A stretch of DNA of 63,290 nucleotides, the filler included, from Asterionella formosa (Eukaryota), in assembly GCA_002256025.1 (NCBI GenBank). It is 14 parts of 14 records of this genome, joined end to end, with 100 filler letters (N's around TTAATTAATTAA, not from the genome) between each part and the next. Parts side by side here need not be neighbours in the genome. Positions count along the whole stretch, not along the records: positions 4,545 to 8,987 come from NKIB01013521.1; positions 9,088 to 13,526 come from NKIB01013522.1; positions 13,627 to 18,064 come from NKIB01013523.1; positions 18,165 to 22,596 come from NKIB01013525.1; positions 22,697 to 27,126 come from NKIB01013526.1; positions 27,227 to 31,652 come from NKIB01013527.1; positions 31,753 to 36,178 come from NKIB01013528.1; positions 36,279 to 40,703 come from NKIB01013529.1; 6 more parts are not named here. One strand, given 5' to 3'. The translations under genes and the position numbers were made by a program. Of this stretch, positions 1 through 63,290 are shown in pieces. Every line of letters begins with the position of its first letter. Within the stretch, counting starts at the first letter, position 1. Below the pieces are notes generated by a model. That model was not told the DNA's origin. It saw only the letters and a list, made by a program, of their open reading frames with translations, and searched no databases.

Positions 1-40
1 TCGAGGATACATAAAAATCATACCATTATTTTGTTTCACC

Positions 41-1843
41 ATGTTTTGTCAGAGTTCTGAAAGGCCATTCAATTGCTATTCAGTTTCCGCCATGAACGAG
101 AGTAATGAAGGTGATTTGACAAAAGTGTGTGGGCAAGGAGTGTTCACCAAGCTTCGACTTTTGCCGAGGGGAGGGACGAAAGGAGATAACGTTTCCCCAA
201 CCTATAAGAATCGGCGAACGCGATTCTCGAAGAGGAAGAACAAGCAGCTTCATTCTGGATCGCCTTTCGATTTGACGCCCATTGATCTTCGAACCCCGCA
301 CCAGACTTTTATGACGGAGGATTCTTCCATTTGTCATAGCTTCCAGGCTCGCTCAATTCAGAGCGATGGTGAGCCCATCGCCCAATTTGAAGTCTTGCAT
401 ACGATAGATGATGTTAGCAATGGATTCATTAGTCTTTCATCGATGGGTGATAGCTCGCGAGACAGACGAGATCCAACTCCACGAGCGACGAATAGCAAGC
501 AACCGAACGACAAAGCTAAGAAATCGCAACATCTCAAACCCCAGGACCACCTGATCAATTCCCAGTCGTTGATTGTTTCTGCATTCGATGAGGCTCCCAC
601 AGGCGATCATCAATCGTTTCAGAGTACAATTTCGAGCAAAGAATCTGGAGATGCAATAGACGACATTGCTGCGAAGGACAAAGAAAAACAAGAACAAATG
701 GTGACTGCCATGAAAAACATGATTATAAAGCAGCAACACAACCTAAGCACTCTAGCAGAAAAAAACCAAGTGTATCGAAACCGTCTTGTTGCTTCGCATG
801 ACAGGGTAATTGACCTTCGCAAGGAGCATCTTGAACAGAAGGACGCGATCAGCAAACTTCAATTTGAACGCGAGTCTTTCGAAGCCGAAGCTATCTGGCT
901 CCGAGAAGAACTTCTTTCTATGAAAGACCAAATTCAATCCTTGGCCAATAACAGCACTGAAAGCCAACCTAATCTCGAATCTATGACCCCGAATTCGCAG
1001 CATAGACCGGACAGAGCAACACGAGATCGAGCATCATCTGAGACCCGATGGTCCAGACCACAGGGATTCATTCTCGACAGGAACAAAGATTGTCCATTTG
1101 TGGAAGACGAAGTAGCCTTAACGTCACCTCGAGCCGATATACTGGCACCTACAACTATTCGTCCAAATCTTCGAGTGATCACAGATGCTGAGCCATCATC
1201 TCCGATTTCCCATTCGCCAGATAATAATGTTGCCTTACGACCGGCCGTGACCCAACTGACTCCCAACAATAATGAATCTCGATTTGCAAAAGCGCCGACG
1301 AAGATATCCAGTCCAACCTCCGAGGCGAGCCCGTCTCCTTCCTTGATTCCTCGTCAACTATCACTTTCACCCCGGCAAACGGCATCAATCACCGAGTCAG
1401 ACGCCGACCTCCAATGGGCTCGTGATCAAATGAAAACTCTGGCATTGATCAAGAAGGATATCAAGTCGAGAGATTCCGTGGCTGCTGAGAAGTTTCAGAA
1501 TGGACCAACAGGCAATAAAGAAATGTCACCTAGAGCTTTCATTGTTACTTCCTCTCCAAAATCGATTCTCCAATCACGAGTGATGAAGCTCCGAGCAACA
1601 TTGGAAAAGATGCAAATCAACAAAAAGGATAACAAAATCAAAATGGTCGAAAACAGAGACGAATCCAACTCCCTTCGAACCGAAGTTGGCCTGACTGGCC
1701 AGGAAGGAAATGGAAACAAACGGGAAATTCTTGATGTTGGTGTGTACCAACGGGCTGATGTTGTAAAGCGCTCAGAACTTCGTGTACATTATCAGCTGAA
1801 AGGAAGGGTAAGAATGTCCCACGATGGAATCGATTCCATCTAG
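41..1843 (+). CDS. Hypothetical protein, S/P-rich and largely disordered, with a central coiled coil
   Basis: 600-aa open frame with a heptad-rich segment (KEKQEQMVTAMKNMIIKQQ...LREELLSMKDQIQSL). No recognisable catalytic motif. The 3' end could be altered by an intron. Confidence 0.7.
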   Translation: MFCQSSERPFNCYSVSAMNESNEGDLTKVCGQGVFTKLRLLPRGGTKGDNVSPTYKNRRTRFSKRKNKQLHSGSPFDLTPIDLRTPHQTFMTEDSSICHSFQARSIQSDGEPIAQFEVLHTIDDVSNGFISLSSMGDSSRDRRDPTPRATNSKQPNDKAKKSQHLKPQDHLINSQSLIVSAFDEAPTGDHQSFQSTISSKESGDAIDDIAAKDKEKQEQMVTAMKNMIIKQQHNLSTLAEKNQVYRNRLVASHDRVIDLRKEHLEQKDAISKLQFERESFEAEAIWLREELLSMKDQIQSLANNSTESQPNLESMTPNSQHRPDRATRDRASSETRWSRPQGFILDRNKDCPFVEDEVALTSPRADILAPTTIRPNLRVITDAEPSSPISHSPDNNVALRPAVTQLTPNNNESRFAKAPTKISSPTSEASPSPSLIPRQLSLSPRQTASITESDADLQWARDQMKTLALIKKDIKSRDSVAAEKFQNGPTGNKEMSPRAFIVTSSPKSILQSRVMKLRATLEKMQINKKDNKIKMVENRDESNSLRTEVGLTGQEGNGNKREILDVGVYQRADVVKRSELRVHYQLKGRVRMSHDGIDSI

Positions 1844-2106
1844 ATAGATTCCTTGGGAGGCAAGCTCGTTGTCTATGGAACTCTGCCTTATAAAGGCGTC
1901 AGTATGGTTGTGTGTCAAGAAGTTAATGGACGTTTTGTGGGAGATAATGCTCAATAAATTTTCTCAAAATATATCATCTCAAGGTTTTTTTAATATTTAG
2001 CTAGATGAAAAGATTGAGAAACAAGGGACCTCGAGATTTAGTGAATTTTCCAATCATGTTTTATAATACATAAAAAGTGTAACCTGCAAAGGCTTCCCCG
2101 CTTGCA

Positions 2107-2898
2107 TCACCACCAACAGGGTGCGACAGTTTCCTTCAATGCATTGCCAACATGCTCAAAAAGAAAGTTGAGCTGGTTTAAACGTTTTTCGCTCCACTTT
2201 GGATTGCCTTCCTCCTCTTGTTTCATCGTTGAGGGTTGTTTGTAGTCAATCACATATGACACTACCTTCGCCTCATGCCATCGTTGTGCACGAACCATTG
2301 GAACAATTTGCGCGTCCCAAAGCTCTCCCTCATACTTGATCCAGTGTTCTGCTAGCGTGGCCTTGAATGCGATTGGGCCCACGGTCCAATCGACTGATGG
2401 AAAGCCTGTCAGTTTCGCCAATGAGTCTAGATACAAATTAGCAAATTGCTCTGAATGCCACTGCTCAATTGGATAGCTATGAATAAACGACTCAGGCGTT
2501 CTCCTTGGATTGCAAATGTCTGCCTTCGTCTCCATCATGAATTCAACAACTTTCTTCCAATGGCAGATCATCCCGATCTTTTCTGGTTCTTGAAATGCAA
2601 CGAACCCCCCAGAATCCTTGAGAAGCTCTGCAGCAAATGCAATTCCTTCTCTCAAGGCTGCTCCCTTCTTCCCACTTGAGGATTGCCTCTGAACGAGGAC
2701 GAACTCTTGGGCTCCCACCCTTCCACATTCTGTCAATTCGCGAGCAACGCTGTCAATTGGTGATGCGTCGATAAGGAGCAAATGAATTCCAGCTTTTCCT
2801 GCTTCGCGGCAGCATTCTTTTGCCAACTCGTATCTGATGTCGTCTATTGTGACATAGAAGGTTGGAGCCACCACAATAATTGAAGTACTAATGTCCAT
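2107..2898 (-). CDS. Hypothetical protein, probable GT-A-fold (glycosyltransferase-like)
   Basis: Intronless 263-aa ORF. Motifs LLLIDASP, KGAALREG, FQEPEK, PRR..SYPxEQ..SE and DWTVGP resemble a GT2-like Rossmann domain. Assignment is from memory. Confidence 0.55.
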   Translation of the reverse strand: MDISTSIIVVAPTFYVTIDDIRYELAKECCREAGKAGIHLLLIDASPIDSVARELTECGRVGAQEFVLVQRQSSSGKKGAALREGIAFAAELLKDSGGFVAFQEPEKIGMICHWKKVVEFMMETKADICNPRRTPESFIHSYPIEQWHSEQFANLYLDSLAKLTGFPSVDWTVGPIAFKATLAEHWIKYEGELWDAQIVPMVRAQRWHEAKVVSYVIDYKQPSTMKQEEEGNPKWSEKRLNQLNFLFEHVGNALKETVAPCWW

Positions 2899-3051
2899 CA
2901 GCGTCAGGTATCGTTGATTGCCAATTACGGCATAACCTCACAGTACAGAAATGAATACCCGGTAATAATTAACTTTTATGTAATGACTCACAAACTGGCT
3001 GTCGGCGGTTTGCTATCGTTGTGGTTGCTTCCTTCCTTGTCACGAGAATAC

Positions 3052-4444
3052 TGTCAATTGTGGACTCGATTATAGTCCAATGAATCAAACAGATCATTCC
3101 CATGTCAAGGAACTTGCTAACAAGATTGATGTTTCAGATCAGAAGAAGGTTGTATTAGCGAAAAGGTAACACAAAGAACAGGCTCTCAAAATGTAATGAA
3201 TGGGATTGAATCTAGGTTTTTTAGGATAAGCTAATTAATTTGAGAAACAGTGAGAATTGACAGAGAAAGGTCAATAGCGAAAACTAGAAAGTAGGCTAGC
3301 AACATGGGAATAAGTACTAGTTCTAAAACAGCAGGCAAGTTCTTCATAAGGAGATATCCACAGACAGGAAGGATTACAAAAGCTTTTAACATACTCTATG
3401 GCGAGGATCTAAAGAATACTCATGATAGTGCTGGCTGATGATGAGGCATGATCTGTACGAATGCCCACATTTGATGGACAAGAATCAAACTGGCACATTT
3501 GGAAAGCAAAGTTCATTGCGTATGCATGCCACGAAAGTTTCGACAGTATACTAAGTGGTCAAGAGCTTTCACAAGGAGAGAAGGACTCCAAGTGAGAAAA
3601 AATCGAGTTGACAGATGCTCAAGAAAACTGTACTGGGTTTAACAACACTGTTGCATACACCAGACTAATTTCTATGGCATGTCAAAATGGACCATTTGGT
3701 CATGTGAAAGGAGCAAGGAGCGTTGAGTTTCACAATGGGAATGCACAAGAAGCATGGGAGAAACTACTCAGTATTTACGAGTCTGACAACATGGCAAGTG
3801 CAATTGCACTGGCCAGTGCATGGACGAAGTACAGACTCTGAGAAAACAAGAACCCTGACATCTGCCTGGTATGTTGAGCTTGATTATTCAAGAAAGATTA
3901 AGTTACACTGACTCACCGATTTCGGATGGTGCATATGTGGCACACATGATCAACAATCTACTGGATTTCTAAAAGTTTGATCATGGGATGTGTTGGTCTT
4001 GTGTGATCTGCGCTTCCTAGTAGGATAGAAAAACTCAAAACAGACATATGGGATTGCATCGATTCGTATGTTCTTGTTGATGGCAAGATGAACGAGAAAG
4101 GAGAACAAGAATTTGTCTTTAAGAGAACAAAGTGCAAAGGAGATTGCAGGAAATGTGGCAAGTATGGCCGCAAGGCCAGTGATTGCTGCAGTAAGGAGGG
4201 CGATACCGGCAAAATTAAAGAGCTAACATAATTAGCATTGCAGAATTATTGGAAAAGGTAGCCATATCATCTTCAGAGGCGACAAGATGACAATGAAAAA
4301 CGAATGGCTTTTTGATTTGTATGAGGGATCAAACGAGATGATTTGGAGCAATGTAGCACATCTATGGAACTCCTCTAATCAAGATTGCGGCTTTGTAAAA
4401 AATTCAACAAGTCGACGAGAGTATGACATTAACGAAAGAAGAAT
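3052..4444 (+). mobile_element. Degenerate Ty1/Copia retrotransposon 5' part (possible LTR about 3052-3391, then gag remnant)
   Basis: Broken frames encode MPTFDGQESNWHIWKAKFIAYA, GNAQEAWEKLLSIYE and a decayed zinc knuckle CRKCGKYGRKASDC, with many stops and frameshifts. The TG...TTAACA LTR boundaries are tentative. Confidence 0.7.
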
Positions 4445-4543
4445 NNNNNNNNNNNNNNNNNNNNNNNNNNNNNNNNNNNNNNNNNNNNTTAATTAATTAA
4501 NNNNNNNNNNNNNNNNNNNNNNNNNNNNNNNNNNNNNNNNNNN
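4445..4543. other. Artificial contig spacer (N-run + TTAATTAATTAA six-frame stop + N-run). Others at 8988, 13527, 18065, 22597, 27127, 31653, 36179, 40704, 45225, 49744, 54261 and 58776
   Basis: The same ~100-nt linker occurs 13 times, and the contigs between them fall steadily from about 4444 to about 4415 nt. Confidence 0.98.
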
Positions 4544-4826
4544 NGCTTCACAAAAATCCATGTACAGGTGATTGATGTAATATACCCGGTAGCAGGGAAC
4601 AACAGCCTGTTAGAGTCCAGAGTTCATTTGGTGGTGGGTTACCTTTATAAAGCATCATCTGGCCCATCATTTGATATTCAACGAGTGCATATGATGAGCA
4701 AGCGAGTTCACGCAAAATATTATCCTGTTTCCACTCCTACTAGAGGATCAGACTGCAGACCCAGACCAGCCATTTCTAGTCATCCATTCATCAATACTCC
4801 AGAATACCTGGTATGGTACCAGGGTA

Positions 4827-5691
4827 CCAGCAAAAAACTGCTGTGACCCACTAAAAAAAAATTGGAACCGCTGTGACCCACTGAACAGGAGAAAAACACG
4901 GTTTGACCCCACCAAATGCCAATATGTTAATTTTAAAACTTCGACCCAAATCCTGACCATCTACGCTTTAAGGATATGCCATTAGATTTAAGTTTATAGC
5001 AATTTGTTTCAACTAAAATATTGGTTGAAAAGTGCAATCGACGAAAATATTGCCAGAACACGGATTACCCCATGTTTTAAGGATTCATTGTTTTGTGATA
5101 TAGGCAACTAAATACAAAAATATCGCATGCGATTTATTTTGCCGATGATTCTTGTCATTAACATATCCCTATCCCCTGACATTGATTAAGTAATTTCAGC
5201 ATGAATAAACGGGCGCGCCAAGGTCAACCCACATACCATCAGCCCCCGTACAACAATGCGAAGAAAGTGTGCACCGAAACCGGTACCAGGTACATACCGG
5301 TATGTGTTGACGGCTGAATGCATTTGTGTGTGATTGTGATGTACCGGGATGTACCGGTATCCTGGTACAGCAGGTACTCGGATAAATCTGGATACGAAAA
5401 TTCTTCTTAAAAATAATTTTTCGAAAACCAAACGGGGTAATCCGTGATCGTAATGGTATATAAAATTATATTCAACTATAGATAGAAATTTAAGTACGGC
5501 TGTGACCCATTACCGGCAAATTTTGTCCACATAAAAGGGTTCGTATCTCAGTACCTCGACAGATCCACAACTTGCTGACTCCTTTGGTTAACAAGACATG
5601 CAAGTTTGATTCTCGCAAGACATGGAATAGGTTTAGTCGAACTAATCAAACGAATAGGAGAACTCAGTGGGTCACAGCAGTTCTTTACTGG
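4827..5691. mobile_element. MITE of Tc1/mariner/pogo type with 26-bp TIRs and TA target duplication
   Basis: TA|CCAGCAAAAAACTGCTGTGACCCACT (4827-4852) and AGTGGGTCACAGCAGTTCTTTACTGG|TA (5666-5691) form a 24/26 inverted match. GCTGTGACCCA is repeated internally and there is no coding capacity. Confidence 0.85.
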
Positions 5692-5940
5692 TACTTTTCT
5701 TTATGTATGGAGCCAAGCTACCAGGTACCGGCACTTGTACCCTGCCTGGTACCAGTAGTTTCTTCGTCTATGGAAGGGTTTACAGGCATAGGTACCTGGT
5801 GGCATGGTAGTCTACCGGCACCTGGTCCGGAGTAGAATACCGGTATACAACTCCATTTACCGGTAACCATGAAACGAAGAATATAGAACAATATACCTAC
5901 CTTTACACTACTGGTAAGCAAATTAGGTAAAATACACCGC

Positions 5941-7769
5941 CAAGTAAAAAACTGCATTGACCCGCAGGGAAAATTTTCGAACTGCATCATTTTCTATTTC
6001 TTAGTATGCTCCAGAATGTATCTTGAGCATACTGTATACCGGATGGAGTCATACTGTTAGTTCTCAGCCGATTGGACGTCGATCTTTCGTTTTAATTTAG
6101 GTCAAAAGTGGCGATCGAAAAAAAGGTGAAAAGCACAGATTATCCCAAGTTTGGAGTTCTCATCTTGTATTGTGTACAATTATGCATATAAATCTCTCGC
6201 ATTTTATGTCTTTTCCATAACCTTGTCCATAATGATTCTATTAAAAAAATTAATGAAACCCGGGTCGGCCGTGTAATACCGGTATCTGGTATGTATGTAC
6301 CGTAGTCAGACCATCATAAGTACTGGTACCTGGTACCTGGTACCTACCCATGGGGACAAAACTGGTACATCTATGATAGTATCAGGAATGGTACCTGGTA
6401 CTGGTATGTACGGGTTTAATGTATGGAGCATCATCCATTTTATGTCTTTTCGCTTTGAACCAAACAGGATAATCCGTATTGACCAACAAATATAAAATTA
6501 CTTTCAGGTTTGTTAAAAATTTCATTCAGGTTTGTTAAAAATTTCATATACTCCATTGACCCAGTGAGACTGAATTTTACGTCTATGTTGATGAATATAA
6601 ATATCTTTTGAACCAGATGTTCAATTTTTAACTATGGCTGGATGCATGATGAAACTACATTGGGTAGCCATCGTAGCTACCCGTACAAAATAATTCTGGC
6701 TACCAGTACAACATAATTTTAGCTTAAGTAAAATGTTCAATATAAATTGCATACATATGAATAAAGTTTATGTACACATGCATCCGCGATCTCGTTGTTG
6801 TCGTTGTTGCATTCATTCATGACAAACATGAAATCGAAGTCCATTGCGCAGCGATGGCTGTGAAATCGTTGTTGTATCTTCATTGCAACTTCTACATGAT
6901 CTTATTTTTAAGACATTCCTGTACAGTTTCAACTCCAGCTTGCCCACTATCAAGCTCAAGAGTGTGAAACCATTGGTCATGTAGGCGTGGATCTCCGTGC
7001 CCAACAAAAAATAGTTCATATAAAAAGCAAAATGTGTCGTCCCGTGCCGCTTCCGGTGTGTAATAGTAACGCTACTCATAGCTTTAGTCGTTGCTGTAAC
7101 AAATCGATAGTTCTATTTGCAATCCTATAAATTGACGCATGTTCTTCTCAATTGTAGATTCGTAATTTCTTATGCAATTTTAAGATATCTCTATATTTCC
7201 TTTTCTATTGCATCTTTCATACAATGATATCTTAGAACTCAAAGGCGCAGCGACTCCTTTGCCATTTTGATGGAGAAATAGCTGATTATCAACATGGTCA
7301 ATGTGTTGACGACAACATGTTGACGAGTCTCTCAATACCTGGTACCAGGGTGCTAGTAGCATGTACACACAGGCTCCGTAAGATGATATGATATTTGTTA
7401 TTATATTCCGGTCATTTTTATTTAGGCTACGCATATGCATATTAGCTACTGCTCACATATATCTAGATGTTCGTAGCTGGCCTGTCACCGTTGACAATCC
7501 TTGTTACTCCATGATACACTGTGAACAAATTAGTGATACAGTGTCAAGTTTGGAATGAATGAAATTCAGTTCAAATCGAGTTACCATTGCTGATACATTT
7601 TCAAAAAATTTCAAATTCCGTGATACACGAAAAAAATGATAAGAACGGCCCTTATAATATGACATCAATACTTCCGAACAAATTTCAGAGAGGCAGATGC
7701 AAGCTAAGTGCTAGTCGAATTAGTCAAACTAATAGGATAAAACAGTGGGTCAATGCAGTTTTTTACAGG
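5941..7769. mobile_element. Second MITE of the same family, carrying a nested repeat
   Basis: Perfect 20-bp inverted repeat GTAAAAAACTGCATTGACCC (5944-5963) / GGGTCAATGCAGTTTTTTAC (7747-7766). The right end ACAGG|TA and its subterminal sequence resemble the 4827-5691 element. Confidence 0.75.
7075..7651. mobile_element. Dispersed repeat family A, right end of a PIF/Harbinger-like non-autonomous element
   Basis: About 580 bp shared with 55955-56585. It ends ATGATAAGAACGGCCC|TTA, and the same terminus recurs at 14064-14082. GGG-starting TIR plus TTA/TAA target fits PIF/Harbinger. Confidence 0.65.
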
Positions 7770-7780
7770 TACCCTGGTAC

Positions 7781-8711
7781 CTGGAAGGTGCAGTAGCACA
7801 CATTTATATGCACCTTTTCAGTTTCGATGCACTCCGAATGGATCATTTCATGCCTGCCAACCAAGATAGGCCAGCTTTCGATGAAAATAATATCACTTAC
7901 TCTTATTGACTGATGACGATTTGCTGAATGATGAACGGGTTCAAGAAACTGTAGTTCTTGTGCGTAGCTAGAGAATCCTGCATGATGCTGTCTCCGCCTT
8001 GACCATGTCGAAATTAACAAATTTCTCTATGGAAAATGAAAACGATGCTATGCTGTCTGGTAAATATATCTAACACAACAAAAATAATATATTCGTTAAA
8101 AAAATGTAATAACACTAATATTGACAACGAAAATTGAAATCGCCGATTGGCACATTGCTTCATGTACTAGCTTAGGTGATACAAAATTCAAAATGGCGAA
8201 GTTACAAACAGATTTGACACTTATACAGTATGCAGCACGCTACACTACGGTGTTTGATTCTCTATTTAAGTTATGTTGATTAATAGTCCATTGACATTTT
8301 CAAAATGGCGCTTTTGTTTATGATTGCTGATATGACTACTAGAAATCTGCTGACAATGATTAGAATTTGCTGACATTGATCAGAATTTGCTGACTATATC
8401 TAGAAACTGCTGAGTATGACTTGAAAGTCCTGACTACTAGAAGTAACTGTTTTTTGATTGGTGAATGCCATTAGCAAACCGTCATCCAGTTGTTGAATAC
8501 CATTACCAGTCGTAGTAGTAGGTGAACTCGATTTCGATGATCAGAACACGACTTGGATTTAATGAATTATAATTTAAGCATTGAAGAAAGTTACTTCAGA
8601 GAGTTTGGAATGAAAAGCCAGACTATCTTGTCCTGCAGGCAGGAGACGATCCATTGGGAATGCGTCGAAACTGAAAAGGTGCGCATAAACGTGCGTCACC
8701 GGACCTTCCTG
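7781..8711. mobile_element. MITE with ~90-bp imperfect TIRs (CAGGAAGGTCCGG-type end, possibly hAT-related)
   Basis: 7781-7869 is the reverse complement of about 8622-8711 (shared core GCACCTTTTCAGTTTCGA..AATGGATC..TGCCTGC..CAAGATAG). Internal ~20-bp GCTGAC repeats lie at 8320-8440. No TSD found. Confidence 0.75.
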
Positions 8712-9087
8712 GCAGACAAAATTCGTCGTCCATTCTTTCGTTCGCCGCTTTCTTTGGCGGACACCCCCATAAATAAACACCGGTACCTCTGGCCGGGTAC
8801 CTGGTACCTGGTAGGACAACCTGGTACCAGGGGCACCAGGTACTAAGCGATAGTATAATGCTGGTTGGTCCTCGTTCCTACCAAGGGTATGGTACCAGGG
8901 TACTATTCAGGGCGTGTAATAGCTGTCGTACCAGCTATCTTCTCACAAAACGAAATCAAAACAATGGCATATTACGGCGGCGATTCCNNNNNNNNNNNNN
9001 NNNNNNNNNNNNNNNNNNNNNNNNNNNNNNNTTAATTAATTAANNNNNNNNNNNNNNNNNNNNNNNNNNNNNNNNNNNNNNNNNNNN

Positions 9088-12000
9088 AAGTGAAAGTTTA
9101 AGTTGACGACTTCTTCGTTACTATTAATTTCATCAACTGTATTCGATTGACACAGTACAAGGTTCAAGGCCTGCGATACGGTCGATTACGGTAGTTGAAA
9201 CAACATTGTTTCGAAATAAAAATAAATAAAATAAAAACATTAAAACAAAAGGAGCCAGCCGTTTTGAGACTCACATGGAAGGCTGGAGTTTCGACATCTC
9301 AATCGCGGAATTTACATTCTATAGATTCGAGTAGCGCAGCTTAAGGCCACAGCCACCAATCAAGGAACCAACAGCGACAATTTGAAGAGATTTGACCAAC
9401 AAACCCCATGAGCACCACCCCAGACGCAACGATCAGCGGCAGCACCAGTGGGCGAGGGCGAAGGGACAACCGTCTGCACGGGAGCCGTGGTGGGCGGGCA
9501 AGGACACAAGCGACAAGCAACAACCGTGGCATTTTCAAGGGCAGCGCGGAGGGCATGAACGGAAACGTATTTGAATGCTATTAAGAACAAAGTGACAGAC
9601 GCCAGTACGCCAAAACGTTAGAAGTTCTAGATGGATATGTGAGGAAAACACTGAAGTACTCTGAAGACCTTGCCCCTTTGTTTGCCGACACCATGGCGGT
9701 TCCCATGGTAGACATGCCAGATGACCTAGATGATGATGCAGGACTGACCATGAAAATGATTTTCGCAGAAGAAGTAAAAACGTATGTCAAGCGCAATCAT
9801 ACCCTGAAGAGCAACCTAGCAACAGTGTATGCGGTGATTTGGGGCCAGTGTAGTGATGACATGAAGGCAAAGGTCAAAACGCACGATGACTACAAGGACA
9901 AGACTGCCAACAACGATTGTTTTTGGCTTCTAAAACAGATCAAGTCGATTACTTTACAGTTCGATCAGAGCAGGAACGGTTTCATTGCACTTTTGGACGC
10001 TCAGACCAGTTTCCTCACTTATCGTCAGTTACAAGCAGGACAGTCTGCAGAAGACTACGTTGAGTGTTTGCGAGGATGGGCTGAGACCATTGATGACCAT
10101 GGCGGCACCGTGGCAGCAAATTATAAACTGGTACCCTTCCAGGATCAGGACGGGAATGGGCATAGCATTGAAGAGCGAAAGGAGATTGCGTGTGAACACA
10201 CCCTTGCAATCGCTTTGATTCGAAGAACTGACCCCACCAGGTATGGCACCCTCATTGCTGACCTGTCAAACCAGTATGCTATGGGAATTGACCAGTACCC
10301 CACCGATTTGTTGTCAGCCCAAAGCCTTCTCGTCAACTACAGAACTCCAACGAACACCAACGTCAGGAGAGATACACCACGCTCCCAGCCGACTGGAAGC
10401 CCTGAGGCCAGCGAAATGACGTTTGCGCAACATGGCGAAATCGCAGGCAATAATGGAGTGTTACATGATGGCATCATCTGTTACAACTGCCAAAGCCTAG
10501 GACACTACGCGGGAGACTGCCCTGACAGGCAGGGATCGACGACCTCAGGCACTACATTGACGCAGTATGCATACATGCTTGCACAGACCGGCGACCCTGG
10601 GATTGATCCTAAGTGGATCCTTCTCGACTCGCAGTCGACAATCTCCGTGTTCAAGAACGCCGACATGCTCAGCAACATCCGGCGTAGCTCTTACGTACTC
10701 AGGGCGCTCACAAATGGGGGCTACCAGGACTCCAACATGGTAGGAGATTTTCCCAACTTGGGTAAGGTTTGGTACAACCGTGAATCAATTGCCAACATCC
10801 TCTCCCTTGCTGAGGTGCGCAAGGTATGCCGCATCACCATGGACTCTGCGGACGAGCCCGCGATGCTTGTCCATAGACTCGATGGAACTGTGATGAAATT
10901 TCTTGAGCACCCCTCAGGACTATAAGTGTTTAGTTGTAACAACGATACTAACGACAGTGTTACAGGTTATATTATGCTATCCACAGTAGCAGAACAGAAG
11001 AAACTATTCTCACGACGTGAAATTCGATCAGCCAATGCAGCCAGAGATTTGTATAGAAAGATCGGGCGGCCTGCCGAGGCGGAATTCCAATCCATCCTAC
11101 GGAACAACTTGATTAGAAATTTCCCAGTGACGCCAGACGACGCCAAGCGCGCCCTCATTATTTACGGTCCAGACATCGCTGTCATAAAAGGTAAAACTAC
11201 GCGGTCGCGCGCCGCCCCAAGAGCGCCAACGTTTGTGGTCGAACCGATTCCTGCCCCAATCCTGGAGCATCACCACAACGTAACTTTGTGCGCCGATTTC
11301 TTCTTTGTTCAGGGTCTACCATTTTTTCATACCATCTCACGCGGTATCGGTTTCCGAACCGTGGACCTGGTTCCCGACCGGACCAAGACTACCATTCTAC
11401 GCAAAATTCGGAGTGCGGTCCGCCTCTACCACCTACGCGGTTTACAGGTTTGTGATGTGCATGCTGACAGTGAACTCGAGTGTGTTCGTGAGGACTTGCA
11501 ACCTATCGCATTAAACATTGTACCTGCCGACAGTCACGTTGGTGAGGTGGAACGGTCCATCCGAACCATCAAGGAGCGACTACGCTCCTGTGCACACGGC
11601 CTACCTTTCAAGCGTCTTCCACGGGTGATTATCAACCATATGGTGATCGATGCCGTTCGATGTCTAAACCAGTTCCCATGGGCAAACGGCATCTCAGACA
11701 CCATGAGCCCCGCATGCATTGTCACGGGCGCTGCCAACCCAGAATACAACCAAATGCGCATTGAGTTTGGGACCTACGTCCAAGTTTTTGAAGACAACGA
11801 CCCATCCAACACCCTTCAAGCGCGTTCCCTCGGAGCAATTGCCCTTACCCCCACTGGCAATGCCCAAGGTGACTACTACTTCATGTCTCTTGCAACCGGC
11901 ACTAAGATTTCCCGACATAATTGGACGGAGTTGCCCATGACGGACACCGCCATTGCCCGCGTGGAGGCGCTCGCAGCACACGAGGGGCAGCCCCCCATCC

Positions 12001-13526
12001 AGGCCAGAGGCCTAGTTGTAGAATGGCGCACCGATCACCACATTGACAACGACGAATACGACCGGGACTACGAGCCTGCCGCACATCAACCTATTGACGA
12101 TTTTAACCCCGCGGATTTTGATGCCATCGATGATCACGAAGTTGCCGATCTGCTCCATGATGGGCCACACCCTACGGTTTTGGACGATGCACCGCTAGTC
12201 GAGCCAAATCCAGTCGACCCGGACCCAGGAGACCCAAACACGATCGAAGTTGATGACGTCGCGCTTGTCTACGATGACTACATACAAATGAACACAACAA
12301 CGAAAACCAAGGAGCGCACTTGGAACAAGGAGCGCCTATGGAAGAGACAGCGACCATTGAAGAAGCCAATCAAGAAGCGGGTTCTGACAACGACTACGAG
12401 GTGGCAGATCAAGGAGCGTTGGCAGGAGAACACAGACCACATAATCCCCGACAGCGCCGGGTAGCCACAAGTGAACAGTTCAAGCAGGCCATTGATGCAC
12501 CACATAGCAACAAGTCATACTTTCCACCAAGACAGTTCGTACAACGCGGATTTCGAACAACGATGCCATACGCAGACAACAACACAAGTAAACATATTTT
12601 TGGGTATGTAATGATCCAGATGACCGCGAAGGCGGGAATAAAGAAACACGGGAAAGCGGCGGAGGCCGCCCTGATGAAAGAATTTGCACAACTAGAGGAG
12701 CTGGATGTGTACGAACCCGTAAGCGCGAACTCCCTTACCAGGGAACAGAGGACGGGAGCGCTCCGAGCCATCAATCTCATCAAAGAGAAGAGAGACAGGC
12801 GCCTCAAGGGGCGTACAGTAGCCGACGGGAGACCGCAGTGATCACTTTATGACAAGTCGCAGACGGCATCTCCAACAGTATCCACCGATGCACTCATGTT
12901 GTCCATCATGATTGATGCACATGAAGGAAGAGATGTCGCCACAGCAGATGTGGCGGGCGCGTATTTGAAAGCAGATATGGATGATTTCATTGTTATGAAA
13001 TTCACTGGTGAATCAGTCGATATACTATGCAACATGAATCCAGAGCACACGAATTTTGTGTCCAACGAGAAAGGAAACAAAGTGTTGTACGTCAGGCTAG
13101 TGAAAGCGATTTATGGGTGCATCGAATCTGCCCTACTATGGTATGATTTATTCCGCAACACCCTAAAAGAGATGGGTTTTGTGTTAAACCCTTACGACTC
13201 TTGCATTGCTAACTGCACAATCAACGGGAAGCAGTGCACGATTGCGTGGTATGTAGATGACAACAAGATTTCGCATGTGGACCTGGACGTCATGACATCA
13301 ATTATCGAAAAAATCGAGGAGCGTTTTGACAAAATGACTGTCACCAGAGGAACAGAGCACATTTTCCTGGGTATGCACATACAATACACAGGCAAGGGCC
13401 CAGCTGTCATTACTATGAAGGAATATCTTAAGGAAGCATTGAGCAAGTCAGGGATGGAAATCACACGGGAAGTGGCCACGCCAGCCCAGAAGTGTCTATT
13501 TGAAGTGGATGAGGAGTCTCCTTTTT
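9088..13526 (+). mobile_element. Ty1/Copia (CoDi-like) LTR retrotransposon with a disrupted gag-pol, truncated by the contig end
   Basis: ATG at 9408. Zinc knuckle CYNCQSLGHYAGDC, protease WILLDSQST, integrase ADFFFV..HADSE..HVGEVERSIR, RT ADVAGAYL..YVDD, in PR-INT-RT order. In-frame stops at 9582, 10923 and 12839, and a frameshift near 12300. Confidence 0.95.
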
Positions 13527-13849
13527 NNNNNNNNNNNNNNNNNNNNNNNNNNNNNNNNNNNNNNNNNNNNTTAATTAATTAANNNNNNNNNNNNNNNNNN
13601 NNNNNNNNNNNNNNNNNNNNNNNNNNACCTTCTTCAGTCCAATGTTGATCCACTTGTTCGTCATTGTGCACTGACAATGATGACATGGTGCTGATTGCTT
13701 GTAAACCTGAAAGGGGATGATGGCAAGCGGAAGTGTAAGAAGAAGTGTATAGAGGATCTTGCATGTCTGTGTTGACTCATGGCAAATCAAGAATTAAGCA
13801 GGTATGTCAGCTATATATTCCATACTGCTACATAATACGCGTAGTTTTC

Positions 13850-14079
13850 CTTCATGGTTTTAGTAATGGAAAATTATCGAAATAGTCTGGAGGGAAGCCT
13901 GGAGGGATATGCACATGATTGTAGCCAGCCCGTAACCGTTGAATTTTCGTGATACTTTTTGGTGATACAATTTCATTTTTATTTTTGTGGAGAATGGATT
14001 TTTCGGTTTAAATCGAGTAGCCGTTACATGATACTTTTTCAAAAAAATGATACAAAATCGAAAATGATAAGAACGACCC
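13850..14079. mobile_element. Right terminus of a family A-related PIF/Harbinger-like element
   Basis: AAATCGAGT..GATAC.TTTTCAAAAAA..ATGATAAGAACGACCC|TTAA parallels 7575-7654. The left limit is approximate. Confidence 0.55.
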
Positions 14080-14599
14080 TTAAAGAGTAAATTGATGACG
14101 TTTTCAATGATTTAAAACGCCTGTCCTGCGTCACGTTATCAATTTCAACAAAATGACCGGAACTTGCAGGTTCAAATCAAGATTCCCTGGTCCTGGCTCA
14201 GTCATCATTAACTTGCTTGAATGCGGTCAGACATGCATACCGGTAGCATGGTAACTTTTAGCACTACGCTTACTACGTTGAATAATGTACTAGCAGAGTT
14301 TGGTAATAAGTGTAGCTAAGTTACGAACTGTGACTGACTACTTGTGTTTCCAAATAACCTGGATGGGGAATGATTCAAAGGACTCAAATGTATTAATTTG
14401 CAACGTGCTGACCCGACCTACCAGGTATCCTTAGACATTCTTCCACAGCAAGCTTATCTCTGGGAAAGGTAGTAGGCAGTATGATATCCAGTAATCTGCC
14501 TGCACTATGTGGATCTGGTAGTTGGCGCATATTGCCGGAGCGAGAGGAGCTTATGGGAAGCAACCATATCCATGCAATTGATCTTGACTGAAAAAAAAA

Positions 14600-16650
14600 A
14601 TTTAGATCTGAGCCTGTGAGAGGCGCAATCATGGATGCTGCATCTAGTATATATTAAGCTACTGTAGTGGCTTTGAGGGTCCAACATAATTGTAGACTGT
14701 GGTCGGAGGTCAAAAGTAGGGTGTGGAGTGCAAGTTGTGTGATACGCCTCTCTGGTGAGACATTGATCAGGAAGATGGGCGAATACAGATGGGATGGGTT
14801 GGTATCTTTAAAGGGGACTCTAAATGTAATGTTGGAATCAAAACAGAACTTGATGTTGCTAGTGAAGACGATGTGCTTGAATAGTAGTCCAAACTTCGAT
14901 GGTAGTTCGACTGTTTCCGTATTGCAAAGTGGAGAGAGAGCTTAGGCCAACTCCAATAAGAGAGTGGGATGAGGGCGGAAAAATTCCCAGTTGGCGATCT
15001 CGGTTTCCTGTAGGACAAACTTAGGTAGTTGTAAGGATAGAACAAGATTGGAGTCAGTGTCAGGGCATGAAAGTAAGTCTTCAGTTCATGGGGTGTAATT
15101 GGCATTGCAGGCGGTGAAGTGTGAGAGTGGCAAGAATGATATAACCTTTCTTGTCCTCTTTGACCACAGCAGTGTAGACGCTGCGTGCCGTTGTGGCTGT
15201 ACCTGGTTGATTGCCATACATTTGGCATAGTTGGTAGTTTTCCTCAGTGGAAGAGACCATGGAGACCCCCTGGTCATAACTTGTTGTAAATGTGCAAAGA
15301 GTGGTTCGTCGAGTAGGGGTCCTGTGGTTTGTAGCACATATTTGGTCTCTTGTTTGGAGGATACATGGGGGCCGCCAAGAATGAAGCAGACCACTGTCGG
15401 TTGGGATGCAGAGGTTTTAGTGTTGCAGCATGCATGCTGTTGTCATGATCTTGCAAGCGTCTTCGAGCTCAGTTTGTAGGTTCCAGCATCTTTTCTGAGG
15501 TTGGAGTGAGCTGAAAGGGATGTGTCACTTGGTGTCGCCGAAGCAAGGTTTGCATGGTATATGCATCATGCCAGGAGGCCTTGTTTAGCAAAGTCATGAG
15601 GCTGGTGTCGCGATCCATTGGAAAAATTCAGATCCACAGCGTGACATCACATCGCATGCATACTGCGATTCAGGATCTCGATTACTAGCTAAAGGAGACG
15701 CTTTCTTCAGAAACAGAGACTCTTGGCGGATTACGACAGCATCCAGGTCTGGTAACGTCTATTGGCACTGAATCGCAATAATGCGTATGGGAAGGTTCCA
15801 GACCCAAAGATATTAAAGCCCATGTTGTTTGCACAAAAACCCGATACAGTACTAGATGCATTCAAAAGCAGCTGAAGGGAGTTTCAGTGGAATTCCTGCA
15901 TGAATATGTTTTAGAAAAGCTGTTGCCAAAAATAATTGTAAGCAAACAGGATAAGACTATGATGATGATTGGCTAGGATAGAGATTATATAGGTGTTGGT
16001 GAAGCGGTAGCAGTAGGATGTGTCCCTCAACTTCTTAACAAGCAATGGTTCCTTGGAGCAAAAGATGGAGGACTTCTTAGAGCGGCATGGAAACCTGGAA
16101 ATTGAAGGGAAGCAAGTGTTCGAATCCCAAGAAGATGAGCCCATTGCTATGTGTTTACAGGTCAAGATGAGCGAAGCTATCTTAGTACTAAGCAGTTCAT
16201 GTCGTTTGTCTCCCAGATGTGGGCTGGTCCAAGTTGTGAACAACTACTGGTGTGGATACTGGTGAAGTAATGATAAGCTCCTTGGTCACCTGAGAGTTTG
16301 GGTTGATGCAAGAGCTGAAACCTAATCTACTAGCTCTTTTAATGACAAGAGACATGGTGGAAGAGAGAACATCAAGAACCTTGGGATCACTGACCAAACT
16401 AGGCTACAAGCCTTCAAGATACTACTATAATGGGAGTATGCACAGAATTTATTAATGAGGAAGGATTGATTCAAGATTTTGGCAGGAAAATAAGGGTAAC
16501 TGTTGTGTTTACATCAAATCTCATGCCGAAATGTCTGGCTGGTAACAAAGACAGAATGGAATAGCTACATGTGGGCATGATGTCCTAAGAGCGAAGACAT
16601 ATTATCACAAATTGCTCCTGTCAAAAAATGAGGAAAGAAGAGATTCAATA
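14600..16650 (-). pseudogene. Highly degenerate retroelement coding remnant, possibly Gypsy integrase region
   Basis: Fragmented minus-strand frames with residual motifs (SWP...FAI; W.DAY) and CpG depletion. The family assignment is weak. Confidence 0.3.
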
Positions 16651-16688
16651 ATCAATGGTGGCTGTGTGACGAGAGCTGTGGTATTTGT

Positions 16689-17630
16689 CAGGAAGTTCCG
16701 GTAATCAGCGCAAATAGCGTGCGGGTTGCTCGTTTTCTGTTCATTGATTCACATATGTACGAGAAAAGGCAGGGGTAAACCCCCAAAAATTGTCGAACCC
16801 CTAAATTTTGCGCCACTCTGTTATTCTTTAAATAGTTGTTTACATACAAGTTAAGCCGTTAGTCGTTTTATTGTCAAAATGAACTTGAAGTCAGCAGTCA
16901 GCGATTTTTTCAAAATTTCAGAGAATCAAGTCAGCAGTCAGCAGTCAGCAAAACGAAGTCCGCAGTCAGTAGTTAGCAAGTTGAAGTCAGCATTTTTACG
17001 ATAGTACATAGTGGTACCAATATGAAGAAGTAGATAGCAATGATTTTTTAGGCATCAATGTCTATTTCACTGTTTTTTATCATTTACAGAGTACCAGGTA
17101 CCTCTGTGTTAATCCCGATAGTATGAATGTAAAAGGCATCGCTTTTAGTATCCCGACAATGAAACAAAGATGCATTTCCATCATTATTCAAATATGAAAA
17201 GTAAACACGATCAATTCATACACCAGTACCAGTAGTTGGTCTCTTACTTTGTACAAAGTAGTTTGCTTGACGTCATCATGTTGCAGTTAGCAGTCAGCAA
17301 CTGCATGTCAGTAGTCAGCAAATGAACTCAGCAGTCAGCGAATATTTTCAAATTTTCAGCAAATCAAGTCAGCAGTTAGCAACAAGAAGTCCGCAGTCAG
17401 CAAGTTGAAGTTGGTAGTCAGCGATTCTGCTGTGAAAGTTGGCAGCGCTTTTCCGTTTGAAACTTTATAACGGTTACAGGTTATATAAAAACATGGAAAT
17501 ATTTTGAGATTCTTCATCATTTCAGAATTGGTGAGCCATTCAGACTTCCAATGAAGTAGGTTGAAACCACTATATGGAATTTTTAGTTTATAGTGTACGC
17601 AATTTTTTTGCAGATTACCAGACTTTCCAG
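16689..17630. mobile_element. TIR element family C (non-autonomous, possibly hAT-related) with AGTCAGC heptamer arrays
   Basis: Termini CAGGAAGTTCCGGTAATCAGCGCA ... TGCAGATTACCAGACTTTCCAG. A full-length inverted copy lies at 46877-47804. Clustered AGTCAGC motifs at 16888-16995 and 17283-17425. Confidence 0.85.
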
Positions 17631-18196
17631 CAGAAATTCTAACTGCACCTAAAATCGGAAAATTTGCAAGATGAGCACATCAAGACTTACTGGCCTACTA
17701 CTGGTACCATGCTGCTGTGGCACACACTGCCTTGACAGTGGCAACAAGATGGAGCTGAAACTGTGCATACAGCAGGACTACCACAAATATGGTCCTACTA
17801 ATACAAAGCTGCTGCAACAATTTTGGACCCATCACTGTGCAATGGACTTTGATTGAAAGTTCATCATGAATGAACTCAACAACAACAAAAATGAGATGTA
17901 TCCATAAAATTTGTTCAAATAATAAATGTTATTTATGTGCAACATTTTACTTAGCTAAAATTATGTGGTACTGATGGTAGTTACGGCGGCTTACAGGTAA
18001 CCCCTTTGTTTATGTGCTGGAGGTGAAAGGAGGACAGAGAAGCACACGGAACAACTGCAATCAANNNNNNNNNNNNNNNNNNNNNNNNNNNNNNNNNNNN
18101 NNNNNNNNTTAATTAATTAANNNNNNNNNNNNNNNNNNNNNNNNNNNNNNNNNNNNNNNNNNNNGTGGAAAAGGAACTACACGACAGATCAAACAC

Positions 18197-20194
18197 ATGA
18201 GATCCGACGACGACATTTCCTATTGCAGCATCACGACGAGTAAGTCTCGTGGTTCTCGCTCTCTACCTGGTGCCTTTGCCATTGATTGGGATGAGATTGA
18301 CAGCATTGCACAAGAATCGATATCGGTATGTTCCTCAGCATCCGGTAGCCACAGAAGACGCAAGAATGCCACCGCAAGTCATCAGCAACAGCAGCAAAAG
18401 TATCGTAGATCCATCTCGCAGAATCAATTAGATTCCAAGGCTGCTTCTCAAAGTCTCGGACGAAGTACGTCATGTACTGGATCCAGGGGGAACAGCAAGG
18501 GACCGGATCATTCAAGAAGTAGATGTGCGGTAATACCTTCGAACTTTCCAAAACGAACAGTGAAACGGGGCGAAGAGACGAGAATGGTGCTCTTGAGGGC
18601 GAAACAAATAGTCCTGATTGGAGGCATGTTTATGATTGTTCTGGTTTCAGTTCACCTCTTTGCGTCTTGTTTGGACCAGTTTTGGACTACGAAAGCTGCA
18701 GTCAGTTTTGCCATCGGGGATCGGCAAGTACGGAAACTATTGGCTAAATCGACACGCGAACACAATACGCGGCATTGGCCAGTCTCTGTCAGTGACGAAG
18801 AAAATGATTTTGAACTGATTACTCACCCAGGGAATACCAAGGTCACCCTATCTGTACCAAGATTCTTTCTCACCAATGAAGTTGGAGACATGCATATACT
18901 GAGTCCAGGTAATGGGATGACAAAGAAGCTCGCAGAAATGGTGGGACGAACGACCGTTGACGGGTCATTAGACTTTTCGGTTCGAACCATCTTTGTGGGA
19001 GTCGCTTCTTTTAGAGATTGGCACTGTCGGTGAGTTTACATGGATTGGTTGTAAAACCTGGGCACTTATAATGTGCTTTCCTTACTCATATCCTCGTCAT
19101 CATATGTCACACTTCCCCACAGCTACACCATTGAATCATTGTTTGCAAGAGCAAAGTTTCCCGAACGCATTAGAATTGGAGTGGTAGATCAGTTAGAGAC
19201 CGGTGAGGGCCAGTCATGCGATGTACCAATCGTCCCTTGTCAACAAAATCCAGAACAAGCCCTTTGTCAATACCGATCACAAATTGATGTTTACGAAATG
19301 GAAGCGAATTTGGCTGTTGGGCCTATGTTTGCTAGGCACATCGTGAATCGTATGTATCGGGGTGAATACTACAATTTACAGATTGACGCACACACAGTCT
19401 TTGTAAAGAATTGGGACGTGGACATGATTGAACAGTTAGAAAGTACCGGAAATGATATGGCAGTGATTTCGACTTATTTAGACGACGCTCTTGGATCCAT
19501 TGATGAGATGTCAGGTACATCAATCCGGAAGTCTCGACCAGTCATCTGTAATGCAGCTTACGAAGGAACTGGAAAAGATCGCTGGTTGCGACATACCATC
19601 ACAGAGCAACCAAACTTGTTGCCTGCTATAAGTGGTACTCCCCAACTCCAGCCATATTGGTCTTCAAGCTTTTCATTTTCTCGGGGTCACTTTGTTCTGA
19701 GCGTTCCATATGATTCCTCGCTACCAATGTTACAACGAGAGGACGAAGAGATTTCCATGGCCATTCGTGCATTCACTAATGGGTACGACTTTTATACACC
19801 TGAACGAAACGTGTGTTTCGACAGTGCCTTCAACGACAGAGATTCGCGAAAGTCCTTTTTAGAGCACAAACAGCTGTACTCAGGCCTCGAAGATGTTTCA
19901 CGGAGAAGGATGCATTGGATTCTTGGAATGGAAACGGAGAAGGAAGAATCAAACCCCCCACATAATTCAAATGAATTGTTTTCAATTGGAAAAGTCCGGG
20001 AGCTATCCAAGTTTTGGAACTCCTTTGGAATTCATGTTCGAGAGAGAATCACTGAGCGCAAATTGTGTAACTTTGTCTCAACTGGTAACATGCATAAAGT
20101 CTTCCACGAACATTTGAAACCAGATGGTATGGGCTTGGATTATTCAAAAATTAATCTCCGATTCCACGAGTTGCAAAATAACCATGAATCATGA
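18197..20194 (+). CDS. GT60-family polypeptide alpha-GlcNAc transferase (GNT1/GNT2/OGNT-like), 2 exons
   Basis: Exons 18197-19029 and 19123-20194, with a GTGAG...CAG intron at 19030-19122 that keeps frame. Motifs IFVGVASFRD, ERIRIGVVDQ, GPMFARH, YRGEYYNLQIDAH, EEISMAIRAFTNGYDFYTP. One N-proximal TM helix. Confidence 0.85.
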
Positions 20195-20423
20195 AAGAGT
20201 AAAATCGAAATGCTTTCTATCCATAGAGCGAAATGAGAGTTATGATGCATGCTTCAAACCGATGGCGCACATCACGATTGCATATTTAGTTGCTAACAGC
20301 TTTCTTAGAGTGACCACCCGTCAGCTTGTCGCTGTGGCGAAAGGGATATGGGCCCGCGCGGAGTACATGGTAGTGGATGTACAACGCAATAACAAAAGAC
20401 TGTTGGCTATAGATTCATTTTTA

Positions 20424-21809
20424 TTAATCTTGTATATTTTTGTCGCCTTGCATTTCCAATAGTTGACCAGTAGTGATCCATTCTCCATTCAACTGCTTGT
20501 GACGAACCACCAACCTCTCAACCGGGGCTAACCACAAATCCTTCCAATCTAGCGTTGTATGTCGTAATTGATATTCAGTGCTTTTGCAAAACTCAGGATC
20601 CCACTGTGCATGAATTTTGCTTGTCAACATGGGCGCACGAAAAAAGGCAGGACAGGTTGCGACATGAATAGATTCCCGACCGTACGCGGCAATGATCTGA
20701 CGAGGCATTACTTTGTCAACAGGTTTGGCTATATGACATCGCATTCGCTTTCCTTTCCACAACAAAGCGCCGACATCATGCCGCAAACCATCCATAAGTG
20801 CCTCATATCCCTCTTTGGAGATCCAGTAGGCATATGCTCCCCATATTGCAGACCCCCCAGGTGTCTTGTGGGCCCTAGCAACACCCTTATCATCCATATC
20901 ATCATTGGCGTCCTCCTTCTCCTCTTGTCCTTCACCAACATCATTTTGAAGATCGCCAAAATCTGCAAGTACGGGGAAAGGAAACACTGTATGATCTATA
21001 CACGATGCATCCTTGACATTTTTGCGTTTGTACGCCATTCGTTTCGCGTGAGTCGAAAGTACCCATGTCAAGTTCGGAATCGAACCCAACCATCCAAAGT
21101 AACGCAGGTGACAAGTTTCCCCCGTTTCCTTTGTAAATTCTTCACTAGCACGTATTGATTCAATAATCCGTTTGGCACTTTGTTCCATTGGTGCTCTCAC
21201 ATTGTCTTCCAAAATGATATCAAAATCTTCATTGACGCACTTTTTCATAGCAATTAAATGAGCTAATGTGCATGCAAGGACAGATCTACCTCGATTTAAT
21301 CCCTTGGCTTTGCGCCATAACTCTACAGAATAGTGTAGCTTAGTATCGTATTCGCTTCCTCTACGGTTGGCTGTGACAGCAACATTCTTTAAAGCATCGT
21401 AGAAGCTGTCATCAGTAACAATAGTAGTCGTAGGTGTTGTTGTTCCCAACTCGTTTAGCTGTTGATCATAACACAAACTCGGTTTCAGCGCTTCATATTC
21501 TTCCTCAGGAATGAGACCAGCTTCATAAGCAATTGGAAAGAACTTGGATCTTGTCCGTAAAGATCGAGCCGTAATTCCGCAAGAAAAGATGGGCTCTTCA
21601 AAATGATCCTTCATTTCTCGAAAGAGATTTCGAATTTGTATTTCTCGTTCTCCACCCATAGAAATTACCAATGGTCGGAGGAGTTTTCTGTTGTTATTGC
21701 TGAGATGTGGTGGAGAATCCCCCGTACTGTCATCATCGTCATTCCTCATCACCATGTTCAACATTTTTGCCTTTCTCGGCACGATCCTAATTGTTCGTAC
21801 ATGATGCAC
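20424..21809 (-). CDS. Glycosyltransferase family 25-like protein
   Basis: 461-aa ORF with ACTLAHLIAM, DIILEDN, GAYAYWISKEG and PVD, matching the GT25 pattern GCxxSH/ILEDD/xxAYxIS/PxD. Confidence 0.65.
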   Translation of the reverse strand: MHHVRTIRIVPRKAKMLNMVMRNDDDDSTGDSPPHLSNNNRKLLRPLVISMGGEREIQIRNLFREMKDHFEEPIFSCGITARSLRTRSKFFPIAYEAGLIPEEEYEALKPSLCYDQQLNELGTTTPTTTIVTDDSFYDALKNVAVTANRRGSEYDTKLHYSVELWRKAKGLNRGRSVLACTLAHLIAMKKCVNEDFDIILEDNVRAPMEQSAKRIIESIRASEEFTKETGETCHLRYFGWLGSIPNLTWVLSTHAKRMAYKRKNVKDASCIDHTVFPFPVLADFGDLQNDVGEGQEEKEDANDDMDDKGVARAHKTPGGSAIWGAYAYWISKEGYEALMDGLRHDVGALLWKGKRMRCHIAKPVDKVMPRQIIAAYGRESIHVATCPAFFRAPMLTSKIHAQWDPEFCKSTEYQLRHTTLDWKDLWLAPVERLVVRHKQLNGEWITTGQLLEMQGDKNIQD

Positions 21810-22696
21810 ACATATTCTGTTGTACCCCTCTACTTAGTAAAAAGACTTGGCCACATCTTATCGGCTGTAGCTCGTTGTTGATATCATAGTTGTGAAGATA
21901 CACTCCTATATACCGGTATCTGGTAGTCTACAAACATCCTACATCCGTACATGGGAACTTGCGGTTACGGACCAGGTACCACCCCTTAGGAGTTCACCAC
22001 CGTAAATGTAAAGTATCACATACGTATCATGACCATCACACATGCTACCTGGTAAGTACGGAGTACCGGTACCAGGTACCAGGGTACAGTACTAATAACT
22101 GTGCAGGAGTCGTACGTGTAGACTGGCAATGACAAGCTTTTACCCCAGTTTTTGTCTACTTTTTAATATCAGTAGTAGCCGGTCCTGTGCCGTATTTAGT
22201 GTCAGTATTGCTGGTTGGACCAAAAAAAAGGTTCAAAGCAAGAAACTAATAAACTCCCTCCATAGTGTTAGTGTATATGCCATTCGTCTAATGGTACACA
22301 TGGAACAAGCAAGTTGCAGAGAATCTATAAAACTCCCCGCCGACAGTTGCTATCATAGATGTCGACGTATCGGATTCCTGAAGACGGAAATCGCTCAATC
22401 AAGAAACCGTCGACAATGGCCACACCCTTAGACTGCTATTTATAGCTTGCTTGCCTTTCTACTCCGACTTCACTGTGAGCGGCGTACTGTCCTCTCCAAG
22501 GACAAGCCAGTTGTCGTCGCTACTGCTCCACATCAGACCGTTGCATGTTTGCACTCCGCAAATCTTTACCTAAAGACATTTGCCAGTCCAGACTACNNNN
22601 NNNNNNNNNNNNNNNNNNNNNNNNNNNNNNNNNNNNNNNNTTAATTAATTAANNNNNNNNNNNNNNNNNNNNNNNNNNNNNNNNNNNNNNNNNNNN

Positions 22697-23240
22697 TACT
22701 CTGATCAAATAATGAACATGATGTATTCAGATAATATATAGATATATTCAAGTAAGCATTTTGATGTATTCAACTAATTCATGTGATCCATTCAAAATCA
22801 ACTAGGCTTATTTACGTGATGGTTACTTCACGTAATACGCGGCTTAGATGAACGATGCTATCAGAATGAATTCTGTGCAACAACGGTGAGTTCCTTGTTG
22901 CCATTCCGATTTGAATGCTCTACCGGTACATGCTTCAGAGTGCTGTATTGATCATAAGCATATTGTATGATCTATTGATTTGAAACTCATTGATATATAT
23001 GTGATGAGTGTATACTGAATGTGCTTCGTTATTAATGTTACAAATGCAATCGATTACATATTACATAATATGCATGTGATCGATGCTAAGCATACGTAAG
23101 ATCAATGCAACAATATTAATCAATCAATCAGTTGTTTTGTATGATCAATCAGTATTTTTGTATGATCAATCACTATTTTTTTATGATCAATCAAAAATTG
23201 GTACGTCATACTGAGAATTTTTGGGGCAGTGGGTCTTACA
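22697..23240 (-). mobile_element. Partial LTR, probably Gypsy
   Basis: The minus strand begins TGTAAGACCC at 23240. 22697-22850 is shared with 31966-32119, which abuts a Gypsy RT. Internal TGATCAATCA repeats. Confidence 0.6.
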
Positions 23241-23664
23241 GCAAAACTGTTAGGGCTAACGGTTTTTTAATTACAGACGCACTGTTAGAACATCACTGAC
23301 ACATGTTTGTTTTTAATCTTTCAGGATAATTTTAATCAAACAGTTTTGTTGTAAGTTTTAAATGACATTGGTGGAAAGGTTTATTGATGTGTACTTATGT
23401 GATCATTGACTGACACATTATTTTACAGAATTATGCGAAAAGTTCATCGATTTCTGGTAAGTGAAGCATGATGAAATGGGACAACAGCAGTATTGAGGTA
23501 TAAACAAAACATGGCTAACAAGTGAGTAATTCCTTCTCATTGTTAGTATAATTAGGAAATCGAAATGGATAAAACAGGAACGGAATAGCGCATGCGAATT
23601 CAGAATTGGATCAAAAGGAAATGGTTTTTGCAGCAAGTAGTCAGACGAGTTTCAGAATCAGAGA

Positions 23665-23912
23665 GGAAGGGAGGCGGGAGGCATGAATCAAGAGCTTTGA
23701 AGGGAGGCATGCATCCTCAAGAGCATTGAAGGGAAGTGGGGGGGCATGCATCTTCAAGAGCATTGAAGGGAAGTGGGAAGCATGCATCTTCAAGAGCATT
23801 GAAGGGAAGCGGGAAGCATGCATCAAGAGCATTGAAGGGAGGCGGGGGAGGCATGTATCCTCACAAGCATTGAAGGGCAACGGGCAAGGGAGGCATGCAT
23901 CTTCAAGAGTAT
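23665..23912. repeat. Minisatellite with a ~33-bp unit (GCATGCATCTTCAAGAGCATTGAAGGGAAG.GG), about 7 copies
   Basis: Directly visible tandem copies. Confidence 0.9.
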
Positions 23913-23997
23913 TGAGACAATAGAAATGGGGAACATTGACTGTTTAACTGCACAAAATCTAGAAACATAAAAATGATTTTGTGATATAACAATAAAA

Positions 23998-24091
23998 TTA
24001 CAATCCATTTCAACCTTTTTTCAACAGCTATTTCGATTAGAGTTACAATCCATTTCAACCTATTTTCAACTGCTATTTCGATTAGAGTTAC
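23998..24091. repeat. 45-bp tandem duplication
   Basis: TTACAATCCATTTCAACCT.TTTTCAAC.GCTATTTCGATTAGAG occurs twice. Confidence 0.85.
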
Positions 24092-24257
24092 CATCATATA
24101 AGTATAGATAGATGGTAAAAGAATGTATATCATAGGATACTGTTTTGTTTATTATATGGTGTTTTGATTATTAGTATGAGTAAGCTTAGCCTGTTCACTT
24201 TCAAAGTATGCATTTATCATACATATAACGAAAAATGCATCATGCACAGAAATGAAT

Positions 24258-24271
24258 GGACAGAGGGAGTA
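24258..24271. mobile_element. Stowaway/mariner-type TIR end (GGACAGAGGGAG|TA)
   Basis: Exact reverse complement of TA|CTCCCTCTGTCC at 46095-46108. It matches the CTCCCTCYGTYC consensus of Stowaway/DD39D mariner ends. Confidence 0.55.
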
Positions 24272-25055
24272 CCTTGGTAGAATTCCTGCTACCGGTATCT
24301 GCTAATCTAAGTTTTGCTAAATTCATGACCGCAAGCAATTTGGAGAGTCTCAGACCAGGAGCCTACGAACAGACTTCCGAGCAGCTTCTATGCCTGCCTT
24401 GCGGCATGGTTTTCTGCATTTTCAACGGTAACCAGTTACTTCTTCGTCTGTGAGGTTCTGCCTTCGAACGTGGTGTCACTGTCAAAGTCAACGTTTACTT
24501 GGTACCAGGTACCATGTACTGTACTCAGAGTACATAGCGGGTCTCGCAGCTTGTATCAACACAGTATAGCTGTGCTGTACATATGAAGGAAGGCAGATCC
24601 GGTTGACTGAACGAAGAAGGATTCCGGTGCACTCTCGCAAACACATTGCATCCACGTGCATTTCCAGTACCTTGTCCCTTGTTGCTTTGAATGATTCCTA
24701 CTTGTGTGGCTGGCTGGCGTACCATTTTGATTATTTTACTGATATTGTGTACATACATTAGTACCCCTGGTACCAGGTACCTGGTACCAGTAGATGTCCA
24801 ACGATACTTACAGTTCGTAGCGTAGTACATAGTGTCATTGAGGAGTGAGGCAACGAGAAGGCCATAAAATAGTCATGGAGGACTAAATTCGGTAATGCAC
24901 AGTATTTGGTACTTTGTTTTTTTCGTGAATTGTGCGATCAATCGAAACGTCAAGGACCACTCTTCGTTACCGGTACAAAAACCTTTATTTTACAGTGTGA
25001 AGCAGGCAGAGGGAGGAGACGAGATGGTAACGAGAGTGACGAATGAGAACAGAGA

Positions 25056-27125
25056 TTGAAGATGTCAATCAGGCTCAAAGTTAGCACTCTAGAATCACAG
25101 GACTATCGCGATTGCCGAACAGAAAAGGGTCTACAAGGTATCAGTCATATCGCAGTTGATTCCATGGACCAATCACTTCTCAGTGCACTCGAATCGTCTG
25201 GGGATACATCAGAACAGCTTCGGAAATCCAGTCGCAAAGAACGAGAGGAAGTGATAGTAGGGAGTCGTCGGGAGAGTGGAAGATCTGTCTCGACTCTCGA
25301 TGTCGACGGTCCTATGGTCGCACCTTTTCAGCAATTGCAAGCAGCTTCTAGCGCCACTAGGGAATTCTCGAAGATTTCTTCAACGGAGGAGCAATCTAAT
25401 CATGTAGCTCCAAGAACAAGTCAGGAGGAGAAGAAGTCTATGTCTCCCGCAGCTCCAGTACTTGATACTCACAATGGTGCAATGGGAAGGTTTTCGTTCG
25501 CTGATGAAACTGACGAACATCAAAATCCTATGTTTCACTTGGAATCTTTTGGTCGTGATGACAATGGCGCTCGTTGTGTGGAAGAAACAACTGAATGGCT
25601 GCTTCATGATGGTAACACAGAGAAGTCGTCAAAGATGCCGAGACCTGCTGCTCTTGACAATGTTATCAACGAACTTCCTTCGAGCGTGATGTCGCCCCCT
25701 TCTTCTCTCTACTACATTTCGCCATCACCTCACTTAAATGGCAGGGATGGTGACGAGGAGACGTTGAATTCGTCGGTTTCCTCTCAGCACTTGAGCAATA
25801 TCATGAACACCCCGCCAGGCTCCGCTAGCTTGTCAACGTCAAACGCAGGTTCGTTGCACCCGGTCCTTTACAGTGCCATTGGATCATTAGAGAAATGTTC
25901 TGCAACTAGCTTTGGAAAAGTGAGGATTCAGCATAATGCAATGTCGAATCGAAATTTCGATCGCCCTGCAACTGCACAGACCTTGATACCCCCTGAGTCG
26001 AAACCGGCTTCGACGCGAACAACAAGGCACCTGCCAGATGCGAGGAAAGCAACACTGATCAAGCCCTTGAAGATGGCATCTGAAATTGATCGATCAAAAA
26101 GAGTGGCAAATGTCAAGTTTCAGACGGCCGAGAACACAAAGAATGCAACACCAGCCGTGGATGCTTGCATCGCCGGAGCGAAGACAGAGCGTCGGAAGCC
26201 AAAGAAAGTAACTATTAAGGACTCTCTCAAGGGCGAATCCAAGTCAAGAAAGCCAGTAGAGATGTTTCGTCCATCATGTGATGCGTATACACCTCGAATG
26301 GAAAAGAAGAAAATTAAGTACAAGCCGGCGGAAATGCGGACACCGGTGCAAAAAATGTCTTCAACAATGGGAACGTTGGCTCGTCCGAATTTTCGAGATG
26401 CGCTGCGCCGTGTTGCTATGATTCTTCAACAACACATAACGAAGATAGAGCGGCGATTTGAACTTGCCGGAGCAAATTTTATAGGAGATGGTCTTTTTCA
26501 GACAGCTATGAGGGAAGCTTTCTCTGAAGACAAGTACTCCACTCCTCGATATAAATGCACGATGGTCAGAATTCCTATGGCCCGACCAGGAATGGTATAT
26601 GGACTTAGAAAGCTGCGCCCGATATACTCCGTTCCGTCGGAACAAGAAATATACGATTTCGGCCATAAGCTTTTCCAGTCGGTTCAGCTCTCTTCAGAGT
26701 GTTCAATTGTGTGTTTGATATATGTGGAACGATTAATGGAAATCGCTAAAGTCCCGCTACTAGCAAGCACATGGAGACCGATCTTTATGTGCGGTTTGCT
26801 GTTGGCGTCAAAGGTATGGCAAGATCTGAGCTCGTGGAATATTGAGTTTGCAAGTGTTTACCCACAATTTTCGCTGGAAGCAATAAACAAGCTAGAGTTG
26901 GAGTTTCTGCGTATGGTGAAGTGGGATTTGTATATATCGAGTAGCCTCTACGCTAAGTACTACTTTGCCCTTCGGTCACTGCTTGAGAAACAAGACTTCC
27001 GCATGCGCTACAATCGTATGGTTGGTGGTGTTGGAAGCGTCGATGTATCCGAGGCTCTGAAGGTTCAACAACGAAGTGAACGCGTGAAAGAGGAAGCGCT
27101 GATGCAACTGAGTCGAAGCATGTAG
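25056..27125 (+). CDS. Cyclin Y-like protein with a long disordered N-terminus
   Basis: C-terminal cyclin box LSSECSIVCLIYVERL..TWRPIFMCGLLLASKVWQDLSSWNIEF..SSLYAKYYFALR is typical of cyclin Y. The start is probably ATG 25062 or later. Confidence 0.9.
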   Translation: MKMSIRLKVSTLESQDYRDCRTEKGLQGISHIAVDSMDQSLLSALESSGDTSEQLRKSSRKEREEVIVGSRRESGRSVSTLDVDGPMVAPFQQLQAASSATREFSKISSTEEQSNHVAPRTSQEEKKSMSPAAPVLDTHNGAMGRFSFADETDEHQNPMFHLESFGRDDNGARCVEETTEWLLHDGNTEKSSKMPRPAALDNVINELPSSVMSPPSSLYYISPSPHLNGRDGDEETLNSSVSSQHLSNIMNTPPGSASLSTSNAGSLHPVLYSAIGSLEKCSATSFGKVRIQHNAMSNRNFDRPATAQTLIPPESKPASTRTTRHLPDARKATLIKPLKMASEIDRSKRVANVKFQTAENTKNATPAVDACIAGAKTERRKPKKVTIKDSLKGESKSRKPVEMFRPSCDAYTPRMEKKKIKYKPAEMRTPVQKMSSTMGTLARPNFRDALRRVAMILQQHITKIERRFELAGANFIGDGLFQTAMREAFSEDKYSTPRYKCTMVRIPMARPGMVYGLRKLRPIYSVPSEQEIYDFGHKLFQSVQLSSECSIVCLIYVERLMEIAKVPLLASTWRPIFMCGLLLASKVWQDLSSWNIEFASVYPQFSLEAINKLELEFLRMVKWDLYISSSLYAKYYFALRSLLEKQDFRMRYNRMVGGVGSVDVSEALKVQQRSERVKEEALMQLSRSM

Positions 27126-27231
27126 GNNNNNNNNNNNNNNNNNNNNNNNNNNNNNNNNNNNNNNNNNNNNTTAATTAATTAANNNNNNNNNNNNNNNNNN
27201 NNNNNNNNNNNNNNNNNNNNNNNNNNTATTA

Positions 27232-28010
27232 ATGCCGTCGACACTGCTAACTACCTCGAGCAGCAAGCTCCTTCAGCGAATTGGAAAACGAGCGAATTTA
27301 TTTGGTAGCCGTCACGCTTTCTCCAACGAGCAGCGATTATTCTCCACGGAAGGAGCTTGCGAGTCTGACCATTTTGAGATCTTAGGCTTGAAGGTACGAG
27401 ATGAAACTCAAGAATTTACGCAGCAGCTGTCATGTTCTCATTCATTCTATATTGCACAGCCATCGTTTTCCGTGTCTCAACATGAACTCAAGTCAGCGTA
27501 TATGAAACTTATTTCGGAATTGCACCCCGATCGACACACGTTAAAGTCCCTAGATGAGCAATATCTCTTTCAAGAAAAGGCCTCACAAGTTACGCGTGCT
27601 TACACTATTCTTAGTAATCCTCATGAACGAGCAGTTCATCTAATGAGACTTGCGGGGAAACCAATTGACGAGCACTCGACGGTACGATCTGTGATGTGTA
27701 TATCATGTTTCGCTTTTAAGTATGTTCCTTCATTAGGTACCTACTCACACGTTTCCATGCTCACCAGGGAAAGTTGGTGGGATCCATGTTCTTAATGGAG
27801 ATAATGGAATTGCGGGAAAAAATTGAAGAAATTTCGGGAGAGGCGGAGCTAAAGGCATTGCAATCAAATAATCTACTACGAATGGAAGAATTAGGTGAGG
27901 AACTGGCGTCAGCCTTTGACAATCACAAGCTAGAGGAAGCCCTTCGATTAACAGCGATGCTTCAATACTACTATCGTGTCGACGAGACAGTCAGAGAAAA
28001 AATGCACTAA
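27232..28010 (+). CDS. hscB: Fe-S cluster co-chaperone HscB/Jac1, mitochondrial, 3 exons
   Basis: J-domain DHFEILG..LHPDR..AYTILSNPHERA and C-terminal FLMEIMELRE..LQYY. Introns at 27394-27459 and 27682-27767 (GT..AG, frame-consistent). Basic N-terminal transit-like peptide. Confidence 0.9.
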
Positions 28011-28211
28011 TTGATTCATTCATTTTAGACGGGAGGGCACACGGTGAAAATTGACTCGTCTTGAAACGTATGTAACTGTTTTCCTGTCGCGTCGACTCAT
28101 GATTGCTGCTGCTATTTACCACTGAAATGTATAGTAAGGTGTTCAAACTAATTTATTTCCAATTTTTCTGTGTTTATGGGATGTGGATGTATGTGATCAA
28201 CAAAAATACTC

Positions 28212-29114
28212 TTATGCTTCGCGGCCAACTGTTGGCATCTTGTGAACGAAAACTGTTTGTCCCGAAATCATTCCCATGCAGCTGATTCCGGTGTATCCAA
28301 TGACAGCAAACAAAAATCCAAACATGATTCCAGCAAGGATATTTGGAGTCATGTACACATAGTATACACCGGTCATGTCCTTGTTTGCATTGGCATCGTC
28401 GTTTGCATCCTTCAGGCGACGATCGCCACCAGTAAGCGAAAATGTACGTCCAGCGGATTGCTGCACTTGCATACGACGACGAGTTTCCATTGCACGTTCA
28501 TGTTTGACCTCATTAGTCGATCGGATTCCGGTAAGCACAACACTGCTCACTTTGTCAGATTCAATGGCCTTCAAAACAGCATTATCTAGTACTGCCGGGT
28601 TCGTGCTAGCAGGAACGTTCACGATCAGTACCTTCGCTGCCGCCAACGATCTCGCTCTTTTGCTACCTTCGTTTCCAGCCTTTGACGTGACACCGTTATC
28701 GCCAACCTCGAGCTCAGTATCGCTGGGAAAAGGGTCCGATAGCAAGATTGAAAACTCGTCAAGACTAATGGACATGCCACTTGACATTTTTGCAACAGCT
28801 TGAGGGGACTCAACACCGCCACAATGGTGGTGAACAGTGGAAGCCTCTTCATATTTAGAAGCCACACCGGGAAGGGACCCGTTAGAAGTCATTCCTGACA
28901 ACGACTCTGAGCCGTCTTCGCTTCTCCCAATGAGGAATACGGCAGACAATGATTCAGAAGATCCAATCACGTCAGCGATAACTTCCGCCGCTTGTACAGG
29001 CTGGGAAGAGTGAATAACCGTACTTGATGAATCTCTCCCATTCTTCCACACGATGGCGGGAGCGGCAACACTTGAGCCCACAAGGGATGACAGAAGGACG
29101 GCGGCAAACTTCAT
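28212..29114 (-). CDS. Type I membrane protein, V-ATPase subunit S1/Ac45/Voa1-like
   Basis: Signal peptide MKFAAVLLSSLVGSSVA. The C-terminal TM MTPNILAGIMFGFLFAVIGYTGISCMGMI resembles the Ac45/Voa1 TM domain. Confidence 0.65.
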   Translation of the reverse strand: MKFAAVLLSSLVGSSVAAPAIVWKNGRDSSSTVIHSSQPVQAAEVIADVIGSSESLSAVFLIGRSEDGSESLSGMTSNGSLPGVASKYEEASTVHHHCGGVESPQAVAKMSSGMSISLDEFSILLSDPFPSDTELEVGDNGVTSKAGNEGSKRARSLAAAKVLIVNVPASTNPAVLDNAVLKAIESDKVSSVVLTGIRSTNEVKHERAMETRRRMQVQQSAGRTFSLTGGDRRLKDANDDANANKDMTGVYYVYMTPNILAGIMFGFLFAVIGYTGISCMGMISGQTVFVHKMPTVGREA

Positions 29115-30262
29115 TGTCGATTTGATGTTGCTAGTACATGTACTTCTTGTAGAGACCCATGCAGTTGCTTGCTGTTGGGCACAAGCGCGCCGTGCCCGAA
29201 CCCCGTAGCGAGGGAAACAATCACTAATATACGTTGTATATATATCCCTCGGCTAATTGACGTTAACTTGGCACCTGCTATACAAATGCTACGTAATGCA
29301 GAAGTCGAACATGATAATCATATTCTTTTCATTCGTATGTATATCATACGCGTTGCAACGACGCACTCGGAATTGCAGGTACCTGGTACCTGGTATGTAC
29401 CGGTATTGTTCGTGTCACTGGTGTCGTGATTTGTGTGATTTTTATTGCGCTGTATGTTATATACCGGTACCCTTGTACCTGGTACCAGGTACCGGTATAC
29501 AGTCCTATGTATACAGTGACTGTTGCCAGAAAAAGTATGGAGTACCTGGTACCAGGTAAAGTTACAACATGGAGTATCATCTCACATGGAAACAAGGAAG
29601 GTCAGCAAATTCCGCTATTTGTCCATATTGCGGCCTGTCAGTTTCAGGTCGTTATGATTGTTTAAATATAAATTTTCAAATGAAGCCTTCATCCATCATC
29701 CAGAAAGTAATGCCTTGCTTTGACTTCATTTGTACCCACCAGTACCTCCTGAAAGCCATCTTTCCATTCCCTTGCTGCCTGAGCATGTAGCCAGTTCCAT
29801 CATTACTTGGGGTTGTATCAGATGTTATCACAGAAAGTCCTTCACCATTTTTCATTTGCATACCCTCTACCAGGTGTTCACCAGACAATTTGTATGCTAC
29901 ATTTACCATAGTGAATAAGGAATTACCAGTCCAAGCATGATCTTCTTGCAGAGCATCAGCAGATACAATATTTTCTACCAAAAAAACCAACCCAACTCTA
30001 AACTAACATAGAGAGACTTTTTGGCCATCAACATAGAGTGAACATAAAACCAGATTCATGTGAACAATCTAGGATTAGTGTGCTCTAGCTACCACTTCGC
30101 ACACATCATCACTTGTGAGCATTCCCTGAAAGCATGTTGTTGATACAAACAACCAAATACCACCAAGGAACATCCGACATGAGTAATGAAATTCTATGGG
30201 TATTTCAGTGGCACAGGATTTTTTGGTTCTTTGCTTCACAGCTGCACTAGCATGTGAACGGC

Positions 30263-31382
30263 TTACTCAACCTTGGCGTAGAAGATTCCCTTGGTAAGAA
30301 CCTTCTTTGGGACCTTGGATCCCATATCGGTATCAGAAAGCTGAGTGGCAACGAAGACACCTCCAATCTCCGATTCCTCAACGTTCACCTTGTTGACTTC
30401 CATCTCGATACGACCCTGGGTGACATCAAAGACCTTGTTGTTTTCGGCGAAGAGTTCATCGTCACCTTCCTCTCCGGACTGAAGTCCTGGAAGAGCGACA
30501 GCCATGTCGTAACCGGTGACACCTCCACGTCCCTTAGGGTCGAGGAAAAGACCAGTTCGGTAGGAAGGGGTGTTGAAGTCTCCTCCCATCTGGAAACCAG
30601 GCTTGAAGGTTCCTCCGTTACCCTTGGCAACAAGATCCTTCACTGTGAAGAGGAAAGGAACGCGCTCGCCTCCGGGAAGCTGGACAGTGGTAGGAGCATA
30701 GTCGATTCCTTCCTTTTCGTTGAAGACAATGCTTCCTCCAACAATATCAATCTTACCCTCAATTCCCTCAAGAGTGTAAGTCTGACGAGTCATCACTTTG
30801 GAGTTAACAAATTTCTTCTCAGTCTTTCCGGCCTTTCCGATTTCTTCTTCGACAGCCCAGGCCTTTGGCTCAATACACATGTCAACAAGCTTTTGGCCAG
30901 CCTTGGGGGTGATGGATCCCTCGCCGATGACTTCGGAGCAACGGTTCGCAAGACCAGTTCCCTTCACCTGCAAGTAAGTGAGCTCGTTGAGCTGGCTCTT
31001 GGTGATGGCCTGGGCAGGCGCAGCGGCAAGTCCGAGAGCAACAACTCCGGCAAGAGCAACCTTTCCAGCATTGGCAAGATCATCCTTCATGGACATCTTA
31101 AGCTGGGTGTTCGACTGTGGTCATCAACAATAATAAACAAGGTAAAATCAAACGGTTAGCAAATAGCGTATAGCGGCAAATACGAAGTCACAGTCCCTAC
31201 AAAAGCACGCAACTAATCCAGGGGTGAATCACTGCTGTAACCGCTTAATGCATTCATTCAAGACTCAAGCTCTAGTCCCATTGTTCCTTCAATTCAGTAA
31301 CACTCACACTGACGGAAGTAGCAGGGGCGAACGCCGAAGCGGACGCAACGAAGGCAAGGGTGCAGGTAGCGGCAAACTTCAT
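30263..31382 (-). CDS. psbO: Photosystem II oxygen-evolving enhancer protein 1 (PsbO), 2 exons
   Basis: Exon 1 31382-31308 (MKFAATCTLAFVASASAFAPATSVS, ASAFAP motif), intron 31307-31115 (GTGAG..CAG), exon 2 31114-30263 with VKGTGLANRC, GGERVPFLFTVK, YRTGLFLDPKGRG and SDTDMG. Confidence 0.98.
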
Positions 31383-31752
31383 GGTGATGTTTGTTTCGAC
31401 GAGACTAAAGTATGTATGTCTTTCTGCGGTCAAGCCATGGGTCTGTTTCCTACAGCAACGTACGCAACGCTTAGTAGAAGTTTGAGGATATGTAGATCCG
31501 GGTAACCTCACGATCTTTTAGGTTGAACCTGCGTCCATTTCTAACAGCTTTTCGTCCATGTCTTTTTCTGCTTGTCTTGATGATGCATTGTTCGTCCTTT
31601 CATTCGCTCGGTGTCAGCTTTGATTGTCTGTCTTCGACCGTCCAACAGGTACNNNNNNNNNNNNNNNNNNNNNNNNNNNNNNNNNNNNNNNNNNNNTTAA
31701 TTAATTAANNNNNNNNNNNNNNNNNNNNNNNNNNNNNNNNNNNNNNNNNNNN

Positions 31753-34420
31753 TCTAGAATTATGTGAACGAAATTACAGAATTACGTGAAGTATTTCAAA
31801 TAATTATGTGAAGTATTTTCAAATAATTATGTGAAGTATTTCAAATAATTATGTGAAGTATTTCAAATAATTATGTGAAGTATTTCAAATAATTATGTGA
31901 AGTATTTCAAATAATTATGTGAACGTGATCACATAATATAGTGATGATCAGGAATGCATGCATGATACTTTGATCAAATATTTAACGTGATGTATTCAGA
32001 TAATATATAGATATATTCAACTACGTATTTTGATGTATTCAACTAATTCATGTGATGCATTCAAAATCAACTAGGCTTATTTATGTGATGGTCACTTCAC
32101 GTAATACGCGGCTTAGATGTGGAAACATCCAATTTGGTGAAAAATACATATCCAGCACGTTTAGTGAGAATAGTTTGTATTCGAGGCTAAGGGTAAATAT
32201 AGCGATTGATGACTTTATTGAGTTCACGAAAATCTGATACCCATCGGACACTTCCATCCCTTTTTGGAATAATAAAAGTGGGAGATGCCCATTTAGAAGC
32301 ACCACATTTTTGGAGGACTCCAATATCACATGCATAATCGTTGTAATTCGGTTTTGAAAACTTCTAATTGAATATGAGCGACCGGATATGCTTGTTGATG
32401 ACGAGGGACAGCATTTGATAATAATTCCAAATGTACCTGTTTATGAGGATAGACTTTTAATTTGCCATCAAATAATGTTTGATATTTAACCAATATAGTT
32501 CGTAAACATGATCGTTGTATTGTTGTCAAATGTATCTGTTTATCCACGACTGTATCAAATTTACCGTAATTTTATTCAGCAGCCTTAATTTCCAGCGCAT
32601 ATGAAGATTCCACAATCATAGGTGCATCAAAATATAATAATACATCTCGTAAACGTTCTCCATCATCAAAGAATGTGAGAGGATGCATAGGAACAATCAT
32701 ATCCATACAGGACATGGTGTTATTTAAGAAATCAATGGTTAAACCAACTTGACGGAGGAAATCATGTCCCAAAATAACATCAAATGTGCATAGACCATTA
32801 AAGACTTGACACTTTTGTTGTAAAATATGAGCGGATCGATTAAATTCTGGTAGAATCAGGTCATATAGCATGACACTGGCATGAGATGAATAAGTACCAG
32901 CTATGGTATGTATTAATTGGGAAGTCTCATCAGACAAGGAAATACCTTGAGGCATAACCCGTTCATGTATTAAGGATAGGGATCCTCCACTATCGAATAA
33001 TACTCGTAGTATTTTATGTATCGGTATATTATCCACCAATCTTGGCGCTAAAAGGGAAATCGGAATCAAATCAATTGATGTTAATATATCCTTAGAAGTA
33101 AAACAGGAAACCGGAATTGGGCCCTGATATGTATGTGGAACATCATGTCCATCAATACAGTTATATATATCCCGCATTACAGCAACAGCAGTATCCATAG
33201 TGTATTCAACCTGTAAGTAAACAATATTATTCAGGTGATGACTAACGTGAGATATACTCAACGAGTCATTATAAATAGCATCGCTATTATCGCACATACC
33301 ACCTCTGTGATGGCGATCAGCAATCTGCTGTTGTGTGGTAGGGACCAAAGTCACTATCTGACCAGCAGGAGGGTTCGTGACCACTGAAATTTCCTGGGCA
33401 GATGTATTCTCGGTAGGATCGGCACGTGGCATGGTACCCCAACCGGATGCATGACTATTTCGACCCCATGTATTTAACATACGAACATGTGGAACAGACA
33501 CAGGGTTAGCAGTGTCAGTATGGTAGCTTTCCATAGGATTGCTATGTGAACCGCCTACACGACCACCAAAATGTCCTCGTCTACCGATACTGGAACGGCC
33601 ACGTCCATTATGACGACCAGCCATACGACCTGCTCGACCACCTTGAGTACGAGGATTCTGGAAACAATTGCCCCAAGTATGTGCACCTTCAGGATGTACC
33701 GGGCAAGGACCACGATAATCATGGTACGTACGACTGGCTTGAGAGCTTGATGACGAACAGTTGCCTGACGATCCCATGCGCGTCCGGCTGCATTGACAAT
33801 AGCACGCGCCCTTCCACGACCACTTGGAGTAAAATTATCGCTGTAGAATTGACGACTGACACGCTCGTTTTCTTGACGCATCACACGATTGCCTTCAGCA
33901 ATGCGAAGACGGTTTTGTGTGATTGTTTGAAAACTGTTCTTGGGAAGATGCTTGTTTCGGTCTTTAAACGATTGTTGACTCTCGAAGTAAGCGAGAATCG
34001 AGCGAATCGATTGGTCTGAAGTCTTTGCATGATTTAATTCAAACTCTTGTTGCCACTCATCGGGCATAGATCGGATAATGATAATCCGCATACCGGTATC
34101 TTCTTTTGACAATCCAATTTGATCTTCTGGATGAGGCATTAGTTGAAGTAGCCTGTTTAAAGTTATAATACGAGTTCCGAAATCCATTACCATCGTAGAA
34201 AAGGGTTTAGATAATTAACGTAGCATCCATTGTCGTTGACGTTGAAAACTCTCGTTTGGTAAACGATCGTCTAACCATAAAACCATCGCTTCATTGAAAC
34301 TATTGAACGATTGATCTTCTGGGTGTACTTCCACATTCAACCAAGGCAATGTCGGTCAAACACCTCTTAAAGTAGGAAAAGTTATCTGCAGGGCTAAAGG
34401 CACATGTGTTAGCTAGCCAT
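31753..34420 (-). mobile_element. Degenerate Ty3/Gypsy retrotransposon: gag, protease and start of RT fused to an LTR
   Basis: gag SMPDEWQQEF, knuckle CPVHPEGAHTWGNC, protease [57 protein letters not shown] order with frameshifts and stops. Confidence 0.9.
31757..31925. repeat. 22-bp tandem repeat (CAAATAATTATGTGAAGTATTT), about 7 copies, probably inside a Gypsy LTR
   Basis: Directly visible and adjacent to the LTR-like segment shared with 22697-22850. Confidence 0.9.
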
Positions 34421-34654
34421 GTCACGAAATTGATTCACTTGCCTTTACCTAAAAACTGAGAGTCATATAAAGTTTACCTCATGTTTCGACTCAAACTATT
34501 TTAGTCAAATTTCATGGTGACAACAAATCAAGTACGTAGCTAAATGTAGAACAGGCTCTTCGCTTTCAAAAGGTCTGTTTAAATAGTAATGAAGCTTCAT
34601 TATTCAAGAGATATGAAGTTTTCCTATCAATACATATTTTTTACTATTGGTCAT

Positions 34655-35625
34655 CAGCCAAGAAGGTGTGTAAACTTTCAGTGCTTGCTTTGGACTGCTG
34701 CATGACCAGTGCTGTTGCAACGGAAAATCCGAACCATCTTGCTACACCATTTTATGGCTGATTTCTATCTAGCATATCTAGTATTCGATGTACGCTAGAT
34801 CATTGCCGTCATGGCGAATGGCGATATTCTCAGAGTGAACATATATTGATCAAATTGTTCATCAGGATTTGTAAATATTTCTGTTCTTGTGGGCTGCTGC
34901 ATGACCAGCATTCCAAACCATCTGTCTCCACCTATTGAAGGCCGATTTCTATCCAGCATAGGATTCGATGTACAGGAGAGCATTGCCGGCATTTCGAATA
35001 TCGATATTCTCAGAACGAACATATATTGATTCAATTGGTCATCAGGATGTGAAATAAATTTTCGTTGCTTGTGGACTGATCATAAGTACTGTGGTAACAA
35101 AACTTCCATACCTCCTTTCTCAACCAATTTTAAGCCGACTTTTATCCAACATAGTATTTGATGTACATGAGATCAATGTCGATATCTTCAGAACGAACAT
35201 ATATTGATCAAAGGAGACGTCAGGATGTGTAAATTTGCTGTGCTTGTGGACTGATCATCAGTGCTTTAAGGCTGATTTCTATATAGAAAAGTATTCGATG
35301 TACACGAGATCACCGCCGTCATTTCGAATATCGATATTCTCAAAACGAACCTATATTGATCAAATTGTTCATCATGATTGTGTGTAAAATTTCGGTGCTT
35401 GCTGTGGACTGCTGCATGACCAGTGCTGTTGCAACAAAAATTCCAAACCATCTTGCTCCACCATTTTAAGAATGATTTCTATCCAGCATAGAATTCGATG
35501 TCCACGAGATCAATGTCGTAATGGCCAATATCGATATTCCGAGAACTAACATATATTGATCAAAGGAGGCATCCGGATGTGTAAATTTTCGGATGCTTGT
35601 GGACTGATCATCAGTGCTGTGGCTC
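34655..35625. repeat. Diverged satellite with a ~175-180-bp unit, about 5-6 copies (one internally deleted)
   Basis: Recurrent GGACTG(C/A)TGCATGACCAGT..ATTCGATGTAC..GATATTCTCAGAACGAACATATATTGATCAAA blocks. Confidence 0.85.
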
Positions 35626-36178
35626 CGGACAAGGATCGAGCTAGAACTTCAATTCAAGGTCAAAAACCCAACAGGTGACCCAACTTGTCCTCCCAAGGTC
35701 AGGTACACAAAACGATTAAATCGAAAAAATAGAAGCAAGACCAGATGCAAGTGGAGAGGTTGATTCATTTGACCTTGGTATAGATGTTGATGATGACTTC
35801 ATGACCATTTTTAAGGACAATAAATGAAATGATGGACCTCAAGAAATTTCAACTAATATAGCTGCGACTTCTACAGAATCCAATGGAGCAATTTCAGCTG
35901 CAGCGGCTTTGAATTCTGCTGGTTTCACTGATTGTGCAAGATTTCCTCGACAAATGGTATCCCTCAGGATTAGAGATAGACAAGTGTCAAACAATCTCGA
36001 TAAAATTTTGACTCTAGTTTCTACACAGTCCCTCCAGAAGGCTGGAAAGACTGATACTGAAGAGATACAATGTCAGCAGCAACAGCAACAAAACATGATG
36101 AATATGATGAACATGATTAACATTATATCGATCATTTCATCCATGTTGAACCATGGGGCACCAGAAAAAACGCAAGCA
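35626..36178 (+). pseudogene. DUF6818-like (Myb-like, transposon-associated) gene remnant
   Basis: Frame reading VKNPTGDPTCPPKVRYTKR matches the KPTGDPxCP motif. A Q/M-rich tail follows, and the frame is interrupted by stops. Confidence 0.55.
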
Positions 36179-36392
36179 NNNNNNNNNNNNNNNNNNNNNN
36201 NNNNNNNNNNNNNNNNNNNNNNTTAATTAATTAANNNNNNNNNNNNNNNNNNNNNNNNNNNNNNNNNNNNNNNNNNNNTGAGCTCCCAAAGGACAGAGCG
36301 GCTGTGCAGCTAAAGTGAAGGCGGACCACTCGACCGGGAGGCAGCGAGTCGCTAAGAGTAGTACTGACAGCAGCATCTAACATGATGGTACA

Positions 36393-36426
36393 ATTGTTGT
36401 TGTTGCTGTTGTTGTTGTTGTTGTTG
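36393..36426. repeat. (TTG)n microsatellite
   Basis: About 11 TTG/CTG units. Confidence 0.85.
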
Positions 36427-37077
36427 TCTGCTGCAGTGCCAAGTGACAGTCTAGGTATGACCTATGCAGACAAGTTCAGATTTGCTGCAATTCGAATCCG
36501 GATGATGATTATATCAGTACCGGTATGATGCTGATGATGATCATACATGTTAAATCATGGTGTCAACAGATGAAATGATGGACATCCTTCTACGGGTCGT
36601 TCGTTGTACCTGGTACCAGGTACTACAAATCGTAGGATCCAGAACCACAAACACTACGTATGTCATACGTTTTGTACATGCACATGAGCTTATATTCGGC
36701 ATGTCGTAAATCATAAAACGTATATTAACTTCACTTCTATAGCGCCTTTAAACTGCTCTATTTGTGATTGTACTGGTAGTGCAACCTGGCTACAGTACTG
36801 GATGACATATCAGTCTTTGTCTTTAGGTCTGACTACCTGGTACTTTTGTGACCTCCTTTTTTCTTGTTTATGCATCTAAACAATCATTCTCTAGTACTCT
36901 AATCACTCTTTTCAACAAAACCCCCTTCCAATCTCCTCTAGAGCTTGTCAGGTCAGCTATTGCTCCTCAGTCCAACACTCTCTCAACTCCTCAATTGTTC
37001 ATCGTCTTCTTTCATCCCTCTCATCCTTATCCTTCACAACAGGTTGTGACCCCAAATCATTTCTCTTACTACCATTC

Positions 37078-37108
37078 GAACTGAACTGAACTGAACTGAA
37101 TTGAATTG
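37078..37108. repeat. (GAACT/GAATT)n pentamer repeat
   Basis: Six units visible. Confidence 0.8.
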
Positions 37109-39599
37109 TTGTGAACAGCACCTTTTTTGTTTTCCTTATCTCATTATTTTCTTTCTTGTTTGCTTGCAAACAGAGTTGATCATCCGATATCTGTGATCAC
37201 ACCTTAACAACTGAATCATTTTGTGCTGGTGAGACAAGATAAATGTCTACCTTTATTCCTAATACTACTTCTGGTACTCCTTCTTGGTGCCCACCCGGTC
37301 CTCCATTCCCCTTCCAGTCTCGTTGATCTACGCGACTTCACATGCTAACTCCAATGTGGATGCTACATTTATTTCGCAGTACCGCTACACAACTTGCATG
37401 TCTTTGGGCTGACCTTGGTTCCACCCCACCAGCACCAGCAGTTCATATTGCATCACGCCCTCTACTGCACCAATTGCCTCGATTTCTAATATTGCCCCGC
37501 CTATTCCTGCATTTCGACATATGGATGACGTGAGCGACTCACCCTGATCCTGGAAACTTTCTCACACAGCCATTTACATATCCATATATCACTACCAGAT
37601 CCCGACATCACAGTCATCACCATCAATCTGCATTTGTACCCAGAGCATAGTACCACCTTTCGCCCAGCAGAAGACATCATCCCACTTCATTACCTTAAGG
37701 GGCTTGGGTCTAATGCTCATTTTTGCAAGAAGAACTATTCTCATTAACAATCGGCTGCAAGCTAATGAAAGAACCACACAAATTTTGACAACGAAAACTC
37801 GAAGAGATTGACCATAATGGCTAAAATTCACCAAAAAGCATTATCATTAAATTGAGAAATGCTTTTTAATGATGTGCACCCATCATTGCTTCAACTCAGA
37901 TCCAAACAGACCGTTTCCACAACACCACACCAGTATGCAATCCTCTACAAGCATCATGATATAGAGGAATCATACTGAAAGTTTTGATTCTACTGTTGTT
38001 CTTGTCCTTGCCATGGATTTTTTAATTATCAAATTTAATTGATGATTGGTGGTATCATGATGTTATTTGAGTAATATTAGCTATCACAGCCAGGTTTTAC
38101 CTGTAGTCTATATGCTAATACTAGCTACCAGTAGACTTGTTTACACTAATTAACACCTAGTAATGCAATTGCTTCTTTCTGGGATTTTGGTTCCTTTTCT
38201 ATGAGGGGTGTTCTCGTTTGCTTGTTGCTCTAAATTTCTGCTCATTGCTATTTGCAATTGCATTTTGCTCTACTAAGTAGTTGTTCTTTGAAAGTCAGCA
38301 TGTTTTTGAAATTGATGCTAGTTAGCTAGTCTTTCATTATTCTTGTATAACATTTCAAATCCTTGCTGGTTTGAAGCCAAAAAGTGATCAAAAGGAGGAA
38401 TTTCTGGATTTTCTTGTTTCCTCAAGCATGTCAACTTACCTGGGCTTTGAGGAGGAGATCGAAATGAGAAGAAACCTGATTTTCTTGGTCCTCGTCTTGC
38501 TATTGCTATTAGCGGCATGCCAGTTGAGAATTCAGTCCCCTAATCCTTTATGTACTATAATATGCATACCAGTAGTCTATATCGCCATTGGCCATTAAGG
38601 TTCCTGCATTTGAGGTAGGGTTAGAAGATAATATTCAGTCAGAGTAGTCAAACACACATTTCTTACGAGTAAATTATAAATGTATATCGCTAAACAGAGC
38701 TTTCACCAATATTAACCCTTGTTTCCATGTGCTTAGATACAGTCATTGATCAAAGTAGGGTATAGGTCAACGCTTTATGATATCGTCAGGATTATTACGA
38801 AATTTAAGAAATGGCAGAATGATGTCAGAGGGGAAATGTGCGGATTCAACTGATGATGCCTTGAAAGGCGATTTCGTTAAAAAAATAAATTGGCCCAAGG
38901 TGATGAGGGAAACCTCAGAAAAGAAAGAATGTGCACCACCCGTGAATCGAACACGGGGCCCAACGATGGCAACGTTGGATTTTACCACTAAACCAGTGGT
39001 GCTATAGGATGGTGACAGTGAGCGACGATAATAAGTATTTATACCAATAAAACGTTTTCCAGATGAGGATGGTGCAGGTACAGGTACAGTACGTACATTT
39101 CCAAGAGAACTTGACGACCAAGTACCGGTATGTACATACTTACCTGGTACTGGAATTGCCTTGCAGGTCATATGTACGGTACGCACCAGAGTACCAAGTA
39201 CCAGGTAAGTTATCTAACATCTGTACCGGTAGTTACATAAACTAAAATGTCGCGAAATACGTAATATTCCGATGCACCAAATCTGATACGAACTGTCAGG
39301 TACCAAGTACATGTACATACATTTTATGATTCTTCGGCGTCGATTTTTTTCATTCGCCCAAAAGAATCGTTGACACGAATCGACACATGAACGAAAGAAT
39401 AATAAAGCGTTTTATGCCATCCGTGTTACTTTTGTTATACTGCTCTCACCATTATTTTCTTTTCGGTTCTTGTTTTGTTTGGGTAGTACAAAACAGCAAT
39501 CCACGACGAGGAATATTTGGAAATTGATTGCTGCTCCACAGCAACAGTAACATCATCAACAGCGATTATTTCACCAACCATCAAGGCCACTCAAAAAAG

Positions 39600-39839
39600 A
39601 TGATGCTGAGAGTCGCTCAAACAGCCGCGTTGATGGTCCTTCTTTTGTTGCCGGCTACTACAAGCGCCTTGGCGCATCGTAACGAATTGCAATTGACAGA
39701 GGAAGAGAGAATATTGATGGATCTGGAGCAATGGGCTGACATGGAAATGGAAAGATACCAGAAAGTAAGAGGGATCTTACCAATTCGTGCTCAGACACAT
39801 GACGACGAGGGGAGAATCAAGGGGCTTCGAGGCAAGTAA
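39600..39839 (+). CDS. Small secreted protein (79 aa)
   Basis: Clear signal peptide MMLRVAQTAALMVLLLLPATTSA followed by an acidic amphipathic helix and a C-terminal GLRGK. Confidence 0.55.
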   Translation: MMLRVAQTAALMVLLLLPATTSALAHRNELQLTEEERILMDLEQWADMEMERYQKVRGILPIRAQTHDDEGRIKGLRGK

Positions 39840-40803
39840 TAAATGAATAGAGCGAACCTATCACGCACGACGAGAGATGCCCAGTTACTAAAACGACTAA
39901 TATTACATAAATTTCTTTTTACGATAAGGGATTGATCGAAAAAATTGCATAACTTGGTACGAAGGTGAGCAGCTCATCTTTAAGCTCCATGTAAGGAAAA
40001 AGCGAGTCATGACACTGTAACATAAAGTGAATTCACAATTGCTCTTTATCGCCCTCTTAAATGAATTTGAATTTCCCTAAGAACATTGTAGATGTCATGG
40101 CCCGGAAGGATCCCTAGATCAAGTAACGGTAGCAAATTTCCGTCCCAATCGGCGGCTATCTGCAGATATTTAAAAGTATGCTCTGCTAAGCCATTTTACA
40201 TGTCCATCTCATCATTTCGACCAAAGCCAACACACTTGAGATGCAAGTAGTACCAGGTAGCAAGGCATCCCCTTACTTGCTATTTTGGCGACAAGTCGAC
40301 ATCATCAGTGGTGCACTACGCACAGAACACATACATGATGCATGCCAGCAGTTAAAATGATTGTCAAGATGGTTTTGTATACTTGACGAAATATTGATGC
40401 CAGCCAGAACTACCGGGTACCCACTTTTTGACGGTTGTTCATCCGACGACGTACAGTAAATACGTTGTTTCCGTTTCTACATAGCAACCTGGTACCAGGT
40501 ACTTACAGATATTAATGGTAGTCTCCAAACGCTATGTAGAACCGAATTATTATTACAACTGACGAGTGTACATGGTGGTACAAGGTACCGTTATACTACC
40601 GGTAAGCGTGTGGGCGAACCTGCTGGCTGCCTATCATACGAATATCGGAGGCCAACCGGTCGGCGTGGTATGTATTACGGGCTAGGTGCGGGAATTGCAA
40701 ACANNNNNNNNNNNNNNNNNNNNNNNNNNNNNNNNNNNNNNNNNNNNTTAATTAATTAANNNNNNNNNNNNNNNNNNNNNNNNNNNNNNNNNNNNNNNNN
40801 NNN

Positions 40804-42071
40804 TTGTGAAGGCGTTGTATGGTATTGAAATTTGGGTAAGTTGGAAGGAACTGTCGTTGATCAATCTGTCCTTTTTGTTTGGTTTTATTAAGATACCTTG
40901 AGGGGTGTAGTTGATATTTGTGATGAACAAACCCAGCATACGTTCGACTGTGAAAATGTTCTCACGTGCGTCTTCTTTGTTCATGGCTTTGGCGACCAGG
41001 GTTGGGTTAGAGTCAATGGTTTTGTGGTTGCCATAGGTGCGATATTCCTTGACTTGTTGGGCTGAGAAATGAGCATTGATTTTGGCTGGGCATCCAAATG
41101 TAAGAATGCGGGCTATGTGTTGGTATGTGGCTTCATCAACTATTCCCTTCAGTCGGGGTAAGATGATAGTTGGGCTGCGATAGGGGAGTCCAAGAAGGGT
41201 TCCTCCAACATAGCGAATACATGCAGCAATGTCACCACTAAAGTGAAGAAGGAGTGCTGACCTCATTTTGGTGCGATGATGTGGAATGGCTTGTTGGGTG
41301 GCCCAGTTTGTGTCACGGGTTTGGAGTGGGCTAAAATCCACTGTGGATAATTCGACAATTTTTCGGCAGAGGTGTTTGACTCTGGGGTCCATGGACCAGA
41401 GGGCTTCGTAGTCATCATTTTTCAGGTAAGTGCACCTGTTCATGATCACAATCAAGAGGGTCGAGTAAATTGTTGGCGTTGTTGTAACTGAAACATTTTT
41501 TTGTATTCTTACCAAAGGGTTGTGAGACAGCAAGTTGTGCTGCTGATGGGATACTTGATCTTGTAAGATAGGCTGCTTTTATGCTTGCATTGACTTGGCT
41601 CCCTGTGAAGGGAGTTGAGGTTGTTCGATGTGTTGGTTTCTGGGGTCCTGTGGAATCCGGCTTGAATGATATTTTTCGTATGTGGCTAGTTTGCACATGG
41701 TCCACAGTGAACGAGTTATTATTGCGTTGTGAGGGGTTGTAGAATTTGAGGAGCCTTGTTTTGGTGTTGTGGCATATTATTAGTGAGTTCTACAAATAAG
41801 ATCATGGTGTGTTGTATGTGTAACTGTTTTTCTAGTTTACTCACATCTGCTGGATCCAATCCATGATTTTCTTTTTTGTGTCTCCCACCCAAGTGATGGT
41901 GGAGTCATTGTCAACCCAACTGACGAATTTTTTGGCTTCGGCTATGGTGCCGATTTCAGATGGTTTGGTGGGGTGACGGTATCGGCAGTTTGGTCGACGG
42001 CATACTTGGTGCTCAGTAATCATATGGAGAATGTTCCTTGTTGTATGAATGATATATTGATAGTACCTCAT
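40804..42071 (-). mobile_element. DIRS/Ngaro-like (tyrosine-recombinase class) retrotransposon fragment: gag-like Cys/His finger remnant and N-terminal RT region
   Basis: ORF 41533-40804 with RILTFGCP, YGNH, MNKED and TPQGILIKPNKKDRLINDSS, typical of the RT start in this group. Upstream CRRPNCRYRH. Cut by the contig edge. Confidence 0.6.
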
Positions 42072-42730
42072 TCTATACTATGAGCTGATGAATTGAGACG
42101 TTCAACATGGTGTGTTGCTTGAATATTGATGATGTTATAGGTGAATCAGTACTGGGAAACCATCATTTCCAAATTAAGCTGTTTTGTTATGAAATGACAT
42201 AGTGACATCATCTGGAGAATGTTCCTTGTTGTATGAATGAAATATTGATAGTACCTCATTCTATACCATGAGCCAGTGAATTGAGATGTTCAACATGGTG
42301 TGTTGCTTGAATATTGATGAAGTTATATGGGAATCAGTATTGGGAAACCATCATTTCCAAATTGTGTGGTTTTGTTATGAAATGACATAGTGACATCATC
42401 TGGAGAATGTTCCTTGTTATATGAATGAAATATTGATGGTAACTCATTCTATATTATGATCTTATGAATTGAGACGTTCAACATGGTGTGTTGCTTGAAT
42501 ATTGATGAAATTATAGGGGAATCAGTATTGGGAAACCATTATTGCCAAATGGTGTGGTTTTGTAATGAAATGATATAGTGACTCATCTGCAGAACGGTAC
42601 ATATTGAATGATTGATATATTAATATCACCTTCTTCACTCTTTACTTTACTCCAGTGAATTGGGAGTTGCAACATGATGCGTTGGTTGAATATTGATGGA
42701 GTTATGGTTGAATATTGATGGAGTTATCAA
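42024..42730. repeat. Tandem repeat with a ~187-bp unit, 3 good copies and 1 degenerate
   Basis: TGGAGAATGTTCCTTGTT starts at about 42025, 42213 and 42401, with a degenerate copy at about 42588. Confidence 0.9.
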
Positions 42731-42893
42731 ACCTTCATATCCTGACTTTTTAACATTAAAAAATGGTAGTAAGCAAGCTAGCTAGCTTTATACCTTATGC
42801 ACAGTGCCATTACAATGTCTTTCCATAACACGGCAATATGAATGACTGATATGGCTGGTCTGATGATTACTAGTGAATTAACAATGATAGTTT

Positions 42894-44723
42894 CTATGTC
42901 AATTTCAATTGACTTGTCGATTCTTGCATGTTTAAATATATGGCATTCTCATTGAGGGAAGCAAGATGTTTTTCAAAACTGTCCAAGTTGGCTGACCAAG
43001 GATCCTGCCCACATGTTGCAAATGCAGCTGCAATCCATCTCCTGGGCTTATTTCCTAGGTTTATTTCATCAAAGGCAGTCTCAATCATTCCAACCAGATC
43101 TTCCCTTGGGACTGTGAGAGCACAACCAACCAGCTCTCTGGCAGTTTTATCAGCTATGGCTTTCTGCCTGAAATCATAAAATAGCTTCTTGATTGCAGCC
43201 TTGAGAGGTTTATTCAAAGCAATATCACACACCTGATGAATTGATGTCATGCCTTCTAAGATGTAAACAAGGAAGACTTTACCTGGTCCAGGTGATGAAT
43301 GATTTGTCTCCAGCCAATCTGTGATAATTTTTCCAAAATGAGTTTTGGATCGATCTACAATAAGCAAAGACCTTTGACATGGAAACATTTTCAATAGCCA
43401 GTCAAGATATATAATAAAAGCATATTGAGTCATCCAATGTGATTTGTTGAAAATAACTGTTGACTTTGTGTAGTTGCTCCAAGAGGTCATCAGATCTGCT
43501 CCAAATGATCCAGTATCAATGATGAATGGTGGTAGAAGTTGTGAAGAAAGAAGACTAGCTGTGACTGCCAGTGTGACTCCCTTTTTGTCATTTTCAACTG
43601 GAACCAAGGACCCTACTCGTTTTGTTCCTTTTGGCACAAGGACCTTGTCCTTACCAGGGTAGAAAAGAATGAAAGTCTCATCCATGTTGAAAACATTATC
43701 CACTTGGAGATCAATGGCAGTTTTGCAAATAAGTAGTGACTGTCTCCGGGCAATATCAGCCCATTTAACAGGAACCTTTTGTGAAATTGTATTTACACGC
43801 TCAGAAAACTGAGACCTTGAAATAACTCTTCTAGTCCATGTACGAAGACTGCCAGGATCTTTTAATAACTTATGAAAATCTTCAGAGTAGTTCTGTCGAC
43901 CAAACCGATGTCGCAGTGAAACAATTACTTCTTCAAATGAAGCAGCATCGCCACGCTCAAATCTGGACAAGATCATGTTGGTGACATGAATCTGCTGGAC
44001 AAGATATTTTATTGGAGGTCCAAGGGTGGATCCCTTTGTAGCATGTGGAATGCGGCAATTAGCGGATCCAATATATAATGTATTGTTGTTTTTCTTTGCT
44101 CGTGATGCTGCCAATTGGGGAGAAATATTTAAATTTCGGAATACAAGTTGCTTCTGGCCTCCACTTCTTTCCAGTTGTTGCACTATTAACAAATACTTTT
44201 TCAAATGTTTTGATTTGATCAAATCTTGTCTCCTGGTTTTACTATGCATGACAAACAAATATTGCTTTCTCAATGGAACAATTTTCATTATACCTTCTGG
44301 GGTTGCGGACTTGGCAATTGAAATCCATTTGTAAATGTTCTCCTTTCGTAACCAGCTCCTCAGAGTTTCTGGTCTTACCATGGACCCAAAAACTTCATCA
44401 AACATCTTGAAAGAGAGGTTCCCTAAATCTTGATGTAGATAAAAAGAGATCATCAGTGACCGACAGACCCATGTCATTTCCTTTTTCCCAGTAGGAGATA
44501 CAGTTGCAGTGCCAAGAACAATAGAAACACTTGAAAACTGAAACTCAATCTTTTCAATAAGATCATCAAGAATTTTCTCAATAATTGCACTTTTGACACA
44601 TCTATTTGCATGATTATTCAATTCAATTTTATGATGCAAGTGGTCCAAACGGGCAGCATTATGTGCAGCAGCAGCTTCAGTATTGACATTGAGCATGGTA
44701 CGCCATTGTAAAATAGTTGCCAT
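42894..44723 (-). CDS. pogo/Tigger-type DDD transposase (DDE_1 family)
   Basis: 609-aa open frame with NVFNMDETF, LLIVDRSKTH and TSIHQVCDIALNKPLK, plus a CENP-B-like HTH region upstream. The frame stays stop-free for about 85 more codons upstream of the ATG. Confidence 0.9.
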   Translation of the reverse strand: MATILQWRTMLNVNTEAAAAHNAARLDHLHHKIELNNHANRCVKSAIIEKILDDLIEKIEFQFSSVSIVLGTATVSPTGKKEMTWVCRSLMISFYLHQDLGNLSFKMFDEVFGSMVRPETLRSWLRKENIYKWISIAKSATPEGIMKIVPLRKQYLFVMHSKTRRQDLIKSKHLKKYLLIVQQLERSGGQKQLVFRNLNISPQLAASRAKKNNNTLYIGSANCRIPHATKGSTLGPPIKYLVQQIHVTNMILSRFERGDAASFEEVIVSLRHRFGRQNYSEDFHKLLKDPGSLRTWTRRVISRSQFSERVNTISQKVPVKWADIARRQSLLICKTAIDLQVDNVFNMDETFILFYPGKDKVLVPKGTKRVGSLVPVENDKKGVTLAVTASLLSSQLLPPFIIDTGSFGADLMTSWSNYTKSTVIFNKSHWMTQYAFIIYLDWLLKMFPCQRSLLIVDRSKTHFGKIITDWLETNHSSPGPGKVFLVYILEGMTSIHQVCDIALNKPLKAAIKKLFYDFRQKAIADKTARELVGCALTVPREDLVGMIETAFDEINLGNKPRRWIAAAFATCGQDPWSANLDSFEKHLASLNENAIYLNMQESTSQLKLT

Positions 44724-46094
44724 GCTTTTCTCATGTTCCCCCCTCTTTATTGCAGATGATGGCTGGGGAACAAGTTTCTGCTCTGGCTCTGGAGATAAAT
44801 TTGCTTTGAAAGTTTGTATCTTATTTGCAATTCCCTTCCTTTTTGCAGATTGTGAAACAGGCTTGGTAAACCAATTGAGTATTGATGGTTGTTTTGAATT
44901 TTTTTGGCCAGAAGGTTTTTTGATTCCAGGATGTTGTTCATTCCTTCGACATTTGTAATTTGTTGAGTAAGGATGGAGTCATGATTTGCTGTAATAGAAT
45001 GCTGATAGACTCCACTCTGACCTTTCAGAAGAATCCCTGTGGTGGGCATCAAGTAGCAAAAATGATTAGCTAAATGTGGCTGGCTTGATGGGATTGGAGA
45101 CATGGGAAATCCGAAGCGATGGTGGTAGACATACACAGCTGGAGAGTCACTTGGTAGATGGAAGCAGGTATGGCTACTCAAGAAACTAGAAGAATTGAAT
45201 TCCTCTATTGACTTGCTGCTATTANNNNNNNNNNNNNNNNNNNNNNNNNNNNNNNNNNNNNNNNNNNNTTAATTAATTAANNNNNNNNNNNNNNNNNNNN
45301 NNNNNNNNNNNNNNNNNNNNNNNNCACCCCAATGCAACATCATCACTCCACTCAGCCCTTAACACTATTCCACCATATGTGATCTTACCTTACTCTTCAG
45401 CCCTAAATTTCATCCTGGCAATTGATTGCCAGGATCCACAATTCAAACTCAAATTCACCGAAATAGCAATACAGTTTGCTACATACTTCCTGCGTCTCTC
45501 AAGACCCTTCTCTTGCTCTCACCTTATGTCTTCATCAGGCTACCACTTTCATTGATTTGTCAACATTTTCGACTCTCCTTCAAATATTTCATTCTTCCAA
45601 AATGGCCATGTAGTTTAAATATGTCGTTCTACTTCTTGATTTGCCTTTTTCTCTGCCCTCGGTTCCTCCCTATACTGGGTGGTCTATACACACTCTAAGA
45701 GCCATATGTGGTCTCCTTGACCTTGCTTGCCATCTCTACGATTGTTTCCTACTCTGCAACCCCTAAGAGTCCCTCAATGGACTCACCCTCACTCGTTATT
45801 CCTTTGGGGCCCATTTGGGCCCTAGTGCAACTCCACGAACTCCATTAAATTCGAGTTTCAATAAAAGCGTACTTTAAAATTTTCTTATTCTATATATTTA
45901 GTGAATTCTAAAAGGAATCTATGTACGTATGCGCAAAATTCCACTGATTTGAATATTTCAAATGGAATCATGTCATTCAAAAATAGCTCATATAAATTCT
46001 TAGTTCCACGGAATTTTGGTAACCCTAAGCAATATTTCATTTTTTGCCTTAGGGACATGCAGCAACCTTGTGCATAAATAAAATATTTATGTAG

Positions 46095-46108
46095 TACTCC
46101 CTCTGTCC
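46095..46108. mobile_element. Stowaway/mariner-type TIR start (TA|CTCCCTCTGTCC)
   Basis: Consensus match, with the same motif inverted at 24258-24271. Confidence 0.55.
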
Positions 46109-46876
46109 AATAACAGTTGCATCGATAATTCTAAAGAGTGCTCCATTTCAAAGACGACTTACCATTGCACCTCCATGAATTGTATCAACCCACACGAGGC
46201 AAAGGTACTTGAAAGTAACATGAAAAAGAATCGCATGTTGATGGACTTCTGATTTACCTTTTCGATATAAATGCAAGTTAGACTTGATCGATTCACCATC
46301 CCAGACATTAATGAAAAACCCAAAACCAGAACCCGGGAAATTATCAAGTCCCCAAGGAAGGCACTTGTCAACATTATTGATTACCAGTTCTGCATGCTGG
46401 TAGTCAAAATTCAACAAAATATCTTTGTTGGTGAAACACCTTCAATCTGGAGCATGGTGCCATCGTCCATAATATGCTTCACAGTTTTCCTGTCTGCGGT
46501 ACTTTTTCGAAGAAACCAGCGGAGATCACTAATGTAGAGATTTTTGAATGTTGACCAAATGCCTTTGACAAATTTTCTAGCAGAGTTGAGATTATCGGAT
46601 TTGCGAGGATTAATAGGAAGTGCCTGCCATCCCACCTTCTTTCCAACCCTCTTTTTAATCACCAGGGGAAACGAATTGATTTTCTTCACCCTTTCCAACA
46701 TGATGAAAATTAATTTATCCAGGCAAGCCAGTAGTACCTGGTTGTATGCCTACTGGTAGTGCTGCTCCGGAAGTATGGTGCTGCCATTGACAGGTCAGAA
46801 GGGAGATAGTGCTAGTACTGTTGCTTGGTAATATACTAGCATTGTTCCTAGTAGCTACTAGGAATACACAAACGAC

Positions 46877-47804
46877 CAGGAAAGTCCGGTAATCAGTGCA
46901 TTGCGCGCACTTTAAACTAAAATTTTCACCTAGCAGTTTCAACCTACTTCATTGGTAGTAGTCTGGTGGCTGACCGTCTCACAAATTCCAAAATGATAAA
47001 ATATTTCAAAACGGTTACATGTATTTATATTACCTGGAACCCTTTACAAAGTTTCAAACTGAAAAGCGCTGCCACCTTTCACAGCAGAATCGCTGTCTAC
47101 CAGCTTCAACTTGCTTGCTGACTGTGGACTTCATTTTGCTAACTGCTGACTTGATTTGCTGAAAATTTGAAATATTTACTGACTGCTGACTTCATTTGCT
47201 GACTAATTACTGACATGAAATCACTGACTGCTATCTTCAACTTGCAGACTTCAAGCAACCTACCAAGTAGGAAGAAGCCAACTTTATTAATCATGATATT
47301 TGAATAACGATGGAAAAGCATCTTTTTGTTGTGAGATACTGAAGCAATGCCTACTACATAGTATCAGGAGTAACACAGAGTTAATAAAAGCTTTTAAATA
47401 GTCATCATTGACTGAAAATAGTCATTGCTATCTACTTCTTCATTTTGCAACCAGACCTACCAGTATGCCCTATCTTTAAAATGCTGACTTAGACTTGCTA
47501 AATACTGATTGCGGACTTTGTTTTGCTGACTGCTGACTTGATTTGCTGACTATACTGACATGAAATCCCTGACTGTTAACTTCAACATACTGACTGCTGA
47601 CATTAAGTTCATTTTGATGATAAAACAACTAATGGCTTCACTTTTATGTAACCAATGATTTAAAGAAAAACGGAGTGGTGCAAAATTTACGGGTTCGACA
47701 ATTTTTGGGGGATGTACCCCTGCCTTTTTTCGCATCTGAATCAATGACCAGAAATCGAGTAACCTTCGCGCTATGTGCGCTGATTACTGGTACCGAACCT
47801 TCGA
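46877..47804. mobile_element. TIR element family C, inverted copy of 16689-17630
   Basis: Begins CAGGAAAGTCCGGTAATCAG. It is collinear in reverse with the contig-4 copy and has GCTGACT arrays. Confidence 0.85.
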
Positions 47805-47920
47805 GGATAACGGTTGGTACTGACTCCAGGGTACTCGGTACCTTGTACCCTGGTACTTGGTACACTGTAATTCTAAACTACTGGTACCTGTTAACATACA
47901 GATCGAAGTTACAACTTACT

Positions 47921-47941
47921 TAGGGTTTTATGGAAACCCTA
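47921..47941. promoter_or_regulatory. Paired inverted telo-box-like motifs upstream of RPS20
   Basis: TAGGGTTT (47921-47928) and AAACCCTA (47934-47941) lie just before a pyrimidine-rich putative transcript start. Confidence 0.45.
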
Positions 47942-48281
47942 CTTCAGAAAACTATGCTGCCGCCAACTCTCTCACTTCTCACTTTGCTCCAGGTTCGTGA
48001 ACGCCATGGCGTTTTCTTGTTAATGAAATGTTTGTTGACACCAGGAGTTATGCAATTTACAATGGGAAACGATTTAAGGCGTTACCCTGACAAATTTGGT
48101 TGAATCGTGAAATGAGAAGACTTTGAAACTACATTTCCATCGGTGGTCAGGAGACCGTCTAGTAGTAGTTAGTACCTCTTTTTTCTTTCCCGATTTCAAG
48201 TTGATAGCCATTGCTCACTTTTTGACGTGCTCTCCTCAATTCGACAGTCGGAAGTATTTCGAACAACCTTCTTGCTTCAAT

Positions 48282-48644
48282 ATGTCTTCATTCCCTCCCA
48301 AGAAGGACGTCGTTCCTACTGAAGAGCAGGTTGTCCACCGCATTCGTATTACTTTGACCTCACGCAATGTCAAGAACCTCGAAAAGGTGTGTGCCGACTT
48401 GAAGAAGGGTGCGACAGACAAGGAACTCCACGTGAGTGGACCTGTCCGTATGCCTACCAAGCGTCTCAAGATGACCACTCGTAAGGCTCCTTCTGGAAAT
48501 GGTACCAACAGTTTCGACTGCTTCGAGATGCGTATCCACAAGCGTATTATTGATTTGCATGCTCCTAGTGAGGTTGTCAAGCAGATCACCTCTATCAGCA
48601 TTGAACCTGGTGTCGAGGTTGATGTCACCATCAACGACCGCTAA
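48282..48644 (+). CDS. RPS20: 40S ribosomal protein S20 (uS10)
   Basis: [52 protein letters not shown] at 48282, with a probable 5'-UTR intron at 47993-48247. Confidence 0.97.
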
Positions 48645-49849
48645 GCAGTGGGTGTGACTGGAAATAGGCGTTTAGGCTGGGAAAGAAGTTACGCTAGGAA
48701 AATTTGTTTCAAACTAAAATTTTCGTATTTAAACTAGCGTCTTGCAACAAGTAGACTGATACGTAGTACCCAAAACTCTTTGTCTAGGTCATCAATAGCT
48801 TTAGTCGAGGGAATTCTTTATGATGGGCTACACATACTGGGGCTGTTCTCACAAAAAGTCCAATTGACTGACCCTCCCTCCACACGAAACACTTGGAATC
48901 CATACATGTAATGTGTTCCCTGCATATTTATCTTCAAACCATCATATTTAGTTCCAATAACGCACACATTCAGTGCTATGTCCAAGATTGGTGGAAAAAT
49001 TGTATTAGGATACAAACGAAGTAGAAAATACCAGTTTCCAAGGAGCCGTATGCATTGTAATAGCAATTGCAAAACAGGCAGCATTGACTTTCCATCACAC
49101 GATTGAAGGACGAAATAACACAGAAAAGAAATAGAAGCCCTGAAACCAATTGAGATCTGTTTTGTACAAAAGAGAAGCTAATCTGGTCATCGGACCAATG
49201 CACATAGCTGTATCCTGATAGTAAAGGAGTAGCAATGACCATCCTTCCACCCCTGAACCAAACAACCCTGATCATTCCATTCTGTGCATGATCGCCAGGC
49301 TGCTTTTCTATCAACTCCAGTTACTGAATCAGCCATTATTGTTCAATATTGAGTTTAGCTTGTGATACAAACTCTGAGTAGAAAAGATATCAAACAGAGT
49401 TATCACAAGAAAAGCATTGCTTGGTGGCAATATTGACATCATCATTAATAACTCTATACAAACCAATGAATAAGTTCAGCAACAATACAACCTCAAAGAG
49501 CAGGCACTGAAACATAGATCGGCCATTATATAAACAGATTGAATTGAATTGAAGCAACAGTATATAGATCATGCAAACCATGGAAGCAATCAATATGGAA
49601 AATAGAAAAATCAAATCGAAAATCTGGCAAAAAGCATCTACTTGCCATGTTATCTGCTTCAGTGTTATTCTCATCGATCCGCTCTAACTAGCATAACAAG
49701 CAGCAGAAGATGGGATCAATCGAAAGTCGAAAGATCCCTGATANNNNNNNNNNNNNNNNNNNNNNNNNNNNNNNNNNNNNNNNNNNNTTAATTAATTAAN
49801 NNNNNNNNNNNNNNNNNNNNNNNNNNNNNNNNNNNNNNNNNNNTTACAA

Positions 49850-50755
49850 TTGTGTTTCCAGTTGCCATCAGACATTTGCCCCGCGGGAAATTGGATTGAA
49901 TTTCTTTGCAATGTCTTACATTTGGATAAGGAAAGTGTTGATATTGTCCCTCACCCAAAGTTGCCCAAAATCGATAGTTACAAGTTTACCTCCTTTGCCG
50001 AACCGAACTCGTCCACGACAACAGCGGCCATGCCCTTTGTTCATTGTTATCATGGAGTACATGATGGAGTATTGTATCCCTTGGAATCAGGATTGTTGTT
50101 TTTCAAGCCTCCAAAATTTCTTCCTCGTTCTACATTGCATTCCATCTCGTGTGGCCGTGGATCGAACAATTCGAAATATGTGGATCTTGTGTGTGATTTG
50201 GATGGTGCGTCATGTGAGTTTACGAGTATCTCAAGGGACGAAGTCTCTGTATTGAATGAATACATTCATGGAACCTTGATTCCCGCTATGAAACGGGATA
50301 TAAATGGAGTGGTTTCTACAATCAATGTAAAAGAGGAAAATAATGATGACATGAAAGGCGACGACGACAATGGTCAAGTCAAGCGACGGAGTAAACGCAA
50401 GGGAATTCAAGAAGCGAGGGCAGCGATAAAAAGCCAGCTGTTCAATTTGCCTGACGAGAGTGATGACGATGATGATGATGAAGAAGAAGACAATGACGAC
50501 GATGATGATGATTCCGAGGATGAGGAGGTGCCTGAGGAATACGAATCGTCCGATGGCGAGGATGAAGATATTGGTCACATTGTGGAACCGGATGAGCTAG
50601 CCATGTTAGGTGATATCAATGATGACGACGACAAATTTAAAAAGGTCAAAGTCAATGACTGCAATGAGGACGTCATTGATGCTGAAACCGAAGGAACGGA
50701 AAGTGAAGAGGACGAACCTCCACCATCCAAAAAGGTAAAGCAAGAAATTTACTGA
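49850..50755 (+). CDS. Rtt106/SSRP1-like histone chaperone, 5'-truncated (PH domain plus acidic tail)
   Basis: VHCYHGVHDGVLYPLESGLLFFKPP..YVDL..EFTSISRDE followed by a long D/E tract and NLS-like PPSKKVK. Confidence 0.75.
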   Translation: MCFQLPSDICPAGNWIEFLCNVLHLDKESVDIVPHPKLPKIDSYKFTSFAEPNSSTTTAAMPFVHCYHGVHDGVLYPLESGLLFFKPPKFLPRSTLHSISCGRGSNNSKYVDLVCDLDGASCEFTSISRDEVSVLNEYIHGTLIPAMKRDINGVVSTINVKEENNDDMKGDDDNGQVKRRSKRKGIQEARAAIKSQLFNLPDESDDDDDDEEEDNDDDDDDSEDEEVPEEYESSDGEDEDIGHIVEPDELAMLGDINDDDDKFKKVKVNDCNEDVIDAETEGTESEEDEPPPSKKVKQEIY

Positions 50756-51151
50756 TAAGCCCCGCTGAAGACTCATTAAGTGGCAGTGAGGATGAGAACC
50801 GGATTGCGACAGGAGTTGAATCGTTAGGAAGGGATGGTGTTGTGGGAGGATATAATTGTCATGGTTTGCAAGGGAAGTGCTCGGAGGCATCAGTTATGAC
50901 TACAACCAATTTAGTAAGGTCCAAGGCGAGACAGCGCTGAAGGAACGGAAAACCACAGGGACAATCTAACCATAGTGCCAAAAAGTGAAATAATAAATTT
51001 CCTGATCGGTGACTGCCTGCCAAATAAGAATAACTTGTTTCCGCTACCGCTAGCTCAATTTGTAATAAATTTTGACCACTCTAACTGCAGTTCGCTGTTC
51101 GCTTGTTATATTGGTGAATGCACTAATAATCCAAGATGTAAACGTTGTAGC

Positions 51152-54022
51152 TTAATTCTCATACGTTGACATAATCAACGACTTGCTCCTCCTGGTACTT
51201 CGAGTAACTAGTTGAATCGATGTAATGGATCGCAAGAGTCTCTTCAACTCTGTTTGCCCCACGGCATCCAATCCCAAGGCTTCAAGTACACTTCGTTCTA
51301 ATGGGGTATCATACTGGACTGAATGATATTCCAAAGATGACTCTTGCATGGCCTTCCATAGTCCCCCAAATACAGTACTATCTAAAATCGTGTCTCGAAG
51401 CGTCGCTGCGGTCAAATCCACGGAAGTCGTTATCCACTTTTCCCAGTCGACCCAGTCCTTGTCAATGGCGTTCCTCCATACCAACGATGCTTTGGCGTTT
51501 GAGTTCTCTTCCCCCTTGGCGATAGACAAACCCACCATACATAATTGAATGGATTCTTCTAAAGTTTTCGAACCCTTCAACTGGTCCATGGCCAATGTCA
51601 TTAACTGTTCAGGAGTCCTTAAAGGTCCATTATCGTGTAGTAATAGCAATTCTTGCGCTTTGACCAAATCTAATTTGGCTTCAATGATGGCTTGGCGCTT
51701 GTCGGGATGATCGGATGCCTTGTTGGACAAAACAGCCATGCTCAAGGCCCATTTGGTATCATGCAAGTTGATGGTGCCGTTGGCAGCGTCATCGATGAGT
51801 TGAGACGTCGCTGTGCTGTACTTGTTCATGCGTCCAGAATGAATCCATCTATATGGGCGCAGTCGATCATCTCGTTCCAAGAATTCAGTCAGCAAGGTAG
51901 GGGTATGTTCTCCATGTCTCAAAAGTTGGCCATATTTATGACGGTCAATATCCCACTGCAGGACAAATTTTCCAAACGAGTCGTCCCATTCTCGTAATAA
52001 TGTATCAATTTGAAAGTAATCTTCCTTCCGGTGGTCTAGAGACAATTGACACAGACCCTCAAACCAACGGTACTCTTGTGACAAATCAAACGCCGAGTAA
52101 TCATCGTCGACAGCCCTAACAAGTGGAATCGCAAGAGCCTTGATTTGTTCGTATTGCTTATGTGACGACTCGAAAAAGGAAGTCAAGGTTGCCTTGGCCA
52201 CAACTGTGACTTGCGTTGGATCTAACTTGGAACCAGAATCTCTCCAATATTCCAATTGGCTCACAAACACATGCTGTAAAATCGCTTGGTGCGTCCAAAG
52301 TTGACATGCATGACCATCGAGCAATACGTCGTACGTGTCAACTGCTAGATCTGCCCGATATTGCTGCGCCGTTTCTACAGCCAAACACAGGGCATCGCAA
52401 AAACTTCTTTGTTCCGTGGATGTAAATTGTAGGACATGCTGTTGTAGGAGTTGTAGTTTGGTAGCCACGCCGTGTGGCAATAGGTCTTTCACCAATGGAT
52501 GTTGATTTCTCCCGAGCGCTCCATAGACAGCCAATTCTTGTCCAATGCCCAGCAGGTTCCAACGTCCTTGATTGGAGACACTCCGGTAGAGACCGTTTTG
52601 TTTCAAAAACTCAATGAAACTCGTGTGCCACTCCATAGGATTTTTGAGGCTAGATGAATCTCCTTCTTGTTGAATTTGTTGTGCCACCACAAGAATGGCC
52701 CGTTCTAAATCCGCTGGTTTGGCCGACTGTAAGGATGGCGGTATGGGCATACCCCCTGTCGCGGATCGGTATGAATGCCAGAACGTTGCGGATAGGTGCG
52801 ACACCAATACAGGATTTGAGTGTGCAGCTGTGGGTATGTTGTGGTTTTGAAGTTGCATCCAACGGGCTCGTACCAGGAGGCCCGTCGACGTGACCATGTG
52901 ACAGCCATGTGTGACAGCATCTTTGCCCAGCAAAACTACCGACGGGACTTGTTTGGTCGGTAAATCCACTTCCATGCTCTTATTGAGTGCCAGACAGGAA
53001 ACGCTTTCGTTGGGGTAACTCATAACGGCGTACAGCATGTCATTTTCTGTGGCGACCAATCCCACACATTGTACAGTGACGTGAAAGCGACAAAGCCATT
53101 CCGAGATATTCAAGGTTAGGCATGAACCTTTGTCGTTTATAGTAGCGTGGATGTAATAAACCTTGTTGTCCGCTAAATAAATGGCGTGTATTTGGTCTTT
53201 TGTTGCTACGGATTGCAAAACTTGGATTTTGTGGCGTTCTTGCAAGAGCGCTCCCAACGATCCCACCTCGGCATGTTCCGACGACAGTTGCCCGGATTTT
53301 CTACTGACTGTGTACCGTTCTACATGTCCCGTGGTGGTTATTGCTAGAACCGCCGTCTTATCGATGATAAATAGCGCCTGTACAGGGTCTTCTACCGCAG
53401 GCGTCCCGAAGACATACCCCAATATTCCAGAAGTGTTCGACTTTGTGAGTTTCTGAATCGTGAGCGACATGGGCTTTGGAGTCAAGTGTCCCCAGTACAC
53501 GTTGTTGGTCGCTGTACCCAACAGCAGCCCTCCTTCCATGGCCTGCATAGCGGTTATATCATCTGCTTCTACATAGGACCGACAGGACGGACTCTGTCCA
53601 ATCGCAGTGACTCGTTGTCCCTTCCGAACCAGCCATACAATGAGTTTCGTCTGTGCCTTGAGTGAGGAACGTGCCGCTGCGTAGACAGTGACAGTGTCCG
53701 AGGATGTCGTTGTGGCATGCATCGCGAGTCGTACGTCCTTGTTTTTGAGATCCGGATGAAAGAGCAAGTACGTCTTTTGCGTGCCACCACTACCACCACC
53801 ACTGCCACTACTGCTGTCTGCGTTGGTATTCCACAGATGGATCCTTGTCCCCAAGAGCAAGCAAGCCCACGTTCCGTCGAGAGCTCCTTGCGGTGCTGCT
53901 GCGTTCAGCTGAGAGATCTGAAACTCATCCATCAAGGATTCGGGGATCGAGCCAGTGACTTGTACGTCCCATGGGACGTGGGACGAAGGTCGAATCAGGT
54001 GATTCTGAGCGCTTGTGGTCAT
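51152..54022 (-). CDS. Nucleoporin Nup133-like
   Basis: 956-aa ORF with a beta-rich N-half (GTWACLLLGTRIHLW) and a helical C-half with Nup133-like FEGLCQL..QLL..LTEFL..RWIH. Confidence 0.7.
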   Translation of the reverse strand: MTTSAQNHLIRPSSHVPWDVQVTGSIPESLMDEFQISQLNAAAPQGALDGTWACLLLGTRIHLWNTNADSSSGSGGGSGGTQKTYLLFHPDLKNKDVRLAMHATTTSSDTVTVYAAARSSLKAQTKLIVWLVRKGQRVTAIGQSPSCRSYVEADDITAMQAMEGGLLLGTATNNVYWGHLTPKPMSLTIQKLTKSNTSGILGYVFGTPAVEDPVQALFIIDKTAVLAITTTGHVERYTVSRKSGQLSSEHAEVGSLGALLQERHKIQVLQSVATKDQIHAIYLADNKVYYIHATINDKGSCLTLNISEWLCRFHVTVQCVGLVATENDMLYAVMSYPNESVSCLALNKSMEVDLPTKQVPSVVLLGKDAVTHGCHMVTSTGLLVRARWMQLQNHNIPTAAHSNPVLVSHLSATFWHSYRSATGGMPIPPSLQSAKPADLERAILVVAQQIQQEGDSSSLKNPMEWHTSFIEFLKQNGLYRSVSNQGRWNLLGIGQELAVYGALGRNQHPLVKDLLPHGVATKLQLLQQHVLQFTSTEQRSFCDALCLAVETAQQYRADLAVDTYDVLLDGHACQLWTHQAILQHVFVSQLEYWRDSGSKLDPTQVTVVAKATLTSFFESSHKQYEQIKALAIPLVRAVDDDYSAFDLSQEYRWFEGLCQLSLDHRKEDYFQIDTLLREWDDSFGKFVLQWDIDRHKYGQLLRHGEHTPTLLTEFLERDDRLRPYRWIHSGRMNKYSTATSQLIDDAANGTINLHDTKWALSMAVLSNKASDHPDKRQAIIEAKLDLVKAQELLLLHDNGPLRTPEQLMTLAMDQLKGSKTLEESIQLCMVGLSIAKGEENSNAKASLVWRNAIDKDWVDWEKWITTSVDLTAATLRDTILDSTVFGGLWKAMQESSLEYHSVQYDTPLERSVLEALGLDAVGQTELKRLLRSITSIQLVTRSTRRSKSLIMSTYEN

Positions 54023-55954
54023 GATTCCTTGTATCAGTATTATGATGTGATACTCGAGCAGACAGCGGCAACTACCGGTACGTTATATAGATAAAAGGAT
54101 GAAATGGAATCATAGTAATAATCTTAACAACAGCCTGAACGATGAACGACACAGCCAATGATCCTCTCAACGACAAAATGATACTATTGCTGCCAAGCGA
54201 TGGCTGCTCAGCTTCCAGAGCTATGAACTGCCAGATGCTGTGGCAGACGAGCGAGCACCANNNNNNNNNNNNNNNNNNNNNNNNNNNNNNNNNNNNNNNN
54301 NNNNTTAATTAATTAANNNNNNNNNNNNNNNNNNNNNNNNNNNNNNNNNNNNNNNNNNNNTACCGTCGCTTTCCCTCTGTTGGTCTGCTTTTTATGGAAG
54401 CCAGCAAAGATTATGAGGTCCACAATAATCTTGCCTTTACATGATCATGTAGTAGTATGCTGAGTGATTTATGTCGTTGATGAGTGATTGTTCAAAGAGC
54501 GCAAATGCGCTCTGTATCATCAAATGACAGCGCCGTTGCCTTCCAGTCCCTCCTCTGTAACTTTGGTTGAGGCATTAGAAAGGATTCGAACACAATGATG
54601 CTGTGCATGTATGAGTATTAAGTATGAGTAGCAGCCGTCATGGCAGTGTCATCGAGCCAACTGATTTCCATGTAGCAAAATTTTGGTGGTTTATATGAAG
54701 GCTACTATGTAACTATGTAGGCTAGGGTTTAAGAGTTTGTAAAAAGAGGCGGGGGACAAAATATCTTTTTCCAATAAATATGATAAAATAAATATTAGTT
54801 ACCGGTATGATGTCTTTCTGTTGATTTCGACATGAAGTATGGCAGACGAACGGATTCTGGATTCCGTCCTGTAGTACACTCGTGTGTAGAATATACATAT
54901 TGTATGTAGCCTGCTCATATCTGCCTTACGTAATTTTCGAAGTGTCTGGTAAAACTGAAATGCAACTCAACAGCACTACCGGTAGGTTGTACGCCGTACC
55001 AAGTAGTATATTGGAACAAACACATGTCTAATACGCATGTATGTGACAGTACTGCTTTAATTTTTGGATTAATGACAGACAGCATACTGCTACCTGTAGA
55101 CGAAGACGATGGAGATACAACTGGTACAGTACAAGGTACACTTACAATTGGAGCATGATGGTGGGTAGGGGCGAAAGTAGGGGCGATATTCATCTCCATG
55201 GTTGATTTATGAAGTGGGACTTGATTCTTTTTCATTCTTGCCCAGTACCGTTTCCCTTGGTCTTGGAGACCTCCTCCGAATTTTAAAACCTTGCCTGCTC
55301 TCAATATGTTTGAGCAGGATGAAAACGATGACAGAGATTCCTGTGGACCACACATACACATGGACCATTTTTCGTTTTATGGATAGGATTTTTGATCCCT
55401 TATGTTGCCTACGGGAACGCCATATAGCTTTTTTTGTTGACAGTACTGTAGCGAATATTTTAATTTCTCTACTTTTTTATCATAGTCGACTAATTTAGCA
55501 AGTTTTCGTGACCCCTGCTTTTATATGCCCTGAACGACCTCCTCCTGACAACTCAGCATGGGAAATCACTTTGTGAATTGCTACTGGTAGTGTTTGTTTA
55601 CACCAAGAGCGAAATCTCATCCAGAATGATACTGGTAGCTAATAAGTACGATGTTGTTTTTGCTAGTCTAGAAACAGCTATACTGTGCTACTAGCGAATA
55701 CAGGAATGAAATACAAACAATACATATAATAATCAAATATATGTAGTCGAAAGGGTTACTATTTAAATTACAAAGGCATTATTATGATCAGATGATCACA
55801 ATCCTATGATGCATCATGGAAATATGATAGTTTTTATTTGCAGACGTTGGTGCAATTGATTGATCTAATGGCGTTTATAATTCAAATTCTACCCTCACAC
55901 CACTTTTGCAAGCCCTTTTGTAATATGATAGTATTGTTTTAGTCGTATTAGCAG

Positions 55955-56585
55955 TCATAGCTTTAGTCGTTGCTGTAACAAATCAATAGTTCTATTTGTG
56001 GTCCTTTAAATTGACGAATGTTCTTCTACATTCTAGATTCATAATTTCTTTTGCAATTTTAAAGATGTATCTATATTTCCTTTTCTATTGTATTGTTCAT
56101 ATAATGATATCTTAGACCGCAAAAGGCGCAGCGATTCCTTTGCAATTTTGATGGAGAAATAGCCGATTATCAACATGGTCAATGTGTTGACGACAACATG
56201 TTGACGAGTCTCTCAATACCTGGTACCTGTTACCAGGTACCAGGGTACTAGTAGCATGTACACACAGGCTCTGTAAGATGATATGTAGAATGTACACACA
56301 GGCTCTGTAAGATGATATGATATTTGGTTTTTTATTCCGGTTATTTTTATTTAGGCTATGATCATGCATATTAGCTACTGCTCAGATATATCTAGATGTT
56401 CGTAGCTGGCCTGTCACTGTTAAAAATCCTTGTTACTCCATGATACACTATGATACAAATTAATGATACAGTGTCAACAAGTTTGGAATGAATGAAATTC
56501 AGTTCAAATCGAGTTACTGTTGCTGATACATTTTCAAAAAATTTCAAATTCCGTGATACATGAAAAGAAATGATAAGAACGGCCT
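55955..56585. mobile_element. Repeat family A, second copy
   Basis: Collinear with 7075-7651 and ends AAGAACGGCCT|TTA. Confidence 0.75.
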
Positions 56586-57025
56586 TTAGGTATACCGGTA
56601 TATGTACCACTTTACACATTCATTCTTGAAATAGTGTACATCGATAGAATTAGTCATACTGTGTGCTACAGGTACATGCCCAGCCCTAGACAGGCTGGGT
56701 GCTCTACAGAGAGGCGTCTTCCCTTTTCCCTAACCTGAGACAAATGCATGCAAGCACTAGATAAATGGCCAATCAAACAGAGGAATGCAATTCATGTTCA
56801 CCAATCATATTATATATGTGGAAGCGGGCACATAAAATGGAATTATTTGGACAGGAGATTTTAGGACTAAAAATTCCGGCACACGACTACCATTCCGATG
56901 ATGACGTTTCGGCACTTAATAATTCTGATTCCGATATTTTGGTGACCGTAGAAAAGGCCGATTTTGTCAAGTTTTTGGACGACGATAGCTAAACGTTGGC
57001 TGGGTCTGACGGCGATTTAGATACA

Positions 57026-57220
57026 TAGGTAACTTTCAAATAGCATCAGTATATAACTTCTGGCGAGAAACTGCAGAAAGGAACTTCGGTTTTTTTACTA
57101 TGCCAAATAAACAGATTTCCCCCGATATTTCGAGTCTTTTTAGCCTAGTTAAAAAACCGAAGTTCCTTTCTGCAGTTTCTGACCAGATCCTATATACTGA
57201 CGATATATAGAGTGAACCTA
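57026..57220. repeat. Fold-back hairpin or mini-MITE with ~58-78-bp arms
   Basis: 57046-57103 is the reverse complement of 57143-57200 (core AGAAACTGCAGAAAGGAACTTCGGTTTTTT). Outer ends TA|GGT...ACC|TA. Confidence 0.8.
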
Positions 57221-57820
57221 CACCCCTACTTTGTCCGAAGACTGTATTTAAGCATATGGAAAGGGTGTGTATTGGTGAAAGCTCCGTTGAGCGTTATACA
57301 TTTTTAATTTGAATGTGAAAAGTATCTGTTTGATTAGTCTGACTCAATATTATTTTATTAACCCTACCTCGAGCTAGGGGTTCAAATGCAGCAACCTTAA
57401 TGACAGACAGCATACTGCTACATGTAGACGAATAGGACGGTGATACAACTGGTACAGCACAACGTACTCAGTCGTCACTTTCTACGAAGAATCATGTCTG
57501 ATTTATTGCTGCTGTTGCGCATACATTATATATGTGGACTTGTTGAATGGCGCCAACCTGGTGTGCAATTCATCTACATCTCCATGTCCTCTTCCATGTT
57601 GATGGATCCTTCCGTATGCAAAATGAACGAGTTTCCAAAACGAGCATTGCTCACCATGTATGTATAATAATCAGAGAAACATCCATAAAGAAGAGTATAA
57701 ACGTAAATTCCAACTAACAGTTTAACAAAAACATACCCTACTTATTGATAATCAAACCATAACAGTTCCGTAATTAGAATAATGAATACTAGTTGATCCT
57801 CCTAAATATAACCATAATGA

Positions 57821-58753
57821 TCATTTCCACAAATTGCAAAGTGCTCCATTACCTTTTTCTTGAACACCAGCATTGGATGAGTAATTTCGCATAGCACACT
57901 CAATTACGGCTTTTCCACCAGCATTGGATATCATCGCCTTGTTGCTGCCATTATTCAAAGCCAATTTCCAAAGTGCTCCACAACCTTTCTCTTGCACAGT
58001 AGCATTTGAGGAATGAGTCCTCATCGCAGAGAGAATTGTAGGAATACCTCCAGCTTCAGCGATCGTCACCTTGTTGTTTTCATTATTGTCAGCCAAGTTC
58101 CAAAATGCTGAACAACCTTGGAATTGTACATTAGCATTGGATGAATAATTATTCATAGCAGATAGAATCATAGGGATACCTCCTGCATCAGCAATTGCCA
58201 CCTTGTTGTTTCCATTACTATCAGCCAAGTCATCAAGTGCTGCACAGCCATACTCTTGCACCTTAGCATTGGAGGAATGAGTCTTCATTGCAGACAAAAT
58301 CGTAATGATACCTCCTGCTTCAGCAATCGTCACCCTGTTATTGTCATTCTTCGAAGCCAAAGCACAAAGTGCTGCACAACCATAGTATTGCACATTAGCA
58401 TTGGAGGAATGAGTCTTCATAGCAGACAAAATCGTAATGATACCTCCTGCTTCAGCAATCGTCACCCTGTTATTGTCATTCTTCGAAGCCCAGTTCCGAA
58501 GTGCTACACAACCATAGTATTGCACAGTAGCATTGGAGGAATGAGTCTTCATTGCAGACAGAACCATAGTGATACCTCCTGCATCAGCAATCGTCACTCT
58601 GTTGTTTTCATTCACAGCCAAGGTCATAAGTGCTCCACAACCTTTTTCTTGCACAGTAGCATTAGAGGAATGAGTCTTCATTGCAGACAGAATCGTAGTG
58701 ATACCTCCTGCTTCAGCAATCGTCAACTTGTTGTTGTCAGATATGAAGAGCAC
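57821..58753 (-). CDS. Armadillo-repeat protein, C-terminal part
   Basis: About seven 42-43-aa repeats (IAEAGGIxxILSAMKTHSSNAxVQxxGCxALxxLA), near-identical at DNA level. Truncated by the contig edge. Confidence 0.9.
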   Translation of the reverse strand: MLFISDNNKLTIAEAGGITTILSAMKTHSSNATVQEKGCGALMTLAVNENNRVTIADAGGITMVLSAMKTHSSNATVQYYGCVALRNWASKNDNNRVTIAEAGGIITILSAMKTHSSNANVQYYGCAALCALASKNDNNRVTIAEAGGIITILSAMKTHSSNAKVQEYGCAALDDLADSNGNNKVAIADAGGIPMILSAMNNYSSNANVQFQGCSAFWNLADNNENNKVTIAEAGGIPTILSAMRTHSSNATVQEKGCGALWKLALNNGSNKAMISNAGGKAVIECAMRNYSSNAGVQEKGNGALCNLWK

Positions 58754-58875
58754 GATACAGAAATCAAGTCACAATNNNNNNNNNNNNNNNNNNNNNNNNN
58801 NNNNNNNNNNNNNNNNNNNTTAATTAATTAANNNNNNNNNNNNNNNNNNNNNNNNNNNNNNNNNNNNNNNNNNNN

Positions 58876-59157
58876 GGGGCCACCAGAAACGGAGGGATTG
58901 ATTTCTGGAATGAGAGAGTATTCTCGAATAGTAAGTGAATCAAAGGACACGGACTTTTTCAAAAGAGATTGTTTTGGTTTTGCTGTCAGACAGGAGCGCG
59001 TATGAGGAGGAGGAGCGGATGTCAGAGATCTAACCAGTTTGGATACTTCAATTTTTGAACCTAACAAAGTCGTTATCGTTGCTGCTTTATCATGTCGACG
59101 CAGTTGAGGCAAAGAGAGGCTCCGGCGGTCAGAGTTGATCAAGGCAACTGGCATCAT
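58876..59157 (-). CDS. Hypothetical protein, 3'-truncated, of a common diatom family
   Basis: KKSVSFDSLTIREY..NPSVSGGP matches the recurrent diatom VxF..IREY..NPSxSxGPP motif. Assignment is from memory. Confidence 0.6.
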
Positions 59158-59267
59158 TGTGAAACAAATGTATCGGAAGAGGGAATCAGAGTTAGGTTCT
59201 GTTCAGTTGTGCTACATATAATTAATGATCGGACGGTAACATAAACAATGATTGGCATGTAATCATT

Positions 59268-59552
59268 TTTCATTCGCATGTTCTGATTTCTCGGGTGGTA
59301 CCTGGTACTAATACCAGGTCAGACATCTACATGTAGAAAGTGGTATGACATCTTTGTTCATTCGCATTTCCGATTTCTCGAGTACCGCTACCAGGTCAGA
59401 CAAAAACATTAGCAAAAGTGGTATGACATCCCGAAGCATAAAAAATTACGTATCTTAGATCATGAATCTATGTAGAGCCCAAGATACAAAAGTGGTATGA
59501 CATCCCGCAGCACACAAAATTACGAATCTTACACTATGAATCCATGTAGAGC
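59268..59552. repeat. Local imperfect tandem duplications
   Basis: AAAGTGGTATGACATC occurs three times and CATTCGCAT..GATTTCTCG..TACCAGGTCAGACA twice. Confidence 0.75.
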
Positions 59553-60299
59553 CGAATCTTATAGGGCGGACACATTTACGTAAATAATATATGTTTTCGA
59601 GTACCGGTGAAAGAAGTACCGGTATTGAAAATCTGAGGTGCTTGATGGTACCCTTGTACCAGTACTACTTCGTAGATGTGTAAACATGCATGCGCCTCTT
59701 CATCATCCGTAAGTCAATCCAATGTCCAATGTACATAGCCTACCAAAAAAAGAACAAAGATTTCACGACCACAGCCTTCAATGTTCCGTTGTTCGAAGGG
59801 AACATATGAATAAAATGCACTTCTGTTTTGGTACCACCATCCTACTAAGAGACAGGTAACTTGTATGCCGGGATCCCTTAGGTACACTGATAAGAATGGT
59901 GAGTAAATTCATGAACTAACCGAAAGATAATACTACACTCTATAAATATTAGCTAAAGAAATATCTAAATGCTGCGTTGCCGGCATTTGCATTTTGGAAA
60001 TGAGAACACACACAAATTTATTCGAATCATCATCATGACGAAAAATTATGTCATGCTAAATAAAAATCCAAAAGGTAGATACCGTAGTCCACTCCTCACT
60101 TCTAAACAAATGACAATAATCAACATACATACCGGTAGGTATTCAGCATCACCAAGATGCGAAAAGAGATCCGATATGTTCTTGATCGCCATAAATTCGT
60201 CTCAAGATTGCTTGGAAGGAGCTGTAATTTTTGGAAGATTGTGGCTATGACTCCAAAAATTCTAATGTAGTTCAGGCTTGGTTTGAAATTAAATTATTC

Positions 60300-61380
60300 A
60301 AGAAAAGAATGCAGGATCACTATTTCCTCTACTTTCAGAAGGTGAAGCATCAGATTAAGTCCAACTAATGAATAAATTATATATCTTTCAACATTTAAAT
60401 TTTTCAAGTAACTCTTTCCTTCTCCACTCTATATTAACAGGAAGGTCATTGCAAGCCTAAGGTTTGCAATCTGCTAAGAATCACATCTTGCATCACAGAG
60501 CTTCCAGGCAAAATACACAATGGTTCCACAGTCAGTAAAAAGTAGCCCACCAGCCATAATCCACCAGCTGTTACCACCAATCTCAAAATTTCTCATTGAA
60601 TCTTATTGGCAGGTTGCAGTCTCCATGGCCAATTCCTTCCTTGCCAAAGCTAATTTGCTCAAACATTGATGGCTCTAGGCTTTGCATGAGGCCTTTCTCA
60701 GAATGAATTGGGCCCCCAGTCAGCATGGCACTTCTACCCAATACTCCACACCTTTTGAGCTTATCTACGGGTTCAAGCCTAACCTTTGCTCCTTTTTTCT
60801 TTTGAGTGCATCAGATATTATTGTTGCCCTTGCCTTTGACAGCACCTGCAGTGCCCACACCAGTATTTGAAGTCAGAGGTTCTCTCCTGGCATCACATTA
60901 AGTTGGGCTGATGCTGACACTTTAACAGGCAGGAATGCTCCTTATTTTTTCTGTGTCAGTGGATTCTTACTCCATCTACGTGATACCATTGCTAGTCCTT
61001 TCCCTGACATCATATGTGATGTTGACTTTTATCTTTGGCTCTACACAGACTGTACAACCACTTCTGCTAAACCCTCTCACCCCAGTTGCACTGTGTTTGT
61101 CCATCTCACTCCTCAGGGAGATGTTTCTGAGGGCCTGGTTAGAGCACTCCTCACCTCTTCTTTTGATTGACCTCCAGTATGGTGTCTCTCTCACTGCCTC
61201 CTTTAACAAACTCGATTTTCCAGATGAGGTCATCATCCCAGACTTTGTACTCCATGTCTCTCTGGATGGTGATGATGGCAATCCCCTTGCCCTTCTCCTC
61301 CCTCCCTGGTTGAACTTTGGGTCACATTCACATTCACATCTCTTTCTCTCCTATAAGAAGTGGCTTGATGAAAAAAATTA
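60300..61380 (+). pseudogene. Degenerate Copia integrase-region remnant
   Basis: Residual STPFELIYGFKPNL motif in a broken, almost CpG-free stretch. Confidence 0.5.
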
Positions 61381-61551
61381 CCCGGTACCAGGTAGTAGTA
61401 ATAGTTAACGGTCCTATTCCATGCTGGGTAAAAAAATAAATTAACAAGAACTGTCCTCCCTATATAAGTATGCTTGTTTATTCACTCACTAGGTCACTGT
61501 CCTGCTGCTACTGCAAGCATCGAAATGGTGTCACATTTTGAGTATTTAACA

Positions 61552-62001
61552 TTACGCGAAATGAATCCCCCGTTCATTAAATTCACTAAGCAATTCCAAA
61601 AAGTCATCCAAATCCAATTTGCTTGCTCGCTTATCCTTCCACTTTTCACCAGTCGTTACTTCTTCCAAAATCTGTTGAATACTCTTGGTATCATTTTCAT
61701 TGTCCATAGCATCATTCCCATCATTCTCGTCTTTCATCATCATGGCTTGCATAGTCTTTCTATTGTCTTGTAACAATTTCATTGTTGGCTTTGTCATGAG
61801 GACACTTCGAAGTGTCTTATTTTTTCGATTGAACAAAAGTCGCACCATGCCATCCCATTCTGTAAAATTAACAGGAGGAGGTGGGTTGCGCAATTCAATC
61901 CGTACAACACGTGATTCTACCTTGGGTGGGGGTCTAAAGTTGTTCCGTCCAACTTTAAGTAACTGATCTACCTTGGCAAGTAATTGTGTATTGACTGACA
62001 A
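61552..62001 (-). CDS. DIM1: 18S rRNA dimethyladenosine transferase DIM1, C-terminal exon only
   Basis: LSVNTQLLAKVDQLLKVGRNNFRPPPKVESRVVRIE..PPPPVNFTEWDGMVRLLFNRKNKTL..DFLELLSEFNERGIHFA. The N-terminal half is not recognisable upstream. Confidence 0.85.
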   Translation of the reverse strand: MSVNTQLLAKVDQLLKVGRNNFRPPPKVESRVVRIELRNPPPPVNFTEWDGMVRLLFNRKNKTLRSVLMTKPTMKLLQDNRKTMQAMMMKDENDGNDAMDNENDTKSIQQILEEVTTGEKWKDKRASKLDLDDFLELLSEFNERGIHFA

Positions 62002-63290
62002 TCACGTGGGTGAGCGTTTTGTGGCGTTCTTCATGCTTGTACTACTAGCTCACGATGGAAAGTTAGAAAACGCTTGTTTCAATATGAATGTCTCAAAAGC
62101 AAAACGTAAAGCAATTACTCACCTTAAAAGCAGATCACAAGCAGCATCTTACAATTAACAAGATTGACATTGTTGGTTTGGTGAATGTGGCATGATGGGA
62201 AACCTCCTTCTTTGAAAACAATATTGCGACAAGCAAGAAAGGGACTTCCGAACAAGTATGGTTCCCCACCATGAGCTATAATGCCTTGCTGTACCCTGAG
62301 ATTCAATTCACCCAACCTCAACAGAAAATTAGAGGCTAGTCGAAGCTAGAAAGGGAAACGAGACAGCAGTTGCATACATCGAAGGACACAAGAAAGGATA
62401 ACAGCAGGACTACTGGCCTCTGCACAAATATTGCGAATTGGACATGTCATTAGAACAAAAGAAACAAAAAGGCAGCAAGAGTTCTTCACTTTTTGAGAAA
62501 AAGTACTCCTGACATTGAAGGAACAGGAAAGGGCAAAAAAGAATAAAACAAAAGAACAAATGTTGAATTTGAATGTGCATTGGTACAGATGACCAGGTGA
62601 TTTGCCTTTTGCACAAACAAGGCAAGTTCTAATTACAAGATTTGATGGCACTATCACTGTGTTGACCAGCAGCTGCCAATTCCTCAGTATGAACCTCCTC
62701 ATGCTGTGGTTGCTGCTGCTGCTGCTGATGTGGCTGTGGCTGCACCCCCTCCTGTTGCAATTGCTGCTACTGGTCCCACTAATGATTCACCATTCTGTGG
62801 TATAAGTTTGAGACTCTGCAAGTAATTGAATAAGAAGCTTGTGATTTATGTAATGTATCAGAAGAAATCTCTTTTTAAGTTGCCCTGTAAAAAAACTATT
62901 TTTTGGGGGGGGGGAGGGAATATATATTCATTTGTTGATAGAAAATAATGAACTGTAAGAACAAGCCACTGCCGGTGCACAACAATCTTGATGACTTTGA
63001 AAAAAAAAGGATCTTCATGGCTTCGTACACTAAATCAAAACAGATTATACTACTAATAATTGTACAGCAGAGAGGATCATCTAACGCACACTTTGTACTT
63101 GCATCAAGTTTTGATGATCATTTCATTACATTAGTAGAGCTAAAAATTATAGTCCGAAGATAGGGAGTAAAATACTGGTCGCTTATCTTTTTTAGCAATG
63201 TACAGATTTTTAACTGGTACCGTTACACCTTAAATTATTTGGCAAAGGAGGCATCAATGACCCTTAATTAAAAAGGACATTTGGAAGAAA

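Follow-up and report, generated by a model that had tools for sequence, protein, structure and literature searches.

Why is the non-coding DNA of Asterionella formosa crowded with short palindromes in which a CC-type core stands between two TAs? We addressed this question for the window, i.e., the whole stretch of 63,290 nucleotides comprising 14 joined contigs, and for the genome assembly. An earlier note on this DNA had read five such motifs as transposon excision footprints, a reading that our results support: judged from sequence comparisons, the motifs are very probably footprints (hereafter scars) that two resident groups of cut-and-paste transposons, both duplicating TA, have left behind over time. 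None of the four findings named beforehand as contradicting it was made, since the motifs are enriched over a Markov background, polymorphic units are TA-duplicating insertions among homologous copies, abundant CC-ended, TA-targeting families exist, and other sequencing runs contain the motifs.

Abundance and distribution of the motifs

All five motifs were found in the window (TACCAGGTA, 15 copies; TACCTGGTA, 18; TACCGGTA, 25; TACTGGTA, 11; TACCAGTA, 8), strongly above the Markov background. The 38.8 kb of the window that are non-coding contain 33 TACCWGGTA sites, compared to 0.2 expected from an order-1 and 2.7 from an order-4 model, and the 23.1 kb of ORFs contain none, in line with the rarity in intact genes described before. 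Genome-wide, TACCWGGTA reaches 26,886 sites (902 for the reversed control) and TACCGGTA 28,528 (1,718 for the reversed control), and the core CCAGGG exceeds CCCAGG 20-fold (3,393 versus 168). The TACCATGGTA control (323 versus 330) is inflated by the GGTACC within it and, therefore, is no proof of absence.

At least one unit is present on 12 of the 14 window contigs, which agrees with the claim of a near-ubiquitous distribution; no unit is present on contig 1-4444 or on the Copia contig 9088-13526. However, the term "saturation" used in the earlier note is an overstatement, as a core adjoins 148 of the window's 2,738 non-coding TAs (approximately 5%), and the three main scar classes together amount to about 0.56% of the assembly. 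The tracts that it had quoted have the content described, except at 39075-39310 and 47785-47890, where single or degenerate units stand in place of clean chains. The chains and clusters outside the MITE-bearing contig are as follows (no strand assigned):

8798..8813, chain of two CCTGG units
22064..22086, mixed chain of CCGG, CCAGG and CCAGGG
24771..24792, mixed chain of CCAGG, CCTGG and CCAG
29380..29558, three chains (29380-29395, 29476-29497 and 29543-29558) between two divergently placed ORFs
36607..36622, inverted pair of CCTGG and CCAGG
39075..39310, clustered units, some single, some degenerate
47785..47890, clustered units of the same two kinds
56231..56247, chain of CCAGG and CCAGGG

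The motifs are no assembly artefact: they are also present in independent lake-metagenome contigs, and those on contig L068 are spanned by near-identical contig pieces from runs X4, X5, X6 and X7, which were drawn from four studies (X6 is possibly the source sample itself). None of the best 12 of 157 indel rows between these contigs and L068 is a scar; as this stretch is repeat-rich and 12 of the 157 rows were considered, the comparison is usable as an artefact check only.

Two groups of TA-duplicating elements

The first group ends in CCAG and is represented in the window by a MITE and an older relative, both located among scars that differ between homologous copies (no strand assigned unless given):

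4718..4719, plain TA, with TA-CCGG-TA in the homologous, haplotype-like contig L171
4817..4826, TA-CCAGGG-TA scar adjoining the MITE; L171 has one TA and neither scar nor MITE
4827..5691, plus strand, 865-bp non-autonomous MITE with CCAG(C/T)AAARAACTGC TIRs and TA at 4825-4826 and 5692-5693
5284..5292, TA-CCAGG-TA within the MITE; the extra CCAGG plus TA is missing in 12 of 12 other aligned copies
5940..7769, plus strand, degenerate older element of the MITE's TIR family with nested repeats
6298..6304, TA-CCG-TA unit, missing in L171
6321..6342, three-unit chain, shorter by one CCTGG unit in L171
6392..6406, hypervariable hotspot of scars; among 11 aligned copies, 10 differ, and the window equals L171

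Directly after the right end of the older element follows TA-CCCTGG-TA-CCTGG (7770-7784). The TA flanks of the MITE, noticed before, are typical of its family: its TIR has 213 exact ends in G000, and TA precedes 67 of 67 distinct CCAG-element ends. Empty sites of CCAG-ended elements in L013 (for L010), L239 (for L028) and L171 contain a single TA, and so does the empty site in L153; TA is, therefore, the duplication. A 4-bp GTAC duplication with CAGT ends was considered and rejected, because G is missing in 5 of 67 flanks while T and A are invariant; the TA-only empty sites fit this.

An intact CCAG-ended element, L126, spans 3,532 bp and has perfect 25-bp TIRs enclosing a single transposase ORF, an open frame of 779 aa. 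Its relatives in metagenome contigs retain CCA(G/C) ends. The proteins of this family (approximately 780 to 950 aa) share the catalytic triad D310-D459-D497 with a 37-residue spacing (DD37D); in 68 sequences, D310 and D459 are invariant and D497 is conserved in at least 90%. The predicted structure (pLDDT 85) places the triad in an RNase H-like fold, and Mos1 and Sleeping Beauty account for the 8 best Foldseek matches, the lowest E being 4.9e-3 and thus above 1e-3. A Pfam search with the L126 transposase gave no match, 1 of 23 homologues matched DDE_1/pogo weakly (E 0.085), and a PDB-sequence search yielded nothing useful; hhalign against the DDE_1 ORF of L105 was colinear over the three aspartates, but with E=0.2. 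By TA duplication, TIRs around one ORF and the catalytic triad, CCAG-ended elements belong to the Tc1/mariner/pogo superfamily. The DD37D family appears to be undescribed, and the L126 transposase is intact, unannotated and invisible to Pfam.

The second group ends in CCG (CCGTA-type ends: 407 versus 27 in the control). These elements are pogo (DDE_1) elements, with DDE_1 domain matches in L100 and L105, a 35-residue catalytic spacing in L105 (DD35D), CCGTA TIRs next to TA, and empty TA sites. The window contains a pogo-type ORF, at most a candidate source of scars, in whose contig no TIRs were found:

42894..44978, minus strand, 694-aa pogo-type (DDE_1) transposase ORF (ORF and domain match)

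Thus, the donor proposed earlier was correctly described as CC-ended, but there are two groups, CCG-ended for CCGG and CCAG-ended for CCWGG/CCAGGG scars, instead of one.

Probable new scars as indels between homologous copies

In a sample biased toward the repeats searched for, 34 of 70 clustered 6-7-bp indels between homologous copies turn a TA into TA-core-TA with a core of the CC type (CCGG in 19, CCWGG in 10 and CCAG/CTGG in 5). For CCGG, the long allele is less common than the short one in 17 of 19 insertions; for CCWGG, it is the commoner one in 2 of 10. Between L010 and L011 (2,098 bp, 33 mismatches), all 4 gaps are TA-core-TA units. In such insertions, a duplicated TA missing from the ancestral allele encloses terminal bases of resident elements, as expected of a footprint; the cores equal element termini and are not copies of the flanks. 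As TA-flanked indels are common in general (24 of 97 indels of at least 11 bp), the specific core alone is diagnostic. Further TA-duplicating insertions carry C/G (34) or GC (16) cores, for which no G-ended donor was found in 744 kb scanned.

At the hotspot at 6392..6406, the L062 copy carries a 786-bp CCAG element; L062 and the window are paralogues there, with 84% identity. No orthologous site was found at which one allele holds an element and another a scar. L100 (filled) and L165 (scar) were rejected as a three-state locus, since their sub-repeats differ.

A selective origin has to be weighed here, as the density of units around 60 long ORFs is 3.6 per kb upstream (133 in 36.7 kb) but 1.6 per kb downstream (33 in 20.9 kb; P=5e-6). 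Accordingly, the palindromes could be selected promoter binding sites of transcription factors, the role suggested in Phytophthora for TACATGTA and TACCGGTA (M93/M94; motif-1), which the available portions of PMC3597505 and PMC3520976 present as promoter motifs abundant upstream of genes. However, units also arise as single 6-7-bp insertions in the interior of transposons, where selection for binding is unlikely (aligned repeat copies totalling 120 kb contain 16), and a 5'-gene insertion bias is known for the pogo element Passer (PMC9976928, available text). We therefore consider this origin very improbable, although scars may later have been co-opted as binding sites.

Target preference and chains

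GG-TA context was found at 59 of 77 CCAG ends, compared to 1 of 41 CCG ends, and at 11 of 20 half-sites of new CCWGG scars, compared to 0 of 38 half-sites of new CCGG scars (P=7e-7). Each scar class, hence, shows the target preference of the matching donor family. The CCAG family prefers RG-TA-CY, best GG-TA-CC. While 33 of 77 CCAG ends adjoin a scar (background, 2%), GG is kept at 26 of the 44 ends without an adjacent scar (background, 1,087 of 18,936), and the preference is therefore intrinsic. Since CCWGG scars and CCAG ends share the GG-TA context, CCAG-type scars recreate their own favoured target. Scars would thus feed chain growth, as the earlier note had proposed, but the GG-TA-CC preference would matter more than the added TAs.

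Chains could also have grown by slippage or unequal exchange expanding a GGTACC(A/T) microsatellite, with elements merely inserting there. Perfect tandem duplications in 4 of 10 polymorphic CCWGG units and a few long homogeneous CCAGG runs (L009) would fit, but a tandem template is missing for the remaining 6 and for 19 of 19 CCGG insertions (CCGG occurs in the 24-nt context of only 2), which largely refutes slippage as the origin. Moreover, 318 of 380 chains comprise a single unit, direct and inverted arrangements are about equally frequent among adjacent CCWGG pairs (14 and 15), identical neighbours make up 17 of 89, and CCAGGG is in 20-fold excess over CCCAGG. Chains are mixed, not slipped; as an origin, slippage has hardly any plausibility left, and it probably contributes to the longest chains only. 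With at most 5 units in 322 kb, the microsatellite generation envisaged earlier is modest. Many CCAG/CTGG units may be CpG-decayed CCGG.

Alternatively, host repair or a nuclease might write CC..GG cores at TA without a full insertion-excision cycle, be it by template switching, by the opening of hairpins or by a transposase that cuts its target but does not complete the insertion. The roughly 100:1 ratio of scars to element ends in genome-wide counts, the donorless C/G and GC cores and the missing filled-to-scar pair would be compatible with this; yet the cores match element termini rather than flanks, each core class has the target context of its family, and such a reaction would still require the element's terminal bases. 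We regard it as improbable.

A model of scar formation

Under the excision reading, insertion converts TA into TA-element-TA, the step seen at empty sites. Staggered excision that leaves terminal-base overhangs, followed by end joining, is established for Tc1/mariner elements; here, the overhangs of a staggered cut would consist of the outermost bases of both element ends, and end joining would turn them into a short core between two TAs. At ordinary TAs, CCG(T)-ended pogo elements would anneal via CG, with CCGG as the usual and CCG/CGG as an occasional product. For CCAG-ended elements, i.e., DD37D transposase carriers and MITEs, retention of four bases is most likely: CC(A/T)GG would arise when 3 bases overlap around an A:A mismatch, CCAGGG/CCCTGG when 2 bases overlap, and CCAG/CTGG when the overlap is full. 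The excess of CCAGGG over CCCAGG suggests this retention of four terminal bases, in place of the CCA+GG retention assumed before.

Less in keeping with four retained bases, CCATGG, the expected product of a 3-base cut, occurs in 2 polymorphisms and 3 element flanks. CCAC-ended relatives were also found in CCWGG chains, which a strict 4-base overlap would not be expected to produce.

Scars of both groups would make GG-TA and TA-CC half-sites. Since any scar makes half-sites favoured by the CCAG family, context statistics suggest that CCGG scars seed and CCWGG scars extend the mixed chains. Scars would be retained in non-coding DNA, more densely upstream of genes, and purged from ORFs. We lean toward the view that excision is a leading, stereotyped small-indel mutator here and that DD37D scars, plus those of the second family, rebuild the DD37D target in a self-reinforcing manner, concentrating insertions in harmless upstream hotspots.

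Relation to known systems and implications

Footprints are commonly regarded as rare, messy, single-locus events; that of Sleeping Beauty is TA-C(A/T)G-TA. Like Tc1/mariner footprints (Sleeping Beauty, Stowaway/Osmar5/Ppmar2), the scars keep a duplicated TA around a few terminal bases. In contrast to those single-locus or assay results, one or two stereotyped products reach approximately 59,000 genomic copies here, and scars make up half of the sampled 6-7-bp indels. According to the available portions of the respective papers, mariner-type cuts are staggered inside the TIR and repaired by NHEJ (PMC4561436), Osmar5/Ppmar2 excision retains 1-4 bases (PMC9632168), and rice excisions are heterogeneous, with 8 of 94 perfect (PMC4423477). 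Passer (pogo, DD35D) shares the TA TSD, short TIRs, short footprints (0-4 bp), a palindromic G-TA-C target (AAGTACTT) and the 5'-gene bias, whereas the CCAG family differs by DD37D, its protein length, the lack of a significant Pfam match and its GG-TA-CC preference; footprint-driven retargeting is not reported in the available text on Passer (PMC9976928). The Phytophthora (stramenopile) motifs are likewise very abundant TA-core-TA palindromes upstream of genes, read as binding sites by their authors; PMC3520976, in its available portion, considered a Tc1-footprint idea and dismissed it on abundance and conservation. A literature search, with subscription papers mostly outside its scope, revealed no report of footprints accumulating across a genome and none of the motif in diatoms.

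Scars are the most over-represented words of this genome and a countable record of transposition that far exceeds the surviving elements, and the match between scar context and donor preference ties each class to a family without experiment. L126 adds a transposase with an unusual GG-TA-CC preference. Promoter motif discovery in diatoms and oomycetes can yield scars, and the footprint reading of TACATGTA, once set aside, becomes testable. If the finding is general, the top "promoter motifs" of stramenopiles, such as those of Phytophthora, would be fossil scars, and the commonest TA-core-TA word of a genome would reveal how its transposons, whether active or extinct, end and with what geometry they cut.

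TA-core-TA units are abundant outside genes

The TA-core-TA units of Asterionella formosa are real and, judged from sequence comparisons, very probably scars of transposon excision. Five motifs occur 77 times within the window. TACCWGGTA was found 33 times in 38.8 kb of non-coding window DNA, where Markov models of orders 1-4 predict 0.2-2.7, and 0 times in the window ORFs (23.1 kb), which bears out the enrichment over background and scarcity in genes described in an earlier note. In an unselected sample (the window and ten 10-kb stretches), the 91.6 kb outside long ORFs hold 66 CCWGG, 59 CCGG, and 43 CCAG/CTGG units against 0.5, 0.5, and 2.7 expected, and the 70 kb of long ORFs hold 4, 3, and 0. 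The assembly (G000, GCA_002256025.1; 68.4 Mb in 15,436 contigs, those of the window being about 4.4 kb each with N linkers between) contains 26,886 copies of TACCWGGTA (control 902), 28,528 of TACCGGTA (control 1,718), and 3,393 of TACCAGGGTA/TACCCTGGTA (control 203). The term "saturation" proved too strong, as only 148 of 2,738 non-coding window TAs adjoin a core; the three core classes together make up 0.56% of the assembly. An assembly artefact is ruled out, since contig pieces from sequencing runs of four studies cross the motifs of contig L068 with 0-2 differences, and the expected presence in other sequencing data was thus found. Contig junctions (e.g., window 4445-4544; N44, a 12-base TTAA-type linker, and N44) were set aside as assembly spacers, not biology.

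TAGCTA occurs 46 times against 17 expected. TACATA/TATGTA (158 versus 73) and TACATGTA (8 versus 2.7), both enriched in the non-coding part of the unselected sample, may be older scars that CA-ended elements (e.g., L081) left behind.

Polymorphic units are TA-duplicating insertions

All-against-all alignment of 199 assembly loci and the window, accepting gaps with clean 12-nt flanks, yielded 797 clustered events, a sample biased toward repeats used as search queries. In line with the proposal that polymorphic units are TA-duplicating insertions, 26/51 six-base indels (19 CCGG and 5 CCAG/CTGG) and 11/19 seven-base indels (10 CCWGG) duplicate TA. Because flanking TAs are also fairly common at other indels (24/97 at ≥11 bp), it is the constant core that is diagnostic. 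For CCGG indels, the long allele was the rarer one in 17/19, with tandem copies in 0/19 and CCGG in the neighbourhood in 2/19. All 4 gaps in a haplotype-like pair (L010/L011; 2,098 bp, 33 mismatches) are TA-core-TA units, and the interiors of six repeat families hold 16 units versus 2,350 distinct substitutions. One insertion involves the following element:

4827..5691 (+), MITE, 865 bp, non-autonomous, CCAG-ended

Locus L171 has a single TA where the window reads TA-CCAGGG-TA-[865-bp MITE]-TA, and the MITE itself contains an extra CCAGG+TA missing from 12 other copies. A site filled in one allele and scarred in another was not found among the aligned loci and the window. Other cores also arrive by TA-duplicating insertion (C/G, 34 events; GC, 16), and no G-ended donor for them was found among the sampled loci; GC and C/G cores segregate at many aligned loci, and TA-GC-TA stands at window 7443-7448.

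Two groups of candidate donors

Abundant CC-ended, TA-targeting families, as anticipated, are present. Group 1 ends read TA followed by CCAGT (213 exact ends in the assembly for one variant), group 2 ends TA followed by CCGTA (407 versus 27 control); empty sites of both have one TA. Group 2 transposases carry a DDE_1 domain (DD35D). The group 1 transposase gave 131 matches, and one intact copy of a group 1 element is known:

L126 (G000:C14068), 3,532 bp, perfect 25-bp TIRs, 779-aa ORF

Apart from a few bases, this contig is all element, as would be expected if a young multicopy element had been collapsed in assembly. The 779-aa protein had no Pfam match and no PDB sequence match; its family of 260 homologues is unannotated and lacks a Pfam model, and homologues of the transposase occur in Fragilaria crotonensis. 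D310, D459, and D497 are conserved, the top neighbours of a confident structure model are Mos1 and Sleeping Beauty (E above 1e-3), and alignment with a pogo DDE_1 ORF is colinear and weak. We class it within the Tc1/mariner superfamily as a putative DD37D element of pogo-like type. A CCAC-ended transposase relative (marine metagenome contigs L244 and L245) is flanked by CCWGG chains; its end is also present in the assembly (L073).

Probable scars carry the target preference of their candidate donors

GG-TA precedes CCAG-family ends in 59/77 distinct flanks and CCG-family ends in 1/41. New CCWGG insertions lie at GG half-sites in 11/20 cases, new CCGG insertions in 0/38 (P=7e-7), and in 322 kb of bulk DNA, GG makes up 61% of CCWGG, 60% of CCAGGG, and 13% of CCGG half-sites. 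Each class of scar thus shares its target preference with the element family that has matching ends. CCAG/CTGG falls in between (23% there), consistent with true scars mixed with CpG-decayed CCGG.

With CCAG overhangs of four bases on each side, a 3-base overlap would give CC(A/T)GG and a 2-base overlap CCAGGG/CCCTGG. Origin of CCAGGG by CCAGG slippage is disfavoured, since slippage would give equal CCCAGG, which was seen 168 times (control 152) versus 3,393 for CCAGGG. CCATGG, the product expected if 3-base ends were filled in blunt, occurs 330 times; that it turns up at 2 polymorphisms and beside elements in 3 flanks, and that relatives with CCAC ends lie within CCWGG chains, speaks against a 4-base cut. 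On balance, such a cut by the CCAG-family transposase appears plausible, if by a modest lead. Retention of 1-4 bases by plant mariners and 0-4 by Passer is described in passages of PMC9632168 and PMC9976928.

Chains and possible re-insertion

Chains of 1/2/3/4/5 units number 318/40/18/3/1 in the 322 kb of bulk DNA. Neighbouring units are identical in 17/89 pairs and CCWGG pairs are direct in 14 and inverted in 15, which fits independent events. A repeat aligned in 11 copies shows, at window 6392-6406, chains that are nearly all different, and one copy carries a 786-bp element there. CCAG ends adjoin a scar in 33/77 cases versus 2% of background, and scar ends supply 346/1,433 of GG-TA half-sites. 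Among CCAG ends without an adjacent scar, GG still precedes 26/44, against 1,087/18,936 background half-sites, so the GG preference is intrinsic to the family. The adjacency of CCAG ends and scars could also owe something to elements that re-insert close to the site they left. Feedback of scars on new insertions through target preference is likely.

Other features of the window and sampled loci

The window contains a PsbO gene; together with freshwater sequencing runs in which this DNA is present and the Fragilaria crotonensis homologues of the transposase, it suggests a diatom of fresh water. Copia-type retrotransposon ORFs at 9585-13526 have a few frame breaks and 0 motif units. Retroelement-like ORFs lie at 32572-34214 and 40804-41578 (aspartyl protease match at 32572-33834); the upstream one includes TACCGGTA at 34091, which could be an in-frame scar of two codons. 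Strong CpG depletion at 41000-48000 and 60000-63290 (5-24 CG per kb versus 40-70 in genes) is consistent with methylated repeat DNA. An abundant 1.2-kb MITE with GGTTG ends (L068:1053-2283; about 22 copies) has filled and empty sites that fit TTAA duplication, and Harbinger-like ends (TTA or TAA followed by GGGCC) are common among sampled loci.

Relation to known work and placement near genes

Transposon footprints as such are textbook matter (PMC4561436, in part), and excision footprints in rice are described as heterogeneous in a passage of PMC4423477. Phytophthora promoter motifs listed in part of PMC3597505 include TACCGGTA and TACATGTA, and a Tc1-footprint origin is considered and then dismissed in a section of PMC3520976. 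In the literature searched, no published account was found of scars accumulating across a genome or redirecting new insertions. For a set of 60 long ORFs, a crude gene prediction, unit density is 3.6 per kb in the 1 kb upstream and 1.6 per kb downstream. This upstream excess fits a 5' insertion bias as in Passer, and upstream units may later have been put to regulatory use.
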